This document shows positions 1 to 64,000 of a stretch of DNA of 64,000 nucleotides, in pieces. This DNA is from Candidatus Poribacteria bacterium (GTDB taxonomy: Bacteria > Poribacteria > WGA-4E > WGA-3G). The stretch's first letter is position 1. Each line of letters begins with the position of its first letter. The translations under genes and the position numbers were made by a program. The notes under the pieces were generated by a model. The model had not been told where the DNA came from. It did not search any database and saw only the letters and a program-made list of their open reading frames with translations. The DNA is taken from assembly GCA_965198235.1 (NCBI GenBank), contig OZ240248.1, forward strand, positions 1,728,001 to 1,792,000, written 5' to 3'.

Positions 1-1296
1 GACAAAACTGATAGAAAAGGACTCATCCTCTTTGACTTCCCGGAGCCTCTTGAAGCAAAAGTCGAGGTTAACTTAACAGCGAAACTTATTGATTTGGTTA
101 CCAAATCGATGAGCGATCAACCAGAAGTCGTTGAACTGATTCAGATGTTGGACGGCATCTATGTCCGCACCTACGATAGAGCGACTATTGATGAGAAGAA
201 ATTAGTTAACTATTTCAAGGAAAAGCTCAAAAAGGATGAGTGGGAGGTCCTCGTCAAAATCCAGGAAAATAGTGAAACGGTGGAGATCAATCTACTGTTT
301 GACGAAGAAAAGGTTTACGGGATTTTCGCTATCATCATCCCGAAAAGGTCCGGAGAAGCCACCTTTGTCAACATCGTCGGGGAAATCGCGCCAGAACGCA
401 TTGAGGAATTGCTCGGAAATCTAAGCAATTTCGGGGCAGTAGACATCGATTTTGGCGACAAATTGAAGGGGCAATGGAAAAGAGAGAACACACGAGAGAG
501 AGCGACGGTCATGATTCTCGGTAGTACATTTTTCACAAATCCGGGAATCAATGTATTCAATACAAGAATGGACGATGTCCTCGCGCCCAAACGTCAAAGC
601 GAAATGGAACAACTGTTGAAGCAATTGAAAGCGTTTAATCCCACCAAGATAGCCGTTTATGTAGACGAAAGGGATGATGAGGAGATTAACGCAAGCTATC
701 AAGGCTACTTGGAGGGCACTTATGAACTCACACGGAGCCTGCATGACCAATTCGGCTTTCGGTTAGCCAAACAGATGGGACATCCGAAGCTTTACTGTAT
801 TGCTGATTGGCCAAAACACCGGCCGATATATCATGAAATTGATCAGAGTTTATTAGACTACGCCACGTTTGCGGAGACGCATAATCAGGAGCACCTCTTA
901 TGGAGCATTTCCTCAAGCGGGGTGAAAGTTCGGGCGGACGTAGATGGCACGGTCTGGGTTGAACGTGAAGGATATGAACCACTGATTGACATGTATATAC
1001 GGATTAACAATCCTGAACAGATGTACGCCGACCATCAACCATATCTGCGCACCGCACGCATTGGACTCAAAGACCAATACCCAGGTGCCAATTGGGTTGC
1101 ACATTGGTGGTATGCGCACAATCTCAAGAACTTTGTGAACCTGACGCGAATCACTGAGTCTACTGATGATCGCATTCTGCTAATTATCGGTGCTGGACAC
1201 GTCTATCTGATTCAGCAGTTTTTGGAGGACTCAGGAGATTACATTGTTGAGAGTCCGCTACAATACTTGAATGCAAACGAGGCGAAAACGCCTTAA
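1..1296 (+). CDS. DUF4252-like N-terminal domain fused to DUF5694 (TraB/Tiki/EreA-like) domain; 5' end outside window
   Basis: Frame is open from base 1 (DKTDRKGLILFDFPEPLEAKVEVNL...). N-half has DUF4252-like features (KVEVNL, GIYVRTY, FVNIVGEI). C-half is paralogous to 1353 and 7182 (VMILGS, KIA.E, QFGFRLA, ILLIIGAGH). Confidence 0.75.
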   Translation, partial: DKTDRKGLILFDFPEPLEAKVEVNLTAKLIDLVTKSMSDQPEVVELIQMLDGIYVRTYDRATIDEKKLVNYFKEKLKKDEWEVLVKIQENSETVEINLLFDEEKVYGIFAIIIPKRSGEATFVNIVGEIAPERIEELLGNLSNFGAVDIDFGDKLKGQWKRENTRERATVMILGSTFFTNPGINVFNTRMDDVLAPKRQSEMEQLLKQLKAFNPTKIAVYVDERDDEEINASYQGYLEGTYELTRSLHDQFGFRLAKQMGHPKLYCIADWPKHRPIYHEIDQSLLDYATFAETHNQEHLLWSISSSGVKVRADVDGTVWVEREGYEPLIDMYIRINNPEQMYADHQPYLRTARIGLKDQYPGANWVAHWWYAHNLKNFVNLTRITESTDDRILLIIGAGHVYLIQQFLEDSGDYIVESPLQYLNANEAKTP

Positions 1297-1352
1297 TCTG
1301 TTGTTCCATTTTTTGAGGCAGGGTTAACCCACTACAGATAGGAGAAAGTTTT

Positions 1353-2273
1353 ATGAAAGTCTCAGTGAGATGCAAGTTCTATTTATCAATATTGTTCGCC
1401 GCTGTATTACTTACAGTCGGCACAGCCGAAGGCGATAATCAGACAGACCCACCTACAGGAGATACTACGCAAATGACGAAAAAACCGACGATTATCATCC
1501 TTGGCAGTTCGCACTTAGCAAATCCCGGAGCGGATGTATACAACACAAAAATGGATGATGTCCTCGCGCCCAAACGCCAACGCGAAATCGAAGAGTTGGT
1601 AACGCAACTTAAAGTGTTTCGTCCCACTAAGATAGCCATTGAGCGAGATCCCTCGCGAGACGCTGAGATTAACGCAAACTATCAAGGCTACCTGAAAGGA
1701 ACCTATGAACTCAAGCGAGGCGAAAGTAATCAGATTGGCTTTCGGTTAGCAAAACAGATGGGACATCCAAAGGTGTACTGCGTTGATTATTGGCCGAAGC
1801 AAGACCCGTTTTTTCCAGATGATTTTGATAGGGATTTGATGGACCGCTATAAGTTCGCAGAGACTCATAATCAGGAGCATTTCCTACGTCCTCCGCCTAT
1901 CGAAGGAAAGATCACTCGGGACAAAGATGGCACAACTTGGATTGAACCTGAGAAATATGTATCAATCATTGACATGTACATACGTGATAACGATCCCGAA
2001 AGCAGCCTCGCTGACCACCAGGCATATCTACGCAGCGCGCGTATTGGGTTAGGCGACCAATATCCGGGTGCCAATTGGGTCGCACATAGTTGGTACGCTC
2101 GGAACCTTAAAATCTGTATCAACCTGACACGCATCACCGAATCTGCCGATGACCGGATTCTGCTAATTATCGGTGCCGGGCATGTCTTCCTCGTCCAACA
2201 GTTTCTTGAAGATTCAGGAGATTACATCGTTGAAAGCCCATTGGACTATTTAAGTTCGGAAGAAACACAATGA
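1353..2273 (+). CDS. Secreted DUF5694-family protein (TraB/Tiki/EreA-like fold)
   Basis: Signal peptide; motifs ILGSSH, KIAIERD, QIGFRLA, WYARN, ILLIIGAGH; RBS GGAG upstream. Confidence 0.8.
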   Translation: MKVSVRCKFYLSILFAAVLLTVGTAEGDNQTDPPTGDTTQMTKKPTIIILGSSHLANPGADVYNTKMDDVLAPKRQREIEELVTQLKVFRPTKIAIERDPSRDAEINANYQGYLKGTYELKRGESNQIGFRLAKQMGHPKVYCVDYWPKQDPFFPDDFDRDLMDRYKFAETHNQEHFLRPPPIEGKITRDKDGTTWIEPEKYVSIIDMYIRDNDPESSLADHQAYLRSARIGLGDQYPGANWVAHSWYARNLKICINLTRITESADDRILLIIGAGHVFLVQQFLEDSGDYIVESPLDYLSSEETQ

Positions 2274-2328
2274 GGTAGAAGACTAAAACGCCTTCTCTAT
2301 GCTCAATCACGATTATTATTATCCTAAC

Positions 2329-2630
2329 GTGAGTTCGATAATAAAATGCAAGTGTGGTTTCCGTAGGTTGGGTAGAGCGGTGGAACTCCAGAACCATCTT
2401 ATTTATTCGGAGAATGCCGCTTTTCAATAACCCCTTCGCATAGATAGATATAGCGAAACCCAACAACCCAAACGTTATCGGTGTAAGAATGTGTTGGGTT
2501 TCACTCGTATTTTAGTGGTTTCAGGTTTATTGATGAACTTGAAGACTATCTTCTGTGTGCGATTTTTAGTAGGTTCTCGTTCAACCCAACCTACATAATG
2601 AACCCATTTCTTGCTTATATCGAATTCACG
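2329..2630. mobile_element. MITE/REPIN-like element with nested GTAGGTTGGG...CCCAACCTAC REP doublet
   Basis: Inverted ends gtgagttcgata / tatcgaattcac; flanking near-direct repeats ttatcctaac / ttatcgtaac; internal REP arms at 2363, 2453, 2493 and 2578-2594. Confidence 0.65.
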
Positions 2631-2732
2631 TTATCGTAACAAACTGCTCAAAGCGTTGCTCACTTAGCAGGTATTGGGAATGACTCACGTCTACGCGAAA
2701 ATCTCAATTTTACATGAGGTCAACAGAAAACC

Positions 2733-4499
2733 ATGTGGGACAAAGTAACATTAACCCGACCTTCATTTCGGGATCTACTCTGGTTGTTCGCACAGGTGTT
2801 GAAAGCATCGCCTTTTATCGCCGCTGTGTGGATAATCCTTGTACTCATCAATGCTGGTGCTGGTGCAGCCCAGTTGCTCGTGCTCCGAGAAACCGTTAAC
2901 ACCCTCGTCGATGCAGACCTCATAAGCAGTGCTGTTCCATGGTTGGCTGCGCTCTGCCTTCTCTTTTTCGTGGAACAAGCGATCTTAACACTCCTCCCTC
3001 TTTTGCGCGAACAACTCCGCATTAGAGCCGGTTTCGCTTTGCAGCGTGATGCCTTGCAAAAGACAGGCAAACTGCCACTGGAAGCATTTGATGAAGAGGA
3101 ATCGCACAACCTCATCAATCGCGTCGTTACCGGAGGAGATTCGAGCGTTGTCCAATTGATGCAAAATGGCTTAAACTTTATTGAATACATCCCTCCCCTA
3201 CTCACCAGTGCCGTTGTTTTAGGACTGATTTCAATTTGGATTCCCCTGATCATCATCGGCGGCGCAATATTAGTGCGAGTTTTTGAAATTCGGATGGGTG
3301 CCCGAGTGCGCCACTTTGAGGTGGAAAATACACGCAACAAACGACTTGCCGATTACTACGTCCAACTGCTAACAGAACGACGCAGTGCCGCCGAAATCCG
3401 TTTATGGTCCATCGGCGAAACCCTTCTCCAACGCTGGCGGACGATCCTTGCCCAATATCTTCGGGAACGCCTGCATATCTCATTTCAAAATGCCTACCAA
3501 GGTATTTTCCAAGTGTTTATTTTCGTAGCCATCATCGCTGGGGCACTGCTCGTTACCTCGCTTTCACAGGGAAGGGTCGAAGCCGGACTCGCCGCTTTGG
3601 TGTTAGAGGCACTCCGGAATATCACTGCAGGTATGAACTCCATGCAGTATTTCGTCATCGGTTTTGTCCAACACGCCGGCTACGGAGAAGACCTTCGCCG
3701 TCTGTTAGGAAAGAAACAGGATGAAGACGCTTCCGAAACACGGACACCTTATCCGCACCCGATACGTGAGGGTATCCGTTTGCATGATGTCGCGTATCGT
3801 TACCCGGGTTCAGACACAGACGCACTCTCCGATGTTAACGTTCACATTCATCCGGGCGAAATTCTCGCTGTCGTCGGTGAAAACGGCGCAGGGAAAACGA
3901 CTTTAGCGCACATCTTAGCAGGCTTGCGTTCCCCGACAGCAGGACACGTCACAATAGACGGTATTGATACTGCCACAATCTCATCCGAAGACCTCCGGCG
4001 TGCTTGCACCGTCGTGTTTCAGCATCCCGCACGCTATCCGACGACCCTACGCGAGAACCTGGCTTTGGACAGTACTGATCCCTCCGATGCACATGTTGCA
4101 GAGATCTTAACCCAAGTCGGATTGCCATCAGAAAGGTTCCCGCTAAATACGTTTTTAGGTCCCGAATTCGGGGGTGTAGATTTCTCCGGTGGTGAATGGC
4201 AACGCGTTGCTATTGCTCGTAGTCTGATAAAAGAAGCGGGCGAATTTGTCATTTTTGACGAACCCACGGCAGCTCTGGATCCTCTCGCTGAGTTGGAAAT
4301 TTTTCAGCAGTTTGTCGAATTGGTAGACGGTAAGACTGCCCTGCTCATCGCTCATCGACTCGGACCCACACGGCTTGCCGATCGCGTGGTTGTTTTGGAC
4401 AGTGGATGCATTGTAGAAATCGGGAATCCCACTGAACTCCTACAGCAAAATGGAAAATACGCTGAAATGTTCGCAGCACAAAGTGAGTGGTACCAATGA
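2733..4499 (+). CDS. ABC exporter, fused TMD-NBD half-transporter
   Basis: About 6 TM segments; Walker A GENGAGKT, signature FSGGEWQR, Walker B IFDEPT. Confidence 0.92.
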   Translation: MWDKVTLTRPSFRDLLWLFAQVLKASPFIAAVWIILVLINAGAGAAQLLVLRETVNTLVDADLISSAVPWLAALCLLFFVEQAILTLLPLLREQLRIRAGFALQRDALQKTGKLPLEAFDEEESHNLINRVVTGGDSSVVQLMQNGLNFIEYIPPLLTSAVVLGLISIWIPLIIIGGAILVRVFEIRMGARVRHFEVENTRNKRLADYYVQLLTERRSAAEIRLWSIGETLLQRWRTILAQYLRERLHISFQNAYQGIFQVFIFVAIIAGALLVTSLSQGRVEAGLAALVLEALRNITAGMNSMQYFVIGFVQHAGYGEDLRRLLGKKQDEDASETRTPYPHPIREGIRLHDVAYRYPGSDTDALSDVNVHIHPGEILAVVGENGAGKTTLAHILAGLRSPTAGHVTIDGIDTATISSEDLRRACTVVFQHPARYPTTLRENLALDSTDPSDAHVAEILTQVGLPSERFPLNTFLGPEFGGVDFSGGEWQRVAIARSLIKEAGEFVIFDEPTAALDPLAELEIFQQFVELVDGKTALLIAHRLGPTRLADRVVVLDSGCIVEIGNPTELLQQNGKYAEMFAAQSEWYQ

Positions 4500-6274
4500 G
4501 AAACACAAACACATTACCGAGACGCGCAGTTCTTCGCTTAATTTGGCAATTTATACGGATCGCACCATTCCCCCTTTCTGTTACCCTTCTGCTTCGTTTA
4601 ATAAACGCGGGAAATCGCGGTTTTTCGCCGGTTATCATCGCCGGATTTACAAACGCGTTAATAAATGCTGAAGGACTCCTTTTATGGATGGGGCTTTATC
4701 TCGTGCTAATGACCTTGGAGATATTAACAGATGTTTTCAACGGTGTAACACAGACGTGGTTCTCCGATAAGGCTGTGCTCCATTTCCAGCAAGACCTTCT
4801 GCGTCAAGCTGGACAAACACCGCTGCTCCATTTTTTGGATGCTGACTTTCACGATAACCTTAGCCGAGCAACGCAAGGTTTCAGTGATCGCGTTGTCAGT
4901 TGGTTTCGGAGTATTCTGGACAATATCCATAGCGTCGCGAGCGTGTGTGGACTGTTGGGCGCAGTCTTTATTATAAGTAGTGATATATGGTGTATGATCG
5001 CTCTGTTCGTCAGTTCTTCCATCATTCTCTTCACAAGGAAACCTATTGCAAGGCTTGAACTTGAGCGTGACCGGGCGGCGGCACGTCCCAACCGAACACA
5101 GGCAGCGTGGGCAACTCGACTCTACGAACGTGTCAACAGTCCAGAGGTCCGCCTCTTTACACTGCAACGCTGGTTACTTTCAAAATGGGAAGACGCGTAT
5201 CATCAGCTCGCTACGGTGGAAATAGGATCACTCAAAAGGAGAACCGCTTGGAACGCACTCGCCAACCTCAGTTCTGTCTTCGGATATTGTGTGATTGTTT
5301 TCGTCGCAGCCCGAACCGCGCATAACAGTGATCCTGAAAAAATAGCAGGTATCTTCACAGGTTTAATTGCTGCCGCCGCTGGATTACAAGGATTTCTCTC
5401 ATATATGGCACACTCTATGGGGAATCTCGCCGAACAGAGCGGTGTCTTACGCGACCTCGCGACGCTGTTCACAACACAATCCACCCAAGAGAACAGTACT
5501 GCTAATGCGACAGAGGCGCATCAGGACGGTCCCTCACCCGCCTCAGAAGCGGATGAGATGACAGTTTCAATGAACGATCTCTCATTCCAATATCCGAGCG
5601 CGACGACGCAGACCCTCAAGGAAATTACCGCAAAAATCGAACCTGGCGAAATCGTTGCCCTCGTCGGGAAAAATGGTGCTGGAAAGACAACACTCGCAAA
5701 TATATTACTCGGTTTATACGCCCCAGATAGTGGAACACTCACGTTTTCACAGAGCGACACGACTTCTGAAAAACCCACAGCAAGCGCTGTCTTTCAAGAT
5801 TTCACGAAGTTCCTACTGCCCGTCAGAGACAACGTTGGCTTTGCTGACCTGAATCGCATGCAAGACGACAACCGTATGCAGCACACACTCGACAGAGCAG
5901 GTTCCACTTTCGCACAAGAACTTGATACCTGGCTCGGACACGAATTCGGCGGACGCGATGTGTCCGGTGGAGAATGGCTGCGCCTCGCCGTTGCGCGTGG
6001 ACTTTTCCGGCAGAGTCAATTCGTCGTGTTTGATGAACCGACTGCCGCTATCGACCCGGTCGCCGAAGTTGAAATGATCCGGGAGCTACTCACCAAAGAC
6101 GAATCGCGTACCACCCTTGTTATCTCGCATCGACTTGGGGTCGCCCGCCTCTGTGACAGAATTCTCGTTTTAGATGACGGACAACTCGTTGAAGACGGCA
6201 CACACGAAGAATTACTGACGATGGATGGATTATACGCCGAAATGTGGAACGCCCAAGCGTCATGGTACGCTTAA
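4496..6274 (+). CDS. ABC exporter, fused TMD-NBD half-transporter (probable heterodimer partner)
   Basis: ATGA overlap with upstream stop; GKNGAGKT, VSGGEWLR, VFDEPT. Confidence 0.92.
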   Translation: MRNTNTLPRRAVLRLIWQFIRIAPFPLSVTLLLRLINAGNRGFSPVIIAGFTNALINAEGLLLWMGLYLVLMTLEILTDVFNGVTQTWFSDKAVLHFQQDLLRQAGQTPLLHFLDADFHDNLSRATQGFSDRVVSWFRSILDNIHSVASVCGLLGAVFIISSDIWCMIALFVSSSIILFTRKPIARLELERDRAAARPNRTQAAWATRLYERVNSPEVRLFTLQRWLLSKWEDAYHQLATVEIGSLKRRTAWNALANLSSVFGYCVIVFVAARTAHNSDPEKIAGIFTGLIAAAAGLQGFLSYMAHSMGNLAEQSGVLRDLATLFTTQSTQENSTANATEAHQDGPSPASEADEMTVSMNDLSFQYPSATTQTLKEITAKIEPGEIVALVGKNGAGKTTLANILLGLYAPDSGTLTFSQSDTTSEKPTASAVFQDFTKFLLPVRDNVGFADLNRMQDDNRMQHTLDRAGSTFAQELDTWLGHEFGGRDVSGGEWLRLAVARGLFRQSQFVVFDEPTAAIDPVAEVEMIRELLTKDESRTTLVISHRLGVARLCDRILVLDDGQLVEDGTHEELLTMDGLYAEMWNAQASWYA

Positions 6275-6369
6275 ACACAGAAATTCAATAGCATTTTACC
6301 AATCCGAGCAATCCCCAAAACCGCATCCACAACCCCTACCACAAACCTCTCCGCTTCAACAGAAAAAAG

Positions 6370-6397
6370 TACAACTTTCTTCTGCCCGTTTGTAGTA
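6370..6397 (+). promoter_or_regulatory. ECF-type promoter motif with no adjacent downstream gene
   Basis: TACAAC-15 nt-TGTAGTA; shares cgtttgtagta with the copy at 6945. Confidence 0.45.
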
Positions 6398-6448
6398 CTA
6401 ACCACACACCCCCGATAAGGGGTTAGGGGTTGAGTACTGTTTAAGGGT

Positions 6449-6755
6449 TCCCATAGGTATCAATTTAGGATTCCCCGTAGGTTGGGTTGAACGCATCTGT
6501 GAGGTCTGGTGCAAGGGGCTCAAATATAGGTCAAATCCAAGGTAGCCTCATAGACACCCAAGAGTCGAGTGAAACCCAACTTCATATAAACATAGGGTGC
6601 GTCTTGAAGTGTTGGGTTTCGCTGTGGCGTTAGTATGTTTACGCGTCTTGGAAAATCCGATTTTTTTGTAGCATGGGCACTTTGTTCTTATACTTCGCTC
6701 AACCCAACCTACGATGCTGCGATGCAGTTTTTTCTAAAATTGACGGCTATGGGTC
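6449..6755. mobile_element. MITE-like element with ~21-bp imperfect TIRs, 12-bp flanking direct repeat and internal REP doublet
   Basis: ctgtttaagggt at 6437-6448 and 6756-6767; ends cccataggtatcaatttagga / tctaaaattgacggctatggg; GTAGGTTGGGTTGAACG at 6477 and CGCTCAACCCAACCTAC at 6696-6712. Confidence 0.75.
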
Positions 6756-6944
6756 CTGTTTAAGGGTGCCCAAGTGATTCTAAAATCTACCATAGTTTGT
6801 GCCTCTGAGAACGCAAACTCTCACTGCGAGGCAGGTTTATGCTAAGAAAAGGCTCCCGATCCGAGACCCTTTTCAATGAAAAACCGGGCTTGATATCTAA
6901 AGTTTTGAAAATAGCAACTCGGGTTATATTAAGTTGGAAAAAGG

Positions 6945-6973
6945 TGCAACTATTTTGGAACTCGTTTGTAGTA
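6945..6973 (+). promoter_or_regulatory. ECF-type promoter upstream of sigma remnant and DUF5694 gene
   Basis: TGCAAC-16 nt-TGTAGTA with T-rich spacer start. Confidence 0.55.
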
Positions 6974-7040
6974 ACGATAACCTCACTTTTTAACAGCAAG
7001 TTTTGGCTTGCAAGCTGCGCCAAAAGAGCGAAGATGCAAT

Positions 7041-7148
7041 ATGACAGAAGATCAATTTCTTGAGTTTGTCCATCAACACGAAGCTTAGGTTTATCAGTAC
7101 ATCTTCTATCTACTCGGAAATCGGGAAGATGCGAAGGATATAACCCAA
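7041..7148 (+). pseudogene. ECF sigma factor N-terminal (region 2) remnant
   Basis: Translates MTEDQFLEFVHQHEA*VYQYIFYLLGNREDAKDITQ; TAG at 7086-7088; truncated after the D..Q motif. Confidence 0.75.
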
Positions 7149-7181
7149 TCAACCACACGACAGAAAATAGGAGAAAGTGTT

Positions 7182-8144
7182 ATGCAACGCTTATTCAAAT
7201 GCCAGTTCTATTTGATAATGTTATTCGCCGCTGTGCTATTTATGATAGGCGCAGCCATAAGTGATGATCACACAGATGTATCTACACAGGAGATTCAGCA
7301 AATGCCCCAAAAACCGACGGTCATGATCCTCGGCAGTACGCACTTGGCGAATGATGGATTGGATGTTTATAATACGAAAATGGATGATGTCCGCGCTCCG
7401 AAACGCCAACGCGAGATCGAACAGTTGGTTGAACAACTCAAGGAATTTAAACCTACCAAGATAGCTCTTGAACGGGATGAAAAAACGCATGGTGCTGGAA
7501 CGCAAACAGAGTATCAAGGCTACCTGAAAGGAACCTATGAACTCAAGCGAAACGAACATGACCAGATTGGCTTCCGATTGGCAAAGCAGATGGGACATCC
7601 GAAGCTCTACTGCGTTGATTACCGAATTGATTACCGAAAAGATGACCCCATCATTCCTTTTGATGACTTTGATTTGACTTTGATAGACTACATTGGGTTC
7701 GCAAAAACACACAATCAGGAACACCTTCTGCCTCCGCCACCTACTGAAGGGAAACTGACTCAAGGTGAAAAGGGCGTAACTTGGATTGAACCTGAGAAAT
7801 ACGTACCAATCATTGACATGTACATACGAGGGAACGACTCCGAAGGCATACGCATGGATCATCAACAATATATACGGTGGATCGCGCGTGTCGGGCTCGG
7901 CGACCAATACCCGGGGGCGAATTGGGTTGCCCATAGTTGGTATGCCCGAAATCTCAAGATTTTTGTGAACCTGACGCGGATCACCGAATCTGCCGATGAC
8001 AGGATTCTGTTGATTATCGGTGCTGGGCATGTTTTCCTCGTTCAGCAGTTTCTTGAGGATTCGGGAGATTATATCGTTGAAAGTCCGCTAAAATACTTGA
8101 ATGCGGACACTGCAGAGAAATCTACATCCGAGGAGACCGATTGA
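7182..8144 (+). CDS. Secreted DUF5694-family protein
   Basis: Close paralog of 1353..2273, including the same upstream ataggagaaagt RBS context. Confidence 0.8.
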   Translation: MQRLFKCQFYLIMLFAAVLFMIGAAISDDHTDVSTQEIQQMPQKPTVMILGSTHLANDGLDVYNTKMDDVRAPKRQREIEQLVEQLKEFKPTKIALERDEKTHGAGTQTEYQGYLKGTYELKRNEHDQIGFRLAKQMGHPKLYCVDYRIDYRKDDPIIPFDDFDLTLIDYIGFAKTHNQEHLLPPPPTEGKLTQGEKGVTWIEPEKYVPIIDMYIRGNDSEGIRMDHQQYIRWIARVGLGDQYPGANWVAHSWYARNLKIFVNLTRITESADDRILLIIGAGHVFLVQQFLEDSGDYIVESPLKYLNADTAEKSTSEETD

Positions 8145-8172
8145 GGGTATCATTTGTGGAACCCGCTCCTTT

Positions 8173-8218
8173 GCTGGTATGGGGTGTTGCTGGATAAGCC
8201 ATGCAACCCCACACCAGC
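8173..8218. repeat. Long imperfect hairpin (REP-like or terminator)
   Basis: gctggtatggggtgttgc ... gcaaccccacaccagc directly after the stop codon. Confidence 0.5.
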
Positions 8219-8391
8219 GATAGTTGGATAAAATTACTTGTCGAAAAAACAGGCTTCTCGTTTCATAGACGATGGCATCCCAGCGAATACGCGCATGGTA
8301 TTCGCAAAGACCCTCTTCACGAAAGGCGCAAGCCTCCCTAAACTAAAAAACGTGAGTTCGGCGTAAGACCTCTATTGATTTAAAAAATTAG

Positions 8392-8419
8392 TGCAACCTT
8401 TTCGCGCTTAAATTGTATC
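8392..8419 (+). promoter_or_regulatory. ECF-type promoter upstream of MacB-like permease
   Basis: TGCAAC-16 nt-TGTATC. Confidence 0.5.
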
Positions 8420-8560
8420 TATAATAGTTGAGAAGAAAGAACACTTTTTTACGTCAGACTTAAGTCTCTGATATTGAACCTACATCCTTGAATACACAAC
8501 AGCTAAAAAATCTAATCGGGAATCGGGAAACACAGATTTCACTATAATTTGGAGGATAAA

Positions 8561-9865
8561 ATGCGCATAGTCGAGGCGGTATCCGTCGGAATATCTGCGA
8601 TTCATAGCAACAAAATGCGTTCGTTGTTAACGATGCTCGGCATTATCATCGGCGTCGCTTCAGTATTAGCGATGATAGCGATTGGTGATGGTGCCAAGGA
8701 GATTGTCCGGCAAGATGTACAGAAGTTAGGTGGGGCAAATCAGTTCTTTGTGCTCCGGTCTCGGCACAAGCGCGTAAACAACCGGCTGGTCCGTATTCGA
8801 CACAATGAATACCTGAAATATGGTGATGTGTTAGCAATTGAGGCAGAATGTCCATCCGTTAGTGCAGCCACACCGCAAATGTGGAACTGGGGAGGCGTGC
8901 TCATCCAAGCTTCAGGCGGCACGGAAACCCGTGCAGGTTGGAACGGTGTAGATGCTAACTATACAACCATAATGGACTGGAACGTTAAAGAGGGACGTTT
9001 TATTACAGATGAAGACGTTAGAAACGCATCAAGAGTTTGTGTGCTTGGAGACGAGGTCGCAACCGCCTTGTTCGGTGATAAATCCCCATTGGGACAAGAA
9101 ATTAAAATCGCACGAGACAGCGACTATCACAACCGGTTTGGCGTAAAAAAAGACGGAAGGCGATACACGGAGCGCTTCACGGTTGTTGGAACATTTGTGC
9201 CGAGAGGGACAAATCTCCGGTTCGGTGTCAGTTTTGACAGCCTTGCCTTTATCCCTATATCAACCAGCCAAAAACGCTTCATTGGCACCGATGAAATTCA
9301 GAATATCACGGTCCATGCACATAACGTCAAGGATGTTCCTAAGGCGGTTGAAGAGGTAAAATCTATTCTCCGAAAACGGCATAGAAATCAAGACGACTTC
9401 ATCTACATCTTTGAGATGCATAAAGGTATGGCGCAGTTAGATAAAATCAGCAGAATCATAAAAATCACCTTAGGTAGCATCGCCGGTTTCTCGTTGTTCG
9501 TCGGCGGGATCGGGATTATGAACATGATGTTAGTTGCTGTTACCGAACGCACTCGCGAAATTGGACTGCGGAAGGCACTCGGTGCCAAACGATTGGATAT
9601 TCTACTACAATTTCTAATAGAGTCAGTGATCATGTGTGGTGTAGGCGGCACAATCGGCGTTGGGTTGGGCATTCTCGCTGGTGAAGGGATGGCGATGCTC
9701 GCCGTCAAAATCGTCAAAATTGTTCCCGAATGGCCCGCTGTTATCTCCATGCAGTGGGTATTGATCTCGGTATCGGTCTCGGCGATAATCGGCATCTCCT
9801 TTGGCTTGTATCCTGCGCTAAAGGCATCATCGCTTTCCCCTATTGAAGCCCTTCGCAAAGATTAG
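8561..9865 (+). CDS. MacB/FtsX-family ABC permease
   Basis: RSLLTMLGIIIGV, periplasmic domain, GGIGIMNMMLVAVTERTREIGLRKALGA, C-terminal PALKASSLSPIEALR; GGAGG RBS. Confidence 0.92.
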   Translation: MRIVEAVSVGISAIHSNKMRSLLTMLGIIIGVASVLAMIAIGDGAKEIVRQDVQKLGGANQFFVLRSRHKRVNNRLVRIRHNEYLKYGDVLAIEAECPSVSAATPQMWNWGGVLIQASGGTETRAGWNGVDANYTTIMDWNVKEGRFITDEDVRNASRVCVLGDEVATALFGDKSPLGQEIKIARDSDYHNRFGVKKDGRRYTERFTVVGTFVPRGTNLRFGVSFDSLAFIPISTSQKRFIGTDEIQNITVHAHNVKDVPKAVEEVKSILRKRHRNQDDFIYIFEMHKGMAQLDKISRIIKITLGSIAGFSLFVGGIGIMNMMLVAVTERTREIGLRKALGAKRLDILLQFLIESVIMCGVGGTIGVGLGILAGEGMAMLAVKIVKIVPEWPAVISMQWVLISVSVSAIIGISFGLYPALKASSLSPIEALRKD

Positions 9866-9896
9866 AATTTGGGACAAGAAAAATATTTAAACCCCC

Positions 9897-9967
9897 ATCA
9901 GCGGTCAGCGGTCAGTAAAGAGACTTTTGTTAAACGATACCCTCTTAACCGACTGCTGACTGCTACT
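9897..9967. repeat. Short heptamer-repeat inverted element (TCAGCGG-type)
   Basis: tcagcggtcagcggtcag ... ccgactgctgactgct; related heptamers near 13335, 30348, 33683, 48185 and 52965. Confidence 0.5.
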
Positions 9968-10190
9968 CCTTAGAAAATTGCGTAGGTCCTATCTAATTGA
10001 GAACCCTCTATACCCAAACAGCACCTATGACAGAATAGAATGAAGCTTAAAGAGGACCGCGCAAAACGGCGTAAGATTGTTTGGATTGAATAAAGAACGG
10101 AACCCGGTTAAAATACTGCGTAGTTGGAAAATGAGGAATATTGTTGACTTTCCTTTCAAAAGCGACTTTTTCGCTTCTTTTGCAGAATTA

Positions 10191-10218
10191 TGCACCCTTT
10201 TTTTCTTAGTTCGCGTCA
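10191..10218 (+). promoter_or_regulatory. ECF-type (probably autoregulatory) promoter
   Basis: TGCACC-17 nt-CGTCA, about 115 nt upstream of the sigma gene. Confidence 0.55.
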
Positions 10219-10331
10219 CTATAGTGAAGTCAATTGATAGGGTGCCTCTTCGCAATTTGTAACCCTCCTATCTACGAAACATGGAAGTTGTATAAGTTCC
10301 TTTGATAAAATGACACTTCTGGAGATGTCTG

Positions 10332-10751
10332 GTGAGAAACGACGATATTGTATTGATTCAACGCATCCTTGCGGGTGACGCAATTGCCTTTGAGAGCCTG
10401 GTTAGAAAGTACCAGAAACGGGTTCACACGCTCGCATGGCGGAAAATTGGGGATTTTCATATCGCCGAGGATATTACGCAGGAAACCTTCCTGCAAGTCT
10501 ATCAGAAATTGGAAACTCTGGAGGATCCGACGCGGTTTCCAAGGTGGCTTTATGTGATTGCGGATCGCCTCTGTATCGCTTGGCTCCGAAAAAACCAGCG
10601 ACAAACTGAACTGCTGGAAGACACTGACATCTCAGAAATAGAGACAGAGGCGTATTCCCGATATATCGCGACGGAACACGCGAAAACTTTTGCTGAAGCG
10701 CGACGCGACTTGGTAGAAGAGTTGCTTGCGAAGTTGAAGGAAGGCAACCGA
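10332..10751 (+). pseudogene. ECF sigma factor truncated at the start of region 4
   Basis: Region 2 intact (AEDITQETFLQVY, FPRWLYVIA); similarity to the 17084 paralog ends at LLAKLKEGNR, then switches to dnaN-like sequence in another frame. Confidence 0.8.
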
Positions 10752-10753
10752 AG

Positions 10754-11101
10754 GTGCGTACAGTTGTGCGGAAAGAACCCATTTTGCATGCGACACAGCG
10801 GATTTCGTCAATCTCAAATCCGAAAACCTTTAAGGTCTGTTTAGAGATAGAGGAGCAACAGATTCGGATTTCGGCGGAAACCCCCGAGCCAAATGAAGAG
10901 TATGAAACATTAGCAGTGGAATCCAGCACGGGGAGTATCCGTATCGGTTTTGATGCGCGGCTGCTGATCGAGACACTCGCGCACATCGGAACGGAGTCTC
11001 TGGCACTGGAGTTCTCGGGGGCGTTGGATCCTGTGATTGTTAGACCGATTGGTGAGGAAGGACATATCTGCCTCATCATGCCGATGCTCTTGAAATCGTG
11101 A
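10754..11101 (+). pseudogene. dnaN: DNA polymerase III beta clamp, C-terminal domain III only (paralogous fragment)
   Basis: RISSIS...V.LEI....IRISA...E..E.LAV.....IRIGFD.RLLIETL..I....L.LEF.....PVIV......CLIMPMLL matches beta-clamp domain III; no RBS of its own and no dnaA/recF context. Confidence 0.8.
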
Positions 11102-11136
11102 TAGCACCTTCTTTTGAAAAGTTTTTGACAGCTTGT

Positions 11137-11238
11137 AAGTTATAGCGAAACCCGAAAATATGTAGACACCTTGGTGAGCAAAGGTCCCTCTCCTTCGCTG
11201 GCGGGGTTTCTAACCCCGCCTATCCACAATGTCAAAGT
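11137..11238. repeat. REP-containing insertion abutting the truncated phyH gene
   Basis: Contains palindrome ggcggggtttctaaccccgcc (about 11199-11220); layout resembles the element at 39963-40060. Confidence 0.45.
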
Positions 11239-11740
11239 AGGGGCACCTCCACTCTATTGGCATCAAGATTGGTACTATTGGAATGATCCAATTAGCTGTG
11301 CGCCTTGGCCTCAACATATCTTTATGAAGTATTATCTTACTGATACAACACCAGAAACCGGCTGTTTAAAGGTTATTCCCGGTACACATCGCAAGCGCAT
11401 TGATTTACACGATCAACTTCTGTATGCAAGCAAACTTGGTAATGTTTTACAGCCAGGATCGGAATCAAAGGAAAAATATTCTGTGATGTTCAGTGACCAT
11501 CCGGATCAGGTGGATGTTTGCGTCAAAGCAGGTTCATTAGTGATACGAGACACACGCCTTCTGCATTCAGTACGAAAAAACTATACGGACAGACGACGCA
11601 CAATGCTTCTCGTATGGACCGCCCGTCCAAAAACCATCCCAGACTATTGGAACGATGAAATTTCTGAACCCGTTTTGAATCGAGATGAAAACAAGGACTA
11701 TCCCAGTTCACAGATCCCCAATGAATTTTTAAAAAGGTAA
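11239..11740 (+). pseudogene. Phytanoyl-CoA dioxygenase (PhyH) family, 5'-truncated
   Basis: WHQD, GCLKVIPGTH, RLLHS..N....RR; N-terminal domain absent and replaced by repeat-derived sequence. Confidence 0.75.
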
Positions 11741-11759
11741 CGAAAACCTGTAAGAAGAA

Positions 11760-13325
11760 ATGATGTTACGAACGCTAATACGTCAAGAACTCCTGATTCA
11801 TCTGATGAGTGCGCGTTTTTTTGCTGCGGTCGTCATTACACTCCTGCTTGTTGTTGCCAATACGTTTGTCTTGATCGGCGCGTATGAAGAACGTCTCGCC
11901 GACTATAGCCAGAAGGAAGCTGTGAATCGTGAGAATGTCGCGTCGACCTCCACCTATTCGGTCTTAAGGTTAAAGGTTCAGCGTCCTCCCAACCCCCTGA
12001 GTCTCTTTAGTGCTGGCTTAGAAACGCGTTTTGGTAGTGAGATTGACATAGCCTTTGACAGCGTGCCAGCCCTCTCAAACCCCATAGTTGATGTCAGACC
12101 AGAGGAAGAGCAGTGGGCATTTGGCAGCGTACCGTCCCTCTCAAGCCCCGGAGCACCCCTCGGTATAAATAACCCATATCTGCATCTCTTTTCACAGATA
12201 GATCTTGTCTTTATCTTTCAAGTTGTGTTGAGTCTACTGTCCCTGCTTTTCGCTTATGATGCCATTGCCGGAGATTGGGAAACCGGCACCTTGCGTTTGG
12301 TGCTTTCACACCCTGTCGGACGCGGAAGTGTCCTGCTTGCCAAATATATTGCGGCGATGGTTTGCCTGCTACTCCCCGTGTTGATGAGCCTACTGCTCAC
12401 ACTGATTCAGTGTTCCCTGGCGCGTTCGCTGCAATTCAGCACAGATGATTTTCTACGAATTGGCGGCATTGTTTTAACGACAATCGTCTACCTGTCGGTT
12501 TTCTACCTGATCGGTCTTCTCGTTTCCGCTATAACCCGTCGTGCTGCCACATCCCTGATGCTCTGCATGTTCATATACGTAGTTCTGGTACTCGTCTATC
12601 CAAACTGGAGCCGATTTGCCCTGAACCCAATGGGCAACATGCGTGCAGAAAAAATATCCACTGACAGGCGGATAGCGCAGATTCGGGAAGAAGCAAATCG
12701 AGAACGGAATCGGTTCTTGGCGAGTAGTCCGCTTAAGGGAGAACCCCCGATATTTTCAGATACCGAAGGGATTTCAACGCTCTTTAGTGGAGCGGGATAT
12801 TTCTTCCTCGGGGACTTCCCTCGGGTTAACCTTGAATTGAAAAACGCAGCAGCCCCCTTGGCACTACACTTCCGCCGTTATTATGCATTCGCCGCGCCCC
12901 TGCAAATCCGGAGTGCCGAAAAAGTCGGCTTCGTCGGTCAGCAACTGGTGGCGCAGACATCCCTCCGGCAAGCACAGTCGGATGAACGTCTCATGAAGCT
13001 CAGTCCTGCGAGTCTCTACACGTTTGCTACCGCTGCGTGGGCAGGCACCGATTTAGACAGCATGGTGGATTATGTCCAAACCGCGCGGGCATACCGACGT
13101 ACCCTCATTGACACCTTTCATGAAAGAGATACCTTCGGGAGTCTACAGTGGTTTGCCCCGAATCAAGGGAATATAGACTGGTCGATCCTACCTCGCTTTC
13201 ACTTTGAGCGGTCAGAAGTCGGCATCAACGCGCAGCGCGCCCTGCCTGAACTGTTTTTGCTGTTATGCACCAATATCGTCCTATTCATGACGACATTTTT
13301 GATTTTTCTTAAAGTTGAAGTGTAG
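11760..13325 (+). CDS. ABC-2 type permease with large extracytoplasmic loops
   Basis: LLFAYDAIAGDWETGTLRLVLSHPV...LLAKY motif; multiple TM helices. Confidence 0.88.
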   Translation: MMLRTLIRQELLIHLMSARFFAAVVITLLLVVANTFVLIGAYEERLADYSQKEAVNRENVASTSTYSVLRLKVQRPPNPLSLFSAGLETRFGSEIDIAFDSVPALSNPIVDVRPEEEQWAFGSVPSLSSPGAPLGINNPYLHLFSQIDLVFIFQVVLSLLSLLFAYDAIAGDWETGTLRLVLSHPVGRGSVLLAKYIAAMVCLLLPVLMSLLLTLIQCSLARSLQFSTDDFLRIGGIVLTTIVYLSVFYLIGLLVSAITRRAATSLMLCMFIYVVLVLVYPNWSRFALNPMGNMRAEKISTDRRIAQIREEANRERNRFLASSPLKGEPPIFSDTEGISTLFSGAGYFFLGDFPRVNLELKNAAAPLALHFRRYYAFAAPLQIRSAEKVGFVGQQLVAQTSLRQAQSDERLMKLSPASLYTFATAAWAGTDLDSMVDYVQTARAYRRTLIDTFHERDTFGSLQWFAPNQGNIDWSILPRFHFERSEVGINAQRALPELFLLLCTNIVLFMTTFLIFLKVEV

Positions 13326-13383
13326 AATAGTTGTCGGGCTTCAGCTATCGGTTTTCAGTCAGCCTGGAGGTTAGGTTCAACCG

Positions 13384-13488
13384 GTGGGGGCCAAGGCGTG
13401 TAAGCCCAACCAGCGGGCGGGCTGGATATACGAGGGAAATCGTTCCTTCTACAGCTGTTCTGACCGAACCGCAAGGAAGATTAAAGAA
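13384..13488 (+). repeat. Intergenic element (CCGCAAGG end type, atypical hairpin) ending at a start codon
   Basis: ggatatacg...ctgaccgaaccgcaaggaagattaaagaa directly before ATG 13489; homologous to the 27173 and 33164 copies. Confidence 0.65.
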
Positions 13489-14273
13489 ATGATTTGGCAT
13501 ATTGTCACACGTGAACTTTTAGACCATCTCACGAGTCTACGCTTTGGCTTAACCACGTTCATCCTTGTAGCATTAATGGTAACCAACGCCGTTGTGCATC
13601 TTCAGACACATCCGGAACGGGTTCGGAAGTATTCTGAAAAGGTTAACGCGTCTCAGACCGAGTTGAAGTCCAGAACGCAGTTGTATGCGCTGTTGCAAAA
13701 GGGACTGCCTTCGACCAAATTAGGAGCGATTTCGTGAATAAATGGGAAACTTTAAGAGAACGCCGTCAATCCGCAGAAACCTTGCAGGAAGAAGTTGCAG
13801 GGGTAGACACTTCAGAATTAGAGATCCAGCGGGAGTTCGTCAACAAAGATATGGAGATTCGGGAGCGGCTTAGCCGCCAGCATCTCGCTGCACAAAGTGC
13901 TCAAGTGCTGCACGCAAGACGGATAACCCGGTGTTCACCCGCTGCGATTGTTCAATACGCGCTTGAATCCATGGCAGGCACAGGCTTTAATCGCCATTTG
14001 CAATTCTTAGAGTCCGCCAATCTTCATATCCGACAGTTCCGAAACTTCATTACTGAAATGGATCGGAGCGATCCGGAGAGTCTTCACATCATAGGGATCC
14101 GGGAAGGCATGTCGAAAACGCCCGTCCCACCAGAGGCTATCCCGATATTTGAGGATAAGTTATCTTTTCAGGATACGCTCGACCCCGCAATGGTAGATAT
14201 ATTATTGCTCATTTTACTGCTCGGTGTATCTCTTACAAGTGCATTCCTCGTTTTCCTGCGTTCAGAGATATAA
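13489..14273 (+). pseudogene. Second ABC-2 permease with large internal deletion and frameshift near 13705
   Basis: N-terminus MIWHIVTRELLDHLTSLRF and C-terminus ITRCSPA...FLVFLRSEI parallel the upstream permease; central TM core is missing. Confidence 0.78.
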
Positions 14274-14311
14274 GCCACCGTGAGAGGCACAACGAAAAAT
14301 CAAGTGATTTT

Positions 14312-14599
14312 ACCTCCCTCGCTCGAGAACAGGGTGCTTTAGCAGTAGGCGTTGTGACACGTCCATTCAACTTTGAAGGTCGGCGTCGCGCTGAACAAGC
14401 GAAACGTGGGCTGCAGGAACTTCAAGAAAATGTTGATTCTGTCGTTGTTGTGCAAAATCAACGATTGCTCGATTCGATAGAGGCGAAACAGAAACTACCG
14501 ATGACAATACGTGAGGCGTTCCATCTAAGCGATGAAATGCTGCTCCGCGGCGTTGAAAGCAGCATCTCAGAATTCCATTCCAGTACCCTGCGAAATTAA
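14312..14599 (+). pseudogene. ftsZ: FtsZ GTPase-domain fragment (paralogous)
   Basis: TSLAREQGALAVGVVTRPFNFEGRRRAEQAKRGLQELQENVDSVVVVQNQRLL...AFHLSDEMLLRGV; lacks GGGTGTG and stops before the T7 loop. Confidence 0.85.
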
Positions 14600-14682
14600 C
14601 ATCGGTAGTGCAGCTTTGATGCTGCAAGTTAGATGTTAGTTTGAATATATAATTAGCGTGGAGGTTAACCCTTTAAAAACGC

Positions 14683-14723
14683 TTTGATGGGGATTAAGAA
14701 TTTTATTCTTAATCCCCATCAAA
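14683..14723. repeat. Perfect 19-bp inverted repeat with 3-nt loop
   Basis: tttgatggggattaagaat-ttt-attcttaatccccatcaaa. Confidence 0.85.
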
Positions 14724-14771
14724 TTGTGAAGCCAATTCCTAAAGATGTTCTGAATCGGAGGAAGTTAATTG

Positions 14772-16823
14772 ATGAAAACGCCGAAGTTTACAACGGCAAA
14801 GGCTCGCGTAGCGCACGGGTGTATCACAAACAAACAGGTAAAACAGAAAAATTATTCAATAGTCTTATTCATTACACTATTGTTTACATTAATCACAAAC
14901 TTACAAACCTGGGCTCAAGAAAACACACAGACCGTTCTGAAAGAACTTCCCGCTCTCAAAACAGATCAGGCACCCACCATTGATGGGGTCCTCAACGATG
15001 CTTGTTGGAAAGACGCGCCACAAGCCATCGGTTTCACCGATGAACGCACTGAAAAGCCAGCAAAGAACCAATCGGTCGGTCAGGTCGTTTACACGGACAC
15101 AGCCATCTACGTCGGACTTCACCTCTACGATGATATGCCTGACAAAATTGTGGCGCGTCAGACCAAAGACCAGACGCGAATCCGCGGAGAAGACTGGGTT
15201 TCCTTCAGTCTTGACCCGTTTCACACACATCAGTTTTCTGACAGAAATTTCTTTATCGTAAATCCTCTCGGCACAAAATACGCTCACCTTGCCACGGGAC
15301 GTGCTGAGAGAAGCGAATGGATTGGGCTCTGGAAAACAGCAGCGCAGATTGTGGAAGATGGATGGGTCGTGGAGATGGAAATCCCGTGGCAGATGCTCGA
15401 TTATCCCGACACAACTAAACCTGTTCGGATGGGTATCAACATTGACAGATTGCAACAACGCACCGGTGAACGTTCTTGGTGGTGTGATCTTGGTGTTCAG
15501 GAATTTCGGGAAAACGATGGACACTGGATTGATGTGCTGCCCCCGCCTCGTCAGCGCGAACTCAAGGTGTTACCCTATCTGATTGGCGGTATCAGTGAAA
15601 CGGAAACCGAAGAGAGAGAATATACTGCTCGCGCAGGCGCGGACATCCGTTATGAGGTTACCCCGCAACTGCGACTCATTGGCACAGCAAACCCTGACTT
15701 TGACAATATTGAACAGGCTGTGGAGGGCATCGATTTCTCTTACGGTGAACGCTACGTGCCCGATCGCCGTCCGTTCTTTTCGGAAGGCGGCAACGTCTAT
15801 CGCCTTGGTCGCCTGTTCCATTCGCGGCGGATAATGGATATGGACGGAGGGCTTAAACTCTTCGGGAAAATCGGGAAAAACACCTCAGTAGGCACCCTCG
15901 GCACCTATCACCGGAACAACCAGAACGTTATTCTTCAAGCCACGCAATCGTTAACAGCAACATCCAATATCAGCGCGGCGTTCCTTTCGCATCATCACCG
16001 GGACACCGGAGCGAACAATGTAGGTTATCTTTCTGGAGATGTACGCCACGGTAAATTTACAGTGGGTTCTAACCTCACTCAAACTTGGGCAGACGCATCG
16101 GATGGGAGGAATGGGTTCATCAGCCTAGGCTACAACGGATCGCTCTTCCAACCCTACCTGTCCGCGTTTTTTGTGGATCCGGATTTCGTCAATAGACTCG
16201 GTTACCGTCCGTTCACCGGATACCGTGGTGTAGGTTTGGGTAGCTTCATACAAAACGAATGGCGTGAAGGACTCTTCCGCAGAGCATCCGCTTCTATCCA
16301 AAGCCAGATCTCTAATACTTACGAAGGCGAGGTCTTCCGGCGTGACTTCTATGTATCTTCACTTATCCTAATGCATAGTGACTATGCACTCGCCGCTGGA
16401 TGGAGGGGCGGGCAATTTGAAGAATTCAGCGATAGCGTTTTCAGCATTGGATTCCGTGCACGCGCTTCTGATAGGTTCAACAATGTTGGTATAACCTACA
16501 ATTGGGGTGAACAGGCAGGGGAGACGATTCATCGCATCAGCGGAAATCTAAATCTCCGCGCCTACGACTTCACGGTAGGACTCGCCTCACGCGTCCAATG
16601 GCATTTTGAGAGGCGCTACCAACAGATTCTAACGCTCACATACGACTTCAGTCCCGCCTTAAGCCTCGGTAGTCGACTAATCTGGCAAGCAGAAGGTGTT
16701 AATATCTATTTCGCATTACGCCGTTCTGGCTATGTTGGCACCGATTTTTTCATCATCCTCGGCGATCCCAACGCCTCGGAATTCAAACAACGTCTGATTG
16801 CTAAGGTGATCCGTGCATTTTAG
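14772..16823 (+). CDS. CBM9-like / DUF5916 family outer-membrane protein
   Basis: Signal-like segment; APTIDGVLNDACW, GWVVEMEIPW, NPDFDNIE, DRRPFFSEG, LFHSRRI; beta-barrel-like C-terminus ending in F. Confidence 0.75.
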   Translation: MKTPKFTTAKARVAHGCITNKQVKQKNYSIVLFITLLFTLITNLQTWAQENTQTVLKELPALKTDQAPTIDGVLNDACWKDAPQAIGFTDERTEKPAKNQSVGQVVYTDTAIYVGLHLYDDMPDKIVARQTKDQTRIRGEDWVSFSLDPFHTHQFSDRNFFIVNPLGTKYAHLATGRAERSEWIGLWKTAAQIVEDGWVVEMEIPWQMLDYPDTTKPVRMGINIDRLQQRTGERSWWCDLGVQEFRENDGHWIDVLPPPRQRELKVLPYLIGGISETETEEREYTARAGADIRYEVTPQLRLIGTANPDFDNIEQAVEGIDFSYGERYVPDRRPFFSEGGNVYRLGRLFHSRRIMDMDGGLKLFGKIGKNTSVGTLGTYHRNNQNVILQATQSLTATSNISAAFLSHHHRDTGANNVGYLSGDVRHGKFTVGSNLTQTWADASDGRNGFISLGYNGSLFQPYLSAFFVDPDFVNRLGYRPFTGYRGVGLGSFIQNEWREGLFRRASASIQSQISNTYEGEVFRRDFYVSSLILMHSDYALAAGWRGGQFEEFSDSVFSIGFRARASDRFNNVGITYNWGEQAGETIHRISGNLNLRAYDFTVGLASRVQWHFERRYQQILTLTYDFSPALSLGSRLIWQAEGVNIYFALRRSGYVGTDFFIILGDPNASEFKQRLIAKVIRAF

Positions 16824-16939
16824 ACTCCTTAGTATTTCCACTGCATAATCTTCCAGAAGAGCATTTTGTGAATGCTCCAGAATTGTCCCCACAAAATAAC
16901 TTCTAAAAAATTCAGGTTTTTCCATTTTTTTCAACAAGA

Positions 16940-16967
16940 TGCACGTTTTTTGATCAAACTTTCGTCT
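16940..16967 (+). promoter_or_regulatory. ECF-type (probably autoregulatory) promoter
   Basis: TGCACG-17 nt-CGTCT, about 117 nt upstream of the sigma gene. Confidence 0.55.
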
Positions 16968-17083
16968 TTAATAATAGAACGTGCGAACCGCATCGGACTG
17001 CTTAATTTTACAAAACTCGACATTTGATTTAACCTTTTGACGAATGCAAGCACTCCCCAATTTGTCCATTAGGAGGAAGTTTC

Positions 17084-18788
17084 ATGGAAAGAGAAGACGA
17101 TGTTCAACTAATTCGCAAAATTCTATCAGGCGACGACGCTGCGTTTGGTATCTTGGTCGAAAAGTACCAAAAAAGCGTTCATGCCCTTGCATGGCGGAAA
17201 ATCCAAGATTTTCACTATGCGGAAGAGATTATGCAAGACACCTTCCTTAGGGCATACAAAAAACTTCCGACACTCAAGAATCCCAATCAATTTGCTGGGT
17301 GGCTCTATGTCATCGCAAATCGGCTTTGCATTGATTGGATGCGAAGCCAAAAGTCTGTGATGCAATCCTTGGAGGACACACCTATTGAAGAAATCGAGGA
17401 ATCCTCTTATACACATCATATATCGGAACAGCGGATGACAGAGAGAACCGAGCGTTACCATGAACTTGTGAAAAAACTTTTGGAGAAACTGCCGGAGAAT
17501 GAACGCGCAGTTGTAACACTCTTCTATCTTGACGAAATGTCAACGAAAGAGATCAGCAAATTCGTGGGAGTGTCGGTGAATACAATTACGAGTCGACTCC
17601 ACCGAGCGCGAAAGCGTCTGCAAACAGATCATGGACCCTTGGTTCAAGAATTCTTTGGTCATTCACAATTATCAGATAATCTGAAGGAGAACATCATGAG
17701 ACAATTAGAAGAAATTCGCAGCAAGTTCAATTCATTCATGGAACAAGTGAAAGCTGACCCCGCATCAAGAGAGGATATTCTTAAGGAAGCACACAACGAG
17801 ATTGAAGATGCGCTTAAGGATGGAATCACACCTGGGTTGGTCCATCTTGCTGCCGATGATATATACCCCTATATGGGCAAACTCGGAATGGAAAAACGGA
17901 TCTCTCTACTCCGTAAGTATATGGATGACGCGCTGGAGGATACGGAGCGTTTCTGGGCGCATGACGGGTTAGTCAGTAGTCTCGCTTTTCTTGATAGAAA
18001 TCGAGAAGCTATTGAGGAACACGCTCGGCTTTACCGTTGGACGTGGGCAAGCACTTGCCGGATAAATATGTGTTGGAGACCATGCTTCCAATCTGAGCGT
18101 AGCCGGATGTTGGGCGGCGGAAGATCGTCTTGATGACTGGATTCAACTTTATAATGAAGTCTCTGAACGCTTAGAGAACCCCGGCGTGAGTTACTACAGC
18201 CGTTGCGATTTCCTGCAAACCGGAGCAGATGTCTTACGATGCAACGACAGGTTCGATGAGGCACTCCTTGGAATAGAAAAGTTGGAACGTGCTAACAACG
18301 AACCCGATTCAGAGCATTATTTTCGATTCTGGTTGATTGCCAAAGAAAATCGACTTCTCATGTACGGTAAACAGGAAGATTGGGGGCGTTTCGATCAAAT
18401 TTTTTCGGAAATGAGTGCCTATATGGAAGGAGAGTTGAAGAAACGGGATGCAGGTCAACCCGTAAATCTCAACGACCTTATGTGGTTAGCACACGATATC
18501 GGTTGTTGTCTGTTGTGGTCGAAGAAGTATAACGAGGCGAGACATTTCCTACAAGTCGCCATTGATTTGGAAGATAACAACGATTATGGGCACTTCCAAC
18601 TCGCTGTGAGCATTTGGGCTTCTGAGAAGGATCGTGAGAAGACTTTACATCATTTAAAGATCGCTCAGGACTGCTATGTGGTAAATCCCTATAATCAGGA
18701 TACGTACTACCCGACTTTCCTTGAGACCCCTGAATTTTCGGATGTAAAAGATGATAAAGAGTTTCTGAAGGTTCTGGGACAGACGTAG
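17084..18788 (+). CDS. ECF sigma factor with long helical/TPR-like C-terminal extension; frameshifted at about 18045 and 18085 (pseudogene or sequencing error)
   Basis: Regions 2 and 4 complete; AGGAGG RBS; reading continues KHLPDKYVLETM then SNLSVAGCWAAEDRL... into ORF 18186..18788 with a TPR-like end. Confidence 0.75.
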
Positions 18789-18935
18789 GACAGCAATAAT
18801 TCAGGTGATTATAGTAAAACCTGAGAGTCTGTAGGCAATTGTTCAGTGAACGAGGGAAACATCTAAGCAAAACACCCTTATCTCCGCTGGCGACGGTTGT
18901 ATCCTCGCCTATCCCCAATATTCAAGGAGTTGTAT

Positions 18936-20135
18936 ATGAAGTTTCGTGATGCTATCACCGCGGGCGTAAAGCCCCTCGCGCAAAATAGACTCCGTGCCGG
19001 ATTGTCCATTCTCGGCATCTTCATCGGGATTGCGGGTGTGCTGTGCATGATCGCTATCGGCGATGGCGGGAAACTTATCATCGCTCAAAACCTTGAAATG
19101 ATGGGTGGTGCCAATCAAATCGCATTCTGGACACGGACTTCTATTTGGAAGGGCCGACGGCTCGTCCGACGCACTACAGAACGATATACCCTTAAGGACG
19201 CTTCTGCAGTTGAGGCAGAATGCCCCGATGTGCTGTATGTCTTGCCTAAAGTAGAAGACTTCAACACCTTTGTTAGCAGCCGAAACGGGAATCAAGCGAA
19301 AGCGCGTTTAGAAGGTATCACAACGGACTACGCTCCCGGCATGGGTTGGGCAGTTCACGCCGGCAGATTCCTCTCCGACAACGATATCGAAGATGCAAAG
19401 CAGGTCTGTGTTCTGGGTGCTAACACCGCCAGTGAACTTTTCGGAGAGGTGTCGCCCATCGGACAAGAGGTGAAGCTTCGGTATCATTGGCGGCAATCGC
19501 AGATCAGGTTACGGGTTATCGGGGTGATGGCAACAAAAGGCATGAGCCTCAGCGACACGTATTCTTTGGATGATGCTATTTCTGTGCCATTGACAACCTA
19601 TCAACAACGGGTGAAAGGTTTTCGTTACGTTGACTACTTGCTCGTCTTTTTTAACAAAGGCGCGGCAGAGGTCAACAGTATTATTGATTCCGTTAAGAAC
19701 ACTCTGCGTAAAAGACACCGAGGGAAAGATGAATTTATCGGCGTTTGGAGAGCGAAACTGACGGCTCACCGACTTTACCACATTCAAAAAGTAATAAAAA
19801 TCACCTTGGGCAGTCATTGCGGGTTTCTCACTATTCGTCAGTGGTGTCGGTATCATGAATATCTGTCTCGTTTCTGTCGGTGAAAAAACGCGTGAGATAG
19901 GTTTACGAAAATCGGTGGGGGCGAAACGGATTGACATCTTCTATCAGTTCTTGACGGAATCAATCTGTCTCTGTTTCTGTGGTGGGGTGCTCGGCATCGC
20001 CGGTGGTTGGGGTGCGGCGCACGGGATGGCATGGCTTGCGGTGCGGATTGTGCCAATTGTGGAAACGTGGCCCGTCGTCCTCTCCTGCGGGCGGCGCGAT
20101 TTTCACCTGTCGACGCACTCCACACCGAGAATTAA
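18936..20135 (+). pseudogene. MacB/FtsX-family permease with +1 frameshift (about 19815) and deletion of the last TM helix (about 20085)
   Basis: Paralog of 8561; after WPVVLS the sequence jumps to RAARFSPVDALHTEN* in another frame. Confidence 0.8.
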
Positions 20136-20150
20136 CATTGGCAAGCCGAT

Positions 20151-20196
20151 TCTGGAGGGTTCGGGAGATTATATCGTCGAAAGTCCGTTGAAGTGA
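20151..20196 (+). pseudogene. DUF5694 extreme C-terminal remnant
   Basis: LEGSGDYIVESPLK matches the end of all three DUF5694 genes at protein and DNA level. Confidence 0.75.
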
Positions 20197-20288
20197 GTGT
20201 GCTACATATTTTGATAATTACCATAATTAGCAAACAACTAAAGACCGCGGTGTCAACATTTACGCGGCGCACAGGAGAGGAATTGCAC

Positions 20289-21010
20289 ATGCAAACTCAA
20301 AAATCTCAAGAAGCTCAAAGATTACTTGACTCCGTAAAAGAATTCTTCAATGGATCCAAGGAGCTTGATCTCCGCAGAGGCGAAGTTGAAAAGGGTTTAT
20401 CGGAGACGGAGCAGGCGTTTGTCAAGAAACTTCCAATCGACAGTTATCTGTTGGACATCGGTTGTGCGACAGGACGATTGTGCTTTGCACTTGCACAACA
20501 GGGGTATACCATTACCGGTATTGATGTTGCAGCGAAACAGATTGAACAAGCACAACAAATTGCTGAAAAAGAGCGGATTAATGTGACGTTTCTGCATTGC
20601 GAACCCCCAACACTACCGTTTCCCGATGCGTCCTTCGCAGCGGCATTTTTGATAAAAACCTACTGTTATGTGCCGCATCGTGCCGCCCGCATTGCGTTTT
20701 TAGAAGAGGTCGCGCGGGTCCTTAGTCCCGACGGGTTACTCTTTATGACCCAGCACATCCTTGACCCTTTCCTTGACAGTTACGAACCAATTTACGATGA
20801 CAACTATCACCAATCCGCTGCAGATTATGAAACGTTGGAAGAAGGCGACAATTTTACGTCAGGGATGCCGAGTTACGTCCACTGGTTTTTTGCGCCAGAT
20901 CTCAAAGCGGAGTTGGACGAATCCCGTTCCAACTTGTTGATTCGTCTGTGAAGCGGGAAATGCTATCGTGTGTTTTGCGGAAGCGCGACACAGATTACGT
21001 GTCAGGCTAA
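20289..21010 (+). CDS. Class I SAM-dependent methyltransferase (probable -1 indel at about 20924)
   Basis: LLDIGCATGR, LPFPDASF, RVLSPDG; adding one C in atccc gives PFQLVDSSVKREMLSCVLRKRDTDYVSG*; otherwise it ends at 20951. Confidence 0.8.
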
Positions 21011-21032
21011 AGACGGAGAATGCTAATTGACA

Positions 21033-21360
21033 ATGAAACCACATAGAAATTATGCAATAGGGTTGCTTATCGCACTACTGTTTATGTCAACCACAAACCT
21101 ACAAACTTGGGCAGCAGAAAACACACAAACCGTTCAGAAAGAACTCCCGGCAGTCAAAACCGAGCAGCCACCCACCATTGATGGTATTCTCGATGATGCC
21201 TGTTGGCGAAACGCACCACAAGCTACCGGCTTCACCGATGAACGCACCGAAAAATCGGCAAAGAATCAATCTGTCAAGTCTCACAATCGTTAACGGCGAC
21301 ATCCCAGTATCAGCAGTGCGTTTCTTTCGCACCATCGCCGTGACAGCGAAGCGAACAACT
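21033..21360 (+). pseudogene. Internally deleted paralog of the CBM9/DUF5916 gene
   Basis: Matches about 14850-15075, then jumps at about 21275 to sequence matching about 15935-16020. Confidence 0.85.
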
Positions 21361-21368
21361 TAGTTCAT

Positions 21369-21545
21369 CATCTCAGAGAACATCTTAAACTATTGAAGTC
21401 GGTCGGTGGCAACTATGTGCGGTCTACGATGAGTTGGGTTGATGAAGGCGATGTGCCACCTTCAAAAAAGTCGGTGACCTATATGACTTAATCAGTGGAA
21501 CGATGAATTTTGGAACCGTTTTCGGAACTTCATCTGCTCCGACTG
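21369..21545 (+). pseudogene. Fragment of a glycoside-hydrolase-like TIM-barrel protein
   Basis: With two 1-nt corrections reads LREHLKLLKSVGGNYVRSTMSWVDEGDVPPFKKVGDLYDLNQWNDEFWNRFRNF. Confidence 0.5.
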
Positions 21546-21758
21546 AAGATCAGTGGGCAGTCTTGATTCAATTGAGATAAGTGTAAATAAAATCGCTGGA
21601 CGGAGCGTCAAACTCCCACCCTATTAAAAGCAGAGGGATATGAAAATCCATTTGTAGATAGTCGAGGTAGCCTTGCTACTACCGAGATAACCATCATCTC
21701 TCTAATCTTTTCTATCTGCGTTCTGCAAACTTCTAACTCAGAAAGTATTCCATTTTTT

Positions 21759-21787
21759 TTGCATTCCCCGCATCCGCGTGTTATAAT
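21759..21787 (+). promoter_or_regulatory. sigma70 promoter of the atp operon
   Basis: TTGCAT-17 nt-TATAAT with extended TGn. Confidence 0.65.
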
Positions 21788-21853
21788 ATATAATGTTGTT
21801 TGATAAGAGGCTACCGTCTGATAAACGTGTTCCATTTTTTTGAAGGTGCAGCG

Positions 21854-22153
21854 ATGTTAATATTTAAGGAACGGCTGAAACATCTGAAAAATGATAATAT
21901 AGGGATGTTCGACCTCGCTTCGATCGGGATAACGCTTGCGCTCGCGATTTGTATCGGCTATTTCGGTGGCAAGTGGCTCGGTGGAAAATTAGGCAACGCA
22001 GCCGTTGGATCCTACATCGGTTTCGGAATAGGAGTTGCCGCTGGATTCATGGAGATGTTTCGCTCGATAGCACGCTGGAACCGCCAACTCGAACGTCTGG
22101 AAAAACAGCGTCGTGCCGCCTCAGAAAACGCGCAGGATACTGAAGAAGGATAA
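21854..22153 (+). CDS. atpZ: AtpZ/AtpI-family small membrane protein
   Basis: Two TM helices with Gly pattern (IGYFGGKWLG, GFGIGVAAGF); first gene of the atp operon. Confidence 0.75.
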   Translation: MLIFKERLKHLKNDNIGMFDLASIGITLALAICIGYFGGKWLGGKLGNAAVGSYIGFGIGVAAGFMEMFRSIARWNRQLERLEKQRRAASENAQDTEEG

Positions 22154-22229
22154 AATCTGAAAGCAATCGAGATCCGAAAATTTCGGTGATCGTGATTCGT
22201 CGAAATTTGACGAAGGAGCAGTTACTTAG

Positions 22230-22637
22230 ATGGGTCCCGTTTTGGAAATTGGCGACCGATTTATCCGTCATGTCTATGTCTTGACAATCTGTCTCACCGT
22301 AGTCATTTCGGCAGTGTTGTTAGGATTCAAACGCCCCGCGCTCCCAAGTTTTCTGATCGGCAGTGCTATCAGTTTGAGTCTATTCTGGTCCATCGAATTT
22401 GTGGTTCGGCGGCTTGTTCGGCCCGGAAAAACGAAGTCCACAAAGTACTTATTGGGTTTCATCGCAATTGGTAAATACACGGTGCTCGGTGGACTCCTGT
22501 ATCTCCTGTTTAAAATGGAGTGGATGAATATCTACGCGTTCGCTGGTGGGATTGCTTTAGTGCAAGGTGCTATCATTATCAAAGCGATCGGTTTGATGGT
22601 GACTATCCTTTCAAATAAGGACCCGAATCAGTCTTGA
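22230..22637 (+). CDS. atpI: ATP synthase subunit I
   Basis: Four TM helices; located before atpB. Confidence 0.75.
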   Translation: MGPVLEIGDRFIRHVYVLTICLTVVISAVLLGFKRPALPSFLIGSAISLSLFWSIEFVVRRLVRPGKTKSTKYLLGFIAIGKYTVLGGLLYLLFKMEWMNIYAFAGGIALVQGAIIIKAIGLMVTILSNKDPNQS

Positions 22638-22642
22638 GGCGA

Positions 22643-22850
22643 TTTTCTAACTATGGGAATATAGGTGCTGCTCCAAATGTAAAGCATTCTCACTGCGAAG
22701 CAAAATTATGCCATTTAAGGTATAATTTCATTTCGCAGCGGTCTTCATCGAATTCCAACCAGAAATCCTGGGTGCTCAAAGGTTTCTGACTTCACCCAGA
22801 CACCATCGTGAAACGAAGTGGAACGATGATCAGATTTAATAGTTTAAAAT
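22643..22850. repeat. Back-to-back pair of GNA-hairpin intergenic elements
   Basis: Minus-strand expanded-loop copy at 22643-22745 (homologous to 27318-27407); plus-strand catcgt-GAAACGAAGTGGA-acgatg at 22804-22828. Confidence 0.8.
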
Positions 22851-22860
22851 ACAACAAAAC

Positions 22861-23724
22861 ATGAAAAAAATACCATTTATCTGCTTGGTTGTCGGATTCA
22901 GTTTGGCAGCGGTGGCCGGGAGTTTCGCAGCAGAGGATGCCTCCTCAACGGAAACCCACTCCGATGACCATGGGCACCGCACGTGGCTCTACTCAATTTC
23001 ACGGCTACTACCCGATGACATCATTCCAGAACCCAGTCGGTGGCATCAACCCGACCTGATTCCAAACACATATTTTGCGGTTCTCGTCTTAGTGCTGTTT
23101 TTCATCTTCGTAACTCGGAAGTTGAAGCGGCTTCCGGAAGGAAAAGGACAAACCCTTTTAGAGTTGTTTGTCGGCGGCATAATTGATTTCTTCGGTGGAA
23201 TTTTAGGCGACCACGGCAGAAAGTATGTCCCATTCGTTGGCTCCTACTTCATCTTTATCCTTTCCCTGAACTATCTCGGCCTCATCCCAGGTTTTCAAGC
23301 GCCAACAGCAGATTTGAATACAACGCTCGCGCTCGGCATAACTGCTGTGTTAGGGGTTCAAATTATCGCTATCAAAGAGAATGGGATAGTCGGTTATCTC
23401 AAGCATCTCATCGGTGACCCGCCGTTATTGGGCGTTTTGATGTTTCCACTTGAGATAATTGCACAGTTATCTCGCGCGGGTTCTCTCGCTGTCCGTCTTT
23501 TCGGCAACATTTTTGGTGAAGAATCAGTGATTGTTGAGCTCACGAAACTGGGGCTCCTCGTCCTAATTGCTGGGGCTGTTCCAATCCTTCCGGTTCAAGT
23601 GCCGATGCTGTTCTTTGGATTGTTCGGTGGTTTTCTGCAAGCGTTCGTTTTCACCATCTTAACATCTATCTATATCGTGCTTTTCATAGAACACGATGAA
23701 GAAGCGCATGAAGCGCATCATTAA
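22861..23724 (+). CDS. atpB: ATP synthase Fo subunit a
   Basis: PTADLNTT, SLAVRLFGNIFGEE, LQAFVFTILTSIYI. Confidence 0.96.
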   Translation: MKKIPFICLVVGFSLAAVAGSFAAEDASSTETHSDDHGHRTWLYSISRLLPDDIIPEPSRWHQPDLIPNTYFAVLVLVLFFIFVTRKLKRLPEGKGQTLLELFVGGIIDFFGGILGDHGRKYVPFVGSYFIFILSLNYLGLIPGFQAPTADLNTTLALGITAVLGVQIIAIKENGIVGYLKHLIGDPPLLGVLMFPLEIIAQLSRAGSLAVRLFGNIFGEESVIVELTKLGLLVLIAGAVPILPVQVPMLFFGLFGGFLQAFVFTILTSIYIVLFIEHDEEAHEAHH

Positions 23725-23775
23725 TTCTGTGGGACAAGTAAAAGCTTGCCCCTATCCGTCCAAGGAGGACATTTT

Positions 23776-24081
23776 ATGATTTATTTAGCAGTGTTGGCGC
23801 TTGGTGTAACTTTAGGGTTACCGATCGCTGTTATTTTTGCCTCAACAGCGCAAGGCAGGGCAACAAGTACTGCTCTTGAAGGAATTGCACGTCAACCTGA
23901 GTCATCTGCGAGAATTCAAACCGCGATGATTATCGGTTTGGCACTCATCGAGTCGCTCGTTATCTATTCGCTGTTGATGTTCTTTGTCTTGCAGAGCAAA
24001 CTCCCCGAAGGCGAAATGCTGAGAGAGATGATTGATGCAGACGCGAAACGAGTTGCGACAGATGTCAGAGACGGAAATTAA
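23776..24081 (+). CDS. atpE: ATP synthase Fo subunit c
   Basis: IARQPE loop, IGLALIESLVIY; GGAGG RBS. Confidence 0.96.
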   Translation: MIYLAVLALGVTLGLPIAVIFASTAQGRATSTALEGIARQPESSARIQTAMIIGLALIESLVIYSLLMFFVLQSKLPEGEMLREMIDADAKRVATDVRDGN

Positions 24082-24208
24082 TATATCCCTTGACTGAAGA
24101 CGGACAGCGAGGCTTGCACGCCCAGACAGAGATGATGGGTTGGTGACAATGGCAGGTTGATATCGAGGCGTTACGTCTTCAATTTGAACAACAGAGTACA
24201 ATAAACTT

Positions 24209-24850
24209 ATGCGAAACATCAAACATAGGCTTTCGCTTCGCAAGAGACGCTTGCAAGCGGCACGCTACGGGACCCTATATGGATGCTGCTTCATTTTGAT
24301 GAGCATGTGCCTCAGCAGCGCGTTCGCCGCTGAAGCTCCTGCCGGTGAAGGTGGACTTTTGGCACTGCTCGGTATTGATCCGAAGACGATTATCATTCAA
24401 GTCATCGGTTTCCTTGTTGTGCTCGCGGTACTTTGGAAGTTTGTCTTCGGTAAGGTGGGTGGCCTCTTAGAGGAACGGCGCACCGAAATCACCACGCAGT
24501 CGGAGCAATTGAGGGCTGACCGCGAAGAATTGGACCGGCTCACCGCAGAGACGCGCCAACGTTTAGCCGATATTGAGACCGAAGCACAAGCCAAAATTCA
24601 AGCGGCGATTGAACAGGGGAATACTGAACGTCAGCAAATTCTCGTACAGGCACGGCAAGAGGCGGACGATGAAGTCGCAAGAGCCAGAGCAGAGATTCAG
24701 CGTGAAAAAGACGAGGCTATCTCAGAACTGCGAGGCGTTGTCGCTGAACTCGCCATTGATGCCGCCAGCAAAATCATAAGTGCGGAACTCAACGCAGAGA
24801 GGCATCAGCATATCATTGATGCATCTATTAGCAGGTTACCAATTTCTTAA
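24209..24850 (+). CDS. atpF: ATP synthase Fo subunit b (start uncertain; may be 24299-24305)
   Basis: QVIGFLVVLAVLWKFVF TM followed by coiled coil; ELAIDAASKII. Confidence 0.92.
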   Translation: MRNIKHRLSLRKRRLQAARYGTLYGCCFILMSMCLSSAFAAEAPAGEGGLLALLGIDPKTIIIQVIGFLVVLAVLWKFVFGKVGGLLEERRTEITTQSEQLRADREELDRLTAETRQRLADIETEAQAKIQAAIEQGNTERQQILVQARQEADDEVARARAEIQREKDEAISELRGVVAELAIDAASKIISAELNAERHQHIIDASISRLPIS

Positions 24851-24997
24851 CTATTAACACCTGAGTGCCATTCCATTCCATTCCATGGCGGTTTTCGGTG
24901 AATGCCAACCCGCTCCAGGTGCGCAAAGGTTTCTGACTTCACCAAACCCCCTCGTGAAACGAAGTGGAACGAGGCCCAGAGGCATATAATTAGAAAT
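24843..24997. repeat. Back-to-back pair of GNA-hairpin elements filling the atpF-atpH spacer
   Basis: Minus copy gccat-GGAATGGAATGGA-atggc (24867-24889) ends in the atpF stop; plus copy cctcgt-GAAACGAAGTGGA-acgagg (24950-24974) ends TTAGAAAT before ATG 24998. Confidence 0.85.
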
Positions 24998-25537
24998 ATG
25001 AGAGACATTCGGGTTGCAAAACCTTATGCACGCGCCCTATACGATGCAGCGGTGGAACAGAACGCCTTGGCACCTATTGTCGCAGATGTAGATAGGCTGC
25101 GAGAGTTGGTTGAACAGTCTGAGGAATTCACGCAATTAATCCACAGCCCTATTCTGTCTCCACAATTTAAGAGCGAGACGTTTCAGCAGCTTTTTACCGA
25201 TACGATGCAACCTCTGACCGTTAATTTTTTCAAACTCCTCGCGTTGAAGCAGCGTGAACGTTATCTCGTCGCGATCATGGATGTCTTTTCGGCAATGGTT
25301 GACGAGGCTGCTGGTAGGCTCGTCGCAAAAGTGACGACGGCTGTACCTATAACAGCCGAACAAGAGGAACGACTCGCCGAGCAATTAAGCACGTACTCAG
25401 GGAAACAGGTGCGGCTGGAGACCATAACTGACCCACAAATTCAGGGTGGATTCATCGTGCAGTTAGACGACACCGTTTTTGATGCAAGCGTTACAACACA
25501 GCTTCAACGCTTGAAGCAACAGCTTGCAAGCGGATAA
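24998..25537 (+). CDS. atpH: ATP synthase F1 subunit delta
   Basis: VAKPYARALY, DPQIQGGFIVQLDDTVFDAS. Confidence 0.95.
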   Translation: MRDIRVAKPYARALYDAAVEQNALAPIVADVDRLRELVEQSEEFTQLIHSPILSPQFKSETFQQLFTDTMQPLTVNFFKLLALKQRERYLVAIMDVFSAMVDEAAGRLVAKVTTAVPITAEQEERLAEQLSTYSGKQVRLETITDPQIQGGFIVQLDDTVFDASVTTQLQRLKQQLASG

Positions 25538-25657
25538 CGTACTGCGCGATTGTAAATGCATCTGCCTATTTTCTATAGGGTCGGGGCGATGTAGGGTGAA
25601 ACTCCCAAGGTTTTCCATCTTAAAGAAACGAGCGCGACTCCACAGAGGACTGAAAAT

Positions 25658-27172
25658 ATGGCAAGAGAAGTCCGACCGGACGAAATATCAAATATCCTTA
25701 AACAACAACTGCAACAGTTTGAACAGAACGTGGATGTCTATGACTCCGGCACGGTGCTGGAGGTAGGCGATGGCATCGCGCGGGTGCATGGGCTTGCCAA
25801 CGCTATGGCAAGTGAAATGATCGAATTTCCTAACGATGTCTACGGCATCGCTTTCAACCTCGAAGAAGACAATGTTGGTTGCGTTCTGTTCGGAGAAGAC
25901 CAACTCATACACGAAGGCGATACCGCCAAACGCACTGGAAGACTGCCGGAAGTACCCGTGGGTGAGGCACTTCTCGGACGGATTGTCGATGCACTCGGTC
26001 AACCTATTGATGGCTTGGGCGACATTGAAACTGAACATCGACTTCCGGTCGAACAGAAAGGTCTCGGCATTGTTCAACGTCAACCGGTTAGCGAGCCCCT
26101 TTACACAGGCTTAAAAGCTATTGACAGCTTAACACCGATCGGGAGAGGTCAGCGTGAACTGATTATTGGTGACCGTCGAACCGGCAAGACCGCCATTGCC
26201 TTGGATACTATCTTGAGTCAGAAAGATACAGATGTCTACTGTATCTATGTCGCTATTGGTCAAAAAGGTTCCACTTTGGCGCAAGTTGCAGCTACGCTTC
26301 GTGAGCATAACGCGATGGAGTATACGACTATCGTCTCATCACCTGCGAGTGCGCCGTCACCACTTCAGTACCTCGCACCCTATTCCGGTACTGCAATGGG
26401 TGAATACTTCAGGGACAACGGCAAACACGCCCTCATTATCTATGATGACCTAACGAAACACGCGTGGGCGTACCGTCAGATGTCACTGCTTTCACGAAGG
26501 CCTCCCGGTAGGGAAGCCTATCCGGGTGATGTCTTCTACCTGCACTCACGTCTGTTAGAACGCGCCGCAAAATTGAGCGATGAATTGGGCGGAGGTTCTC
26601 TCACTGCCTTGCCGATTATTGAGATCTTTGAAGGCGATTTGACGACCTATATTCCTACGAACGTTATCTCCATCACCGATGGACAGATATACCTCACGAC
26701 GGACCTGTTTAACCAAGGTGTGAGACCTGCGATCGATGTCGGGTTATCCGTTTCCCGTGTAGGTGGTGATGCCCAAGTGAAAGCGATGGATACACGAGAG
26801 GTCGCAGGGACCCTTAAACTCGATCTCGCGAGTTTTCGGGAAGTTGCTGCCTTTGCGCAATTTGGATCGGATTTGGACGCATCAACGCAATCCTTGCTTC
26901 TACGCGGCACACGGCTCGTTGAATTGCTGAAACAACCCGAATATCAACCGATGCCTGTCGAACGCGAAGTCGCCTCTATCTTCTGCGGCACCAACGGCTA
27001 TCTGGATGATGTCGAGGAAACAGAAGTGGCTCGGTTTGAATCCGAATTTCTGCAATATCTTGACAGGAATCACACAGAACTCCTCACAGAAATCGCAGAA
27101 ACAGGTTTGCTGGGTGATGAACTCCTTGAGACCTTACACGCTGCCGTGAAGACGTTCAAGGAAAATTTTTAA
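25658..27172 (+). CDS. atpA: ATP synthase F1 subunit alpha
   Basis: [39 protein letters not shown]. Confidence 0.98.
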
Positions 27173-27407
27173 CTGTTTTTTGATGATACCTTGCGGTTCA
27201 GTCAGGTGGGTGGCATAAATAGCGTTCATTTCCGTATATCCGCTCTCCACTTCGTTACGAGTTGCGCGCTAAAAAAACGTCAAAACGCCCAAACCCAGTT
27301 GAGACTTCACCAGAAACCCGCTCGTGATGAAATTAGGTTTCCTTAAATGGCATAATTTGTCTTAGCTTTACATTTGGAGAGCGGCCCAGGGGCCCATAGT
27401 TAAAAAA
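27173..27407. repeat. Back-to-back pair of GNA-hairpin elements filling the atpA-atpG spacer
   Basis: Minus copy with loop GTAACGAAGTGGA (27246-27258) and GAACCGCAAGG end; plus expanded-loop copy ending TTAAAAAA before ATG 27408. Confidence 0.85.
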
Positions 27408-28286
27408 ATGGCAACTTTACGAGAAATTCGCAGGCGTATCGCTAGCATTCAAAACATCGAGCAAGTCACTGATGCAATGCGCGTCGTGGCTGCTGCGCGG
27501 CTCCGCCGTGCCCAAGAAAATATTAATGCGACTCGTCCTTACGCTGATAAACTCAACACCATCTTAGGACACTTAATCTCGCAGATGGATACTGAAAATG
27601 AAGCACTGACACACCCGCTGCTTGAAACGCGTGAGATAAAGCATGCCTGCATCATTTCTGTCTCCTCAGACCGAGGGTTGTGTGGTAGTTTCAACAGTAA
27701 CGTTATTCGGACAACCACACAACGTATCCAACATTATCAAGAGAGTGGTGTCGATGTAACGCTCATCTGTATCGGTAGACGATCGCAAGAGCATTTTGCA
27801 CGGCGCGGTTACGACATCACCGATGCATACATCAATATTTTCCGTCAGCTCGAGTTCCAAACGGCTGTTGATGTTGTTCACGAGTTTGAACACCTTTATA
27901 CAGATAAAAAGATTGATAAAGTCGAGGTTATCTACAACAACTTCAAGTCTGCTATTCTCCAGACCGTGCTTGTTGAGCAGCTTCTCCCATTAGAGCCTGA
28001 AATACCGGAAGGTGATGAACTTTTTCTGGATTATATCTATGAACCGGGGCAGGTGGAACTCTTTGAAATGCTACTCGGCAAACATCTGAACATGCAAATG
28101 TGGAAAGTACTGCTGGATTCCAACGCGGCGGAGCAAGCAGCCCGAATGGCAGCGATGGAGAATGCCACGCAGAAGGCAAAAGAACTTATTGATGAGCTCA
28201 TTCTTCAACGCAATAGAGCACGTCAAACGCAGATCACGACGGAAATTTCTGAGATCGTAAGTGGTGCGGCTGCACTGGAAGGTTAA
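27408..28286 (+). CDS. atpG: ATP synthase F1 subunit gamma
   Basis: SSDRGLCGSFN, ARMAAMENAT, RARQTQITTEISEIVSGA. Confidence 0.98.
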   Translation: MATLREIRRRIASIQNIEQVTDAMRVVAAARLRRAQENINATRPYADKLNTILGHLISQMDTENEALTHPLLETREIKHACIISVSSDRGLCGSFNSNVIRTTTQRIQHYQESGVDVTLICIGRRSQEHFARRGYDITDAYINIFRQLEFQTAVDVVHEFEHLYTDKKIDKVEVIYNNFKSAILQTVLVEQLLPLEPEIPEGDELFLDYIYEPGQVELFEMLLGKHLNMQMWKVLLDSNAAEQAARMAAMENATQKAKELIDELILQRNRARQTQITTEISEIVSGAAALEG

Positions 28287-28327
28287 AAGTAGTAGGCAGG
28301 CTCCGTTCTGCCGTGAGGAGGTTCCAG

Positions 28328-28801
28328 ATGCCAATCAATGTCAACAAACAGATTGAAGAGGCGATGGAACGCGGCGAATTCGCGAATTTGCCCGGCAAAG
28401 GCAAACCCCTCAAGTTGGATACGAATCCCTTCCTCACCCCACAAGCACGAATGGCGAACCGACTCCTGAAAGAGAACGGGTTTGCGCCGCGGTGGGTTGA
28501 ATTAGAGAAAGAGATTAAACAGGGAAAAGCGCAACTTGAAAGAGTCCTCATAAACCTAAAGGGTCGTCGAGAGCGGTTAGCAGCTATCGTCCAGCAGTAT
28601 CCGCATCGGCGTGAAGTCATCAGTCGGACTTTTGAACGAGAACGTGCTCGCGTTATTGCGCAATATAGTGAAAAACTCGAAAACCTGAATCAGAAAATTC
28701 AACGCGTGAATCTCCTCATGCCAACTCGAAATCGACAATACGCGTTAATCAATCGGGCACAGACACTCGCCCGCTTCCAAAAGGCGTGTCCGAGTCTCTG
28801 A
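28328..28801 (+). CDS. DUF1992 (DnaJ C28-like) domain protein
   Basis: QIEEAMERGEFANLPGKGKPL...RLLKENGFAPRWVEL. Confidence 0.88.
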   Translation: MPINVNKQIEEAMERGEFANLPGKGKPLKLDTNPFLTPQARMANRLLKENGFAPRWVELEKEIKQGKAQLERVLINLKGRRERLAAIVQQYPHRREVISRTFERERARVIAQYSEKLENLNQKIQRVNLLMPTRNRQYALINRAQTLARFQKACPSL

Positions 28802-28932
28802 CTGTTCATAGAAGTGTGCAGTATTATCTGTGATAGAGAACTACGACTTGGAACTGCCCGTGCGAAACAGAAATGCCAGAAAATTTGGGTGTAGCGAAAA
28901 GTTAACGACTCTGAATTAAAAAGGAACATCTC

Positions 28933-30341
<1,409 letters not shown>

Positions 30342-30379
30342 GTAAATAGCGGTCGGCTATCGGAAAGAGACGCAATCTT

Positions 30380-30787
30380 ATGCTAAATAGAAGTTTTCAT
30401 CTGGAAATTCGGACACCGGAACAGTTGGTTTATGAAGGGGATGTGGCGAGCGTTAGCGCACCGGGAGTTGCAGGCAACTTTCAGATTCTCGCCGGACACA
30501 TTCCGTTTCTTACCGCCTTAGAGGTCGGTGAGATCCGCATCCGTGAATCGGAGACACCGCAGTTAATGGCAACGAACGGCGGTGTCTTTGAGGTGCTCCG
30601 CACTGGTGTCACCGTCTTAGTTGAGACGGCGGAGTGGGCATCGGAGATCGATGTAGAACGTGCTGAAAAGGCACTCGACCGTGCCCAAGAACAACTCACG
30701 ACAAACGCACCCGATCTAAATCGCCCGCGCGCTGAAGCGGCACTCGCACGAGCACAGAACCGAACCAAAGTCGCAAGTAATTTGTAA
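30380..30787 (+). CDS. atpC: ATP synthase F1 subunit epsilon
   Basis: LEIRTPE, GNFQILAGH, IDVERAEKA. Confidence 0.96.
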   Translation: MLNRSFHLEIRTPEQLVYEGDVASVSAPGVAGNFQILAGHIPFLTALEVGEIRIRESETPQLMATNGGVFEVLRTGVTVLVETAEWASEIDVERAEKALDRAQEQLTTNAPDLNRPRAEAALARAQNRTKVASNL

Positions 30788-30808
30788 CCTTTCCTTCCCC
30801 ATTCTCCG

Positions 30809-30842
30809 GTAGGCGCGCTTTGTAAGCGCGCCCTTTTTTCTT
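30809..30842 (+). terminator. REP-like hairpin doubling as intrinsic terminator of the atp operon
   Basis: gtaggcgcgct-ttgta-agcgcgcc followed by a T run; inverted copy at 40001-40027. Confidence 0.75.
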
Positions 30843-30986
30843 CAGCTTTCTCAATACATTCCCAACGGATCTGGATCTATAGATTTATCTGGTGTATCAG
30901 GTGGTATCCACGGTTGGCGAAAGATTTCTTCCCAGTAATCCTCAATTGGCGTTGGCACCCAATCATCCCGTATATCTACAGCCTTT

Positions 30987-31340
30987 TTATCCTGATTTTT
31001 GCTTTGTCACAGTTTGTTCTATACTCACGCTTACAACTTGTCCCTTCTTAAGAGTTTTCAACACGACACTCACTTGAGGAATCAGCGGTGTGAGATGCGC
31101 GTAGCGATTGCTCTCAGCATCCAACAACACAGTGCCCATTTGAATTTTCTCCAAGTTTTGCTGATACAAAAACCCTTTATTCATTGTGATAAAGGCATCA
31201 AACTCAGCCGAAGCTTTTCGCAAAAGTTCCCCATTTTTTATACCCCTTCACCCCTGATATCCAACTGTGACAACTTCGATTGGGGCGGCAAAAAGTTGTC
31301 TCGGTCTGTGAGGTAGGTGCTCATCAAGCAACACGCGCAT
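30987..31340 (-). pseudogene. DUF5615 PIN-like toxin with in-frame TGA at codon 31
   Basis: MRVLLDEHLP...VGYQG*RGIKNGELLRKA...FITMNK..LYQQN; TGA at 31248-31250 falls at the expected Trp. Confidence 0.8.
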
Positions 31341-31542
31341 CAGTGGACTCCAGAGTCATCTGCAAGTAAGCCACAACTTGCTCACGTGAGACTGTCGGGA
31401 AATCGTCAAGGAATATATCAAGCGAGTCGCCTGCGACAAGGTGTTGAATCAGGCTTTCAACTGGCACGCGAGTGCCAGTAAAAACTAAGGTGCCGTGCAT
31501 CACGCGTGGATCTTGGGAGACAATTTCTTCTCTCTTCATCAT
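31324..31542 (-). CDS. DUF433 antitoxin
   Basis: DPRVMHGTLVFTGTRVPV...FLDDFPTVSREQV; overlaps the toxin start. Confidence 0.9.
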   Translation of the reverse strand: MMKREEIVSQDPRVMHGTLVFTGTRVPVESLIQHLVAGDSLDIFLDDFPTVSREQVVAYLQMTLESTDARVA

Positions 31543-31708
31543 CCATTTCTCTTCCTTATATGTTGTCGGTTGTTTCTACCTATAGCCAATCTCACTGTAT
31601 ATCTATAAGGTAACATGTTTTTGGGAAAATATTAAGATGGACGTAGAGACTTTCGCTGATGCCTTCCTAATCTGTTTTAAACGCTTGAAGTGTGAGTGCC
31701 TTGCCTTG

Positions 31709-32026
31709 TTAGAGTTGCAACCATTGACGCACTGCGTCTTCAACCTCTGATAACTGATCAGGCTGGAGATTCCCCAATTTTCTCAAGAACTTCGCTTCTG
31801 AGATTGTGACCAAACTTTGTGCGTCGAAAACACCGGTATCCAGAAATCTCGTTCTTATAGGGATTTCAAATCTTGAACCACGCGCGCTCGTTGTATGTGT
31901 CACGACAGTGACAAGTGCGCGATCTTGGGCAAGAGCGGGTATGCTGATGACGAGGCTGGGTCTGACTTTAGCTACCATTCCAAGATCAACTAACCAGACT
32001 TCACCTCGATTTTGTCTCTGCATCCT
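31709..32026 (-). CDS. MazF/PemK family toxin
   Basis: RGEVWLVDLGMVAKVRPSLVIS...KLGNL. Confidence 0.88.
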   Translation of the reverse strand, partial: RMQRQNRGEVWLVDLGMVAKVRPSLVISIPALAQDRALVTVVTHTTSARGSRFEIPIRTRFLDTGVFDAQSLVTISEAKFLRKLGNLQPDQLSEVEDAVRQWLQL

Positions 32027-32207
32027 CCGCCTCCATTTTGTCATGTTCAACAAACAGTGCGTCAGCAATTTCCGTAAGTGCCTCATCTGTCAAAGGCGGA
32101 ATATCCAGCTGAGTTACCTGTTTTATGATTTCAGAGGCGAGCGCGTGTTTTTCTATCTCAGGAAGTTGGTTGAATGCTTCCAATATGTTTTGTGGGGTTG
32201 CGTGCAT
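32001..32207 (-). CDS. Putative antitoxin
   Basis: Small acidic ORF overlapping the MazF-like gene start. Confidence 0.65.
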   Translation of the reverse strand: MHATPQNILEAFNQLPEIEKHALASEIIKQVTQLDIPPLTDEALTEIADALFVEHDKMEAEDAETKSR

Positions 32208-32338
32208 CCGGGACCTCGTGTAGCAAGAGTATAAAGTTTGTGTAAATTATACACGATGCCTTGACGAAATTCAAGGTTTTCTTTAGGGGTGTAAGGCTAT
32301 TTAGTTTTCAATTTTTTCGCCTGTTTAACCTGTTTCCC

Positions 32339-33163
32339 TCACATGGTCAGTGTTACCTCATCCTGTTTCATAATCTCCTTAATATGACCATATCCGACAG
32401 ATTCCACCAATTCTAATGTCTCTGGGGACAATCTATCCAGAATAGGCTCCGGAAAGTTATGCTTACCAGAGTATTGTGGGGCATATCGCAGGACGAGAAA
32501 CCGGCGATCTCGATCCTTCGGCTTCCAGCGGAGTACACCGTGCGTTAGCAACTCCGAAATAATCACAATATCGCCCGCCTTTGGTGTAATACTGACGAAT
32601 ACGGGATCCTCAAGTGGATCAATACCATCTTCTTCGTTAAGCGTCAGTAGTTGCTCTGGTCGCTTAAACTCGCTCTTATGTGAGCCCGGAATTACGATGA
32701 GTCCGCCGTCGCCCGGATAGACATCCGTAAAATAGGGAAAACAGACAAAGTTATCGCAATAGATATGTCCGTTATCGACCTCGTAACGCGTGCTATACCA
32801 TCCGTAATCGTCGCGAGCGCAGTGCAGTCCGCCCGGATTCACTTTCGCCCGCTCTCCCGCTTCCCACAAATCGTGCTTATCATGCTTCAACGAACCCCTG
32901 GCAAACCGTGGCTGATTGTCCGTTAACTCTTTGATAATCGGCCATATTGCTTTGTGCACCGTTAAGCATTCAAGCGATTTATCGAAGGCGAACCCGTGCT
33001 GATGAAGCCCTTGTATCTCAAAACCCGGAGGCAACTCATCAGGAGGGGTTGTGATATATTGATCAACCGCTTCAGAAGCCTCCGCTAACGCATCGCCGGT
33101 AATAACATTTTCCAAATGAAGATATCCGGTTACATCAAACAGATAGCGTTGTTTCGGTGTCAT
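32339..33163 (-). CDS. PhyH-family Fe(II)/2OG oxygenase with HxA motif
   Basis: YLFDVTGYL, LHCARDD, GGLIVIPGSHK, ELLTHG, DRR. Confidence 0.85.
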   Translation of the reverse strand: MTPKQRYLFDVTGYLHLENVITGDALAEASEAVDQYITTPPDELPPGFEIQGLHQHGFAFDKSLECLTVHKAIWPIIKELTDNQPRFARGSLKHDKHDLWEAGERAKVNPGGLHCARDDYGWYSTRYEVDNGHIYCDNFVCFPYFTDVYPGDGGLIVIPGSHKSEFKRPEQLLTLNEEDGIDPLEDPVFVSITPKAGDIVIISELLTHGVLRWKPKDRDRRFLVLRYAPQYSGKHNFPEPILDRLSPETLELVESVGYGHIKEIMKQDEVTLTM

Positions 33164-33678
33164 TTTTCTAATTTTCCTTTTTTTAATTTTCCTTGCGGTT
33201 CGTTTAGGGGGTTTGGTGGTTTTCACGTTCCTTTCCGTAGACCCGCTTTCCACTTCGTTCCAAGCTACGCGCTATTTTAACTGAAAGGAGCGCGAACCGA
33301 TTTCTAATTTTCCTTGCGGTTCGTTTAGATGGTTTGGTGATTTTCACGTTTCCTTTCCGTAGACCCGCTTTCCACTTCGTTCCAAGCTACGCGCTATTTT
33401 AAGTGAAAGGAGCGCGAACCGATTTCTAATTTTCCTTGCGGTTCGTTTAGATGGTTTGGTGATTTTCACGTTTCCTTTCCGTAGACCCGCTTTCCACTTC
33501 GTTCCAAGCTACGCGCTATTTTAAGTGAAAGGAGCGCGAACCGATTTCTAATTTTCCTTGCGGTTCGTTTAGATGGTTTGGTGATTTTCACGTTTCCTTT
33601 CCGTAGACCCGCTTTCCACTTCGTTCCAAGCTACGCGCTATTTTAAGTGAAAGGAGCGCGAACCGAGCGCGCTCCTAC
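33164..33678 (-). repeat. Four tandem 121-122-bp copies of the GNA-hairpin element, closed by a REP palindrome
   Basis: ccttgcgg at 33191, 33312, 33434 and 33556; copies 2-4 identical, copy 1 differs at several positions; aggagcgcg-aaccgag-cgcgctcctac at the right end. Confidence 0.92.
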
Positions 33679-33698
33679 AAGTGACCGCTGACGGCTAT

Positions 33699-34586
33699 TT
33701 ATAATGCCATATCGAACTTCGTGCCGGTTACATTGCCTTTTACGTAAGCTTCACGGAAGAGCGTCTGGCGTTTGGGAGGCATTTCGTCAAGCAACGCTTG
33801 TGGAGGCTTTGAGAGACTCCATCGCTTATCCACAGAGTTGTAAGCGTTGAAAACCGCGACTCGGTCGGTGTCAGGGTTTTGCCACGGCTGCCCGCTATGC
33901 GTAATTGCCTCCGTAAAGATGATGACAGATCCAGCTGGGCAGGAATAGGTATCCCAAAACTTCCAGCCTTGTGTGTGGGCACCCTCTGGGGCAGTATAAG
34001 CCGCCTTGTGGCTCCCTGTAATGAACATTGTTCCGCCGTCACCTTTCTCCACGGGATTGAGTTCCCAGACGACGCGCGTCAAACCACTATAAGCCTGACC
34101 CGGAAGACACGAATACTGGTGACAATCTCCGGGCATCCGCAACATACCATTGCCGTTATGGGCATGGAACGTGAAAGGCGTTTCGTCCGTTGTAGAGCGC
34201 AACGCCGGAAAACTCATCTCCATGCGGAACCCGTAACAGGTATCTGAAGCAAGATAGGACGACGCGAGAAATTCGTTTCCGAATGCCACGATGACCGGAT
34301 GATCTGTCAGTTTTTCCAAAGGACCCCCGTAAGTCGAGCGGTGATGTTGCGGAATCGTTTCAGGTTCGCGCTTTAAGCGGTAACAGAAATCACGCATCTC
34401 CTTGATCTCCGATTCCGTTAACACGCCCGGCACCAAGAGCCATCCATTTTTGTCAAACAGATATTTCTGTTCCTGCGTTAAAGGAACAACCGCTTTACCA
34501 TCAGCGTTTGTTTGCGTAAGATCGGCAGGTACTGTCGCCAACGGACTGCCTAAGTCTTTGTTAAATTTACCTAATTGTTCCATCAT
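33699..34586 (-). CDS. PhyH-family Fe(II)/2OG oxygenase with HxG motif
   Basis: YLFDKNGWL, FHAHNGNG, GGTMFITGSHK, EAITHSG, DRV. Confidence 0.85.
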   Translation of the reverse strand: MMEQLGKFNKDLGSPLATVPADLTQTNADGKAVVPLTQEQKYLFDKNGWLLVPGVLTESEIKEMRDFCYRLKREPETIPQHHRSTYGGPLEKLTDHPVIVAFGNEFLASSYLASDTCYGFRMEMSFPALRSTTDETPFTFHAHNGNGMLRMPGDCHQYSCLPGQAYSGLTRVVWELNPVEKGDGGTMFITGSHKAAYTAPEGAHTQGWKFWDTYSCPAGSVIIFTEAITHSGQPWQNPDTDRVAVFNAYNSVDKRWSLSKPPQALLDEMPPKRQTLFREAYVKGNVTGTKFDMAL

Positions 34587-34643
34587 AAATTCCTTCCTCT
34601 CTGACTATATTTAGCAACGGAGCATCGCTATGCCAATGGGAAA

Positions 34644-35627
34644 CTAATGAATACGTGCCCCCGTGAAATAGTCCGGGTTTGCTCCCATTTTTTCTAAAAG
34701 TGGCGCGGTGGCTGTGTCAAGATTCTCAATCACATCAGCGGACGGCGTGTATTCGACAACGTGCAGGTTTGCCGTCAGTTCATTTACATTTCGGGTGCCG
34801 ACGAGCATGCACGTGATGCCGGGTCGTGCCATCGCCCAAGCAATAGCAAGCCGACTCATCGGAATCTGTTCAGCTTCCGCGATTTCCCGGATAGCCTCCA
34901 GGGTCTCAAACATCTCTTGCTCGGCACCTTCTTCGCTGTGCGAAGCCTCTGCTCGGTCATCTCGAAAATGGCGAAATCGAGAATGCACCGGGGGTATTTC
35001 CTCTGCACTTTTGTACTGTCCCGTCAAAATTCCCTGTAACAGTGGCATATACCCTAAGATACCGACGTTATGCTCTCGGCACAGCGGAAGTAATTCAGGC
35101 TCTATTGCCCGTGACAATAGGTTATAGCAGAGTTGATTTACGGCAATAGAGGCACCTGTGTTCAGAGCCGCTGTGAGTTGTTCCACCCCGAAGTTGCTTA
35201 CGCCGATGGCACGGATAAGCCCGTCCTCCTGTAGGCGCGTTAACTCAGCCATGCTTTCTTCGATAGCAATCTCGTCGTCGGGCCAGTGAATCATGTAGAT
35301 GTCGACGTAATCTGTTTGCAATCGTTGGAGACTCGCTTCGCAGTGTTCACGTATCGTAGCGGGGTCGGGTCTGCTTATCTTCGTGCCGATGACAGCCTCG
35401 TGCCTTCTACCCTTCAGTGCGACGGCGAGTGCCTCTTCGCTTCGTCCGTTGTTATACCCCTCTGCCGTATCGAAAAAATTGATGCCAGCATCCAATGCCG
35501 CGTTGGCAACAGTGGTAACATCTGATTGCGCCTGTGGTCCCCAATAATCGCCACCACCGTATGACCAGCATCCAATGCCCATTGATGAGATTTCAATTCC
35601 AGATTTTCCGCAGGTTCGCATCTCCAT
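34644..35627 (-). CDS. Aldo/keto reductase
   Basis: FFDTAEGY, TK, IHWPD, IGVSNF. Confidence 0.93.
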   Translation of the reverse strand: MEMRTCGKSGIEISSMGIGCWSYGGGDYWGPQAQSDVTTVANAALDAGINFFDTAEGYNNGRSEEALAVALKGRRHEAVIGTKISRPDPATIREHCEASLQRLQTDYVDIYMIHWPDDEIAIEESMAELTRLQEDGLIRAIGVSNFGVEQLTAALNTGASIAVNQLCYNLLSRAIEPELLPLCREHNVGILGYMPLLQGILTGQYKSAEEIPPVHSRFRHFRDDRAEASHSEEGAEQEMFETLEAIREIAEAEQIPMSRLAIAWAMARPGITCMLVGTRNVNELTANLHVVEYTPSADVIENLDTATAPLLEKMGANPDYFTGARIH

Positions 35628-35706
35628 TTTTCAGCCTCCATGGTGTGTGAGCGGGTCGAAAAGACCTCGCATTGTTAAAAATCCTTTCATCATCCAGAGA
35701 CGGTTG

Positions 35707-35769
35707 GACTTAACCAAAAACCATCACGAAACGTAGTGGAGTGATGCCCAGGAGCACATAATTAAGAAA
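35707..35769 (+). repeat. GNA-hairpin element supplying the stop codon of the convergent gene
   Basis: gacttaacc, catcac-GAAACGTAGTGGA-gtgatg, cccaggagcacataaTTAAGAAA. Confidence 0.85.
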
Positions 35770-36604
35770 AGAGTTCCGTAATCAACTGTGCATTCTGACC
35801 GATCTGATCGCCGAATTGTTGATACATACCGAGCAAAAGTGGATCAATCGGTTTGGTGTTTTCTAACGCGAATTTCACCTCTTCCCGAATTTGTTCTGGG
35901 CTTCCGATGGTCCTGCCTGCTGCGAGCACTTTGAAAATGAGGCACGGTTTATCTGTCCGTTGGATCGCTTTACACATTTCATCGCGATCCTCCCGCGCAT
36001 AGACTTCGCCCAGAGCCGCGTAGCCGAATTTCTCTCTGAACTTATCGGCACCACCGTGAAGGTTATAAAGTCCAGTCATATAGTAGTCTATATCCCAATC
36101 CTCATCTTCAGCGATATGCAGGAGTTTCGGATCATGAACGGACAGGCCAACGAGAGCCCCGGTATCACGAACCCGTTTGAGGATGTCCTGTAGGTGATCG
36201 AGCCTGTTTTCGCGTAAACACCTGTGACCAACACCACCACCGTGTGGTGCCATACCGAACGGGTCGTGCTTTGCTGCTTCAAAGACAGCGTCCGGTTCGT
36301 CATACCAAAGTCCGCCTGGACTGAGGCAGAACCAGTTCAATGTACCACCTTCATCTCGGTACCGCTGCAAGTCAGAGAGCGAGCGTTCCGTTAGGCTATT
36401 CTGCCAGCCATTAAGCCCAGCCTCCTCTGCCCGCTTGAGCGTTGCCACGACGCGTTCGGGTGTATGATATTCCTGCTGATGCTGTGAAAGAAGTTTGTTA
36501 AAGTGGGAATAGCCGTAAATCGGGTTATCCCCAATCACCAATTTACTGATCTGATGATTACAAAAAGAGACTTTTGGTAAGGTTGCCACTGGTTTATCCT
36601 CCAA
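35762..36604 (-). CDS. Aldo/keto-reductase-like TIM-barrel protein
   Basis: ISKLVIGDNPIYGYSH, GLSVHDP, FKVLAAGR. Confidence 0.7.
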   Translation of the reverse strand: MEDKPVATLPKVSFCNHQISKLVIGDNPIYGYSHFNKLLSQHQQEYHTPERVVATLKRAEEAGLNGWQNSLTERSLSDLQRYRDEGGTLNWFCLSPGGLWYDEPDAVFEAAKHDPFGMAPHGGGVGHRCLRENRLDHLQDILKRVRDTGALVGLSVHDPKLLHIAEDEDWDIDYYMTGLYNLHGGADKFREKFGYAALGEVYAREDRDEMCKAIQRTDKPCLIFKVLAAGRTIGSPEQIREEVKFALENTKPIDPLLLGMYQQFGDQIGQNAQLITELFS

Positions 36605-36630
36605 GCAAGAAACACGCTACAAAAATGTGC

Positions 36631-37701
36631 CTAACCGAACAGAAATCCTTCCGAAACAGATGTGTCAATTTCACGCACAAGATGCATCGTCAATTCCAAT
36701 GCTGCGGTGTAGTCATCAATGTTAATTATTGAAACATGGCTATGGATATAACGCGACGGCACGCCGAGCACAACCGATGGCACGCCTCTGCCGGATTGAT
36801 GGATTGCGCCACCATCCGTTCCACCGGATTGACGCACCCCAAGTTGATACGGTATTTCGTGTCGCTTTGCTGTCTCAATCACAAAATCTGCCAACTTCGG
36901 ATTGACAATCATTGAAGAATCGATTATCCGAATTTGTACACCGCCGCCGAGTTTCCCTTGTATCGCGCCGACGCTTAATCCGGGGGTATCATCAGCAGGG
37001 GGTCCCTCAAGTACTATTGCGAGATCGGGTTCCACACTTGCCGCCATCGTCTTCGCGCCTCGCAAACCGATTTCTTCCTGAACACTCCCCGCACCGATAA
37101 CGGTGTTCGGGTGTTCTTCAAGTTTCAAAAGTGCCTCAATTACAACCGAGACACCGACACGATTATCGAACGCTTTGGCAGAGAACAATTTGCTATTTTT
37201 CAACGGCATAAAAGGTCCGTAGGGTGCAATTGGACATCCCGGTAATACACCAAACTCCTCCATTGCTTGTTCTTCATTCTCCGCACCTATGTCAATAAAG
37301 AGGTCTTTCATATCTAAGACTTTATCGCGCGATCCTGAGAGCAAATGAGGGGGTGTAGAGCCGACGACTCCCGGCACTTTACCCAACTTCGTTGTGATTG
37401 TAACCCGTTGTGCTAAAAGTGTATGTGCCCACCATCCACCGAGAGGCAGAAACTTGACGAACCCGTTATCCGTGACGCTTTGCACAACAAAACCGATCTC
37501 GTCTAAGTGTGAATCCAGCAGAATTCGGGGCTGTTCAGCATTTCCAGGGCGCGTGCAGAAGATACTCCCTAATCTGTCCGTGCCGATTGGACCAACACCG
37601 GAAACAGCATCACGAAAAATCTCGCGTACTTCTGTTTCGTAACCGGGAATTCCATCTGCTTGAGTCAATGATTTGAGCAGTTCAATTGAAGTTTCAGCCA
37701 T
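36631..37701 (-). CDS. M42 family metallopeptidase
   Basis: DSHLDEIG, KAFDNRVG, VQEEIGLRGA, GGTDG, RYIHS. Confidence 0.93.
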   Translation of the reverse strand: MAETSIELLKSLTQADGIPGYETEVREIFRDAVSGVGPIGTDRLGSIFCTRPGNAEQPRILLDSHLDEIGFVVQSVTDNGFVKFLPLGGWWAHTLLAQRVTITTKLGKVPGVVGSTPPHLLSGSRDKVLDMKDLFIDIGAENEEQAMEEFGVLPGCPIAPYGPFMPLKNSKLFSAKAFDNRVGVSVVIEALLKLEEHPNTVIGAGSVQEEIGLRGAKTMAASVEPDLAIVLEGPPADDTPGLSVGAIQGKLGGGVQIRIIDSSMIVNPKLADFVIETAKRHEIPYQLGVRQSGGTDGGAIHQSGRGVPSVVLGVPSRYIHSHVSIINIDDYTAALELTMHLVREIDTSVSEGFLFG

Positions 37702-37740
37702 CGTTGCATTCCTTTGATAATTGTGCTGTAATTTGTGAGC

Positions 37741-37769
37741 ATTATAGCACGTCTCCGATTTTGTGCCAA
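37741..37769 (-). promoter_or_regulatory. sigma70 promoter of the M42 peptidase
   Basis: Minus strand TTGGCA-17 nt-TATAAT with TGn. Confidence 0.6.
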
Positions 37770-37808
37770 CTTTTAAGTGGTAGCATCCCAGAGCCATTCA
37801 GTTTCCGT

Positions 37809-37870
37809 GTAGGAGGGAACTCCGATTCCCAACTTCTTCTTCTGTAGGAGCGATCTCCGAATCGCGACTC
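37809..37870. repeat. Tandem GTAGGAG-type REP units
   Basis: gtaggagggaactccgattccc and gtaggagcgatctccgaatcgc; same family at 52903-52960. Confidence 0.7.
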
Positions 37871-37939
37871 CTTCTAATATAAGTTGCCAACTTCAAGTAA
37901 AAGCCCAACGGCGAAAGGTGTATAGAAAACGCTTTTAAT

Positions 37940-37969
37940 TTGACACCAACCTGTTTAGTATGCTATATT
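37940..37969 (+). promoter_or_regulatory. sigma70 promoter
   Basis: TTGACA-18 nt-TATATT with TGn. Confidence 0.5.
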
Positions 37970-38090
37970 AATCTTAATTGCCGCGGAGGCAAGCACACAA
38001 ATTACTGTCAGCAAAATCTGCGTTGATGTCCTCAGATGAACAGTTATGCATCAAAATTCACCAGAAGTTGATAGTCAAGGACAGGAGCCA

Positions 38091-38618
38091 ATGGCAAAAA
38101 CAAGCATACAAGATCCCAACTACGACTGGGCACAAAAACATATCGCTGACTTTGAAAGATATCTCGCGGAACAATGCCAGCCTTACTTTGAGGAAGTCGC
38201 TGCTGAAGACTCTTCTAAGTTTATGGCACCGATGTGGTGGAGTGTCGGATATGTTATCCTACGCGGCATGGCAGATAATCAATCCATTTCCGCTGACGAC
38301 ACTGATACGCTCATTGATAAATCTATGCTACTCTTGGAACTTTTAACCCATAGTCAACACCCTGTCTTTCATGAAATACGAAAAAGGTTCGTACTCCCGA
38401 TGGCACAAGCGTTGAATATTGACAAGGACAATGACGCTATCAACCAACATATCCTTAAGAGCATAGCATTCATTGCCTTCAGCCTCCAAGATGGAGAAAC
38501 CTTGACAGTTCCAGACTTAACCGGGCCTGACGGAATCATACTAAAAAGAGAAGGAGCTGCTAATGCATCGGCTGCCTCTACAGCACAAAACAAACAAATG
38601 CCGAGAGCCGCACCCTAG
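38091..38618 (+). CDS. Hypothetical helical protein
   Basis: AGGAG RBS before ATG 38091 and an upstream promoter; no family recognised. Confidence 0.6.
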   Translation: MAKTSIQDPNYDWAQKHIADFERYLAEQCQPYFEEVAAEDSSKFMAPMWWSVGYVILRGMADNQSISADDTDTLIDKSMLLLELLTHSQHPVFHEIRKRFVLPMAQALNIDKDNDAINQHILKSIAFIAFSLQDGETLTVPDLTGPDGIILKREGAANASAASTAQNKQMPRAAP

Positions 38619-38873
38619 ATAGATTGTTAGATGATTGTCTTGCTTGTTGATAAAACCCGGTGAGAACATCCACAGCTCCGAAAAATATTTTGAAACAAAA
38701 GTTTTTGCTTTTCCTTAATTCGTTATCAGCGGCCAAACTCAAAAGAGGGTCTACAAGTATCCACGTTGAAAAAAGTCCATTATATACTGGTGCCATTGAA
38801 TTGGATTTTGAACCTCCAAATACCTATGCCGTAAGAGCGTACAGCGGCAATTGGATTCATTCATAAATGAGCA

Positions 38874-39962
38874 ATGCCAATGACAAAAACTATTGATAAA
38901 GTCCAAAAAACTACCGCCATTCCTAATGAAGAACGGCTCTGTCAATCTCTCTTGTTCATACTACTACTCTTCATCACCCTCTGTGCAACCGCTGCAGATT
39001 ATACAGACGACGCAATCCGAACCCTACTGCCTTTCGATGCAATCCCCGCTATCACTGATCCGCAGTTCGTATCAACCAACGACGCAAAATTAGACGCGGA
39101 TGCCCCCGTCATTGGCGTAACCTTCAACGACGAAAGCCATGCCTATTCACTTTACCTGCTGAACGGACACGAAATCGTCAACGACGTTGTCGGTGGACTG
39201 AAAATCGCCACGACGTGGTGACCGCTCTGCAAAACGGCTATCGTGTATAGTCGGGAACTTGATGGGAAGACCTATACGTTTGGCGTTAGCGGTAAATTGT
39301 GGCGGGACGCGCTGTTGATGTATGACCATCAGACGCGTTCCCTCTGGTCGCATATCACTGGAGAAGCGATACGGGGACCGCTCATAGGTAAGCAGTTGAA
39401 GCCACTCGCTTCCATGCCACAAATCGCCTGGAAAACATGGCAGTGGAACTACCCGAGAACACGTGTGCTGTCCGTGTTTACCAGAGGTGGGATGCGAGAG
39501 AACCGAAGTCAGGATGTCTACGCAGATTATCACGCCAGCCAGCGCGCAGGCGTGAGCGGGATGGAATACACCGATGATCGGTTACCCAATAAATCCCTCG
39601 TCATTGGCGTTCAAGTACTGACAAAGGATGGTAACACCGAGTTTCGGGCGTATCCGTTGACACATTTTATGGAAACTGCTGTTATCAACGATACGCTCGG
39701 CGAGGTGCCGCTGCTGATCTTTCACGATAAAACGTCCTTCGCAACGGCAGTCTTCAAGCGGAATGTGGCGGAGGACGCGCGAACCTTTACTCACCAAAAT
39801 AGATACTTTGTAGAGGACAACACCGGGACGCGTTGGAATCTCGTTACTGGTGAGGCGACATCGGGGAAGGATAAAGGGACGCGTTTAGAGCGACTGCCCG
39901 CTGTCAACATCTATTGGTTCGCATGGGCACGCTACCACCCTGAAACCTCTATCTACCGGTAA
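38874..39962 (+). CDS. DUF3179 family selenoprotein (Sec at TGA 39219-39221)
   Basis: DAIPAITDP, HEIVND, then TW-U-PLC in frame with FGVSGKL...LLMYD.QTRSLWS and YWFAW...HPET; U replaces the first Cys of the family CPLC motif. Confidence 0.88.
39235..39253 (+). promoter_or_regulatory. Candidate bacterial SECIS hairpin
   Basis: cggctat-cgtgt-atagtcg; loop starts 21 nt after UGA with G at loop position 2. Confidence 0.6.
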
Positions 39963-40060
39963 CTATAGTAGAGTTTACAATTGGCGATGCAACCTCAATC
40001 GGCGCGCTTACAAAGCGCGCCTACCGGTAGATGTCTATATATTTTATATTCCACCATAAT
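39963..40060. repeat. REP-containing intergenic element between convergent genes
   Basis: ggcgcgcttacaaagcgcgcctac core with weakly inverted ends. Confidence 0.55.
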
Positions 40061-40078
40061 CTGGCAACCACAAAGACT

Positions 40079-40840
40079 CTAATTGTCTAATTCGACGGTT
40101 TCGCCTGTCATATTGCGGTGCATCGTCGGGCGAATGACTAACTCCGGGATGTTGCTCCGCTGCGGTAGCGTCGCGATCAGGAGAATCGCCGCTGAAGTCT
40201 CGTCGACACCTACCATCGTGGCGCGTGCAGCAGCGTCCGGTGGAATCGGACGTTTGTCCAGAATCGGCGTTGCCACCTCACCGGGGACAACGACGCTTGA
40301 TCGGATGCCTGTGTTCCGTAAATCGGCGTTGAGGAATTCGGTGAAATTGATAACCGCTGCCTTCGCCGCGCCGTAAGCAAAACCGCTGAACGGGCCCGGA
40401 GTGACCGCCGCGAGTGACGATATATTAATAATCGTCCCCGATTTCGCTTCCAGCATTGCCGGCACAACCGCTTTTGTACAGAAAAATGTACCGATTAGAT
40501 TGGAATCAATAACCGAACGCATCTCCTCGGGGGGCGTGTTGAGAAGTCGCCGATGCTGTGAACTGTGTCCAGCGTTGTTTACAAGCACATCAATCCGTCC
40601 GAACTTGTCAAGCACATCGGCAGCCATCTGTTCTATGGCATCGTAGTCAGCCACATCGAGCGCGTAGCTTACCGCTTTCCCGCCTGCTGCTTCAATTTCA
40701 GTTGTAACGGACACTAATTTCGATTCCGTTCTACCGATAATGACAATTGTCGCACCCTCTTGTGACATTGCGAGAGCAGCACCACGTCCGATACCGCTGC
40801 CACCACCCGTAATAATACAGACATTTTCTTTTAAACGCAT
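40079..40840 (-). CDS. SDR family oxidoreductase
   Basis: TGGGSGIG, NNAG, YGAAK. Confidence 0.93.
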   Translation of the reverse strand: MRLKENVCIITGGGSGIGRGAALAMSQEGATIVIIGRTESKLVSVTTEIEAAGGKAVSYALDVADYDAIEQMAADVLDKFGRIDVLVNNAGHSSQHRRLLNTPPEEMRSVIDSNLIGTFFCTKAVVPAMLEAKSGTIINISSLAAVTPGPFSGFAYGAAKAAVINFTEFLNADLRNTGIRSSVVVPGEVATPILDKRPIPPDAAARATMVGVDETSAAILLIATLPQRSNIPELVIRPTMHRNMTGETVELDN

Positions 40841-41673
40841 TTTTCGCCTCCATTGGGTAAAACGGGTCTCACTGCCGCTTTCACCTCTTTTGATAATGAT
40901 TCTAACTCATACTGTGCATCCGAGATTTTATCGCGATATTCGTCAAGCGGGTATCCACCCTTTCCAGTCTCATTGAAATAAGCACTCAGTTGGTAGCGTT
41001 GGAAGATGTTCATACGCGGGTAATCCTCTGTCCACGGACTCGCATCGTGGAGCAGGTTCGTTGAGAAGATCGCCACATCACCTGCCTCCATTGGGAGTGT
41101 AATTGAGGTGGGTGGATCGTGCTTCACGGGTAGATTCTCCGGGGTCTGAAACAGAGATTTATGACTGCCGGGGACGAGACAAAAACCGGTTCCGGGTGGG
41201 ACATCCACGAGCGCAACCCACGTCGCAATGTGGCTGCAATAGATATGTCCAGCGGCGGCTTGGTAATCGTTGTGTGGATTGCGAAACCCCGGTGGGAATT
41301 TGAACCCGCTGTCGTCACGATGAAAGTGTTGCGGGGCATCGTGCTTTGTCATCATCGTGAAATTGCAATGAAACAGACGCGGCGCATTCATTGTCAACCC
41401 CGCCACAACTCTCATAATGTCAGGATTCATCGTAAGGTCTTCAAAGAGACGATGCCCATACTGGATATGTCCGATGTGTGTCTTGCAAGGTTCCTGTCGC
41501 CCGCGGTCAAGCGGCGGTGGGATGTCGGCTTCATCAATTGTCAACCACTGTTGAAACACCTTTAGCATCTCTTCAATTTCGTCTTTTGGGATAACGTTCC
41601 GTAAAACGAGAAATCCGTGTAAATCGAAATACCACTTTTCCTCTTCCGTCAAAGTGGAATGGATGGTATGCAT
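40831..41673 (-). CDS. PhyH-family dioxygenase (canonical HxD)
   Basis: FDLHGFL, FHRDD, VPGSHK, LLHD, R. Confidence 0.88.
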   Translation of the reverse strand: MHTIHSTLTEEEKWYFDLHGFLVLRNVIPKDEIEEMLKVFQQWLTIDEADIPPPLDRGRQEPCKTHIGHIQYGHRLFEDLTMNPDIMRVVAGLTMNAPRLFHCNFTMMTKHDAPQHFHRDDSGFKFPPGFRNPHNDYQAAAGHIYCSHIATWVALVDVPPGTGFCLVPGSHKSLFQTPENLPVKHDPPTSITLPMEAGDVAIFSTNLLHDASPWTEDYPRMNIFQRYQLSAYFNETGKGGYPLDEYRDKISDAQYELESLSKEVKAAVRPVLPNGGEKCV

Positions 41674-41844
41674 TAATTCTGCTCCACAGTTTTTATGAGT
41701 GTTGCGAATACAGATTAGCAGAATTCGGCAAAATTTTCAAGATTTCAGTTGATTTCGCATTTCACAGAGCCATTGAATTTCCGGTCTTCTATAAATTTTA
41801 TATCTCTTTGAGGAAAGCCAGAGTGGTTTGTGATTTCAAAAGAC

Positions 41845-41872
41845 TTGACAAAAATTTGAAAACGCCTATAAT
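41845..41872 (+). promoter_or_regulatory. sigma70 promoter
   Basis: TTGACA-16 nt-TATAAT. Confidence 0.7.
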
Positions 41873-41912
41873 AGACATCATAATATGGTTGAGTTCCAAG
41901 GAGGTCCTCCCA

Positions 41913-42578
41913 GTGTCTTTAAAACAACGCATCCAGAATAAAGAAGTGATTAACATTGCATCTGGTGTCCCGTTCGGTTGCACCCGTGACGAGATGGAAG
42001 CGGTTCTCGGTCAAGGGAACTGCGATTTGGTCAGCACTGATCATCAGCACGGAGCCGCAAATGAAGACAAGCTTGTTGAATATTGCGCTATGGCGAGTGA
42101 ATTCGATGTAGGCGTGCAGCTCCGCATCAAACACACGCGCCACGCGTATCTCATAGGTAATCTATTAGATCTCGGTCCCCTCGCGATTGTTGTGCCGCAA
42201 GTCGAGAAAGTCGAAACAGTGGACGAGGCAATTGACGCGTTCTACTATCCTCAGATGGGAAAACGGAGTTGGGGTCCCAGCAGTGGTTACGGTATCAAAG
42301 GCGGCATGGACCGCCTAGCGTACGCCGAGTGGTGGAACAATACCGGCATTCTCATCTTACAGATCGAATCTGTTGATGCCGTGATTAACGTCCAAAAATT
42401 CGCAAAACCCGGCGTGGATATGGTAACCTTCGGTGAGAATGACCTGAATTTTAGTATAGAATCATATCCGAGCTCCCCGTTTCAGAACCTTCAAGAGTGC
42501 ATTGCGCATGTGCAAACGCAGTTGGCGGATACACACGTCAAAGTAGGTGCGGGGAATACGCCGTCAGGTTTACTGTAG
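41913..42578 (+). CDS. HpcH/HpaI aldolase family protein
   Basis: DHQH, LDLGP..IVVPQVE, YYPQMGKRSWG, QIES, GENDL; GGAGG RBS with GTG start. Confidence 0.88.
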   Translation: MSLKQRIQNKEVINIASGVPFGCTRDEMEAVLGQGNCDLVSTDHQHGAANEDKLVEYCAMASEFDVGVQLRIKHTRHAYLIGNLLDLGPLAIVVPQVEKVETVDEAIDAFYYPQMGKRSWGPSSGYGIKGGMDRLAYAEWWNNTGILILQIESVDAVINVQKFAKPGVDMVTFGENDLNFSIESYPSSPFQNLQECIAHVQTQLADTHVKVGAGNTPSGLL

Positions 42579-42691
42579 GAGTCATTTCCTAATCGTTGTT
42601 AATCCCTTACATCGGAAAGTGGCAGATTTCGTATACTGAGGCACACAAACAGGGGCTTGCTGTCAAGGGAATGCTATCAAGGAGTGTCATA

Positions 42692-43936
42692 ATGTCAAAA
42701 CGGATTAAGATCGGGATTATTGGATGCGGTATGGTAGCCGGTTCACATGTCAATGGGTATCTTGCACATCCGCAGCACGCCGAAATCGTTGCTGTTTGCG
42801 ATACGGTGGAAGCGAATGCAAAGCGGCGACATGCGGAAGTCCTTTCTGGTGCAGCGTCGAGCGCGGAAGCCGCAAAAACTGACGCAGAAAAGGCAGATAC
42901 CGCGGAAGCACGCGAGCAATTGAAGGCAAACGCTGCATTCTGGTCAGAATATAGCGACAACGGAGTCAAAATCTTTAGCGACTACAACGAAATGTTGAGG
43001 GAATGTGATTTAGACGCGGTCAGCCTTGCCCTACCGCCGTTTGTCCATGAGCCTGCCACAGTCGCAGCAGCGAAGGCTGGAAAGCACGTCTTCTGCGAAA
43101 AACCGATGGCACGCACGGCAACAGAGGCGAGAAATATGCGTGATGCCTGTGACGCAGCTGGCGTTAAGCTCGCATACCAGAGCGGCGGCACATGCCTTGA
43201 TCCGACAAGTTACGCTATTCGGGACTATATCACCTCTGGGAAACTCGGGGATGTTTATTACGGCAGATTGACCAGTTACCGTGCCCGCGGCAGACCTAAT
43301 GTAGATATGTTCGGTTACGGCAGATGGTTCCTCCATTCCGTTTACAGCGGTGGCGGCACGATATATGACACAGGTGTCTACCTCATCAATCGTTCTATCT
43401 ATCTCCTCGGTTCACCACAGCCCGCCACAATTAGTGGCATTGCTTATCGTGGGATGCTTCCTGAATATACAGGCGACGAGATTAACGATGTTGAGGAGCA
43501 CGCCTCCGTGTTTGTCCGATTTACAAACGGGATGTCGTTTACATACGAGAACGGTTGGTCGAGCAATATGGCAGGGCAACCACAAGGTATTTTTATTTTC
43601 GGCTCTAAAGGTTCGTTTAGCAACGATAAGCTCTTCCTTGAAAAAGGGGAGTGGGATACTGATGATCAGGGCAATCGCAGACGCTATCAAGACAATCTTG
43701 CCGAAACGCCGTTGGAGTTGCCAGATATGTCCTTCCCGGATAAGTTCCGTGATTTCCTTGATGCCTGTAACAGCGATGCCCAACCTGTCAGCAATGGGGA
43801 TGTCGGTCTGAAGGTTACAGAGATTATGAGCGGGGCACTCTTGTCTGCGAAACTCGGTCGCGAAGTTAGCGTAGAAGAACTGTATGAATTAGAAGGACTC
43901 CGCGCAGAACCGATACCGGGTTGGCACATTCCATAA
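42692..43936 (+). CDS. Gfo/Idh/MocA family oxidoreductase
   Basis: GIIGCG, HVFCEKP, GGGTIYDTGVY. Confidence 0.92.
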   Translation: MSKRIKIGIIGCGMVAGSHVNGYLAHPQHAEIVAVCDTVEANAKRRHAEVLSGAASSAEAAKTDAEKADTAEAREQLKANAAFWSEYSDNGVKIFSDYNEMLRECDLDAVSLALPPFVHEPATVAAAKAGKHVFCEKPMARTATEARNMRDACDAAGVKLAYQSGGTCLDPTSYAIRDYITSGKLGDVYYGRLTSYRARGRPNVDMFGYGRWFLHSVYSGGGTIYDTGVYLINRSIYLLGSPQPATISGIAYRGMLPEYTGDEINDVEEHASVFVRFTNGMSFTYENGWSSNMAGQPQGIFIFGSKGSFSNDKLFLEKGEWDTDDQGNRRRYQDNLAETPLELPDMSFPDKFRDFLDACNSDAQPVSNGDVGLKVTEIMSGALLSAKLGREVSVEELYELEGLRAEPIPGWHIP

Positions 43937-43959
43937 CGGAGCATGCAACGAATTTAATG

Positions 43960-43989
43960 TTGACAAATTACCCTTCAATCGGGTATTCT
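43960..43989 (+). promoter_or_regulatory. sigma70 promoter of the Mo-hydroxylase operon
   Basis: TTGACA-18 nt-TATTCT. Confidence 0.5.
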
Positions 43990-44074
43990 TTAAAAGGTGT
44001 CGTTGGGTGTGCGGAAGCATATACACGTCGAACGTATTACTTCGCTTGAAGGAACATGAAACGGAGGATTAGAT

Positions 44075-44923
44075 TTGAAGAGTTTTGAGTTTTTTGAACC
44101 TACCACCCTCGCGGAGGCATCTCGGCTATTCGCTCAGGAGCACGCGCAGCTCCTTGCAGGCGGGACAGACCTCGTTATCGGTATGAAGGCACTCACCGAA
44201 ACGCCGCAGTCCGTGATTAGTTTGCAGAAAATCCCGGAATTGGCGGGTGTCACTGCAGAAGCCGATGGCAGTATTAGCGTCGGTGCGATGACGAAGGTAC
44301 GCGAGGTCGAGTTATCGGCAGATATTCAGAATCACCACACTGCACTGGCAGAAGGTGCGGCAGAAATCGGCTCTATCCAGATTCGCAACCTTGCAACTAT
44401 CGGTGGAAATATTGCGCACGCTTCTCCTGCGGCAGATACAGTTGCTGGTTTGCTTGTCGCTGATGCACAGGTTGACATCGCGAGTGCGGATGGCGAGCGG
44501 AGCGTATCAATTGACGATCTTTTCACAGGACCGGGTCAGACCGTCTTAACACCCGGTGAGATTATCACACGTTTTCGTTTACCGAGCCCGATGTCTGGTT
44601 CTCACTACAGCAAGCATAAAATCCGCGAAGTGATGGATCTCGCGTTCATCGGTGTTGCCGCCGCTGTCAATCTGGACAATGGGACAATCACGGATGTCCG
44701 AATCGGACTCGCAGCTGTTGCGCCTACGCCGATTCGTGCGCCGGAAGCAGAGAATCTTCTAAGGGGAAATGAACTTACAGCGGAACTTTTGGAACAAGCC
44801 GGTGAAGCCGCGGCGGCAGCCGCCAGCCCAATATCCGATTTACGTTGCTCCGCAGAACATCGCAGAGAAATGGTCGATGTACTTACGAGACGAACCTTAC
44901 AAGAGGCGGTCGCGAGGGCATAA
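44075..44923 (+). CDS. Xanthine dehydrogenase family FAD-binding subunit (CoxM-like)
   Basis: LAGGTDL, QIRNLATIGGN..ASPAAD. Confidence 0.93.
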   Translation: MKSFEFFEPTTLAEASRLFAQEHAQLLAGGTDLVIGMKALTETPQSVISLQKIPELAGVTAEADGSISVGAMTKVREVELSADIQNHHTALAEGAAEIGSIQIRNLATIGGNIAHASPAADTVAGLLVADAQVDIASADGERSVSIDDLFTGPGQTVLTPGEIITRFRLPSPMSGSHYSKHKIREVMDLAFIGVAAAVNLDNGTITDVRIGLAAVAPTPIRAPEAENLLRGNELTAELLEQAGEAAAAAASPISDLRCSAEHRREMVDVLTRRTLQEAVARA

Positions 44924-45024
44924 GTCCAATTATTTATTTACAAGGAGATGCGCTGAGACACGGAACATCCCACCTCACGTTCTACTACGGAATCATGGTG
45001 TATGTATAATAAAGGAGAAAAAAT

Positions 45025-45504
45025 ATGGCAAAACACCCTGTCAGTCTAAAGGTTAACGGGGACGAATACGATTTACTCATTGAACCGCGCAAAACTCTGT
45101 TGGCTGTGCTTCGCGATACGGTCGGTTTGACGGGAACCAAAGAGGGGTGTAGTACAGGCGACTGCGGTGCTTGCACCGTTATCGTTGATGGTGAAGCCGT
45201 TACGTCCTGCATGGTGCTCGGTGTCACCGCCTCCGAAAAGGAGATTACCACCATTGAAGGTTTAGCCAGCGACGGTGAGCTTCATCCTGTTCAACAGGCG
45301 TTTATCAACACAGGCGGCTATCAGTGTGGTTTCTGTACCCCCGGTTTCATCATGGCATCGAAGGTGCTCTTAGACGAGAATCCGGATAGGACCGAAGAAG
45401 AGTTCAGGCATGCACTCGGCGGGAATATCTGCCGTTGCACCGGATACACAAAGATTCTTGAAGCAGTTCTGAAAGCAGCGGAAGAAGTCCGAACAACTGC
45501 ATAA
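45025..45504 (+). CDS. Xanthine dehydrogenase family 2x[2Fe-2S] subunit (CoxS-like)
   Basis: GCSTGDCGACTV, QCGFCTPG, GNICRCTGY. Confidence 0.95.
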   Translation: MAKHPVSLKVNGDEYDLLIEPRKTLLAVLRDTVGLTGTKEGCSTGDCGACTVIVDGEAVTSCMVLGVTASEKEITTIEGLASDGELHPVQQAFINTGGYQCGFCTPGFIMASKVLLDENPDRTEEEFRHALGGNICRCTGYTKILEAVLKAAEEVRTTA

Positions 45505-45573
45505 AGGACGGTTTTTAACACAGCGAACCTCGATCCAAAATCGAGACGAAAACTTAATTTAATAGGAGAAAAC

Positions 45574-45804
45574 ATGGCAAAGACTCATCGTGGAAAAGGC
45601 ATAAGGCACCTTTACGTAGATCCAAACGGGCAGGTCCACAACGGCGAATATAACAACGGCCGGGGAACCTGTCCGGTTTGCGAACGTACGGGTGTGAAGG
45701 TGCTTTATGATCGGGAAGTCGGCGAGGATACTGTTAAAGTCTGTAAAAAATGCAATACTGCCATCGGACGTGGTAAACTCCACCAACTCGTTGCAAGTGC
45801 ATAG
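45574..45804 (+). CDS. Small basic zinc-ribbon protein
   Basis: AGGAG RBS; MAKTHRGKG...GRGTCPVC...VCKKC. Confidence 0.8.
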   Translation: MAKTHRGKGIRHLYVDPNGQVHNGEYNNGRGTCPVCERTGVKVLYDREVGEDTVKVCKKCNTAIGRGKLHQLVASA

Positions 45805-45883
45805 CAAGAAATTTGTATCGGTGGGTACACTTTGGAAACGAGTGTGCCGAAGCACCGAAAAATCATGAGGAAAGGAGAATTAG

Positions 45884-48181
45884 ATGTCAGATTATACTGT
45901 TGTCGGACAAACAGTCGCACGCGTTGATGCTGTTGAAAAGGTAACCGGTGCCGCCCAATACGGCGCAGATGTTCATCCACCCGGTATGCTCTACGGCAAG
46001 ATCGTCCGCAGTAAACACGCTCACGCCAACATACTCAGCATCGACATCAGCGAAGCCGAAAAACTTCCCGGTGTCAGAGCGATCATTACGCAAGACGACG
46101 TACTAAGCGGCAGAAGAGTTTTCGCGACTGACAAAGTGCTTTACTTGGGCGAACCGCTTGCTGCCGTTGCGGCAACCGATCCCGATGTTGCCGAGGAAGC
46201 CGCTGAACTCATTAAGATTGAATACGAAGTGCTGCCGGTTGTGCAAGATGTCATGGAAGCGATTAAGGCATCCGCACCACGCTTGCACGGTGATACTACA
46301 AAGGATGGTCCCAATCGACGGGAAGTCAGCGCACAGATCCGGAAACTCTCTCGTGATAAAGAGAACGATCACAGCGACGAAATCAGCAAACTTGAGGTAG
46401 CATTAGAGGAATACCCTGATGAAGTTTACTATAACATCTCTGCCGAAAGCCACTCTGAAGCGGGTGATGTTGAGAAAGGATTCGCTGAATCTGATGTTGT
46501 TGTTGAAGATACTTATGTGATTCCACGAGTTCACCAGACTTATATGGAACCGCACGTCTCTGTCGCCAGTGCCGACTCATCCGGCAAAATCACTGTCTGG
46601 GCATCCACGCAAGGTCCGTTCGCTATCCGTTCCGGTATCGCCGGGACGCTTGGTATTCCGTTGACGCAAATTAATGTCATCGGCACAACGATGGGTGGTG
46701 GTTTTGGTGGACGTTTTGGTGTCATCATTACACACATTCCAGCCGTGCTACTTTCGCAGAAAACGGGGCGTCCAGTCCGTGTTCAGATGACACGTGAGGA
46801 GGAATTCATTGATGGTAGACCGGCACCCGGATGTGTTATTAAAATCAAGACAGGTGCTACGAACGACGGACACATTCTCGCACGGGAAGCACTCGCTTTT
46901 TGGGATTCCGGTTCCGTCTCCGGGGCATCGATCGGCAGCACGATTCGAGTCCGCGGGGTCTACAAAATTCCGAATCTCAAGGTAGACGCTTATGGCGTTC
47001 ACACCAACAAATCTGGTACTGCGGCTTACAGAGCACCCGGTGCCCCGCAAGCCATTTTCGCAGGTGAATCCCAACTCGACGAAATTGCTGAACGCATCGG
47101 TATGGATCCTGTTAAGTTCCGTCTAATGAACATGCGCGAGGAAGGCGATCCTGTCCCCGCAGGTGCAAACGAACCCAAAGTGGGTTACAAAGAGACTTTG
47201 GAAGCGGTCGCTGATGCCGCTGGATGGTGGGATCGGGAAGCTGGCGAGAACCAAGGATGGGGCGTTGCTGTTGGTGATTGGACAAACGGCTGTGGACCCG
47301 GTGGTGTTTATGTGTCTGTTCATGAAGACGGGAGTGCCCGTATCTTCCACGGGTCTATGGACATTACTGGAACAGATACCGCAATTTCGCAGATTATCGC
47401 CGAAATCCTGACAGTGCCGTATGAAAGCGTCACGATTCGACGCGGTGATACAGATTCCGCTCCATATTCTACCGGCTCAGGTGGAAGTGTCGTCACCTTC
47501 ACAATGGGCAACACTGCAAAATTGGCGGCTGAAGATGCTCACCGACGGATTCTCGAACTCGCCTCAGAGCGACTCAATATGAATGTAGACAACCTTAAAC
47601 TCAAAGATGGGGCTGTCCATGTTCTCTCCGCAGAGCCACCGAAATCCATTTCGTTAGGTGAACTTGCGGCGTATAGTTTGTCGACAACCGGGGGTCCTAT
47701 TGTCGGGAAAGGTTCCTTCGCACGGCAGGCAAGCACACCGGCACTCGCGGCGCAGATTGCGAAAGTCGAAGTAGACCCGGACACCGGCAGAACCCGAGTT
47801 CTCAAACTTGTCGCTTCTCAAGATGTCGGCTACGCCATTAACCCGATGGCTGTTGAAGGACAAATCGAAGGTGGCACAGTGCAAGGTTATGCCTGGGCAA
47901 TGATGGAAGAGATGCAGTACGGCGAAAACGGTAATATTAATCCAGGATTTGTCGATTACCGCGTCCCAACCTCAGCAGATCTCCCAACGGTCGAGTCTGT
48001 CATTGTTGAAGTGCCTGCACCCAACGGTCCCTATGGTGCCAAAGGTGTTGGTGAACCACCTATCACGCCAACATTGGCAACGATGGCAAACGCTGTCAAA
48101 GATGCCATCGGTGTGCGGATTACCGAATTGCCAATCAAACCAGAGAAGGTTGTCCAAGCATTGAAGAGCAATGGACATTAG
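45884..48181 (+). CDS. Xanthine dehydrogenase family molybdopterin-binding subunit
   Basis: HQTYMEP, MGGGFGGR, AYRAPG, GQIEGG, GAKGVGEP. Confidence 0.93.
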   Translation: MSDYTVVGQTVARVDAVEKVTGAAQYGADVHPPGMLYGKIVRSKHAHANILSIDISEAEKLPGVRAIITQDDVLSGRRVFATDKVLYLGEPLAAVAATDPDVAEEAAELIKIEYEVLPVVQDVMEAIKASAPRLHGDTTKDGPNRREVSAQIRKLSRDKENDHSDEISKLEVALEEYPDEVYYNISAESHSEAGDVEKGFAESDVVVEDTYVIPRVHQTYMEPHVSVASADSSGKITVWASTQGPFAIRSGIAGTLGIPLTQINVIGTTMGGGFGGRFGVIITHIPAVLLSQKTGRPVRVQMTREEEFIDGRPAPGCVIKIKTGATNDGHILAREALAFWDSGSVSGASIGSTIRVRGVYKIPNLKVDAYGVHTNKSGTAAYRAPGAPQAIFAGESQLDEIAERIGMDPVKFRLMNMREEGDPVPAGANEPKVGYKETLEAVADAAGWWDREAGENQGWGVAVGDWTNGCGPGGVYVSVHEDGSARIFHGSMDITGTDTAISQIIAEILTVPYESVTIRRGDTDSAPYSTGSGGSVVTFTMGNTAKLAAEDAHRRILELASERLNMNVDNLKLKDGAVHVLSAEPPKSISLGELAAYSLSTTGGPIVGKGSFARQASTPALAAQIAKVEVDPDTGRTRVLKLVASQDVGYAINPMAVEGQIEGGTVQGYAWAMMEEMQYGENGNINPGFVDYRVPTSADLPTVESVIVEVPAPNGPYGAKGVGEPPITPTLATMANAVKDAIGVRITELPIKPEKVVQALKSNGH

Positions 48182-48220
48182 AATAGCTGTCAGCCGTCGG
48201 AGTGCTCGGAAGTCACGTAA

Positions 48221-48245
48221 TCGGTGCGGTTTCAAACCGCACCGA
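48221..48245. repeat. REP-like palindrome
   Basis: tcggtgcggttt-c-aaaccgcaccga. Confidence 0.65.
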
Positions 48246-48301
48246 CCAACGTGATGGCGTGCTTCCCTTGAGGTTACGGAACCTCACTAACAACCTACCC
48301 C

Positions 48302-48363
48302 TACTTAACCGAAAATCTGCCTGAAACGAAGTGGAAGGCAGCCCAGGAGCCATAAATTAAAAA
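48302..48363 (+). repeat. GNA-hairpin element ending at a start codon
   Basis: ctgcct-GAAACGAAGTGGA-aggcag, cccaggagccataaaTTAAAAA before ATG 48364. Confidence 0.85.
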
Positions 48364-49080
48364 ATGTTTGGCGAAATTAGAAATGGACAGGGTGAACGCC
48401 TTGATTACGCCTTTCATGAAGGCGAAGGCGACAGAATTGCGGTGATTGGACACGGAGTGACTGGCAACAAGGACAGACCTGCACTCATCGCTTTGGCAGA
48501 GGGACTCGCTGCCGCTGGCATTTCTGTGCTGCGCTTCTCCTTCTCCGGCAACGGTGGATCGGATGGGGCATTTACAGATTCCACTATCACAAAAGAGATA
48601 GCAGACCTCGGGAACGTCATTGATGCGCTTGATGGATATAACGTCTGTTATGTCGGGCATAGTATGGGTGGTGCAGTTGGTGTCCTGCGTGCCTCTGCCG
48701 ATGAACGTATCCAACTACTGGTTTCACTTGCGGGAATGGTCCACACGAAAGCGTTTGCACAACGTGAATTCGGCGATGTCACACCCGATGAGGGCTTTAT
48801 GTGGGATGAACCTGACTGTCCACTCTCACGAGCCTATATGGATGAGATGGCGGCAATAGACAGTGTCGCAAAAAGCGCAAGTAAATTTGCCGTTCCGTGG
48901 CTTTTGGTTCACGGCACAGAGGACGATATCGTTCCCATTGAGGATAGCCACGACATCCTACAGTACGCAAACGAAGAGACAGAACTTCTCGAACTGCCGG
49001 GCGTGGACCACGTCTTTTCTGGTGACTCCACCGCAATTATGGTTGAAAAAGTCGTCACGTGGATTCGTCAAAATCTATAA
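48364..49080 (+). CDS. Alpha/beta hydrolase
   Basis: HG, GHSMGG, HGTEDDIV, DH catalytic triad. Confidence 0.92.
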   Translation: MFGEIRNGQGERLDYAFHEGEGDRIAVIGHGVTGNKDRPALIALAEGLAAAGISVLRFSFSGNGGSDGAFTDSTITKEIADLGNVIDALDGYNVCYVGHSMGGAVGVLRASADERIQLLVSLAGMVHTKAFAQREFGDVTPDEGFMWDEPDCPLSRAYMDEMAAIDSVAKSASKFAVPWLLVHGTEDDIVPIEDSHDILQYANEETELLELPGVDHVFSGDSTAIMVEKVVTWIRQNL

Positions 49081-49093
49081 GGTGGAAGCGAGT

Positions 49094-49321
49094 ATGGCAT
49101 ATATTGATAAAATCAAGGAAGAAGTTGGCTGGCTAAAGGTTATATTCGCTATTTCGATTGCCACAGATATTTCTTTGATCGCCTGGCTCATTCAGAATTT
49201 CGGGAAAGTGAATCTGTTTCTTTACATAGCAGGTCCGCTCGCTGCAGTCCGAATGATGTTGGCAATTGACCGAATTGATAGTACCGCACGTCAAAAAATG
49301 AATGAATTAGAGGAACTATGA
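49094..49321 (+). CDS. Small two-TM hypothetical protein
   Basis: MAYIDKIKEEVGWLKVIF...; two hydrophobic segments. Confidence 0.65.
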   Translation: MAYIDKIKEEVGWLKVIFAISIATDISLIAWLIQNFGKVNLFLYIAGPLAAVRMMLAIDRIDSTARQKMNELEEL

Positions 49322-49422
49322 TGGATTGGAGAGAGTTAGTTATCATAGGTCTGATTGTGGCGTTTTTCATTACCTTCGGAAGAATCGTACGAAGAGCCAC
49401 CAAGAGCGGGAATAAAAATTAA
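49318..49422 (+). CDS. 34-aa single-TM peptide
   Basis: ATGA coupling and GAGG RBS; MMDWRELVIIGLIVAFFITFGRIVRRATKSGNKN. Confidence 0.45.
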   Translation: MMDWRELVIIGLIVAFFITFGRIVRRATKSGNKN

Positions 49423-49501
49423 ACCGGGAACAGAAAGCTCTCAATGTCCTGCGCAACGGCATGGGTCGTTATGCTGCTACAAACCTTGGAGGAATTAAAT
49501 T

Positions 49502-50326
49502 ATGTCAACACCGCGTCTTTCAGTTTCAACGTGGAGTCTGCATCGACAACTCGGAAAACCGGGATTCACCGGACCCACGCATGACATGCAAATTCCAGTT
49601 GAAACCCACAACAAGGGACCTATTTCACTTCTGGAGTTACCTGCACGTGTCGCCGAATTCGGCATTCGCACTTTGGAGATTTGTCATTTCCATCTGCCCT
49701 CTGTCGAGAAAACCTACCTCGCTGAACTCCGCGCCGCACTTGCCGCTGCGGACGTTGAACTTTTTTCTCTACTGATTGACGATGGCGACATTACCCATCC
49801 GTCTGACGCAACCCGCGACATCGCGTGGATTGAAAAGTGGATCGACATCGCTGGCGAACTCGGTGCGAAATGTGCACGCGTCATTGGTGGTAAAGCCGAT
49901 CCGTCCGCAGAAACCGTTGCACAGAGCCGTGATGTCCTCGCGGAACTCACCGAACGGGCTGACACTGCGGGCATCCGCGTGATGAGCGAAAACTGGTTCT
50001 CTATCTTTTCTACGCCTGAAAACGTCAATACCATTTTAGGTGAGTTAGACGGTAAGGTAGGGCTATGTCTCGACTTCGGTAACTGGCGTGGTGATACAAA
50101 GTATGAAAATCTTGCTGCGATCGCTTCGTGGGCAGAGTCGTGTCATACCAAAGCACATTTCGCAGCACCGCGTGAAATGGACAAGAAAGATTACGTGCAA
50201 TGCCTTGATCTCACCCAAGAAGCAGGTTTCGCTGGACCCCATACCCTCATCTACGATGGACCCGGTGATGACGAATGGGAAGGCTTGGCTATTGAACGCG
50301 AAGTCGTGAATCCATACCTCAATTAG
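49502..50326 (+). CDS. Sugar phosphate isomerase/epimerase (xylose-isomerase-like TIM barrel)
   Basis: SENW, CLDFGNW, CHTK; GGAGG RBS. Confidence 0.85.
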   Translation: MSTPRLSVSTWSLHRQLGKPGFTGPTHDMQIPVETHNKGPISLLELPARVAEFGIRTLEICHFHLPSVEKTYLAELRAALAAADVELFSLLIDDGDITHPSDATRDIAWIEKWIDIAGELGAKCARVIGGKADPSAETVAQSRDVLAELTERADTAGIRVMSENWFSIFSTPENVNTILGELDGKVGLCLDFGNWRGDTKYENLAAIASWAESCHTKAHFAAPREMDKKDYVQCLDLTQEAGFAGPHTLIYDGPGDDEWEGLAIEREVVNPYLN

Positions 50327-50344
50327 GACTGGAGGAATCTAACG

Positions 50345-50575
50345 ATGGCTTCTAATGCTATTGCCACGATTACCCGAATGGTGGAGACACTACCTGAAGC
50401 GTTGCAGAATCAGATCATGGAGCATCTACGCGAGTATATTGCGGAGTTAGAAGATGAACTTCGTTGGGAGGTTTCCTTCAACAGGACGCAAGAGCAACTC
50501 ATCGCGACTGCTCGTCGTGCCAAAAAGGAAATCGCCGAAGGAAAAGCCGAACCAATGGATTTGGATCGGTTATGA
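50345..50575 (+). CDS. Putative antitoxin
   Basis: Small ORF coupled by ATGA to the downstream toxin. Confidence 0.7.
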   Translation: MASNAIATITRMVETLPEALQNQIMEHLREYIAELEDELRWEVSFNRTQEQLIATARRAKKEIAEGKAEPMDLDRL

Positions 50576-50832
50576 AATCGGCAACATTGCCTTCATTTTG
50601 GGCAGCTTATCGAACACTTGATGAGACGCTTAGAAATCAAGCCAGAAAGGCGTATCGATTGTGGATTTCTAATCCGTTTCATGGTTCTTTGCGTTTCAAG
50701 TGTATCAATAATGAGGAAGGTATTTGGTCCGTGAGAATCACTCGGGGTTATCGTGCGGTCGGCATCTTAGAAGAAGATACAGTCACATGGTTTTGGATAG
50801 GGCATCACGACGATTACGAACGTTTTTTTTAG
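50572..50832 (+). CDS. RelE/ParE-like toxin
   Basis: NPFHGSLRFK...WSVRITRGYRAVG...WFWIGHHDDY. Confidence 0.85.
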   Translation: MKSATLPSFWAAYRTLDETLRNQARKAYRLWISNPFHGSLRFKCINNEEGIWSVRITRGYRAVGILEEDTVTWFWIGHHDDYERFF

Positions 50833-50863
50833 GAGATAGCTGTATTCAGCTTATAGATAAAAA

Positions 50864-51706
50864 ATGTTTTCACTCTCACAAACACAACACAGTTTAACTA
50901 TTGCTTGGGACGGACAACAGGTCTTGGGCTACCATTTTTCCGAAGATGGCAATCGTCCGTTTTGCCATCCTTTGAACCTGCCCGGTGCGCCGCCGCTCAC
51001 GATGAACGAACCCGGTGATCACGTACACCACCAAGGTCTATGGGTCGCGTGGAAAAAGGTTAACGAAGTCAATTTCTGGGAACAACCGACACCCGGTAGT
51101 GACCCAACCGGTTTCGGCAAAATCGTCCATCAGCGGGTTGTTTCGCAAAGTGCAGATGCCAACAGCGCAAGTTTAACGACCGAGAACGCATGGATAGACT
51201 GGCAAGGCACGACGCATCTAACGGAGCAGCGGGAGATGACCCTCCATTCCCCCACAGCGGATGCGATGCAGATTTCCGTGTCGTTGATATTGCATCCGAA
51301 CGAGCGTGAGGTCGTTTTGGATCTGCGGCGCGGTGAACCCGGTGCAGATGGCAGATTCTACAGCGGGATGGCGATCCGATTCGACAATATCATCACACCG
51401 GGGAACCTATTGGATGCCGATGGACGCACCGAACCGATGGACATCTTCGGCAAGCAGAGCCGTTGGTGTTGCTTCACTTCGCAACACCCCACTGACAATG
51501 AAACCTACGGGATCGCTATCATTGATCACCCCGATAATCCTCGTTATCCAACAACGTGGTGGGTGCGCAACCGGGAGAACTACTGTTTAATCCATCCCTC
51601 GCTCGTTTACTACGAACCGCTGCATCTCGCATCCGATGAAACTTTGAATCTGCAGTATCGCGTGGTCCTCTATCGCGGCGAACCCAATGCAGCGTTATTT
51701 GAGTAG
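50864..51706 (+). CDS. DUF6807 / PF14100-type protein
   Basis: RPFCHPL, PGDHVHHQGLW, NFW, DHPDNP. Confidence 0.8.
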   Translation: MFSLSQTQHSLTIAWDGQQVLGYHFSEDGNRPFCHPLNLPGAPPLTMNEPGDHVHHQGLWVAWKKVNEVNFWEQPTPGSDPTGFGKIVHQRVVSQSADANSASLTTENAWIDWQGTTHLTEQREMTLHSPTADAMQISVSLILHPNEREVVLDLRRGEPGADGRFYSGMAIRFDNIITPGNLLDADGRTEPMDIFGKQSRWCCFTSQHPTDNETYGIAIIDHPDNPRYPTTWWVRNRENYCLIHPSLVYYEPLHLASDETLNLQYRVVLYRGEPNAALFE

Positions 51707-51940
51707 ATTATCTGATTTCCTTGGGCGGTGCTTTGTAAAAACGCAAAAGAACAGACCATAACCATGGAAAAAGCAGATTACAAATCCGATTCTACAGATG
51801 GGATTAAAACTGTTCCTGACTCAAGGCGGGACTTTCTTGCCAGGTTGGGCAAAGGGGCAAGGTTACCTCGGAAATGTTATTCACAGGGTGCCTGTCTCGG
51901 TAGTCGCCTAAACAGAAATGCGTGAAAATTGGTTCTCCAT

Positions 51941-52047
51941 CTTTTCTGGTTCGCGAGACCTAAGCCCGTAATGTAATGGAGGGCGACTCTAAAAAAAAAT
52001 CTTCAATGCCCAAACCACATTACTTAACCGCAAGGAAAATTAAAAAT
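51941..52047 (+). repeat. GNA-hairpin element ending at a start codon
   Basis: gccc-GTAATGTAATGGA-gggc, ttaaccgcaaggaaaaTTAAAAAT before ATG 52048; near-identical to 55636-55744. Confidence 0.85.
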
Positions 52048-52530
52048 ATGAAACTTGGTGTCATGTCCGATAGTCACGACAATATCCCAAACGTCAAACG
52101 CGCTGTCGCACTCTTCAATGAAATCGGCGTAGATCTCGTTGTCCATGCAGGCGATTTCATCGCGCCGTTTGCTATTGACCCGTTAGCCGATCTAAACTGC
52201 CGCGTTGTCGGTGTTTTTGGAAACAATGACGGCGAACGCATTGTCGTTGCACAACGGTTTGAGGCAATCGGTGAGGTACATCCCAACCTCGCAAGTGTGT
52301 CGCTTGGCGATAGAAACATTGCCGTGATGCACTACCCCGAACTCGCCATCCCGATCGCCAAAAGTGGCGATTACGACATCGTCGTCTACGGACACACCCA
52401 CCAGATAGACATCCAGAAGGGGAAATCGCTCCTGCTCAATCCCGGTGAAACCGGCGGTTGGACGACTGGGAAGGCAACGGTTGCCGTTGTCGATCTCGAG
52501 ACGCTTGAGGCAACAATTCATGAATTGTAG
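52048..52530 (+). CDS. YfcE-family metallophosphoesterase
   Basis: SDSHD, HAGD, GNND, GHTH, LNPG. Confidence 0.93.
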   Translation: MKLGVMSDSHDNIPNVKRAVALFNEIGVDLVVHAGDFIAPFAIDPLADLNCRVVGVFGNNDGERIVVAQRFEAIGEVHPNLASVSLGDRNIAVMHYPELAIPIAKSGDYDIVVYGHTHQIDIQKGKSLLLNPGETGGWTTGKATVAVVDLETLEATIHEL

Positions 52531-52546
52531 GGACAGTGCGGAAAAG

Positions 52547-52876
52547 ATGAGATACAGAGATCTGTTTACACTACCGAATGGAGAAGCACTGGAAAACTTA
52601 CACCCACCAGAACCTAAGCAACAATGCCTTATCTGGTCTGAGAATCATGAACACGCCGTTGCTTCCATAGACGACGAGATACATCCGCAGGCGAAATGTG
52701 TCTGGCTGGGATTTGAAGATCCCGATGTTATCTATGCCTACGAAAAGCACTGGAAAACAGGCGACTGGGAACTCGTTGAACGAAAAAAGGGAAATATCCC
52801 GTTAGTAAACAACAATCCTTTCAAGCCCGACAGTGAAAGCGTCTTTCCTGTTAACAAAACACCCACGGATGCTTAA
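52547..52876 (+). CDS. Hypothetical protein
   Basis: 109-aa ORF directly downstream on the same strand. Confidence 0.55.
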   Translation: MRYRDLFTLPNGEALENLHPPEPKQQCLIWSENHEHAVASIDDEIHPQAKCVWLGFEDPDVIYAYEKHWKTGDWELVERKKGNIPLVNNNPFKPDSESVFPVNKTPTDA

Positions 52877-52902
52877 AATCCGTAGGCATATTGATTTGCA
52901 CT

Positions 52903-52960
52903 TGTAGGAGGGAACTCCGATTCCTGACTCTGCTTGTAGGAGGGAACTCCGATTCCCGAC
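52903..52960. repeat. Tandem GTAGGAGGGAACTCCGATTCC REP units
   Basis: Two direct copies; same family as 37809. Confidence 0.75.
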
Positions 52961-52992
52961 CTCTGACTGAAAACCGATGGCTAACAGCCAAT

Positions 52993-54270
52993 TTACTCAA
53001 CGTACCCCAAATCCCGCAACCTGCTTTCCAAAATCTCCGTCTCCTCAGCCGTGGATTCTTGTGCCAACAGGTGCTGATAATTGGAATTCATTAATATCTC
53101 ATCATAAGCGTCCCTGAAACGATCTGGATCCTCACAGGCGAGATCTTCGCCGTTCAGCACATGCCGATACACAAATTCACCTGTCTGCTCATCTTCACGA
53201 TAGAGATATTCACCATCCGTCAGCGACCAAAGTCGCACGCCTTCCGAATACTTACCGATTTCCACGTTGTCGACCGTCGTCCGAGATGTCACGCGCTGGT
53301 GCGGCATCTCTAAGTTGTCCCGGCTGAGGAACCCAACGCCGTAGAGACTATCCAACTCCGACAATACTAAACGGTTTTCGTCAATTTCCGATGGAGACAG
53401 TAGGTCTCGTCCGTATCCGTGATAGTCCACATCGATACCGGCAAGGTTCGTAATCGTTGGGAACAGGTCGATCGCTGAAATCGGTGGATTTGGGCTTTCA
53501 AATGAGAGGGCGAGGTTCGTCACACCGGGGATATGCGCCAACAGTGGCACGTGTAGCACGTTCTGATTGAGCGTGCCGCCGTGATCGGTAATCTCATCGC
53601 AGATGCCTTCGCCGTGATCTCCAAAGATGAAGACTGCCCAGTCCGAGAGTTGAAGTTGCTTCAGAATTTCAACCAGTTTAAACTCAAGTATGTGGGTTAC
53701 GGCGGCAAAGTAAAATCGCAATGCCTCATCTGTTCTACCACGATCCACAAGCGATTTAAGGCTTGGGGCACCCGGGATCCCGCTCATGCCATAACCGCCG
53801 TGTGTATACCAGAAGTGCAAAAAACAGAACTGTGGTACATCCGAAGGTTGCTTGAGTTGTTGGACGAGGTCTTCAAGCGCACCGAGATGTTGTGCTTCCG
53901 CGTTTGGGTCGACCGACGTGATAAACGGCTCAAAATCAAGAAAACGAAACACGTCCGGACGTTCGGAGCGTCCCGTGATATGATAGCCTGTATCATTGAA
54001 TATCTGAAACAGGTTCGGGATACCTTCAAACATCTTGAGGTAGGTTTGCCCGTAGACCCCGTGTTCAAACGGGTAAAGCCCCGTAAAATAGGAGGTATGA
54101 GAAGGACGGGTCGCGGGTGCCGACACGAAAAACTTTTCGGCGAGCGAGAAATCCTGCGTCAGCAGATCGAACTTCGGTGTGTTGAAAAGGGGATTCGTCC
54201 GACTGAGGGCGTCGAACCGCCAGCAATCGATCGAGATAAGTAGAAATTTATTGACAGCGTTGGTTTCCAT
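52993..54270 (-). CDS. Sulfatase-like / alkaline phosphatase superfamily hydrolase
   Basis: ISIDCWR.D, TRPSH, GDHGE, HVPL, LRDLGY. Confidence 0.85.
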   Translation of the reverse strand: METNAVNKFLLISIDCWRFDALSRTNPLFNTPKFDLLTQDFSLAEKFFVSAPATRPSHTSYFTGLYPFEHGVYGQTYLKMFEGIPNLFQIFNDTGYHITGRSERPDVFRFLDFEPFITSVDPNAEAQHLGALEDLVQQLKQPSDVPQFCFLHFWYTHGGYGMSGIPGAPSLKSLVDRGRTDEALRFYFAAVTHILEFKLVEILKQLQLSDWAVFIFGDHGEGICDEITDHGGTLNQNVLHVPLLAHIPGVTNLALSFESPNPPISAIDLFPTITNLAGIDVDYHGYGRDLLSPSEIDENRLVLSELDSLYGVGFLSRDNLEMPHQRVTSRTTVDNVEIGKYSEGVRLWSLTDGEYLYREDEQTGEFVYRHVLNGEDLACEDPDRFRDAYDEILMNSNYQHLLAQESTAEETEILESRLRDLGYVE

Positions 54271-54273
54271 GCT

Positions 54274-55635
54274 TTAGTCCATTAATCGCGCATTATATTG
54301 CCGCTCGGTATGCTGATATCTACCGAACAGGTCGGGTTGAAAAGGAGTAGGTGTGTAGATGTAGACAGCGTCGCTATACGGATCATAGAGGATTACCTCT
54401 TCACGTGTGTCGCCGCAGACATCCGCAGGAAAGCAGTGGTACCATCCCATTTTGCCGCCAGTGGGGGGCGGCAGTTCAGGGAACGTCACCACCTTGTCTC
54501 CTGCACTATCGAAAAGTGCAGCTGGGCTATAAATCAATTCACAAGCTTCGTCCCCGTGCCAGCGGATAACTTCCAAGCCTGTATTGTTCGGTGTTTCATC
54601 GACGTTAAATCGACTGTTAATCTGCCCGTTGCTGTCTACTACCATCAGGTCCGTGTGATGCCCGTTATAGCGGATAACCAAGGCGTTTTCAGACGCGTCT
54701 GGTAGTAATCTGCCACACCGAATCTCTTGTCCGTGCGGCACAACGTCAAAGCCGAGCGAGAGGATTGGATTACCCTCGGCATCAACCACCTGTCCACCGC
54801 CGGAGAGGATAGCCCGGTTCCTGCCGTTCCATTCGGAAACTAAAACCGAGTCCATGTTGTCGCCAAAAAAGTGATTCCAGAGGACCGTGCCGTCGGAAGC
54901 GAGTCCGAAATTGCCACCGTTGACTTCGTCGAGTCCGTCGCCATTAAAGTCGCCGACGGCTGGGATATATGCGGAGTGCTTTGGATAGCGAAACCACTCG
55001 TCGGTATACTGCCAGAGCAGTTCCAATTTATGGTTAAAAGCGAGCAGATTCACACCTACCTTCACGACAAAATCTTGGGGTTGTGCATTTCCGCAGAGGT
55101 TGGCAATCATCAATCGTTGATGGACGTAGTTGGAGATATGGAGTTCACCTTCAGCGGACGCATTACACTGGCGCAGCGCATCCGGCGCGAGGGTCCGTTT
55201 GACAGCACCCGTCGCACCGTCTAAAATCATTAGGCGAATTGCAGACAGATCCCATTTACTCACTTCTGGAGCATTCGCGTCTACCCAGAAGCAGATGACC
55301 TCTGCCTGTCCATCGGCATCTATATCGTGAATAGCGACGGGGCCGGGTCGGTCGGGTGAGAGGGTCGTTAAAGTGGTATCCTTCGCATCCGCATCTCTGA
55401 TTTCGAGATGTTTGTCACCGAGGGACCAGAGGGGTTCACCTTCCAACGTGAACGCACCGAGGAAACACGGATGAATACCGCCGAGCGATTTGTACACGAG
55501 AAAGTCGACTGTTCCGTCGCCGGTCAGATCGCCGATTCGGATGTCGCCACCCCACTCGTTTCCCGATGTTTCATTCAGGAATACGTCTGGAATTGCGATT
55601 CGTTTATAAAGATGTGCTGATTGTGGTGTGTCCAT
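54274..55635 (-). CDS. FG-GAP beta-propeller protein, rhamnogalacturonan-lyase (PL11)-like
   Basis: Repeated GDLTGDG, DIDADG, GDFNGDG and ADVCGDTREE Ca-binding motifs. Confidence 0.7.
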   Translation of the reverse strand: MDTPQSAHLYKRIAIPDVFLNETSGNEWGGDIRIGDLTGDGTVDFLVYKSLGGIHPCFLGAFTLEGEPLWSLGDKHLEIRDADAKDTTLTTLSPDRPGPVAIHDIDADGQAEVICFWVDANAPEVSKWDLSAIRLMILDGATGAVKRTLAPDALRQCNASAEGELHISNYVHQRLMIANLCGNAQPQDFVVKVGVNLLAFNHKLELLWQYTDEWFRYPKHSAYIPAVGDFNGDGLDEVNGGNFGLASDGTVLWNHFFGDNMDSVLVSEWNGRNRAILSGGGQVVDAEGNPILSLGFDVVPHGQEIRCGRLLPDASENALVIRYNGHHTDLMVVDSNGQINSRFNVDETPNNTGLEVIRWHGDEACELIYSPAALFDSAGDKVVTFPELPPPTGGKMGWYHCFPADVCGDTREEVILYDPYSDAVYIYTPTPFQPDLFGRYQHTERQYNARLMD

Positions 55636-55744
55636 CTTTTCTGATTCGCGAGACCTAAGCCCGTAATGTAATGGAGGGCGACTCTATAGAGAAAACCTTC
55701 AATGTCCCAGTTTACGCCACTTAACCGCAAGGAAAATTAAGAGA
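55636..55744 (+). repeat. GNA-hairpin element filling the whole intergenic space
   Basis: Begins immediately at the minus-strand ATG 55635; loop GTAATGTAATGGA at 55663-55675; end overlaps the stop at 55737-55739. Confidence 0.85.
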
Positions 55745-56501
55745 ATGCCTTGAAAATCCCGACGTAGAGGGCAAGCACCTTCTCTGGGTCAGAACCTGTA
55801 TAAGCACATTCATTGGATATATAGCCTGAGAAACCGATACGATCGAGCCATTGGAACATCTGTCGGTAAAGATCGAACGTCTCTGGCTCTTCCACCCGGT
55901 GCGTATGTACAGCAGTAATGTGTGTAGCTACACGCGAGAAGAGGGGATCAATGCTCCCAGCATCGCAACCGATGAATTGCGAATTGAAGACAAAACCGAC
56001 ATTCGGGAGATTCACGCCTTCGATGACTTCCATCGCCGAATCCGGATCTGTGAATGAGCCGTGCATCTCAATAGAAACGGTAATATCTTTTTCAGCGGCA
56101 TAGCTGCCCAGAGCCTTCAGTCCATCAGTGACGTAACCGACAATAGCATCGCGGTTCTCCTCGGTGTATCGGTCACCGAGCACTCGGACATGGTCACAGC
56201 CCATAAATTCCGCCATGTCAATCACACGCGTAACGCGTCGGACGGTTTCTTCACGGTCAGCGGCGTTTTCGGAGTGAAAATTTTGGCAACTCGTGAGTGA
56301 GGAGATAACAACGTCACTCGCATCGACCTGTGCCTTGAGTCCGTCCCAAGCCTCTCTCGGCGTATCCCATTCAAATCCGTGTTTCTGCTTGTAATCCATT
56401 AACAATTCGACACCATGATAACCGGTAGCGGCAGCGGTGTCAAGTATACGTCCGAGTTCCCACTCTTGGCAGGTTTGATAAGTATTCAATGACCATCTCA
56501 T
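55737..56501 (-). CDS. Sugar phosphate isomerase/epimerase
   Basis: GYHGVEL, IEMHG, HTH, SNEC. Confidence 0.85.
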   Translation of the reverse strand: MRWSLNTYQTCQEWELGRILDTAAATGYHGVELLMDYKQKHGFEWDTPREAWDGLKAQVDASDVVISSLTSCQNFHSENAADREETVRRVTRVIDMAEFMGCDHVRVLGDRYTEENRDAIVGYVTDGLKALGSYAAEKDITVSIEMHGSFTDPDSAMEVIEGVNLPNVGFVFNSQFIGCDAGSIDPLFSRVATHITAVHTHRVEEPETFDLYRQMFQWLDRIGFSGYISNECAYTGSDPEKVLALYVGIFKAFS

Positions 56502-56564
56502 ATTTTTAACTATGGCCTCCTGGGCATCGTTCCACTTCGTTTCACGATGGTTTTCGGTTCAGTC
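56502..56564 (-). repeat. GNA-hairpin element ending at a start codon
   Basis: Minus strand gactgaaccgaaaac-catcgt-GAAACGAAGTGGA-acgatg-cccaggaggccatagTTAAAAAT-ATG. Confidence 0.88.
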
Positions 56565-56616
56565 TGTCCCAACTGGGGAGATGAACGGCTTCAAGAATTT
56601 GATGAAGTATATCTTC

Positions 56617-57714
56617 CTACTCTTGTATTGGAATGGGAAACCAGAGTCCCCCAGTTTTCGTCGTTAACGCCCTATGCGTGGTATGATTAATGCCGATGAC
56701 ATCCACGGTAATGTTGTTCTGAAAGCACTGTGCTAACACTTCTGGTAGCGTGTAAGACCCTTTGCTCGCTTCATCGGTGACAAGAATGAACCGGCGGTTC
56801 ACCCCTTCGCGAAAGTTGACGCGGCGGATCGTTTTTATGATGGCATTGTGTGCCCGCTCATCGCCAGCAGCAGCGACAACATGTGAAGTTAACAGTCGTT
56901 TGTATTTCTCGCTATCCCGCGTCTGCGGATGGATAATCGTATCGCCTTCGAGATACCTGAAAATAACGATGCCGAGTGTGAAATCAACCCCTTTTTCCTC
57001 AAACACCGTTACCATCCGATTGAGTTGTCTGCCGACTGCACGGATATTATCTATCATGCTCCCACTAATGTCAAGCAGAAAAACGAGGTCAACAGCGGTT
57101 TCGGTTTTGCTATCGGCGACGCTCTCCGCGATACCTTCTAATGCCTCCCCCATCCGGGCATCTCTGTCGATTGGGGGTGCAGGGCTGTTATTACCTGTCG
57201 CTGTGTTCATCGCAGCCTCTCCTTGGATGGTTTTGGGCTTGGGCGCGATTGTGGGAGCCTGCGCATTTGCAGTCGCAATCGTTTTCCACGCAAGGGTTTC
57301 TGTGGTCTGCTCGCGCAGAGATGTCTCAGCCATCGGTAACCGAGCATCTGTCCTCAGCACGGGAATAGATGCACGGGACGCAGTCGGCGGAGCTGAATGC
57401 ATCAGTTTTGCAATGTTTGGGTTAACAGCGGGCGAGGTTTTAGAACGCGCAGGTGTTGACCGCTGCGTAGCCGGCATAGAACGTTTGCGAGTACTACTCA
57501 CATGAAAACGTTGGAGAGATGTCACTGAGATGGCTTCCGAAGTAAGCGGTTCCGAAGGTTGCATCGGTCGATACCACTGGATATAACCCAAACCTATAAT
57601 GCCTGTCGCAATGGTATGTAGAACCAATGAAACCAGAAACGCACGCCGAGTTTTCCTACGCCTGTGGTGTCTGAAGTGCTGGAGTTTATCTGAATAGGTG
57701 TCGAGTAGCAGCAT
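56617..57714 (-). CDS. Membrane-anchored vWA domain protein
   Basis: FLVSLVLH TM anchor, Pro/Thr-rich linker, MIDAS DISGSM, ILVTDE. Confidence 0.85.
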   Translation of the reverse strand: MLLLDTYSDKLQHFRHHRRRKTRRAFLVSLVLHTIATGIIGLGYIQWYRPMQPSEPLTSEAISVTSLQRFHVSSTRKRSMPATQRSTPARSKTSPAVNPNIAKLMHSAPPTASRASIPVLRTDARLPMAETSLREQTTETLAWKTIATANAQAPTIAPKPKTIQGEAAMNTATGNNSPAPPIDRDARMGEALEGIAESVADSKTETAVDLVFLLDISGSMIDNIRAVGRQLNRMVTVFEEKGVDFTLGIVIFRYLEGDTIIHPQTRDSEKYKRLLTSHVVAAAGDERAHNAIIKTIRRVNFREGVNRRFILVTDEASKGSYTLPEVLAQCFQNNITVDVIGINHTTHRALTTKTGGLWFPIPIQE

Positions 57715-57778
57715 TTTTTTAATGTATTGCTTCTGGGCTGCCTTCCATTTCATTTCAGGCAGGTTTTTTGTTAATTCG
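57715..57778 (-). repeat. GNA-hairpin element ending at a start codon
   Basis: Minus strand ctgcct-GAAATGAAATGGA-aggcag-cccagaagcaatacaTTAAAAAA-ATG. Confidence 0.85.
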
Positions 57779-57869
57779 CGACTGGTTTTGAGGATTTGAT
57801 CGGTTTTTCTTCTGTGACAAGAGAAGCTCCTGTAATGAGGCGGACAGGTACGAGATCAGTTAGTTTCCG

Positions 57870-60455
57870 CTACAAAATTGAGATCGTGCCCTGATTCCCG
57901 TCAACCCGAAGCATCTGTCCATCAGCAATACGACGGGTTGCGTTCGGGATGTTCGCGACTGCAGGCACACCATATTCTCTGGCAACGACTGCACCGTGGG
58001 ACAAGATCCCACCACGCTCCATTACCAGTCCCGCCGCATGCAGGAAAAGCGGTGTCCATGCTGGATCTGTTGACGGACATACCAGAATGTAATTCCTGTC
58101 AGATGGGCACACATCTGCCGGTGTCAAAAGCACGCGTGCCTGCCCCGTCGCAACACCTGCCGAGACGCCCACGCCTGTATACGTATCCACCGCTTCGATT
58201 GGCGTTGAGACTCCAATCTGGTCCAACGAATCACTAAAAATGACATCCGGGATCTCAATCTGAAGCGTCAATTCACGCCTCACCTTACGTGTGGTGATGA
58301 CATCGCTGAGAACCTCACCGTTTATGAGTCGTCTTAGTTCATCAGGTATGAGATAGAAGATGCCGTCATTGAGTTGATAACGACGATCCAGTTCAAACAG
58401 CGCACGGCGAATCTGTTCATAGCCGAGCATTAAGTAAAATTTCGCTGTTTCCCTGAAAGGCATATAAGTTCTTGTGAAGTCCAGTTCACTCTCGATCTGC
58501 TTTCTTAAACCCGTTTTATTTTCGAGCCGTGTGGCGAGTTCCTTTTCTGCGGACTCCCGTTGCTCTATCTGTTGTTTCGCACCATCATTCTTGGAAAGAG
58601 CGGTTCCAGCGTTCTCTTGCTGGAAAGATGCAAGGATCTGTTCAAGATAGGTGGTATCTTCGCGCCAACGGGGCTGTGCTAATTCAAACTCGTCAACGGC
58701 GCGATGCCCGTAATCTTTTAGGAAATCGGTAAGGGTCAAGTCTCCTGTTGCCACTTCCCACAATTTCGACGCAAGCCGCGGGTGGGCTTGCGGGACAATA
58801 GTTTCAACGGTGAGATTGCCAGAAATCCCACTAATAAGCCTGTTCGCGAAGGTTTTTACTTCTATTTCATTCAAGCACTTCTGAAGAGCCGCCTCCAATC
58901 GTTGAAGTGAAAATCCCGCGAGGAGTGTAGCGGTAAGGGCTTTCGATGCGAAGTCGTCCAGTGTTTTGGCTCGCCATTCTTCAAATTTCGTCACTAATTC
59001 CGCATCCGTTAGGTCTGAATATGAAATGTTTCGTTCTGCTTCTACTTCCTCCTGAAACGCTGGGAAGACCTCTTCGGTTAACGATCGGGCGAAGTCGGAG
59101 CGGCACTGACGTAGACGCACCTCTGCTCTGCTCATACGAATGATGTGGAGCGGCAGTTTCAACCAAAATGCGGCGTTGCTCCGCGTAATATCGGTTTGTG
59201 CTTGGGCATACATCGCTTCTTGTGGATTTTGCTTCAAGGCATTAAAATCGTGCGCAAAGGGGAAACCCTCAAAGTGGAGTTCTGCCTCGCGGTTCAAATT
59301 AACGTAAATTCGTCCACAAATCAGGTCGAGAATTCCCTCATTGTGGACCCGTTCACTCGGATAGAATCCCAAGCCTCGATACGCTTTACCTAACCCACCG
59401 GCACCCGACATAAATTCCTTCATAATTTTCCACGTCATCGGGAGTGGAGCCGGTAGTACCTCGGCGAGGTTGTGATGACACCAGACGGTACCATCGACCT
59501 CAGCACGCGCCTCCAATATCTGAATCTCCTCCTGACGGACTTTCTCAACGGTTTCTTTATCAACTTCAGAGGTCGGATATGCCCGCTCAGGAGATGCGAT
59601 AGCGTTGGAAGGTGTGGTGATGTAGCGGGACTGCAACAAAACAAACTGTCCACCTGCGAGTGCCCACTCAATATCCATCGGTTGTCCATAGTAGGTTTCA
59701 ACCTGCATGCCGAGTTGTGTAAGCTCCTTCAGTTGTGCGTCCGTTAGACTTGGGATGTCTTGCTTCGCAGAGGATACCTTACTTACGCCAGCAGCGGTTA
59801 CCATTTCGCACTTCGTAGCGATGTTTCTTTCCAAAATCTCGCCTGTTTCCCGCGACACGTGAAAACTATCAGGCGTGATGGCACCAGATACAACCGACTC
59901 ACCCAATCCCCAATTCGATTCAATGATAGAGGCGTTTTCATTAAAGGGAGCAACAGTAAAAAGCACACCGGAGACATCTGCGTCGCACATTTCTTGAATG
60001 ACGACTGCCATTGCCAACCCTTCATCAGCGATTTTCTGTGTCTGCCGATAGGCGATGGCTCGTTCCGACCAGAGTGATGCCCAGCACGCTTTAAGGGCGT
60101 CTAAAAGTCCATCGGATGTTACATTCAGAAACGTGTCCTGTTGCCCGGCAAAACTTGCTTCTGCCAGATCCTCCGCTGTGGCACTGGAACGCACTGCGAC
60201 CGTGGCTGTCTGCAATTTTTCTCGCGCCGTATGGATTTCCGCGACGAGTTCTGACGATAGCCCGATGTCTTTAACGCTGCTCTCATTCTGTTCCGATAGA
60301 CCTTGAACAGACAATCGATAAGCGTCTGTGGTGACACAAAAACCTTTCGGCACTGGAAACCCTGACCTCGTCAGTTTTCCGAGGTTCAACCCTTTTCCGC
60401 CGACGCAGGGCAAATCAGCATCATCAATTTCTGAGAAGTGTTTGATAAATTGCAT
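57870..60455 (-). CDS. PEP synthase-like / rifamycin phosphotransferase-like enzyme
   Basis: N-terminal ATP-grasp (GGKG.NL, AVRSSATAED..ASFAGQ, DIEWA), helical middle domain, C-terminal His swivel (GGILSHGAVVAREYG). Confidence 0.85.
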   Translation of the reverse strand: MQFIKHFSEIDDADLPCVGGKGLNLGKLTRSGFPVPKGFCVTTDAYRLSVQGLSEQNESSVKDIGLSSELVAEIHTAREKLQTATVAVRSSATAEDLAEASFAGQQDTFLNVTSDGLLDALKACWASLWSERAIAYRQTQKIADEGLAMAVVIQEMCDADVSGVLFTVAPFNENASIIESNWGLGESVVSGAITPDSFHVSRETGEILERNIATKCEMVTAAGVSKVSSAKQDIPSLTDAQLKELTQLGMQVETYYGQPMDIEWALAGGQFVLLQSRYITTPSNAIASPERAYPTSEVDKETVEKVRQEEIQILEARAEVDGTVWCHHNLAEVLPAPLPMTWKIMKEFMSGAGGLGKAYRGLGFYPSERVHNEGILDLICGRIYVNLNREAELHFEGFPFAHDFNALKQNPQEAMYAQAQTDITRSNAAFWLKLPLHIIRMSRAEVRLRQCRSDFARSLTEEVFPAFQEEVEAERNISYSDLTDAELVTKFEEWRAKTLDDFASKALTATLLAGFSLQRLEAALQKCLNEIEVKTFANRLISGISGNLTVETIVPQAHPRLASKLWEVATGDLTLTDFLKDYGHRAVDEFELAQPRWREDTTYLEQILASFQQENAGTALSKNDGAKQQIEQRESAEKELATRLENKTGLRKQIESELDFTRTYMPFRETAKFYLMLGYEQIRRALFELDRRYQLNDGIFYLIPDELRRLINGEVLSDVITTRKVRRELTLQIEIPDVIFSDSLDQIGVSTPIEAVDTYTGVGVSAGVATGQARVLLTPADVCPSDRNYILVCPSTDPAWTPLFLHAAGLVMERGGILSHGAVVAREYGVPAVANIPNATRRIADGQMLRVDGNQGTISIL

Positions 60456-60612
60456 GAACTTAAATCGGTCTGTGAAGGGTAGAAGCAAGTGAAGATAGTA
60501 TATCAGAATCTATCTACCAAATGCAAATGAGTTTGGGCTTGCTTTTTATGGTCTTTTGTGTATATTTTCTTTCTCGGTGTTTTGAAAGCAGGTTCACTGA
60601 ACAGAATTCCTT

Positions 60613-60641
60613 TTGACAAATCTCCGCAACTTGAGTAAACT
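60613..60641 (+). promoter_or_regulatory. sigma70 promoter, probably leaderless
   Basis: TTGACA-17 nt-TAAACT with ATG 6 nt downstream and no SD. Confidence 0.55.
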
Positions 60642-60647
60642 AACAAA

Positions 60648-61760
60648 ATGTTTCAGAACGCGACCGAAATTCTCACTTTAATCGCTTCTGCTGCTGTGCA
60701 GTGGCTCTTTTATCGGAAACGTTTGCCGAAGGATTTCGCACCTGAACGGATCCTCGTTATCAAACTTGATCATCTTGGGGATGTCCTGTTAGCGACACCG
60801 GTGTTTTCCAATCTCCGTCGGACGTATCCAAACGCTGAACTGCACGCGCTCGCCGGGGCGTGGAGTCGCGTTGTTTTAGAGAAGCATCCTGATGTCAGTA
60901 AAGTCATGGAATACAACTCACCGGCTTTCTGTCGCACAGGGCGACCGACATCACTCAGAGAAACGTTTAAGCTCTATCGCCAATTACGCCGCCAAAAATA
61001 CGATCTGATAGTGGAGCTTCGCAGCGATTGGCGGACTGTCTGGTTTGCGTTCTTACGGCTTACACCGAATCGACTCAGTCGTGCAGCCCTACAAGTTGCG
61101 AACAAAATGGGTTTTGCACAATTCAGTGGAACCCACGAAACGACGCGTAACCTCGATGTCTTAAAACAAGCAGGCATCCCAACGCCGGTACAAACCGCTA
61201 TCTTCTCAGTAACAACAGAAGATAAAAAATGGGCATCTGATCTCCTTGCCACATATCAGATTGAGAAGCAACATCCGTTGATTGCTATCCATCCCGGTTC
61301 TCCGATTGCACTAAAACGGTGGATGCCTGAGCGGTATGCAAAATTAGCGGATTGGCTGATTGCCCAAAAACGTGCACAAATTCTATTTGTCGGTGTGAAA
61401 GATGAAATGCCGATAATCACCGAAGTTCAAGCACTCATGCGGGGAAAATCAATCAATATTGCTGGCAAAACGACGCTGACACAATTGGCATCAATCTTGC
61501 GCATGTGTAATGTGTTTATCGGCAACGATAGCGGTCCAATGCACCTCGCTGCAGCGGTTGGTACCCAGACGATTGGACTGTATGGACCCGGAGATCCGAC
61601 CCGTTTCGGTCCAGCGGGTGAAAAGTGTCAGACAATTCAGCAGAAGTCTGACTGTCCATGCTTGGGAACGACCTGTCGATTCGGAAAAACAGGGTGTATG
61701 TCCGAAATTCAGGTTGCTGATGTGATACAGACCCTTGAAGCAACTGCGTATTTGACATAA
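60648..61760 (+). CDS. Glycosyltransferase family 9 (LPS heptosyltransferase-like)
   Basis: LDHLGDVLLATP, KRW, GNDSGPMHLAAAVG. Confidence 0.92.
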   Translation: MFQNATEILTLIASAAVQWLFYRKRLPKDFAPERILVIKLDHLGDVLLATPVFSNLRRTYPNAELHALAGAWSRVVLEKHPDVSKVMEYNSPAFCRTGRPTSLRETFKLYRQLRRQKYDLIVELRSDWRTVWFAFLRLTPNRLSRAALQVANKMGFAQFSGTHETTRNLDVLKQAGIPTPVQTAIFSVTTEDKKWASDLLATYQIEKQHPLIAIHPGSPIALKRWMPERYAKLADWLIAQKRAQILFVGVKDEMPIITEVQALMRGKSINIAGKTTLTQLASILRMCNVFIGNDSGPMHLAAAVGTQTIGLYGPGDPTRFGPAGEKCQTIQQKSDCPCLGTTCRFGKTGCMSEIQVADVIQTLEATAYLT

Positions 61761-61905
61761 ATTGAAGGATTTGATTCTAAGCAACAAACGCGCATCAACA
61801 GTGATAGGGTCGTTTAGTTTTAAGCATTTCATATGGGATTACAAAAGAACGAACAAAAACTTAGTTAAACCTGTCTAAGGGACCGCATCATAGTGACGAA
61901 TTAAC

Positions 61906-61934
61906 TTGACATATTTTTGTAAAGAAGTTATAAT
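61906..61934 (+). promoter_or_regulatory. Consensus sigma70 promoter
   Basis: TTGACA-17 nt-TATAAT. Confidence 0.75.
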
Positions 61935-62094
61935 GTCTTAAACAGCATCCATGGAAAATGTGTCTTAGCCATTAAGCGGCTAATTCTTGCCTTATGCACA
62001 TTTGGAAAACTGGAAAGCACGATTTTTGGATGCAATAGGCTTGCAACCCTCGCTTGCAAGCGATGTGATGAATCTAAAGGAGGAATTTAGAAAA

Positions 62095-62760
62095 ATGCAA
62101 TCGAGATTAACGTGGTTCGTGCTTGCCCTTTTCGCAGCAAGCATCATGAGCATCGGTATCGTAGGATGTGGTGGCGACACCGAAGAAGAATCCGCTGAAA
62201 AGCCGACAGAAAGCTCCTCAAGTACCTCTGATGAGCCAGTAGTTGCTGCGAGACCGCCTATCGACTTCGCAGCAGAAAAAGCCGAAATCCAAGCGGTCTA
62301 TAGTGCCTTCTACGAAGCCTTTAACGACAACGATCTCAAAGCCATTGGGGGGACCTTTCGGACGAGTGACGGCAAGGTTGCCTTCGGAACAATCTTTGCC
62401 GGAAATGAACCTGTGCCAGTCGCCTTCGGTTGGACGAATGTTAAAGTCGCTATCGAAGGTCTGTGGATTGGCATCGGCACGAAGGGTTCTAAATGGGGAC
62501 GGGACGATGTTTTGAAAGATTTTTGGATTGGCTATAAAGGGAGCAAATTGGAAGCCGCCGCAATCGGTTACAACTGCTACAAAGGCTCGTTTCCTGGGGA
62601 AACGCACCTCTATTTGATAAAAGAAGAAAAGGATGGGTGGAAAATTCACGAGCTTGATAGCAGCACCGAAAACAACCTTGGGATCTTTGGCTTTCACAAA
62701 GGTAAACCGCGAGTTGAGAAATTCATCAAGGTTACCAGAGAGACGGACAAAGCCCCCTAA
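62095..62760 (+). CDS. Lipoprotein with NTF2/SnoaL-like domain
   Basis: AGGAGG RBS; lipobox IVGC; EIQAVYSAFYEAFN..D and DGWKI motifs. Confidence 0.7.
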   Translation: MQSRLTWFVLALFAASIMSIGIVGCGGDTEEESAEKPTESSSSTSDEPVVAARPPIDFAAEKAEIQAVYSAFYEAFNDNDLKAIGGTFRTSDGKVAFGTIFAGNEPVPVAFGWTNVKVAIEGLWIGIGTKGSKWGRDDVLKDFWIGYKGSKLEAAAIGYNCYKGSFPGETHLYLIKEEKDGWKIHELDSSTENNLGIFGFHKGKPRVEKFIKVTRETDKAP

Positions 62761-62784
62761 TGTTCCCTACGTCTTGTTAAAAAC

Positions 62785-62837
62785 TGCCCCTTTTTGTGCA
62801 GTTTAAAAAGGTAAATGCCCCTTTTCGTGCAGCTTAA
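62785..62837. promoter_or_regulatory. Tandem enhancer-like sites (31-bp period)
   Basis: tgcccctttt(t/c)gtgcag(t/c)ttaa at 62785 and 62816. Confidence 0.6.
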
Positions 62838-62882
62838 CCCGCTTGATGCAGGGATTCATCGTCAATTCAGCGTTTTTTGCAT

Positions 62883-62898
62883 TGGCACGGAAATTGCA
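62883..62898 (+). promoter_or_regulatory. sigma54 (-24/-12) promoter
   Basis: TGGCACG-gaaa-TTGCA. Confidence 0.75.
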
Positions 62899-62963
62899 TA
62901 TCCCTGCATCAACAACTTTTATTTTTTGTAGGATACGCAAATATCCCTTGGAGGTAATAACGA

Positions 62964-64000
62964 ATGAGTGCAAAAAGAACCTCAGGTGCCTTAATGACTT
63001 CATTGGTACTCCACGCGGTCATCGCGTTCATTGCTGGCATTTATCTTGTCACGCAAACTGAACAGTTCAAAGATCTCGTGGGTGCTGACGTGCTCAAACC
63101 TCAGGAGCCACCGAAGCCTAAGGTACGGAAACCCGTTGTAAAGCCTGTTATTAAGCCGACGGTTCCAACGCAGAACACCGTCATCGTTGAGCCGGTTCAA
63201 GTGCAACCCCGTGTAACGACTGCGTTTGTTGCCAAGTCGAGTTTCCAACCGCAGACGGTACTCGAATTTTCAAACCAAACCGTCAGAGTGGACGCACCGA
63301 TTAATCCGAATGTACCGAGAGTGGTTACGCTGAACGCACCCGTGCCGACAGTTGTAACACACGCGGATCTACCTGTTTCGGATGCTCCCGGTGCCTTGGC
63401 GTTCTCCGCACCCGTAGCAACTGCACCCTCCGCCGGACCGGCTAACATTGGTCGTGGTGTTGCAGGCAGCGTCGTGCAGGTGAAAGTCGCTTTTGAACGT
63501 CCACCCGGACTCGCAATGGTTGAAAACGTCGGTGCCGCACGCGATGCCCTCGGCGATGTCGTTGAAAACATCACCCTCGGTAACGTTGAAGTACCACCCC
63601 TGCCCAGAGGCGAACCCGGTGGACGCGTTATCGGTAAAGGTAGAGACATCCGCGGTGTATTCCGTTTCACACGGATCCGTCACAGTCTCTCTGACTGGTG
63701 GGCTGACGCTTCGTCCCTCAATGCATTGACGAAGTGGCTCAACGAGCGGACTAAAATCAAAACCGACATGAACGTTGAAGGTGGTGCATTGAAACTTACC
63801 GATGCCAACCTCTTCAAAACACCGTTTGTCTTTATGACAGGACACGATCCGTCACTCGTCCGTTCTCGGAACCTCCTGGGACGGCAGTATGGTGGTGGTA
63901 AAATGGATAGCCGTCTCACTGAGACTGAAGCCGCTGGTATGCGTCGTTATTTCGTTGAAAAAGGCGGATTCCTCGTCTTTGACGACTGCGGTGTGAACGC
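62964..64000 (+). CDS. Membrane-anchored DUF4159 domain protein, 3' end outside window
   Basis: GGAGG RBS; MSAKRTSGALMTSLVLH TM anchor, Pro/Val-rich linker, then DWWAD...PFVFMTGH...GGFLVFDDC; missing from the ORF track because it has no stop in the window. Confidence 0.8.
   Translation, partial: MSAKRTSGALMTSLVLHAVIAFIAGIYLVTQTEQFKDLVGADVLKPQEPPKPKVRKPVVKPVIKPTVPTQNTVIVEPVQVQPRVTTAFVAKSSFQPQTVLEFSNQTVRVDAPINPNVPRVVTLNAPVPTVVTHADLPVSDAPGALAFSAPVATAPSAGPANIGRGVAGSVVQVKVAFERPPGLAMVENVGAARDALGDVVENITLGNVEVPPLPRGEPGGRVIGKGRDIRGVFRFTRIRHSLSDWWADASSLNALTKWLNERTKIKTDMNVEGGALKLTDANLFKTPFVFMTGHDPSLVRSRNLLGRQYGGGKMDSRLTETEAAGMRRYFVEKGGFLVFDDCGVN

Follow-up and report, generated by a model that had tools for sequence, protein, structure and literature searches.

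A broken ECF sigma factor-sliding clamp fusion gene in a Poribacteria genome and its intact relatives

Sigma and clamp remnants in the window

The window, a 64,000-nt stretch of contig OZ240248.1 from a Candidatus Poribacteria genome, carries between positions 10332 and 11101 parts of two genes, those for a sigma factor and for the DnaN sliding clamp. The window features given below with start and end coordinates lie on the + strand. The first part (10332..10752) corresponds to codons 1-140 of an ECF sigma factor gene of the type that we call sigmaA, from region 2 to the start of region 4, as identified by Pfam (Sigma70_r2), blastn, and tblastn. The second part (10753..11101, in the frame of 10754, with its stop codon at 11099-11101) is the 3′ end of a fused clamp gene and encodes clamp domain III (Pfam DNA_pol3_beta_3). 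The open frame now present, 10332..10844, encodes 170 aa. Its sole Pfam match was Sigma70_r2 (3.6e-16, residues 23-90), and region 4 was absent from the Pfam scan of this ORF. The 115-aa ORF at 10754..11101 matched DNA_pol3_beta_3 with the same E-value, 3.6e-16, over positions 13-120 of the 121-position profile. The clamp part sits in the +2 frame relative to the sigma part. Since the two frames differ, the sigma frame runs through 29 codons of clamp DNA out of frame and stops at 10842-10844, and no fusion protein can be made from the window copy.

Comparison with relatives defined what has been lost. Residues 1-145 of the fusion protein of one relative, G006, mapped to 10332-10766 and residues 459-569 to 10751-11083 (tblastn); the window sigma part was 89% identical to residues 1-145 of that protein. 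In blastn comparisons with seven relatives, sigma homology ended at 10751-10753 and clamp homology began at 10752-10755 in all seven, with DNA identities of 84 to 91% on the sigma side and 76 to 82% on the clamp side. The sigma sequence thus runs straight into DnaN domain III, as the original prediction stated: the halves touch at 10752..10753 in 7/7 comparisons, with at most 1 nt of common sequence or microhomology and neither intergenic DNA nor an RBS between them. Elsewhere in the genus, the halves lie about 950 bp apart (DNA search, 40 relatives). Measured against the nearest relatives, the piece missing at the junction is 943 to 958 bp, a length that is not a multiple of three, and comprises sigma region 4, the linker, and clamp domains I and II. 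Metagenome contigs, described below, place the junction at the same position.

The window copy was predicted to be broken, and it is. An ECF (group 4) sigma-70 factor has regions 2 and 4 and lacks regions 3 and 1.1; here, region 4 is deleted. A DnaN clamp has three domains (PF00712, PF02767, and PF02768); here, domain III alone is left. Both essential parts and the reading frame have been lost relative to intact syntenic orthologs, as is characteristic of a pseudogene. We conclude that 10332-11101 is almost certainly a pseudogene, the scar of an internal, frame-breaking deletion of about 943 to 958 bp in a sigma-clamp fusion gene.

A juxtaposition of this kind could also be an assembly chimera or a chance resemblance. 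The source is metagenomic, with intact and deleted alleles side by side, and in three runs of public sponge-associated metagenomes contigs break at 10752. Those contig ends, in runs X2, X5, and X4, lead into intact sigma region 4 or into the intact end of clamp domain II, indicating that intact alleles coexist in those samples. Against an artifact, a 508-nt contig (run X5, record 30) spans 10571-11078 without a gap, reaching 181 and 326 nt to either side of the junction, and run X5 belongs to a different study from the best-holder run, X1. This contig excludes a chimera at the junction. With both Pfam matches at the E-value given above and flanking synteny with relatives retained, an artifactual origin is hardly credible.

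The source genome consists of 2 contigs (5.17 Mb) and has two full-length dnaN genes outside the locus, whose DnaN proteins are 63% and 60% identical to the window clamp fragment. Its single dnaA match is at C1:998684 (0.999 Mb), far from both full-length dnaN genes and about 0.74 Mb from the locus, in agreement with the lack of an oriC gene context noted originally.

The genes around the remnant are in varied condition. The conserved upstream neighbor, a MacB-type ABC permease (8549..9865; Pfam MacB_PCD and FtsX), and the conserved downstream neighbor, an ABC-2 permease with DUF3526 (11760..13325; Pfam), are intact. Between the clamp remnant and the ABC-2 permease lies the 3′ fragment of a PhyH-family dioxygenase gene (11171..11740; Pfam PhyH, profile 100-212 of 213), the 5′ third of which is deleted; the fragment matched only residues 103-265 of a 270-aa protein of G080. 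Farther downstream, 14309..14599 is the 3′ remnant of a second fusion gene, joining an ECF sigma factor of another type (sigmaB) to FtsZ (Pfam Tubulin, 6.8e-8, profile 148-189 of 190). It has lost the sigma part and most of the FtsZ sequence and matched only residues 328-407 of a 409-aa G006 protein. The sigma paralog at 17084, correctly predicted to carry a long C-terminal extension (region 2, region 4, and extension by Pfam), is itself broken by a frame change. A second ABC-2 permease in the window has an internal deletion and a frame change, and a second MacB permease is broken. By comparison with proteins of G006, G018, and G080, six genes are broken between 10.3 and 20.1 kb. The whole cluster is decaying, and nothing of the system works in the source genome.

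Intact sigma-DnaN fusions in relatives

The original prediction regarded the fusion as reconstructed rather than observed, a view that is now superseded. Behind the same MacB-type permease at syntenic loci, sigma factor and clamp form a single frame of 572 aa in G006 and 590 aa in G024. A search for the architecture of sigma regions 2 and 4 plus clamp found Sigma70_r2, Sigma70_r4_2, and DNA_pol3_beta domains 1, 2, and 3 within this one frame in both genomes; the loci thus hold one gene and not a sigma gene followed by a separate dnaN. Intact relatives matched region 2, r4_2, and Sigma70_ECF and are ECF sigma factors by this composition. The layout of the intact protein is sigma region 2, region 4, a linker of about 25 aa, and three clamp domains; the clamp, at 364 aa, is far longer than the 50 aa above which a sequence after sigma4 is counted as a fused domain. 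An ancestral sigma-DnaN fusion had been proposed, and this part of the proposal stands. The ancestor, however, held the whole three-domain clamp and not domain III, and the contact between sigma and domain III is a scar of the deletion.

Uninterrupted full-length frames, of about 574 to 606 aa, were present in 44 of 64 other genomes of the genus, four of which had two copies. Seven genomes had short forms (461 to 487 aa) that end after clamp domain II, two had a 588-aa form that is only 46 to 47% identical, and G079 had a frameshifted copy. For 17/64 genomes, the frames listed included no unbroken sigma-DnaN frame of any type, and about a quarter of the genus lacks the gene or has it in broken form. 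A query laid across the sigma4-linker-clamp junction was then compared with 176 genomes of the phylum. Junction-spanning matches were found in 46/64 genomes of the genus and 11/40 of a second genus of the same family; by per-genome best E-values, there were none in 7 genomes of the family's other genera or in 64 genomes of ten other families. Judged by these matches, the fusion appears to be limited to two genera of one family.

Larger collections contained the same architecture. Among the best 150 of 175,213 matches in a library of 1.84 billion representatives were one full-length fusion cluster, one short-form cluster, and two odd relatives, a protein with sigma and clamp domains II and III and a DnaN-FtsZ fusion; the rest of these 150 matched in the clamp part or the sigma part alone, many of the sigma matches having other long extensions. 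In a collection of 5.8 billion proteins, at least 120 clusters matched. All 120 listed cover 99 to 100% of the query and contain the sigma families PF04542 and PF08281 plus the three clamp families.

Origin and divergence of the fused clamp

Fused clamps are 62 to 67% identical to the stand-alone clamps of the genus. In a tree of 60 sequences, which set the clamps of the family against those of three other families, the family's clamps formed one clade (SH-aLRT 100). Comparison with housekeeping DnaN had been suggested as a check, and it placed all 45 clamps fused to sigmaA, 3 short forms, and the window fragment in a single clade (SH-aLRT 100) that lies within the dnaN radiation of the family itself. 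The window fragment grouped next to the G014 and G075 fusions, with 77% identity over 115 columns. The two 588-aa proteins bear a different sigma factor, sigmaB, and their clamp grouped with a stand-alone dnaN (support, 82), which points to a separate origin of the sigmaB-DnaN fusion. Some dnaN matches were at first assigned open frames of about 1450 aa; at G064, such a frame was not confirmed, and the gene there is a normal dnaN of 367 aa.

The leader of the stand-alone dnaN gene reads GGAGAT..GGA ATG, and the same letters occur in frame inside the fusions, where they encode G-D/G-F-G-M. The internal ATG is retained in 50/50 fusions, and a Shine-Dalgarno-like GGAG, GAGG, or AGGA in 49/50. The presence of an old dnaN Shine-Dalgarno sequence and start codon in frame indicates that the fusion arose by read-through of the sigma frame into a downstream copy of dnaN. 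Translation from the internal start may still yield a free clamp.

The same internal start fits a reading in which the covalent link has no function. In that case a sigma-dnaN operon would have been compacted by loss of a stop codon, and the clamp paralog would work alone, for example as a drug-insensitive spare clamp. Extra stand-alone dnaN paralogs of the family, one of which follows a pair of ABC exporters in 4 of 8 genomes checked, also favor such an incidental fusion. Set against them, 44 genomes have kept the frame open across the junction, through divergence down to 61% identity, and so has a second genus; a second, independent sigmaB-DnaN fusion exists; and the linker itself is under purifying selection. 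We consider a functionless link very unlikely.

Estimates of dN/dS from 582 to 985 pairs per part were 0.14 for sigma, 0.31 for the linker, and 0.23, 0.19, and 0.39 to 0.41 for clamp domains I, II, and III, respectively. In 19 genomes, the fused clamp had a dN/dS of 0.27 and stand-alone dnaN from the same genomes 0.054 (171 pairs). Every part of the fusion is therefore under purifying selection, and the fused clamp evolves about five times faster than stand-alone dnaN.

This divergence has altered specific residues. An alignment of 29 stand-alone clamps has 179 columns with at least 93% conservation; of these, the 45 fused clamps retain 76 in at least 90% of copies and 40 in fewer than half. 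The arginine of GR-x-TLPIL, which we take to be the DNA-contacting R24 of E. coli, is present in 29/29 stand-alone clamps versus 14/45 fused ones, and 6 of 21 conserved K/R columns drop to 56% or less in the fused copies. The arginine of ATDG-x-R-L is Q in 41/45 fused clamps and R in the other 4/45, and that of the C-terminal MPMRL is retained in 9/45. A leucine in domain I has become tryptophan in 42/45, a new conserved state. YP-x-Y and LNGLYF are retained. Our assignment of the altered motifs to DNA contact or to the peptide pocket presumes the residue roles described for E. coli.

Neighboring genes and a promoter-like element

An ABC-transporter component lies within 1.5 to 2 kb on the same strand of 36/50 fusion genes. 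An ABC-2 permease is downstream of 23/50 fusions, a MacB-type permease is near 22/50, an ABC exporter is upstream of 9/50, and a PhyH gene is downstream of 12/50; the surveyed genomes are kin, so that these counts are not independent. For the second-genus and sigmaB-type fusions, 6/8 loci had no transporter neighbors. No anti-sigma Pfam family was found among the neighbors at five loci and in the window, where ORFs of at least 110 aa were scanned. PADLOC-DB 2.0 gave no defense-system match for the fusion and its neighbors, only generic similarities to ABC ATPases and permeases and one weak match (3.5e-4).

A regex search located a promoter-like element, AGAATTATGCAC, 16 nt, CGCGTCACTATA, at 10184..10223, 109 nt upstream of the sigma start codon. 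The transcription start is predicted to lie a few nt past the CGCGTCACTATA box. Contigs from an RNA library (run X4) cover parts of the stretch, and one of them begins at 10225; as contigs show neither expression level nor transcript ends, this hints only weakly at where transcription starts. The 40-nt element is found upstream of 36/50 fusions, at 107 to 132 nt, with about 47 nt in some loci and 205 nt in one. The strict form of the motif has 8 sites in the source genome versus 0 or 1 in each of 10 mononucleotide shuffles, always 70 to 270 nt upstream of a gene. The genes behind the 8 sites are 4 sigmaA genes and those for an ABC ATPase, an ABC exporter, an ABC-2 permease, and a T2SSE ATPase. 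Because the motif also precedes paralogous sigma genes, any of these sigma factors, or a different one, may read it. A looser regex, TG[CT]A[CAT]-N14-20-CGCGTCA[CT], gave 15 matches where about 13 were expected by arithmetic, and the strict form was used instead.

The family has extra stand-alone dnaN paralogs. The exporter gene that bears the motif heads a row of exporter, exporter, and dnaN (the second paralog), and the same row was seen in 4 of 8 genomes checked.

Other sigma fusions in the family

Two genes downstream of the sigma-DnaN fusion in G006 and G018, sigmaB is fused to the FtsZ GTPase domain in a protein of 406 to 409 aa, the relative of the remnant at 14309..14599. Of the 64 other genomes in the genus, 61 have the sigmaB-FtsZ junction, as do many members of the family; no match was found outside the family. 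Of longer relatives, one joins sigmaB to complete FtsZ (556 aa), and another joins it to FtsZ and the N-terminal 800 aa of DnaE, with PHP, palm, and fingers (1365 aa). What we take to be the FtsZ GTP-binding and T7-loop motifs and the DnaE catalytic motifs can be recognized in this long fusion. The sigmaA paralogs of the source genome carry other extensions: a membrane helix with BNR/Sortilin propellers, LRR with GHL15, HTH_20, and Peptidase_M61_N. With sigma-FtsZ and sigma-FtsZ-DnaE proteins beside it, the sigma-DnaN fusion looks like one instance of a general design.

These relatives bear on the possibility that the fusion senses an assembly state in the cell cycle. The fused clamp would pair with native DnaN or the replisome, and the sigma part would be sequestered during replication and freed when replication stops; sigma-FtsZ would respond likewise to the division ring. 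This would explain why the fused domains copy self-assembling machines (the DnaN dimer, the FtsZ polymer, and DnaE) in one lineage, and the presumed FtsZ and DnaE motifs retained in the long fusion would fit as well. A core cell-cycle regulator should be indispensable, yet uninterrupted frames are not listed in 17/64 genomes and the whole cluster is decaying in the source genome. Further, divergence has been five times faster in the fused clamp than in the native DnaN with which it would pair, and the neighbors of the fusion are transporter and not cell-cycle genes. An assembly-state sensor is thus quite improbable.

Predicted structure

An AlphaFold model of the fusion had a mean pLDDT of 70 and a pTM of 0.51. 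Sigma2 and the clamp were modeled confidently and sigma4 weakly (pLDDT, 45 to 59); linker residues 180-207 were disordered (pLDDT below 50), and this single-chain model contained no confident contact between sigma and clamp. The clamp part matched solved beta clamps with a target-normalized TM of 0.81 to 0.85, and its sequence matched PDB clamps at 3e-41. By their entry titles, the fold matches include solved clamp-griselimycin complexes (6ptr, 6pth, and 6ptv). The linker stretch FMIQEALDITI was considered as a clamp-binding motif of the form Q-x-x-L-x-I. The sigmaA-HTH_20 paralog has this stretch too, and all 16 paralogs inspected have forms related to it, showing that it belongs to the sigma family and not to the clamp fusion.

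A predicted clamp fold on a flexible tether raises the question of whether the clamp might act on DNA. The loader would put the clamp ring on DNA at primer junctions or nicks, and the sliding clamp would deliver the attached sigma factor and RNA polymerase to promoters on new DNA. The ring could be made from the fused clamp alone or together with free clamp from the internal start. Such a protein would be a single-chain, cellular version of phage T4 late transcription, in which the gp45 clamp works with gp55 and gp33, and of phage Mu MuC, whose partner is the host beta clamp; PMC12867686 presents these as the only known partnerships of a clamp in promoter recognition. In those precedents, the replication clamp itself is bound noncovalently via clamp-binding motifs, whereas in the fusion a diverged paralog is covalently joined to a cellular ECF sigma factor, conserved basic residues are partly lost, and loading on DNA is only putative. 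Purifying selection on all three clamp domains and the TM scores above are what a DNA-loaded clamp would require; the disordered tether of about 25 aa would permit it, and the internal Shine-Dalgarno sequence and ATG could supply untagged partner subunits. It is harder to reconcile with the GR-x-TLPIL arginine being kept in so few fused copies, with the weakened K/R columns, and with domain III, which closes the ring, being the least constrained domain and absent from the short forms of 7 genomes. In addition, the parallel sigma-FtsZ fusions cannot work in this way, and about one genome in four of the genus has no unbroken copy of the gene. On balance, delivery of sigma by a loaded clamp seems unlikely.

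Discussion

Full-text literature searches found no description of a sigma-DnaN or sigma-FtsZ fusion, and the main text and part of one supplement of an ECF re-classification (PMC7826278) mention no DnaN, clamp, polymerase III, FtsZ, or tubulin extension. ECF sigma factors with C-terminal extensions (e.g., SnoaL-like in ECF41 and ECF56, TPR in ECF42, and Cys-rich in ECF238) are described as the second most common mode of ECF regulation. The fusion resembles them in having a core of sigma2 and sigma4 only, a cytoplasmic extra domain right after sigma4, and clade paralogs with varied extensions. By this analogy, it most likely works like ECF sigma factors with a regulatory C-terminal extension. 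It differs from the known ones in that its extension is a complete paralog of an essential replication protein. ECF sigma factors with a built-in sensor are an established class; a whole sliding clamp as the built-in domain is undescribed in the literature searched. The fused clamp in turn resembles housekeeping DnaN in its three Pfam clamp domains and predicted clamp fold and differs from it in the N-terminal sigma factor, the five-fold-higher dN/dS, the changed pocket-region and C-terminal residues, and the lack of a dnaA context.

We tentatively propose that the intact protein is a one-component ECF sigma factor with the clamp domain as its input and ABC transporters among its outputs, and we infer for it a sigma activity, a regulon, and a signal sensed by the clamp. 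The protein would be cytoplasmic, and its sigma part would bind RNA polymerase and read the promoter ATGCAC-N17-CGCGTCA before its own gene and before ABC-transporter genes. The clamp part would be the regulatory input: its occupancy or assembly state, acting via the remodeled peptide-pocket region, would set the availability of the tethered sigma factor. A signal on the surface of the replication clamp, whether an inhibitor, a clamp-binding protein, or replication status, would in this way lead to transporter expression. Some observations run counter to this proposal. The link between motif and regulon consists of 8 sites in a single genome, whose own fusion is dead, the second-genus and sigmaB-type fusions are mostly without transporter neighbors, and the internal Shine-Dalgarno sequence and ATG could mean that the clamp is also made alone, with the fusion mattering less. 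Taken as a whole, with identity, origin, and mechanism together, we regard this account as the best explanation and as reasonably probable.

A more specific version concerns what the clamp might sense. Plant NLR immune receptors carry integrated decoy domains, and the griselimycin gene cluster reportedly contains an additional dnaN as target-copy self-resistance. To our knowledge, a sigma factor is the output neither of target-copy self-resistance nor of NLR decoys. The fusion is like both in that an inhibitor target has been duplicated in a context of resistance or sensing; unlike at the griselimycin cluster, no biosynthetic cluster was seen at the fusion locus. From these sequence comparisons, one may speculate that this sponge-associated Poribacteria family built ECF sigma factors with copies of DnaN, FtsZ, and FtsZ plus DnaE as integrated-decoy sensors for natural products or phage proteins, whose binding would release or activate sigma and induce efflux and other countermeasures. 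The decoy reading, already put forward in the original prediction, gains from the parallel sigma-FtsZ and sigma-FtsZ-DnaE fusions, from the ABC-transporter context, and from the motif common to sigma and ABC-transporter genes. Against a faithful decoy, the fused copies have other residues at peptide-pocket-region positions that never vary in stand-alone clamps (e.g., R to Q in 41/45). We therefore hold this version to be rather doubtful. If it is true, bacteria would have their own equivalent of the decoys integrated in plant immune receptors, and the window would hold the dead remnants of two such sensors.

For the broader proposal of a clamp-regulated sigma factor, if the clamp part is a sensor or a decoy, the fusion would show how a bacterium monitors attacks on its replication machine or the state of that machine, a question suited to reporter assays. 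The fusion also calls for care with annotation. Of the 120 clusters listed in the collection of 5.8 billion proteins, 7 are named, one of them from Candidatus Poribacteria, and these named entries always call the fusion simply DNA polymerase III subunit beta.

Fusions of sigma factors to FtsZ and to replication proteins

A second fusion family was identified, in which sigmaB, an ECF sigma factor unlike the sigmaA type of the DnaN fusion, is joined to an FtsZ GTPase domain in proteins of 406 to 409 aa. Intact sigmaB-FtsZ genes are present in two related genomes, G006 (L133:13693-14919) and G018 (L137:6786-8006), and the window holds a remnant comprising only the last ~80 codons (14309 to 14599). 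Of the 64 other genomes in the genus, 61 carry the fusion, as do many across the family.

Larger and variant architectures also occur. A triple fusion of 1365 aa in G006 (L185:1102-5196, minus strand) begins with an ECF sigma factor, continues with a full FtsZ, matching both Tubulin and FtsZ_C, and closes with the first 800 aa of DNA polymerase III alpha. The polymerase portion consists of PHP, palm and fingers, stopping before the clamp-binding and OB regions, and appears to retain the usual catalytic motifs. Open frames resembling this triple fusion, about 1350 to 1440 aa long, were observed in many genomes. Among the best 150 of 175,213 protein library matches were a DnaN-FtsZ fusion without sigma (P0126, 706 aa) and a sigma factor joined to clamp domains II and III (P0127, 469 aa).

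Among the sigma paralogs (L138 to L152) of G000, the genome of the window, most of those of about 900 to 1050 aa have a hydrophobic helix ~45 aa past sigma4, followed by BNR/Sortilin propeller repeats. This arrangement suggests sigma factors that are anchored in the membrane and carry a large domain on the outside.

Variation and decay at the cluster

In the sigma-DnaN fusions of two related genomes, G024 (L005:149-1921) and G004, a tandem duplication of ~18 to 25 aa was observed within clamp domain III; the unit VCLEIDEQQIRVSP occurs twice, and the frame is intact. In sponge-associated metagenome contigs from three runs, window position 10205 is joined to 11140 through 39 nt of other sequence. 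These contigs represent a form in which the entire sigma-DnaN remnant is replaced, either a possible second allele or perhaps a paralogous locus that shares the promoter element.

Decay in G000 takes in the entire cluster. On top of the two sigma fusions, four further genes are broken, encoding PhyH (window 11171 to 11740), a second ABC-2 permease (13384 to 14273), a sigma paralog of the 597-aa type (17009 to 18782) and a second MacB permease (18936 to 20088). Ahead of the cluster lie genes for three secreted DUF5694 proteins and an ABC exporter gene pair (window 94 to 8144), and members of both families are also neighbours of the fusion genes in G006 and G018.

A faster-evolving stand-alone dnaN paralog (gene 367 aa, open frame 371 aa) is found with ABC exporters outside the window (G000:C1:4347327-4352378) and in L192, L193 and L194. 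Two ABC exporter genes precede this paralog on the same strand in four of the eight genomes checked. In G000, the sigmaA-type promoter motif, a conserved promoter-like element, lies ahead of the exporter pair itself.

Follow-up and report, generated by a model that had tools for sequence, protein, structure and literature searches.

The window, by which we mean the whole 64-kb stretch of Poribacteria DNA under analysis, contains 16 copies of a hairpin (14 with an exact loop and two with an expanded loop) and one further unit built on a different hairpin, placed at the boundaries of genes that include those of an atp operon. The loop pattern GNAAYGNARTGGA occurs 14 times, against 0.17 expected from dinucleotide shuffles (0/100 of which reach 14), and complementary flanks close every occurrence (14/14) into a hairpin with a stem of 4-6 bp. 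An earlier note, made from the sequence alone, had listed these 14 loops, and all of its positions and strands hold; the two expanded-loop copies (~22640-22765 on the minus strand and ~27300-27410 on the plus strand), the different hairpin at 13384-13488(+) and the shared flanks ACT(T/G)(A/C)ACC and CC(GCA/C)AGG...TTAAAAA were likewise found as it described them.

The copies come in two architectures. Type A, the short form captured by a 71-nt model, places the hairpin between AACC and CCCAGGAG. Its 5' head, (G)AATTAACC-GAAAA, leads into P1, a 6-bp helix of free sequence, inside which lies a 3x3 purine internal loop with GNA facing GGA, followed by P2, a 2-bp helix (AY/RT) under a GNA triloop cap, for which a long conserved arm is the alternative. 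Nine positions of the loop are invariant. On the 3' side of the hairpin stand CCCAGGAG and then an A-rich tail, CATAATTAAAAA, with a tail consensus of ATAATTAAAAA that reads RTTAAAAA; a semi-conserved stretch continues for at least 30 nt further upstream, and the type A flanks (AACC-GAAAA-CC and CCCAGGAG) carry neither a GTAG nor a CGTC tag. Type B is about 120 nt long, with the hairpin ~45 nt upstream of AACCGCAAGG; its ends resemble one another in reverse, and no target-site duplication can be separated from the A/T-rich tail. GTAG, partly paired, stands at the hairpin foot in 9 of the 14 copies classed as type B, as read from the printed flanks. The same genome also holds a separate, classical GTAG palindrome family.

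Within the atp operon, copies meet head-to-head between cistrons. An antisense expanded-loop copy (22640..22765, minus strand) lies directly past the atpI stop (22635-22637) and faces a sense type A copy (22786..22855, plus strand; loop GAAACGAAGTGGA; 52.9 bits) with a degenerate CCCAG box (ATCAGATT), ahead of the atpB ATG at 22861. Further along, a type A copy antisense to the operon (24838..24908, minus strand; loop GGAATGGAATGGA; 63.6 bits) contains the atpF stop TAA (24848-24850) in its tail and faces a sense type A copy (24932..25002, plus strand; 73 bits) that runs into the atpH ATG at 24998, and a type B antisense copy (27170..27290, minus strand; loop GTAACGAAGTGGA at 27246), with the atpA stop TAA (27170-27172) in its tail, faces a sense type A copy (27300..27410, plus strand) that leads to the atpG ATG at 27408. 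The last of these has an expanded P2 arm with a conserved insert of ~50 nt, which was found again at three loci in other genomes.

Outside the operon, sense type A copies precede an alpha/beta-hydrolase gene (48299..48369, plus strand; 79.7 bits; ATG at 48364), the gene 55737-56501(-), whose ATG follows directly (56497..56567, minus strand; 81.2 bits), and a VWA-domain gene (57710..57780, minus strand; loop GAAATGAAATGGA; 77.9 bits; ATG 57714-57712), while the tail of an antisense type A copy (35704..35774, plus strand; 83.2 bits) holds the stop of gene 35762-36604(-). A type B sense copy (51930..52050, plus strand; loop GTAATGTAATGGA) leads to the ATG of a YfcE-family phosphodiesterase gene at 52048; a type B antisense copy (55628..55745, plus strand) spans the junction of two minus-strand genes, with the stop of 55737-56501(-) in its tail (TTA 55737-55739) and its head adjoining the ATG of 54274-55635(-). 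Four tandem 122-nt type B units (33180..33666, minus strand), each with its own GGAACGAAGTGGA hairpin, GGTCTACGGAAA block and AACCGCAAGGAAAATTA tail, run into the ATG of a PhyH-domain gene at 33163; the copies at 33249-33627 are a single tandem array (period 122, 4.0 copies, 98% matches). The type B-like unit at 13384..13488 (plus strand; ATG at 13489) has the hairpin CCAGC-GGGCGG-GCTGG, a ATATACGAGGGAAA block and a AACCGCAAGGAAGATTAAAGAA tail; the shared AACCGCAAGG...ATTAAAG tail comes after its CCAGC/GCTGG stem.

Scanned over 185,579 species genomes, the loop pattern gave at least 103 matches; among the matches listed, a full contiguous 6-bp stem is present in 70 of the 82 from Poribacteria or unlabelled MAGs and in 1 of the 21 from other taxa. 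A covariance-model scan of the loci L001-L100 returned 108 matches at E<0.001, every one (108/108) in Poribacteria or unlabelled-MAG loci. Type A copies are present in at least 34 genomes, window included, and the hairpin family is, among the matches listed, Poribacteria-specific.

The fold itself is under selection. In the best 70 of 91 non-redundant copies, pairing extends to 98.7% of 559 cells, where shuffles give 72.9% (0/500 as high) and slid controls 17.7-58.9%, and both sides have changed in 152 cells where 52.7 were expected; a pre-filtered set of 84 copies gave the same result. Stems fall into 48 types among 110 copies, the six commonest accounting for 57, and the inner pair alternates (AC/GT versus AT/AT) as CG in 44, UA in 23 and UG in 3 of the 70 copies. 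RNAalifold, run on the 70 non-redundant copies, recovers P1 (6 bp) and P2 (2-bp AY/RT) and no other helix, and the minimum-energy fold of the sense-strand RNA gives P1 and P2 too. The freely covarying stems and covarying inner pair of the earlier note, and its dispersed intergenic family selected for a single-strand fold, are upheld by covariation and RNAalifold alike. Wobble bias is absent in the 110 copies (G-T 14 vs A-C 23; sense 3 vs 6, antisense 6 vs 10), and so pairing singles out neither RNA nor a particular strand; RNA folding energy is no better than that of shuffles (z about -1.4 to +1.1) under standard models, which ignore purine-purine loops.

The element matches no Rfam 15 family: there were 0 matches at the gathering score across the window, none at any element in the window at E up to 10, no more than chance-level matches when single-element slices of 96 nt and 161 nt were searched at that threshold, and nothing but a tRNA in 20 Poribacteria loci (80 kb). 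A literature search found no account of this hairpin family, although a 'Poribacteria-1' motif is reportedly listed in Weinberg 2017. The family looks undescribed.

The copies are phased with codons, a feature that the earlier note had overlooked. Among 111 near-full copies, 62 run into a long ORF with ATG 14-18 nt past CCCAGGAG, and 34 are reversed, with the stop codon of the opposite-strand neighbour inside or just past the tail. The other copies are ambiguous (7) or fall in neither class (8). A second classification of 106 copies, from which rows with a misplaced loop had been removed, gave 59 sense and 31 antisense copies. The start codon lies 15-16 nt after CCCAGGAG in 46/59 sense copies and is ATG in 57/59, and the stop of the antisense copies is TAA in 27/31. 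Even with a copy-collecting pattern that admitted all four RR variants of the box, exact CCCAGGAG is found in 45/59 sense but 8/31 antisense copies (Fisher p = 5e-6). This purine-rich box, with its AGGAG enriched in the sense orientation only, has the character of a Shine-Dalgarno sequence at an atypical spacing, its AGGAG standing 14-15 nt from the AUG versus 6-9 nt at this genome's ordinary GGAGG sites. The loop, by comparison, is exact in 57/61 sense and 28/32 antisense copies (Fisher p = 0.44). Copies are also found inside essential operons, at three atp sites as well as at rpoB/rpoC, rplR/rpsE, nuoL/nuoM, sdhA/sdhB, ribBA/ribH and sufB/sufD, places where a block of expression could not be tolerated. 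The phasing with starts and stops suggests that the elements act in gene expression.

Elements at orthologous sites are under purifying selection, antisense copies included. In 8/13 orthologous comparisons the element is 86-100% identical versus 59-94% at third codon positions, as in L044/L056 (100% vs 76.5%), L017/L026 (98.5% vs 58.9%), L011/L021 (97.1% vs 65.6%), L034/L064 (97.0% vs 81.1%), L022/L045 (96.9% vs 81.8%) and the antisense copy of L014/L059 (92.3% vs 71.9%). Turnover is also seen: at the orthologous site of L021 and L052 the whole element has been replaced (73.9% identical, with stem, loop, head and tail all different), and type B units have been gained or lost between relatives (L014 vs L059, L043 vs L068). 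Type A copies average 0.598 identity within a genome and 0.609 between genomes, the best match averages 0.674 in the same genome versus 0.832 in another, and the most similar type A copies of any one genome reach 0.83, short of near-identity. Dimers are head-to-head in 16 cases and tail-to-tail in none. A REPIN doublet was considered for these 16 pairs and rejected, the arms being neither alike nor co-evolving: true partners are no more identical than shuffled ones (3' stem 0.448 vs 0.547), and partner loops match no better than chance.

The earlier note had likened the hairpins to an ssDNA structure of the sort that HUH enzymes recognise, and had suggested a possible non-autonomous mobile element or a structured cis-element. 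A real, structured family without an Rfam 15 match stands, but the HUH-mobilised transposon found no support in the tests run, with no Y1/HUH transposase among 222 flanking ORFs (62 loci), same-genome copies that are no more alike than those of different genomes and orthologous sites that are conserved; the ssDNA mobile-element idea is thus improbable on present evidence. In a related form, a RAYT/IS200-type HUH enzyme would act on the hairpin in ssDNA and copy or maintain the family, gene-boundary position then reflecting target choice and tolerance, not function. We consider this doubtful, with some weight on its side. Sense and antisense copies conserve the loop equally well, as if DNA and not a transcript were read, there is no G-U bias, stems form discrete subfamilies, units come and go between relatives, and in DNA both GNA triloops and sheared GGA/GNA zippers are stable. 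One IS605 OrfB, the only one among the 222 ORFs, lies ~1 kb from an element in one Poribacteria locus, GTAG marks the hairpin foot in 9 of the 14 copies classed as type B, and the inverted dimers are all head-to-head, REPs being commonly close and oppositely oriented as well (PMC3733652). Against it stand, besides the missing Y1 transposase, the divergence of same-genome type A copies, the untagged type A flanks, partner copies that, unlike REPIN doublets, are no more alike than shuffled ones, and elements that outdo third codon positions in conservation at orthologous sites, an outcome not expected from transposability alone; moreover, start-codon phasing and sense-only AGGAG enrichment require a translational role.

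Another reading, which we hold to be unlikely, is a punctuation of cistrons in which a putative RNA-binding protein on the purine-loop hairpin would set processed 5' and 3' ends and also free the start region. PPR barrier sites in chloroplast operons are an analogue. Nine invariant loop positions exceed the needs of a mere hairpin, copies separate the cistrons of large operons at a fixed hairpin-AUG distance, and P2 can be extended into a long arm without loss of the GNA/GGA frame, as in motifs that make protein or tertiary contacts; however, with antisense copies the mRNA would carry the complementary pyrimidine loop, not an expected target of that protein, and partner loops match only at chance level. 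That the tail (CATAAT/CATAGT, ~7 nt, ATG) is the -10 box of a promoter for leaderless mRNAs, with transcripts starting at the ATG, appears very unlikely: it weakly resembles a -10 hexamer, suitably spaced from the ATG, and several ECF sigma factors are encoded in the genome, but there is no conserved -35 box (ACTTAACC lies at unequal distances in types A and B), a consensus scan called a single in-element site (27327-27356, in the expanded arm) and fewer promoter-like sites in the scanned region than in its shuffles, stem covariation is pointless in a duplex promoter, copies in the rpoB/rpoC or ribosomal-protein operons need none, and transcription from antisense copies would run into the end of the gene upstream. 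It is more improbable still that the reverse-orientation hairpin followed by GGTTTTCGGTT acts as an intrinsic terminator or attenuator. Antisense copies do lie directly past stop codons, and one directly past a tRNA gene, with a short T-rich run after the hairpin, yet a stem of 6 bp closing a 13-nt loop is weak, antisense copies lie inside operons that require read-through, and a scan of 22000-36000 called no copy while calling a classical terminator at 30812-30832; this follows atpC, so copies internal to the atp operon need not terminate. Least credible, and disfavoured outright, are integron attC-like recombination sites around gene cassettes. Inverted copies do bracket segments of 1-3 genes with stop and start codons at the outer ends, and attC sites act as ssDNA hairpins (PMC5737381), but what they bracket here is core operon genes whose order is conserved (atp, rpo, ribosomal proteins), the 222 flanking ORFs include no integrase, most copies are single, and the R'/R'' core sites (RYYYAAC / GTTRRRY) are not conserved, the tail having RTTAAAAA instead.

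To us the family of these sponge-symbiont bacteria looks more like a gene-boundary module than an active jumping element. The explanation we favour, to which we give about an even chance on sequence grounds, is that an old modular intergenic family is now a fixed module that serves as leader and translation start. The folded strand would be RNA, a sense copy providing the downstream gene with its 5'-UTR or intercistronic leader. The hairpin would fold locally with its 3' end ~24 nt ahead of the AUG, leaving AGGAG, which resembles a Shine-Dalgarno box, and the A/U-rich tail single-stranded for ribosome loading; this arrangement may insulate the translation start against whatever lies upstream. 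A processed 5' end is probably protected by the hairpin, which would assist initiation or stability, and the conserved loop would be read by a putative protein. An antisense copy would close the upstream gene, its reversed tail (TTTTTAA) supplying or adjoining the TAA stop, with the complementary hairpin next. Counting against the module are the AGGAG spacing beyond the ordinary range, the absence of wobble bias, folding energies that do not beat shuffles and the turnover of units, the 98%-identical tandem array of the window among its signs, and a role in sense RNA alone fails to explain a loop kept in both orientations and selection on antisense copies.

Among known systems, the motifs of Weinberg et al. 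2017 (PMC5737381) resemble the family as lineage-restricted, covarying intergenic hairpins of unassigned function that may act as ssDNA; Poribacteria are not mentioned in the main text of that paper. Integron attC sites share the single-strand hairpin, the keeping of structure over sequence and the place between a stop and the next start, whereas here the loop sequence is conserved, the sites are in core operons, and neither cassette genes nor an integrase (222 ORFs) accompany them. MITEs of the Correia/NEMIS and ERIC type have terminal inverted repeats, target-site duplications and strain-variable insertions. They too are small intergenic repeats with possible expression signals, co-transcribed with their neighbours; unlike them, our elements allow no target duplication to be defined, and type A looks old and fixed.

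Pneumococcal BOX elements are modular small repeats (PMC3049150). The present family is likewise intergenic, likely transcribed and assembled from sub-unit modules whose tandem number varies between relatives, but differs in sequence and fold. BOX elements are not known to be phased with start or stop codons or to occur throughout a phylum. REP, BIME and REPIN elements, as described in PMC3733652, PMC2817692 and PMC8266576, are also short, high-copy extragenic hairpins that keep their fold over a variable stem, are imperfect palindromes with an internal loop, often form close pairs of opposite orientation and are plausibly transcribed; the 25-nt hairpin falls within the 20-40 bp of their palindromic unit, and type B often has GTAG at its foot. 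The family departs from them in partner copies that do not co-evolve, in the lack of a RAYT gene among the 222 flanking ORFs, in conserving the loop and not the stem foot, and in a type A without an unpaired GTAG or CGTC at one end. Finally, REPs lie mainly downstream of genes, in gaps between unidirectional or convergent ones, whereas most copies here stand directly upstream of starts, with a ribosome-binding region.

The main new finding is the position of the hairpin element relative to genes: in one orientation its tail leads into a start codon, and in the other it meets a neighbouring stop codon. The observation behind it, of 14 hairpins in the window with freely variable stems around a loop of the form GNA-AY-GNA-RT-GGA, is confirmed and much extended. 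The pattern GNAAYGNARTGGA has 14 matches, all at the coordinates given in the earlier note, against 0.17 in dinucleotide shuffles, and each forms the loop between hairpin arms that vary from copy to copy. The window is a piece of bacterial chromosome with a G+C content of ~48%, in which many genes have an ordinary GGAGG ribosome-binding site 6-9 nt ahead of them and an F-type ATP synthase (atp) operon lies at ~21800-30787; no tRNA and no Rfam family was found in it.

Type A, described by a 71-nt model, runs from (G)AATTAACC-GAAAA through the 6-bp outer helix P1 into the loop G-N-A / A-Y-GNA-R-T / G-G-A, where the AY/RT pairs form the 2-bp inner helix P2 capped by a GNA triloop, and continues from the return arm P1' to CCCAGGAG, ~7 nt and TTAAAAA; an additional ~30 nt upstream is semi-conserved. 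Type B, of ~120 nt, often starts with G-TAG, followed by a 4-bp stem, the same loop and the return stem, then by CGG-RTNTACGGAAAGG, ~25 nt and AACC-GCAA-GG-AAAATTAAAAA, so placed that the GCAA tetraloop between CC and GG takes the position of the type A hairpin. A third form retains the GNA...GGA frame with a near-invariant ~50-nt arm on P2; the window has two copies and the listed loci of other genomes three, in type A and type B settings alike. The type B body also appears with a different hairpin, at 13384 in the window and in L014 and L068, two of the loci (L numbers) from our scan of species genomes.

To describe position, each of 111 near-full copies was oriented on its own strand. Sense copies, which lead into a long ORF with its start codon 14-18 nt past CCCAGGAG, account for 62 of the 111, and antisense copies, with the stop codon of an opposite-strand ORF inside or just past the tail, for 34; 7 fit both descriptions and 8 neither. 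Re-classing with misplaced-loop rows left out gave 106 copies: 59 sense, with a start offset of 15-16 nt in 46 and ATG in 57; 31 antisense, whose stop is TAA in 27 and often the tail's TTA reversed; and 16 ambiguous. At atpG in the window, the conserved N-terminus MATLREI... comes directly after the tail, indicating that this ATG is the native start. Close pairs of copies are head to head in 16 cases, tandem in 1 and tail to tail in 0. The first copy of a head-to-head pair ends the upstream gene and the second begins the downstream gene, and three such pairs lie in the window's atp operon, after atpI, atpF and atpA. At L032 (263-333(+) and 328-400(-)), the element tail adjoins the 3' end of an opposite-strand tRNA gene, so reversed copies are found behind RNA genes too, not just behind coding genes.

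One conserved signal depends on orientation and another does not. Exact CCCAGGAG is found in 45 of 59 sense versus 8 of 31 reversed copies (p = 5e-6) under a search pattern that allowed all four RR variants of the box, a bias that points to AGGAG as a translation signal. The exact loop is present in 57 of 61 sense versus 28 of 32 reversed copies (p = 0.44), an equal conservation that no RNA-only model explains.

The hairpin itself is well supported by covariation, as the earlier note had proposed. We aligned the best 70 of 91 sequences from an unfiltered set (all nhmmer matches with <80% mutual identity, n=91), on which RNAalifold returned P1 and P2 and no other helix. In this alignment 98.7% of 559 cells are paired, versus 72.9% in shuffles (0/500 as high), and 152 cells carry both-side changes versus 52.7 expected. 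Relatedness inflates these pairing and covariation figures, but five of the six P1 positions each hold three or four kinds of standard base pair. Slid controls were 17.7-58.9% paired. A1, the alignment behind our covariance model, was pre-filtered for at least 5 of 6 stem pairs, with one non-Poribacteria row and a few badly paired rows left out, and has 98.5% of cells paired versus 71.7% in shuffles. The 110 copies compared for their stems have 48 stem types, which form subfamilies; the commonest are CTGCCC (13), CATCGT (12), CTGCGC (9), CTGCCT (9), CACCGC (8) and CCGCTC (6). Folding energies computed as RNA and as DNA on both strands were uninformative, with z-scores mostly near zero and one reverse-strand DNA fold at z = -3.7 in a structure differing from the proposed hairpin. 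G-T and A-C mismatches showed no bias overall or by orientation class, and RNAalifold on 99-nt stretches predicted no extra helices upstream. A pseudoknot between loop GAAGT and upstream ACTTC was rejected: the two do not covary, and ACTTAACC was found with unchanged loops.

The element is widespread in the lineage. A species-genome scan with the loop plus CCCAGRRG, a query of ~34 bits for which some chance matches are expected, matched at least 103 stretches; among the matches listed, 78 have Candidatus Poribacteria record titles, 4 are 'uncultured bacterium' MAGs and 21 belong to other taxa. Six contiguous stem pairs are present in 70 of the 82 Poribacteria and 'uncultured bacterium' MAG matches and in 1 of the 21 from other taxa, again among the matches listed; the latter serve as a built-in negative control. 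The covariance model R1, built from 84 copies, detects 7 type A copies in the window at 53-83 bits and scores the type B hairpins at merely 18-22 bits. Across L001-L100 it finds 108 matches at E<0.001, every one in Poribacteria or unlabelled-MAG loci and ~28 of them missed by the loop plus CCCAGRRG pattern. Type A copies occur in at least 34 genomes, the window counted. The sole listed locus collinear with the window is L069 (73% protein-level identity at 62950-63998), which together with the family itself suggests that the window is poribacterial; its overlap lies at the window's right end, past the last element; no orthologues of the window's own elements were therefore obtained.

Alignments of orthologous locus pairs were partitioned so that the element, the codon positions and the remaining intergenic DNA could be compared separately. 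Element identity is 86-100% in 8 of 13 comparisons. The matching identity at third codon positions is 59-82% in seven of these eight and 94% in the eighth, L012/L066; another of the 13, L049/L080, is a pair too close to discriminate. Two of the eight involve reversed copies, with 92.3% for the element versus 71.9% for third positions (L014/L059) and 85.9% versus 75.3% (L043/L068). Identity of the element is just 72-75% in L021/L052, L011/L052, L002/L012 and L040/L069. The genes of L021/L052 are orthologous, yet the element at this site differs throughout, from head and stem to loop variant and tail; it was replaced and did not change by stepwise compensation. Among type A copies, identity is 0.598 within a genome versus 0.609 between genomes, which speaks against a recent burst, and a copy's nearest relative is usually its orthologue (0.832 versus 0.674 within genome). 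Type B units differ in number and order between relatives (L014 versus L059, L043 versus L068), and the window holds a four-unit type B array that is 98% identical. Taken together, these data suggest that type A is old and mostly fixed and type B more fluid. As a separate observation, a 232-bp segment distinguishes L049 (2913-3144) from L080 (2914-2927), two genomes with 98% identity in this region, and puts a tail-like AAGGTAAATTAAAAT and ATG start in place of a classical AAGGAG and TTG start.

A Pfam run on 222 ORFs from 62 loci revealed no functional theme among the neighbouring genes and many core operon junctions: rpoB|rpoC (L044, L056), rplR|rpsE (L005, with an element pair), nuoL|nuoM (L037), sdhA|sdhB (L043, L068), ribBA|ribH (L009), sufB|sufD (L074) and ilvN|ilvC (L067). 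Genes with a PhyH (phytanoyl-CoA dioxygenase) domain are strikingly abundant, at 11171, 32339, 33699 and 40831 in the window and in many loci, and several are headed by the element. The window's gene content includes further peculiarities. Within the atp operon, a DnaJ-C28-like ORF (28313-28801) lies between atpG and atpD, and atpD (28933-30341) looks frameshifted, with its N-terminus in frame at 28933-29124 and the remainder at 29040-30341, which could reflect misassembly or a genuine break. A MacB/FtsX-like permease (18897-20196; ORFs 18897-19883 and 19855-20196) and a DUF3179 protein (38874-39962; ORFs 38874-39221 and 39243-39962) each seem split into adjacent ORFs, an ORF at 50464-50832 has a ParE-like toxin domain, and three paralogous DUF5694 genes (94-1296, 1353-2273 and 7182-8144) surround an ABC exporter gene pair within 1-8144.

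The most likely account, at about even odds, is that the element is an old repeat family now fixed in the role of a module for leaders, translation starts and gene ends. Mobilisation as single-stranded DNA by an HUH enzyme, the reading for which the earlier note had suggested looking for such a gene beside copies, now appears unlikely, since none of the 222 flanking ORFs encodes a Y1/HUH transposase. The sole transposon-related ORF of the 222 is an IS605 OrfB (TnpB-type) at L075 2-1012(-); an RraA-like gene separates it from an element pair ~1 kb away. Quite unlikely, in our estimate, is a phylum-wide punctuation system in which a dedicated putative factor reads the purine-zipper hairpin. The hairpin would then mark cistron boundaries in perhaps at least a tenth of all genes, essential operons included, and define mRNA ends, with translation licensed from the distant Shine-Dalgarno box and A-rich tail; the module would have spread first as a repeat and been fixed later. 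On this view, reversed copies would be equally conserved because the factor also reads the element as DNA, or because both strands are expressed. Bacteria would thereby have an equivalent of the intercistronic barrier sites of organelles.

Further readings were tried and rejected. Kissing or long duplexes between head-to-head partners (for translational coupling, as an RNase III site or as a REPIN) find no support, as partners are no more alike than shuffled ones across head, stems, loop and tail, and no covariation was seen between partner copies. A consensus scan called no copy a promoter or terminator, save for one promoter-like site inside an expanded arm. The atp operon truly ends after atpC, at a classical intrinsic terminator in the window (30812-30841) whose 9-bp GC-rich stem is followed by a T-run.

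If the fixed-module reading is true, many gene starts and ends in a whole candidate phylum of uncultured sponge symbionts are made from a single structured unit used again and again, also within the operons for RNA polymerase, ribosomal proteins, respiration and ATP synthase. Translation start and operon organisation would then be solved in an unusual way, and the element would serve in practice to recognise Poribacteria DNA and to call start codons in these genomes. The case is unusual and directly testable because the element is coupled exactly to start and stop codons, is spread across the phylum and is conserved within essential operons. The element would offer a compact natural 'insulated ribosome-binding site', itself testable. 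Its hairpin, in which a GNA/GGA purine loop encloses a 2-bp helix capped by a GNA triloop, is well suited to asking whether one motif is selected as RNA or as DNA.

The suggestion that the family might be undescribed has held up against Rfam, where no family matched, even in permissive searches on single elements. Our literature search found no description of a Poribacteria repeat, intergenic, stem-loop or RNA motif like the element. A motif called 'Poribacteria-1' is reportedly contained in the supplement of Weinberg 2017; the search did not find this name. The main text of that paper (PMC5737381) leaves Poribacteria unmentioned. A separate, classical GTAG palindrome, GTAGGAGSGAWCTCC, is present in the window's genome and in four Poribacteria loci. 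This second repeat family, GTAGGAG(G/C)GA(A/T)CTCC, is distinct from the GNA-loop element and occurs in the window at 37808-37875, 52901-52965 and 33664-33678(-), with tandem pairs of periods 35 and 32, and at L004 3115-3129, L048 3570-3584, L072 3312-3326 and L079 3171-3185. It looks like a classical REP, so the organism also has ordinary REP-like repeats. Described REP/BIME elements differ from type A in their GTAG/CGTC tag, their location downstream of genes and their RAYT gene, which so far has no counterpart for type A among the 222 ORFs of 62 loci; like the element studied here, they have a small hairpin with covariation, many copies and dimers in inverted orientation (PMC3733652, PMC2817692, PMC8266576). 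Modular BOX elements, Correia-type MITEs and attC sites each have one or two traits in common with the GNA-loop element.

Follow-up and report, generated by a model that had tools for sequence, protein, structure and literature searches.

Small repeats in the genome of Candidatus Poribacteria G000, a sponge symbiont, abut the start codons of genes exactly and stand in place of native start and stop signals. They have a definite anatomy with covarying hairpins, they are restricted to one genus within which their copy number varies, and an SD-like CCAGGAG block is associated with docking on starts. With modest confidence, we read them as genus-restricted small non-coding repeats, MITE-like or REP2-like, whose termini provide a portable start context and a portable stop, that is, ready-made gene junctions. 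The window, meaning the whole stretch of 64,000 nucleotides, lies in this genome. Genome-wide counts come from an element-end profile built from a single hairpin family, which gave 414 matches and 349 anchored ends ("tails"); at least 4 of the 349 are counted twice because they lie on contig C2, a 99.3–99.5% duplicate of part of contig C1. All docking counts rest on 4074 genes called with our own crude codon-score caller, and docking on a start required a coding-scored ORF of ≥60 aa and abutment within about 1 nt.

Across the 349 anchored ends, the terminal module reads, in order, hairpin, CCCAGGAG, (C)CATAG and TTAAAAAA, and it is common to several hairpin families. A half-element with its hairpin measures ~70–90 nt, and two are often joined head-to-head into a ~150-bp element with two outward ends. 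The units (~70–150 bp) are dispersed, non-coding and devoid of long ORFs, as MITEs are in size and copy number; the inverted termini of MITEs are also seen, with 61 outward-facing pairs at a modal spacing of ~141 nt and 3 inward pairs, as is presence/absence polymorphism between relatives. Pairing of the 6-bp stem is intact in 242 of 400 copies, whereas combining arms taken from different copies gives 13%. Stem variants number at least 12, and the conserved, purine-rich loop covaries at positions 5 and 9. Similarity between the two ends of one element does not exceed that of random pairs or of ends of different elements, and the stems of its two halves were identical in 0 of 47 cases (5.1 expected). 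Some newer termini have a truncated older end immediately behind them. By our own reading of A-, B- and other end types, a hexamer, (C/A)AT(A/C)(G/A)T, ends 7 nt before the ATG, with A2 and T6 invariant at a fixed 6–7 nt from it.

Docking on start codons is sharply defined. An ATG lies at offset 5–9 from the anchor T in 110 of 349 ends (68 of them at offset 8 and 27 at offset 7), where offsets 10–27 have 1–10 each, and this 0 ± 1 nt peak is sharper than spacing selection alone predicts. Tails abut 104 coding-scored starts (92 ATG and 12 GTG/TTG); 147 of the 349 ends are free, and both ends are docked in 14 of the 61 outward pairs. The ATG is not part of most element copies. In other genomes it follows 34 of 50 CCCAGGAG-bearing copies by regular expression, or about 44 by our own reading. 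The docked genes are functionally unrelated to each other. Ranked by divergence from the nearest copy, the docked fraction is 0.33–0.34 among the most similar copies vs 0.24–0.26 among the least similar. The original prediction, that TTARRAA(W) directly precedes eight starts in the window, holds at every one of them (13489, 24998, 27408, 48364 and 52048, and on the reverse strand 33163, 56501 and 57714). Its caveat, that a general preference at initiation might account for part of the signal, is largely refuted by the counts of TTARAAAWATG, which occurs 157 times in G000 vs 14 for the reversed control (11-fold), about 3–6-fold over control in most congeners and about 1-fold in other genera. 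Because it is enriched in this genus only, it is not a phylum-wide initiation preference. On C1, 140 of 156 such sites precede coding ORFs, and most sites have a recognisable repeat body. The start at 62095 is preceded by AGGAGG and TTAGAAAA with no hairpin.

The same termini also provide stops. The anchor TTA is the stop codon of a convergent gene in 49 of 349 ends; these ends supply the last codon of that gene as well, which is Phe in 41 of the 49. Convergent stops number 26 at 7–10 nt and 1–5 per position further out; in 28 of 349 ends the adjoining stop codon lies immediately beyond the element, with TTA directly after the terminus in 12 of the 26 such ends on C1. Sense-oriented ends contain the stop of an upstream gene in just 2 cases. 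Genome-wide, distances from element ends to starts and stops are far from random, and the predicted TCT-TAA is formed by the element end at all three stops named beforehand, those of atpF (ATT TCT TAA), 35762 (..LFS*) and 55737.

CCAGGAG is found in 34 of 60 start-docked ends vs 70 of 289 others (Fisher p = 2e-6), and the 16S 3′ end carries CACCTCCTT. In docked ends this SD-like block lies 14–15 nt from the ATG, whereas in ordinary genes here the spacing peaks at 5–9 nt, so that direct SD function is doubtful. Ordinary starts have 47–49% A at −5 to −3. Co-directional spacers hold 299 of 343 ends (87%) in 69% of intergenic bases, and divergent spacers hold 25 of 343 in 21%; a same-strand gene lies upstream of 95 of 101 docked starts vs 79% genome-wide. 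The elements sit mostly between co-directional genes and appear to be co-transcribed with them. The tails of the window yielded no sigma-70-type −35/−10 pair, which is a weak test in this phylum.

In the atp operon, two outward-facing ends lie in each of the atpI-atpB, atpF-atpH and atpA-atpG spacers, as had been predicted. The atpI-atpB spacer holds a composite element (22642..22849, present in G006). Its left end, on the reverse strand, begins 4 nt past the atpI TGA and has a nested 41-nt-type insert in its loop, and its right end (anchor 22843) falls 11 nt short of the atpB ATG at 22861. In G018, G014 and G004 this spacer is unrelated and about 60–80 nt long, and assembled RNA-library contigs of runs X2 and X5 contain a joint skipping 22643–22853. 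A full element (24842..24997) fills the atpF-atpH spacer: its left terminus, ATTTCTTAA, forms the last two atpF codons and stop (TAA 24848–24850), and its right terminus, TTAGAAAT, adjoins the atpH ATG at 24998. The corresponding spacer of congeners L005 and L006 is 9–15 nt long with an AGGTGA-type RBS, and their AtpF ends PTE*/PTEQR*; element-free AtpF C-termini read PTE*/PADSR*, vs PIS* with the element. This junction is identical in distantly related congeners in which the element interiors differ. One RNA-library contig (23913–25026) bridges atpF, the element and atpH, although such assembled contigs may include DNA and do not reveal transcript ends. Shuffled sequences fold as well as the atpF-atpH spacer (z = −0.6); a stem juxtaposing stop and start is unsupported by this fold, and by two ends that are no more alike than random pairs. 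A second composite element (27167..27407) fills the atpA-atpG spacer; its B-type end, on the reverse strand, gives the atpA TTT TAA (Phe-stop), and its A/C-type end, with terminus TTAAAAAA, adjoins the atpG ATG at 27408. Among the 12 loci, at which the atpF-atpH, atpA-atpG and atpH-atpA spacers were compared, atpA ends KENF* with an element in 6 and KENW plus an extension in the other 6, where the spacer measures 2 to about 90 nt after the gene's own stop. Congeners thus differ at the same spacers, with altered C-termini.

Thirteen sites of the window were compared with four relatives (G006, G018, G014 and G004). Single half-elements adjoin several genes. One (35691..35769, plus strand) forms the Ser-stop (TCT TAA, 35762–35764, reverse strand) of gene 35762–36604 on the minus strand, which ends TELFS* with the element and TELCEELR* without it; in the four relatives there is no element and the gene reads TELC(E/A/T)... 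with a stop five codons later, and assembled RNA-library contigs of all four runs show a joint with 69 other letters at this site. Another (48287..48363, plus strand; hairpin CTGCCT/AGGCAG followed by CCCAGGAG) adjoins the ATG at 48364 of an alpha/beta-hydrolase gene; it is present in G006 and G004, and G018 has a AAAGGTGG RBS instead. On the minus strand, 56502..56581 adjoins a xylose-isomerase-like TIM-barrel gene at its ATG (56501), where the four relatives have a B-type end instead, and the G000-specific 57715..57792 adjoins the ATG at 57714 of a VWA-domain gene; there, the spacer of G018 and G014 runs to about 27 nt and finishes in GGAAACG(R)AAT-ATG, which also closes the longer spacer of G004 (about 46 nt). 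B-type ends behave likewise. One (13459..13488, plus strand, ending ..CCGCAAGGAAGATTAAAGAA) adjoins the ATG at 13489 and is absent there in G014 and G004, and a B-type element (51936..52047, plus strand) adjoins the ATG at 52048 of a metallophosphoesterase gene, before which G004 keeps only the last ~16 nt (AAGGAAAATTAAAAAT). The B-type element at 55636..55744 (plus strand) fills a whole spacer, as predicted: 2 nt separate its head from the ATG of gene 54274–55635, and its terminus is the TCT TAA of gene 55737–56501, both on the minus strand. In G006, G018 and G014 the junction is stop, 2 nt, ATG, and in G004 it has other sequence. Finally, B-type ends form an array of 4–5 head-to-tail copies with a 122-nt period (33164..33700, minus strand), the last of which adjoins the ATG at 33163 of a PhyH-family gene; RNA-library contigs with fewer copies were seen.

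The hairpin motif occurs 176 times in G000, 0–78 times in each of 64 congeners (at least once in 62) and 0–2 times in other genera, with 0–1 in the reversed control. A-type ends number 8 in the window vs 5, 3, 1 and 1 in the syntenic DNA of the four relatives. At 29 G000 loci orthologous to genes docked elsewhere, 18 are docked at the same codon, 3 are docked 2–6 codons away, 7 are undocked with an SD leader and the same ATG, and in 1 the start lies two codons further upstream. In L022 and L041, shifted junctions hint at start codons made from CTG or TTG codons. Element-free sites docked elsewhere have a normal SD leader, with the same ATG at 7 of 8 G000-undocked sites, and the same holds for element-free congener alleles of atpH, atpG, g48364 and g57714. 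Since element-free alleles have SD leaders and longer or different C-termini, the element replaces both start and stop signals; compared with element-free sites, filled sites lack 5–80 nt of native sequence.

From these comparisons a mechanism may be proposed. In the outward direction, the module would place SD-like purines and an A-rich run immediately before the start codon; on the opposite strand, in the inward direction, it would finish in TTT/TCT TAA, giving a Phe or Ser codon and a stop. The downstream gene would start right after the terminus with its native Shine-Dalgarno leader lost, and the upstream or convergent gene would end within the terminus, having lost its own C-terminal codons and stop. 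The module probably drives translation initiation, and a gene dependent on it for start context or stop would not tolerate its simple loss. Docked copies could then persist across species while free copies turn over, because loss is intolerable once a gene depends on the element, and such retention would explain the abundance of docked copies. The junctions presumably form when an insertion removes neighbouring DNA, or through later terminus-anchored deletions filtered by selection. A slow post-insertion ratchet fits poorly, because more divergent copies are not docked more often, although the ages of copies could be blurred by gene conversion.

The original prediction left two branches, a portable RBS and stop or insertion targeted to gene boundaries. 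The former gains from element-free orthologues that keep SD leaders and longer C-termini, and from the more frequent CCAGGAG in start-docked ends; the latter was not borne out, there being no target motif, no duplication and native sequence missing at filled sites. It is nonetheless favoured by the very sharp abutment (offsets 8 and 7), by the 28 ends abutting a stop just outside the terminus and the TTA next to 12 of 26 of these on C1, by a docked fraction as high in the most similar, presumably youngest, copies, and by the recurrence of the atpF-atpH junction in distant congeners with different element interiors. A transposase or recombinase would then set the terminus at starts and at or just after stops, docking being made on insertion. 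This we consider unlikely: undocked termini share no target beyond a mild T preference, filled sites are not clean inserts but miss 5–80 nt, C-termini are altered rather than preserved, and searches found neither target duplication nor a candidate enzyme. By our own inspection no direct repeats flank the 61 pairs. In G000, outward pairs at 600–5000 nt, as an autonomous partner would give, are not in excess (54 vs 58 inward), none of 6 IS630-type matches has an element end within 2.5 kb, and 16 IS4/IS5-type matches have one element end nearby; its six Y1 (RAYT-like) genes are flanked by other palindromes and not by the element repeat, and across 65 genomes Y1 counts do not track hairpin counts, with 4–5 Y1 matches in genomes without hairpins. 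Integron attC sites were also considered and rejected (TIGR02249 best 46.9 bits vs a cut-off of 265; copies dispersed, even in the atp operon). A somewhat different possibility, which we hold only tentatively, is that the elements, or an enzyme at their termini, actively rebuild boundaries, joining the terminus to an in-frame NTG/ATG or an in-frame 3′-end point with loss of the native RBS or stop, and even turning CTG or TTG codons into starts. If true, this would make an element impossible to lose, a selfish strategy of boundary capture that is not known from bacterial repeats.

An outward promoter giving leaderless mRNA, with the hexamer as −10 box, would explain the exact spacing because transcription would start at the A of the ATG. 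The invariant A2 and T6, the predominance of ATG (92 of 104 docked starts) and the outward promoters of Correia elements and REP2 described in PMC3184786 speak for it. We nevertheless judge it improbable, as no sigma-70-type pair was called in window tails (the weak test noted above), docked ends are scarce in divergent spacers (6 of 101 vs 21% expected) and occur within operons, atp among them, and this model gives no role to the link between CCAGGAG and docking. A host regulatory leader, in which the hairpin binds an RNA- or DNA-binding factor and a post-transcriptional regulon has spread by recombination in the manner of REP2, has similarly little probability. The conserved loop, the stem and internal covariation, the never-identical stems and the retention of docked copies at orthologous genes across species accord with it, but the docked genes are functionally unrelated, the same ends lie antisense at stops, 147 of 349 are free and a single genus spans copy numbers from 0 to 176; moreover, a search found no CsrA, and Rfam gave no gathering-score match in the window and none even at E ≤ 1 in 22600–27450. 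Static leaders reflecting a general initiation context, with no element at all, would suit the A-rich ordinary starts and the hairpin-free start at 62095, yet they are exceedingly improbable: positions differ between relatives, presence and absence vary among congeners at the same genes, and the motif is enriched in this genus only, mostly with a repeat body. Repeats with portable junction signals remain our preferred reading.

Known repeat families offer partial parallels. As in REP/REPIN systems, hairpin singlets and inverted doublets occur in hundreds of copies and evolve within the genome; unlike them, doublet halves here never have identical stems, and the Y1 genes, flanked by other palindromes, do not follow the elements in number as in REPIN-RAYT. 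The comparisons that follow rest on descriptions in the review PMC3184786. Like MIRUs, the elements are small, intercistronic in operons, transcribed in the polycistron and overlap adjacent genes with their ends, with filled and empty sites between species (PMC3184786); MIRUs, which are often tandem, are described as having internal ORFs and direct repeats of a tetranucleotide (PMC3184786), and neither direct repeats nor a coupling ORF were found here. Neisseria REP2 and Borrelia IR-A/IR-B share a size of ~120–150 bp, internal stem-loops, and an unexplained origin and spread; they also lie directly upstream of genes, carry an RBS and are fused to the ATG (PMC3184786), which the elements here may match in part, as 104 of 349 ends abut starts, the SD-like block lies 14–15 nt away and most copies have no ATG. 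REP2 has about 26 copies, a promoter, no terminal inverted repeats and a co-regulated gene set (PMC3184786), whereas here there are hundreds of ends, outward-facing pairs, no detected promoter and unrelated genes, and the opposite strand also gives stop codons. Correia elements (CREE), ERIC, RUP and BOX MITEs are likewise ~100–160 bp and non-coding with inverted ends, are co-transcribed with their neighbours, may carry expression signals and in some cases extend the 3′ or 5′ ends of genes (PMC3184786); unlike the elements here, they have defined target duplications or IS relatives, and their gene fusions are occasional (PMC3184786). As far as those descriptions go, a sharp genome-wide 0-nt peak, affecting about 3–4% of genes, sets the present elements apart from CREE, ERIC, RUP and BOX.

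Starting from 124 copies, we built a profile of the repeat half-element (a hairpin plus terminus, hereafter a tail) and searched the source genome, which comprises 5.17 Mb at 48% G+C in two contigs, C1 and C2, the window being C1:1728001-1792000. This returned 414 matches at E < 1e-3, of which 349 carried a terminus anchored on the conserved TTA; at least four tails are counted twice, since C2 is a 99.3–99.5% identical copy of part of C1 (C1:775767-815774), evidently a second haplotype or a strain variant of these 40 kb. In tails of the main hairpin family (A-type), ..ACCAGAAACC leads into a hairpin with a 6-bp stem and a loop of 13 nt (GAAACGAAGTGGA or a variant of it), beyond which come CCCAGGAG, (C)CATAG and TTAAAAAA. 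Of 400 loop instances on C1, 242 have a fully paired stem, compared with 13% when arms are re-paired among copies, and at least 12 different stem sequences are each present six times or more. Covariation links loop positions 5 and 9 (C..G or T..A), which close a GNA triloop, a structure that is unusually stable in DNA. No match was found in Rfam. The same terminus is also attached to a different body (B-type, ..CCGCAAGGAAAATTAAAAAT), to a loop variant with a nested insert of ~41 nt and to another hairpin, whose loop is GACAACGGA.

Back-to-back arrangement is common, with 122 of the 349 tails forming 61 outward-facing pairs (modal anchor-to-anchor distance ~141 nt) versus only 3 inward-facing ones. 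Tails of the same pair resemble each other no more closely than randomly paired ones do (19.8 versus 19.9 of 38 positions), and identical stems within a pair were found in 0 of 47 cases, where 5.1 would be expected. A long terminal stem joining stop and start was considered and rejected, as the atpF-atpH spacer folds no better than shuffled sequence (z = -0.6) and the ends of one element are no more complementary than those of random pairs.

The original prediction held that these elements abut start and stop codons exactly, and its individual observations held up: TTARRAA(W) directly precedes ATG at all eight cited starts, the three cited stops are TCT-TAA, each made by an element end, and each of the three atp spacers has two outward-facing ends, the right-hand one halting 11 nt short of the ATG in the atpI-atpB spacer. 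Pfam confirmed atpI, atpB, atpF, atpH and atpG around these sites. Likewise, the element at window 55636-55744 does fill a whole spacer, which is 2 nt long in the relatives G006, G018 and G014. Across the genome, with 4074 genes called by our own codon-score caller, distances from the 349 tails to starts and stops are not random and peak sharply at the terminus. An ATG lies 5–9 nt from the anchor T in 110 tails (68 at offset 8 and 27 at offset 7), compared to 1–10 per offset at offsets 10–27; 92 of these ATGs open a coding-scored ORF, as do 12 GTG or TTG codons. In 49 tails the anchor TTA, read on the opposite strand, is itself the stop codon of a convergent gene, the last residue of the corresponding proteins being Phe (41), Leu (4) or Ser (4), and in 26 more the convergent stop lies 7–10 nt out, with 1–5 at every other position. 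In total, 104 tails dock on a start, 49 supply a stop, 28 abut one, 147 are free and 21 fall within a gene call, and both ends are docked in 14 of the 61 pairs. About 3–4% of the genes in this genome, including those for ATP synthase delta and gamma, begin directly at one 8-nt repeat terminus, and a repeat-encoded Phe/Ser-stop closes ~50 genes.

We then compared the atp operon at 12 congener loci whose AtpA proteins are 94–100% identical. Among these loci the presence of elements in the spacers varies and C-termini are altered. Between atpF and atpH the spacer measures anything from 9 to 191 nt; element-free atpF alleles end in ..RLPTE-stop, ..PTEQR-stop or ..PADSR-stop, with an AGGTGA-type RBS 8 nt ahead of the ATG, and filled alleles end in ..RLPIS-stop or ..RLPS-stop, followed by the element and then TTAGAAAT-ATG, with 8 native bases still kept before the ATG in one filled allele (L011). 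At six loci AtpA ends in KENF-stop, its TTT TAA coming from a B-type terminus, and at the six loci without the element it runs on as KENW plus 3–26 residues. B-type elements are docked on the atpA ATG in the atpH-atpA spacer of relatives, and none is present there in the source genome. Four loci (L003, L008, L009 and L010) encode an acidic or Thr/Pro-rich AtpA extension of 23–26 residues that ends 2 nt before the atpG ATG and is missing where an element supplies the stop. Element-free atp spacers (L003, L004, L007 and L009-L012) contain a simple repeat of GTCAGT/ATCAGT-like hexamers (TTATCGGTTATCAGTCGTCAGTT type).

Docked genes from 44 of 50 foreign loci were also translated and sought in the source genome, where 43 matched, at 29 distinct loci. 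The counterpart is docked at the same codon in 18 of the 29 and 2–6 codons further upstream in 3; another 7 are undocked, with a GGAG/GAGG-type leader at the same ATG, and one starts two codons upstream, the ATG of its docked ortholog being aligned with CTG. Combined with the atp loci and the window sites, this ortholog comparison shows that docking goes together with the disappearance of the native SD leader and, at stop codons, with loss or change of the last 1–26 codons.

The elements are largely confined to one genus. Among 176 Poribacteria genomes the hairpin pattern is most frequent in the source genome (176 occurrences), with 0–78 in its 64 congeners (at least one in 62), 0–2 elsewhere and 0–1 for the reversed control. 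An exact-pattern scan of public genomes found 50 stretches, 47 in Candidatus or uncultured Poribacteria records and 3 in 'uncultured bacterium' MAGs; a BLAST-type search of 60 genomes with a 93-nt copy, too insensitive for counts, matched one other congener and one sister-genus genome. TTARAAAWATG occurs 157 times in the source genome versus 14 for the reversed control, and a coding ORF follows 140 of the 156 sites on C1. A script classed these 156 sites as 35 A-type, 31 A-like, 33 B-type and 57 other, many of the last bearing a further hairpin family by eye and few being true orphans, such as 62095. The caveat that this motif might reflect a general initiation preference does not apply phylum-wide, because its excess over the reversed control is ~3–6-fold in most congeners and ~1-fold in other genera and families. 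Nor do the elements behave as static leaders. A-type tails in syntenic DNA of five genomes number 8, 5, 3, 1 and 1; 13 window sites compared with four relatives included four dockings specific to the source genome (57714, 13489, 35762 and 55737); and the ATG at 56501 is docked in all five genomes by differing element types. Docking positions thus differ among relatives at the same sites, and from these comparisons the elements are evidently variable in place and presence among congeners, hence not static.

How might such junctions arise? Of the two readings offered originally, insertion targeted to gene boundaries drew no support from the flanking sequence, in which undocked termini share no motif beyond T as the next base in 54% and no direct repeats flank the elements (61 pairs, by inspection), whereas a portable start context and stop agrees with the replacement of native signals at orthologous sites. 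Several termini run straight into truncated older tails or into a bare GTTAAAAAA remnant that itself abuts an ATG, and in one relative all that is left of a B-type end before an ATG is its final ~16 nt. These remnants fit junctions that would take the element terminus as a fixed point, with varying amounts of neighbouring DNA lost and bodies turning over at a stable docking point. Docking may also be made at the time of insertion, a reading we retain because the most similar copies are docked at least as often as the others, so that no age dependence is seen, and because the 0 ± 1-nt docking peak is very sharp. Comparison of C1 and C2 revealed no fresh A-type insertion, only a nested loop insert and a deletion. 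The former (41 nt, C1:789087-789127) gives way to 2 nt in C2, at 99.5% identity, and so varies between very closely related sequences; such mini-inserts (..CCTTAAATGGCATAATTTG..) occupy the hairpin loop of many elements, including window 22660-22720 and 27330-27375. The latter comprises 230 nt of C2 missing from C1, namely a B-type element together with ~12 codons from the end of one gene and ~9 from the beginning of the following one, and its loss fused the two ORFs in frame in C1.

No mobilising enzyme emerged from searches of Y1/RAYT, IS630, IS4/IS5 and integron integrase genes. RAYT-like Y1 transposase genes (C1:606918-607262, 1898775-1899119 and 3853757-3854101) are flanked by palindromes of their own (GCACTCCAGCGGAGTGC and CACCCCGTAGGGGTG types), copies of which are also nested inside hairpin elements, and show no copy-number link; IS630 and IS4/IS5 partners are not adjacent to element ends in the source genome; and an integron attC reading was rejected, no integron integrase having scored above cut-off.

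Other repeats were noted in the window. A head-to-tail B-type array of four to five copies with a 122-nt period (33178-33669) lies directly upstream of the PhyH-family gene 33163(-); public-run contigs contain fewer copies (joint 33202 to 33546), and an RNA-library contig skips 33282-33647. A short repeat of TGTAGGAGGGAACTCCGATTCCC type forms adjacent pairs at 37808-37872 and 52903-52964, and is also found inside atpA-atpG spacers of relatives; contig depth in public runs spikes at 37401-38000. Three paralogous genes, two of them adjacent (1-1296, 1353-2273 and 7182-8144; families D2-D5, D7 and D9), share 71–82% DNA identity, a perfect 27-nt inverted repeat (CCGGTAGGCGCGCTTTGTAAGCGCGCC) lies at 30806-30832 and 40001-40027, 9.2 kb apart, and a 235-nt direct repeat of 80% identity (family D8) lies at 14843-15077 and 21041-21275, 6.2 kb apart.

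As to function, CCAGGAG-bearing tails are start-docked in 34 of 60 cases and tails lacking this block in 70 of 289 (Fisher p = 2e-6), and of 50 foreign copies selected for CCCAGGAG, 34 abut an ATG by regular expression and ~44 by eye. The 3' end of 16S rRNA is canonical. However, the CCAGGAG block lies 14–15 nt from the ATG, whereas ordinary genes peak at 5–9 nt. Tails concentrate in co-directional spacers (299 of 343, versus 69% of intergenic bases) and are rarer in divergent ones (25 of 343, versus 21%), solo tails in the former pointing downstream in 118 cases and upstream in 77, and the upstream gene is on the same strand for 95 of 101 docked starts (79% genome-wide). Metatranscriptome-library contigs, which may include DNA, span atpF, the element and atpH (23913-25026) and 26444-27355; being assembled, they do not reveal transcript starts, ends, strand or processing, and uncovered parts are uninformative. 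Pfam placed docked genes in unrelated families, which argues against a functional regulon, CsrA-type regulation was rejected because no CsrA was found in this genome (96.3% complete), and upstream genes reading into the sense end to stop just before the ATG were seen in 2 cases only. Our assessment leans, with modest conviction, towards the terminus acting as a portable start context and stop carried by a genus-specific repeat.

Should the terminus function as a start context, it would represent a natural portable intercistronic junction, show a route by which a selfish repeat becomes indispensable, and affect the annotation of gene starts and C-termini in Poribacteria MAGs. Because copy number varies from 0 to 176 inside a single genus, these genomes also offer a natural series in which to look for the mobilising enzyme, and may help explain the spread of REP2-like repeats.

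Small bacterial repeats are usually viewed as spacer filler with occasional gene contact. In full-text literature searches, no paper connected Poribacteria to miniature inverted-repeat elements, and none of the 10 papers listed for REP or interspersed-repeat terms mentions 'Poribacteria'. In the relevant passages of one review, Neisseria REP2 and Borrelia IR repeats lie immediately upstream of genes and carry promoter, RBS and ATG, MIRUs have ends that overlap neighbouring genes in a polycistron, promoters are carried by Correia elements, some repeats lengthen the 3' or 5' ends of genes, and the spread of REP2-like repeats is left open (PMC3184786). Set against those descriptions, the Poribacteria elements unite traits of REP2/IR repeats, MIRUs, Correia elements and gene-extending repeats, on a much larger scale and with greater exactness.
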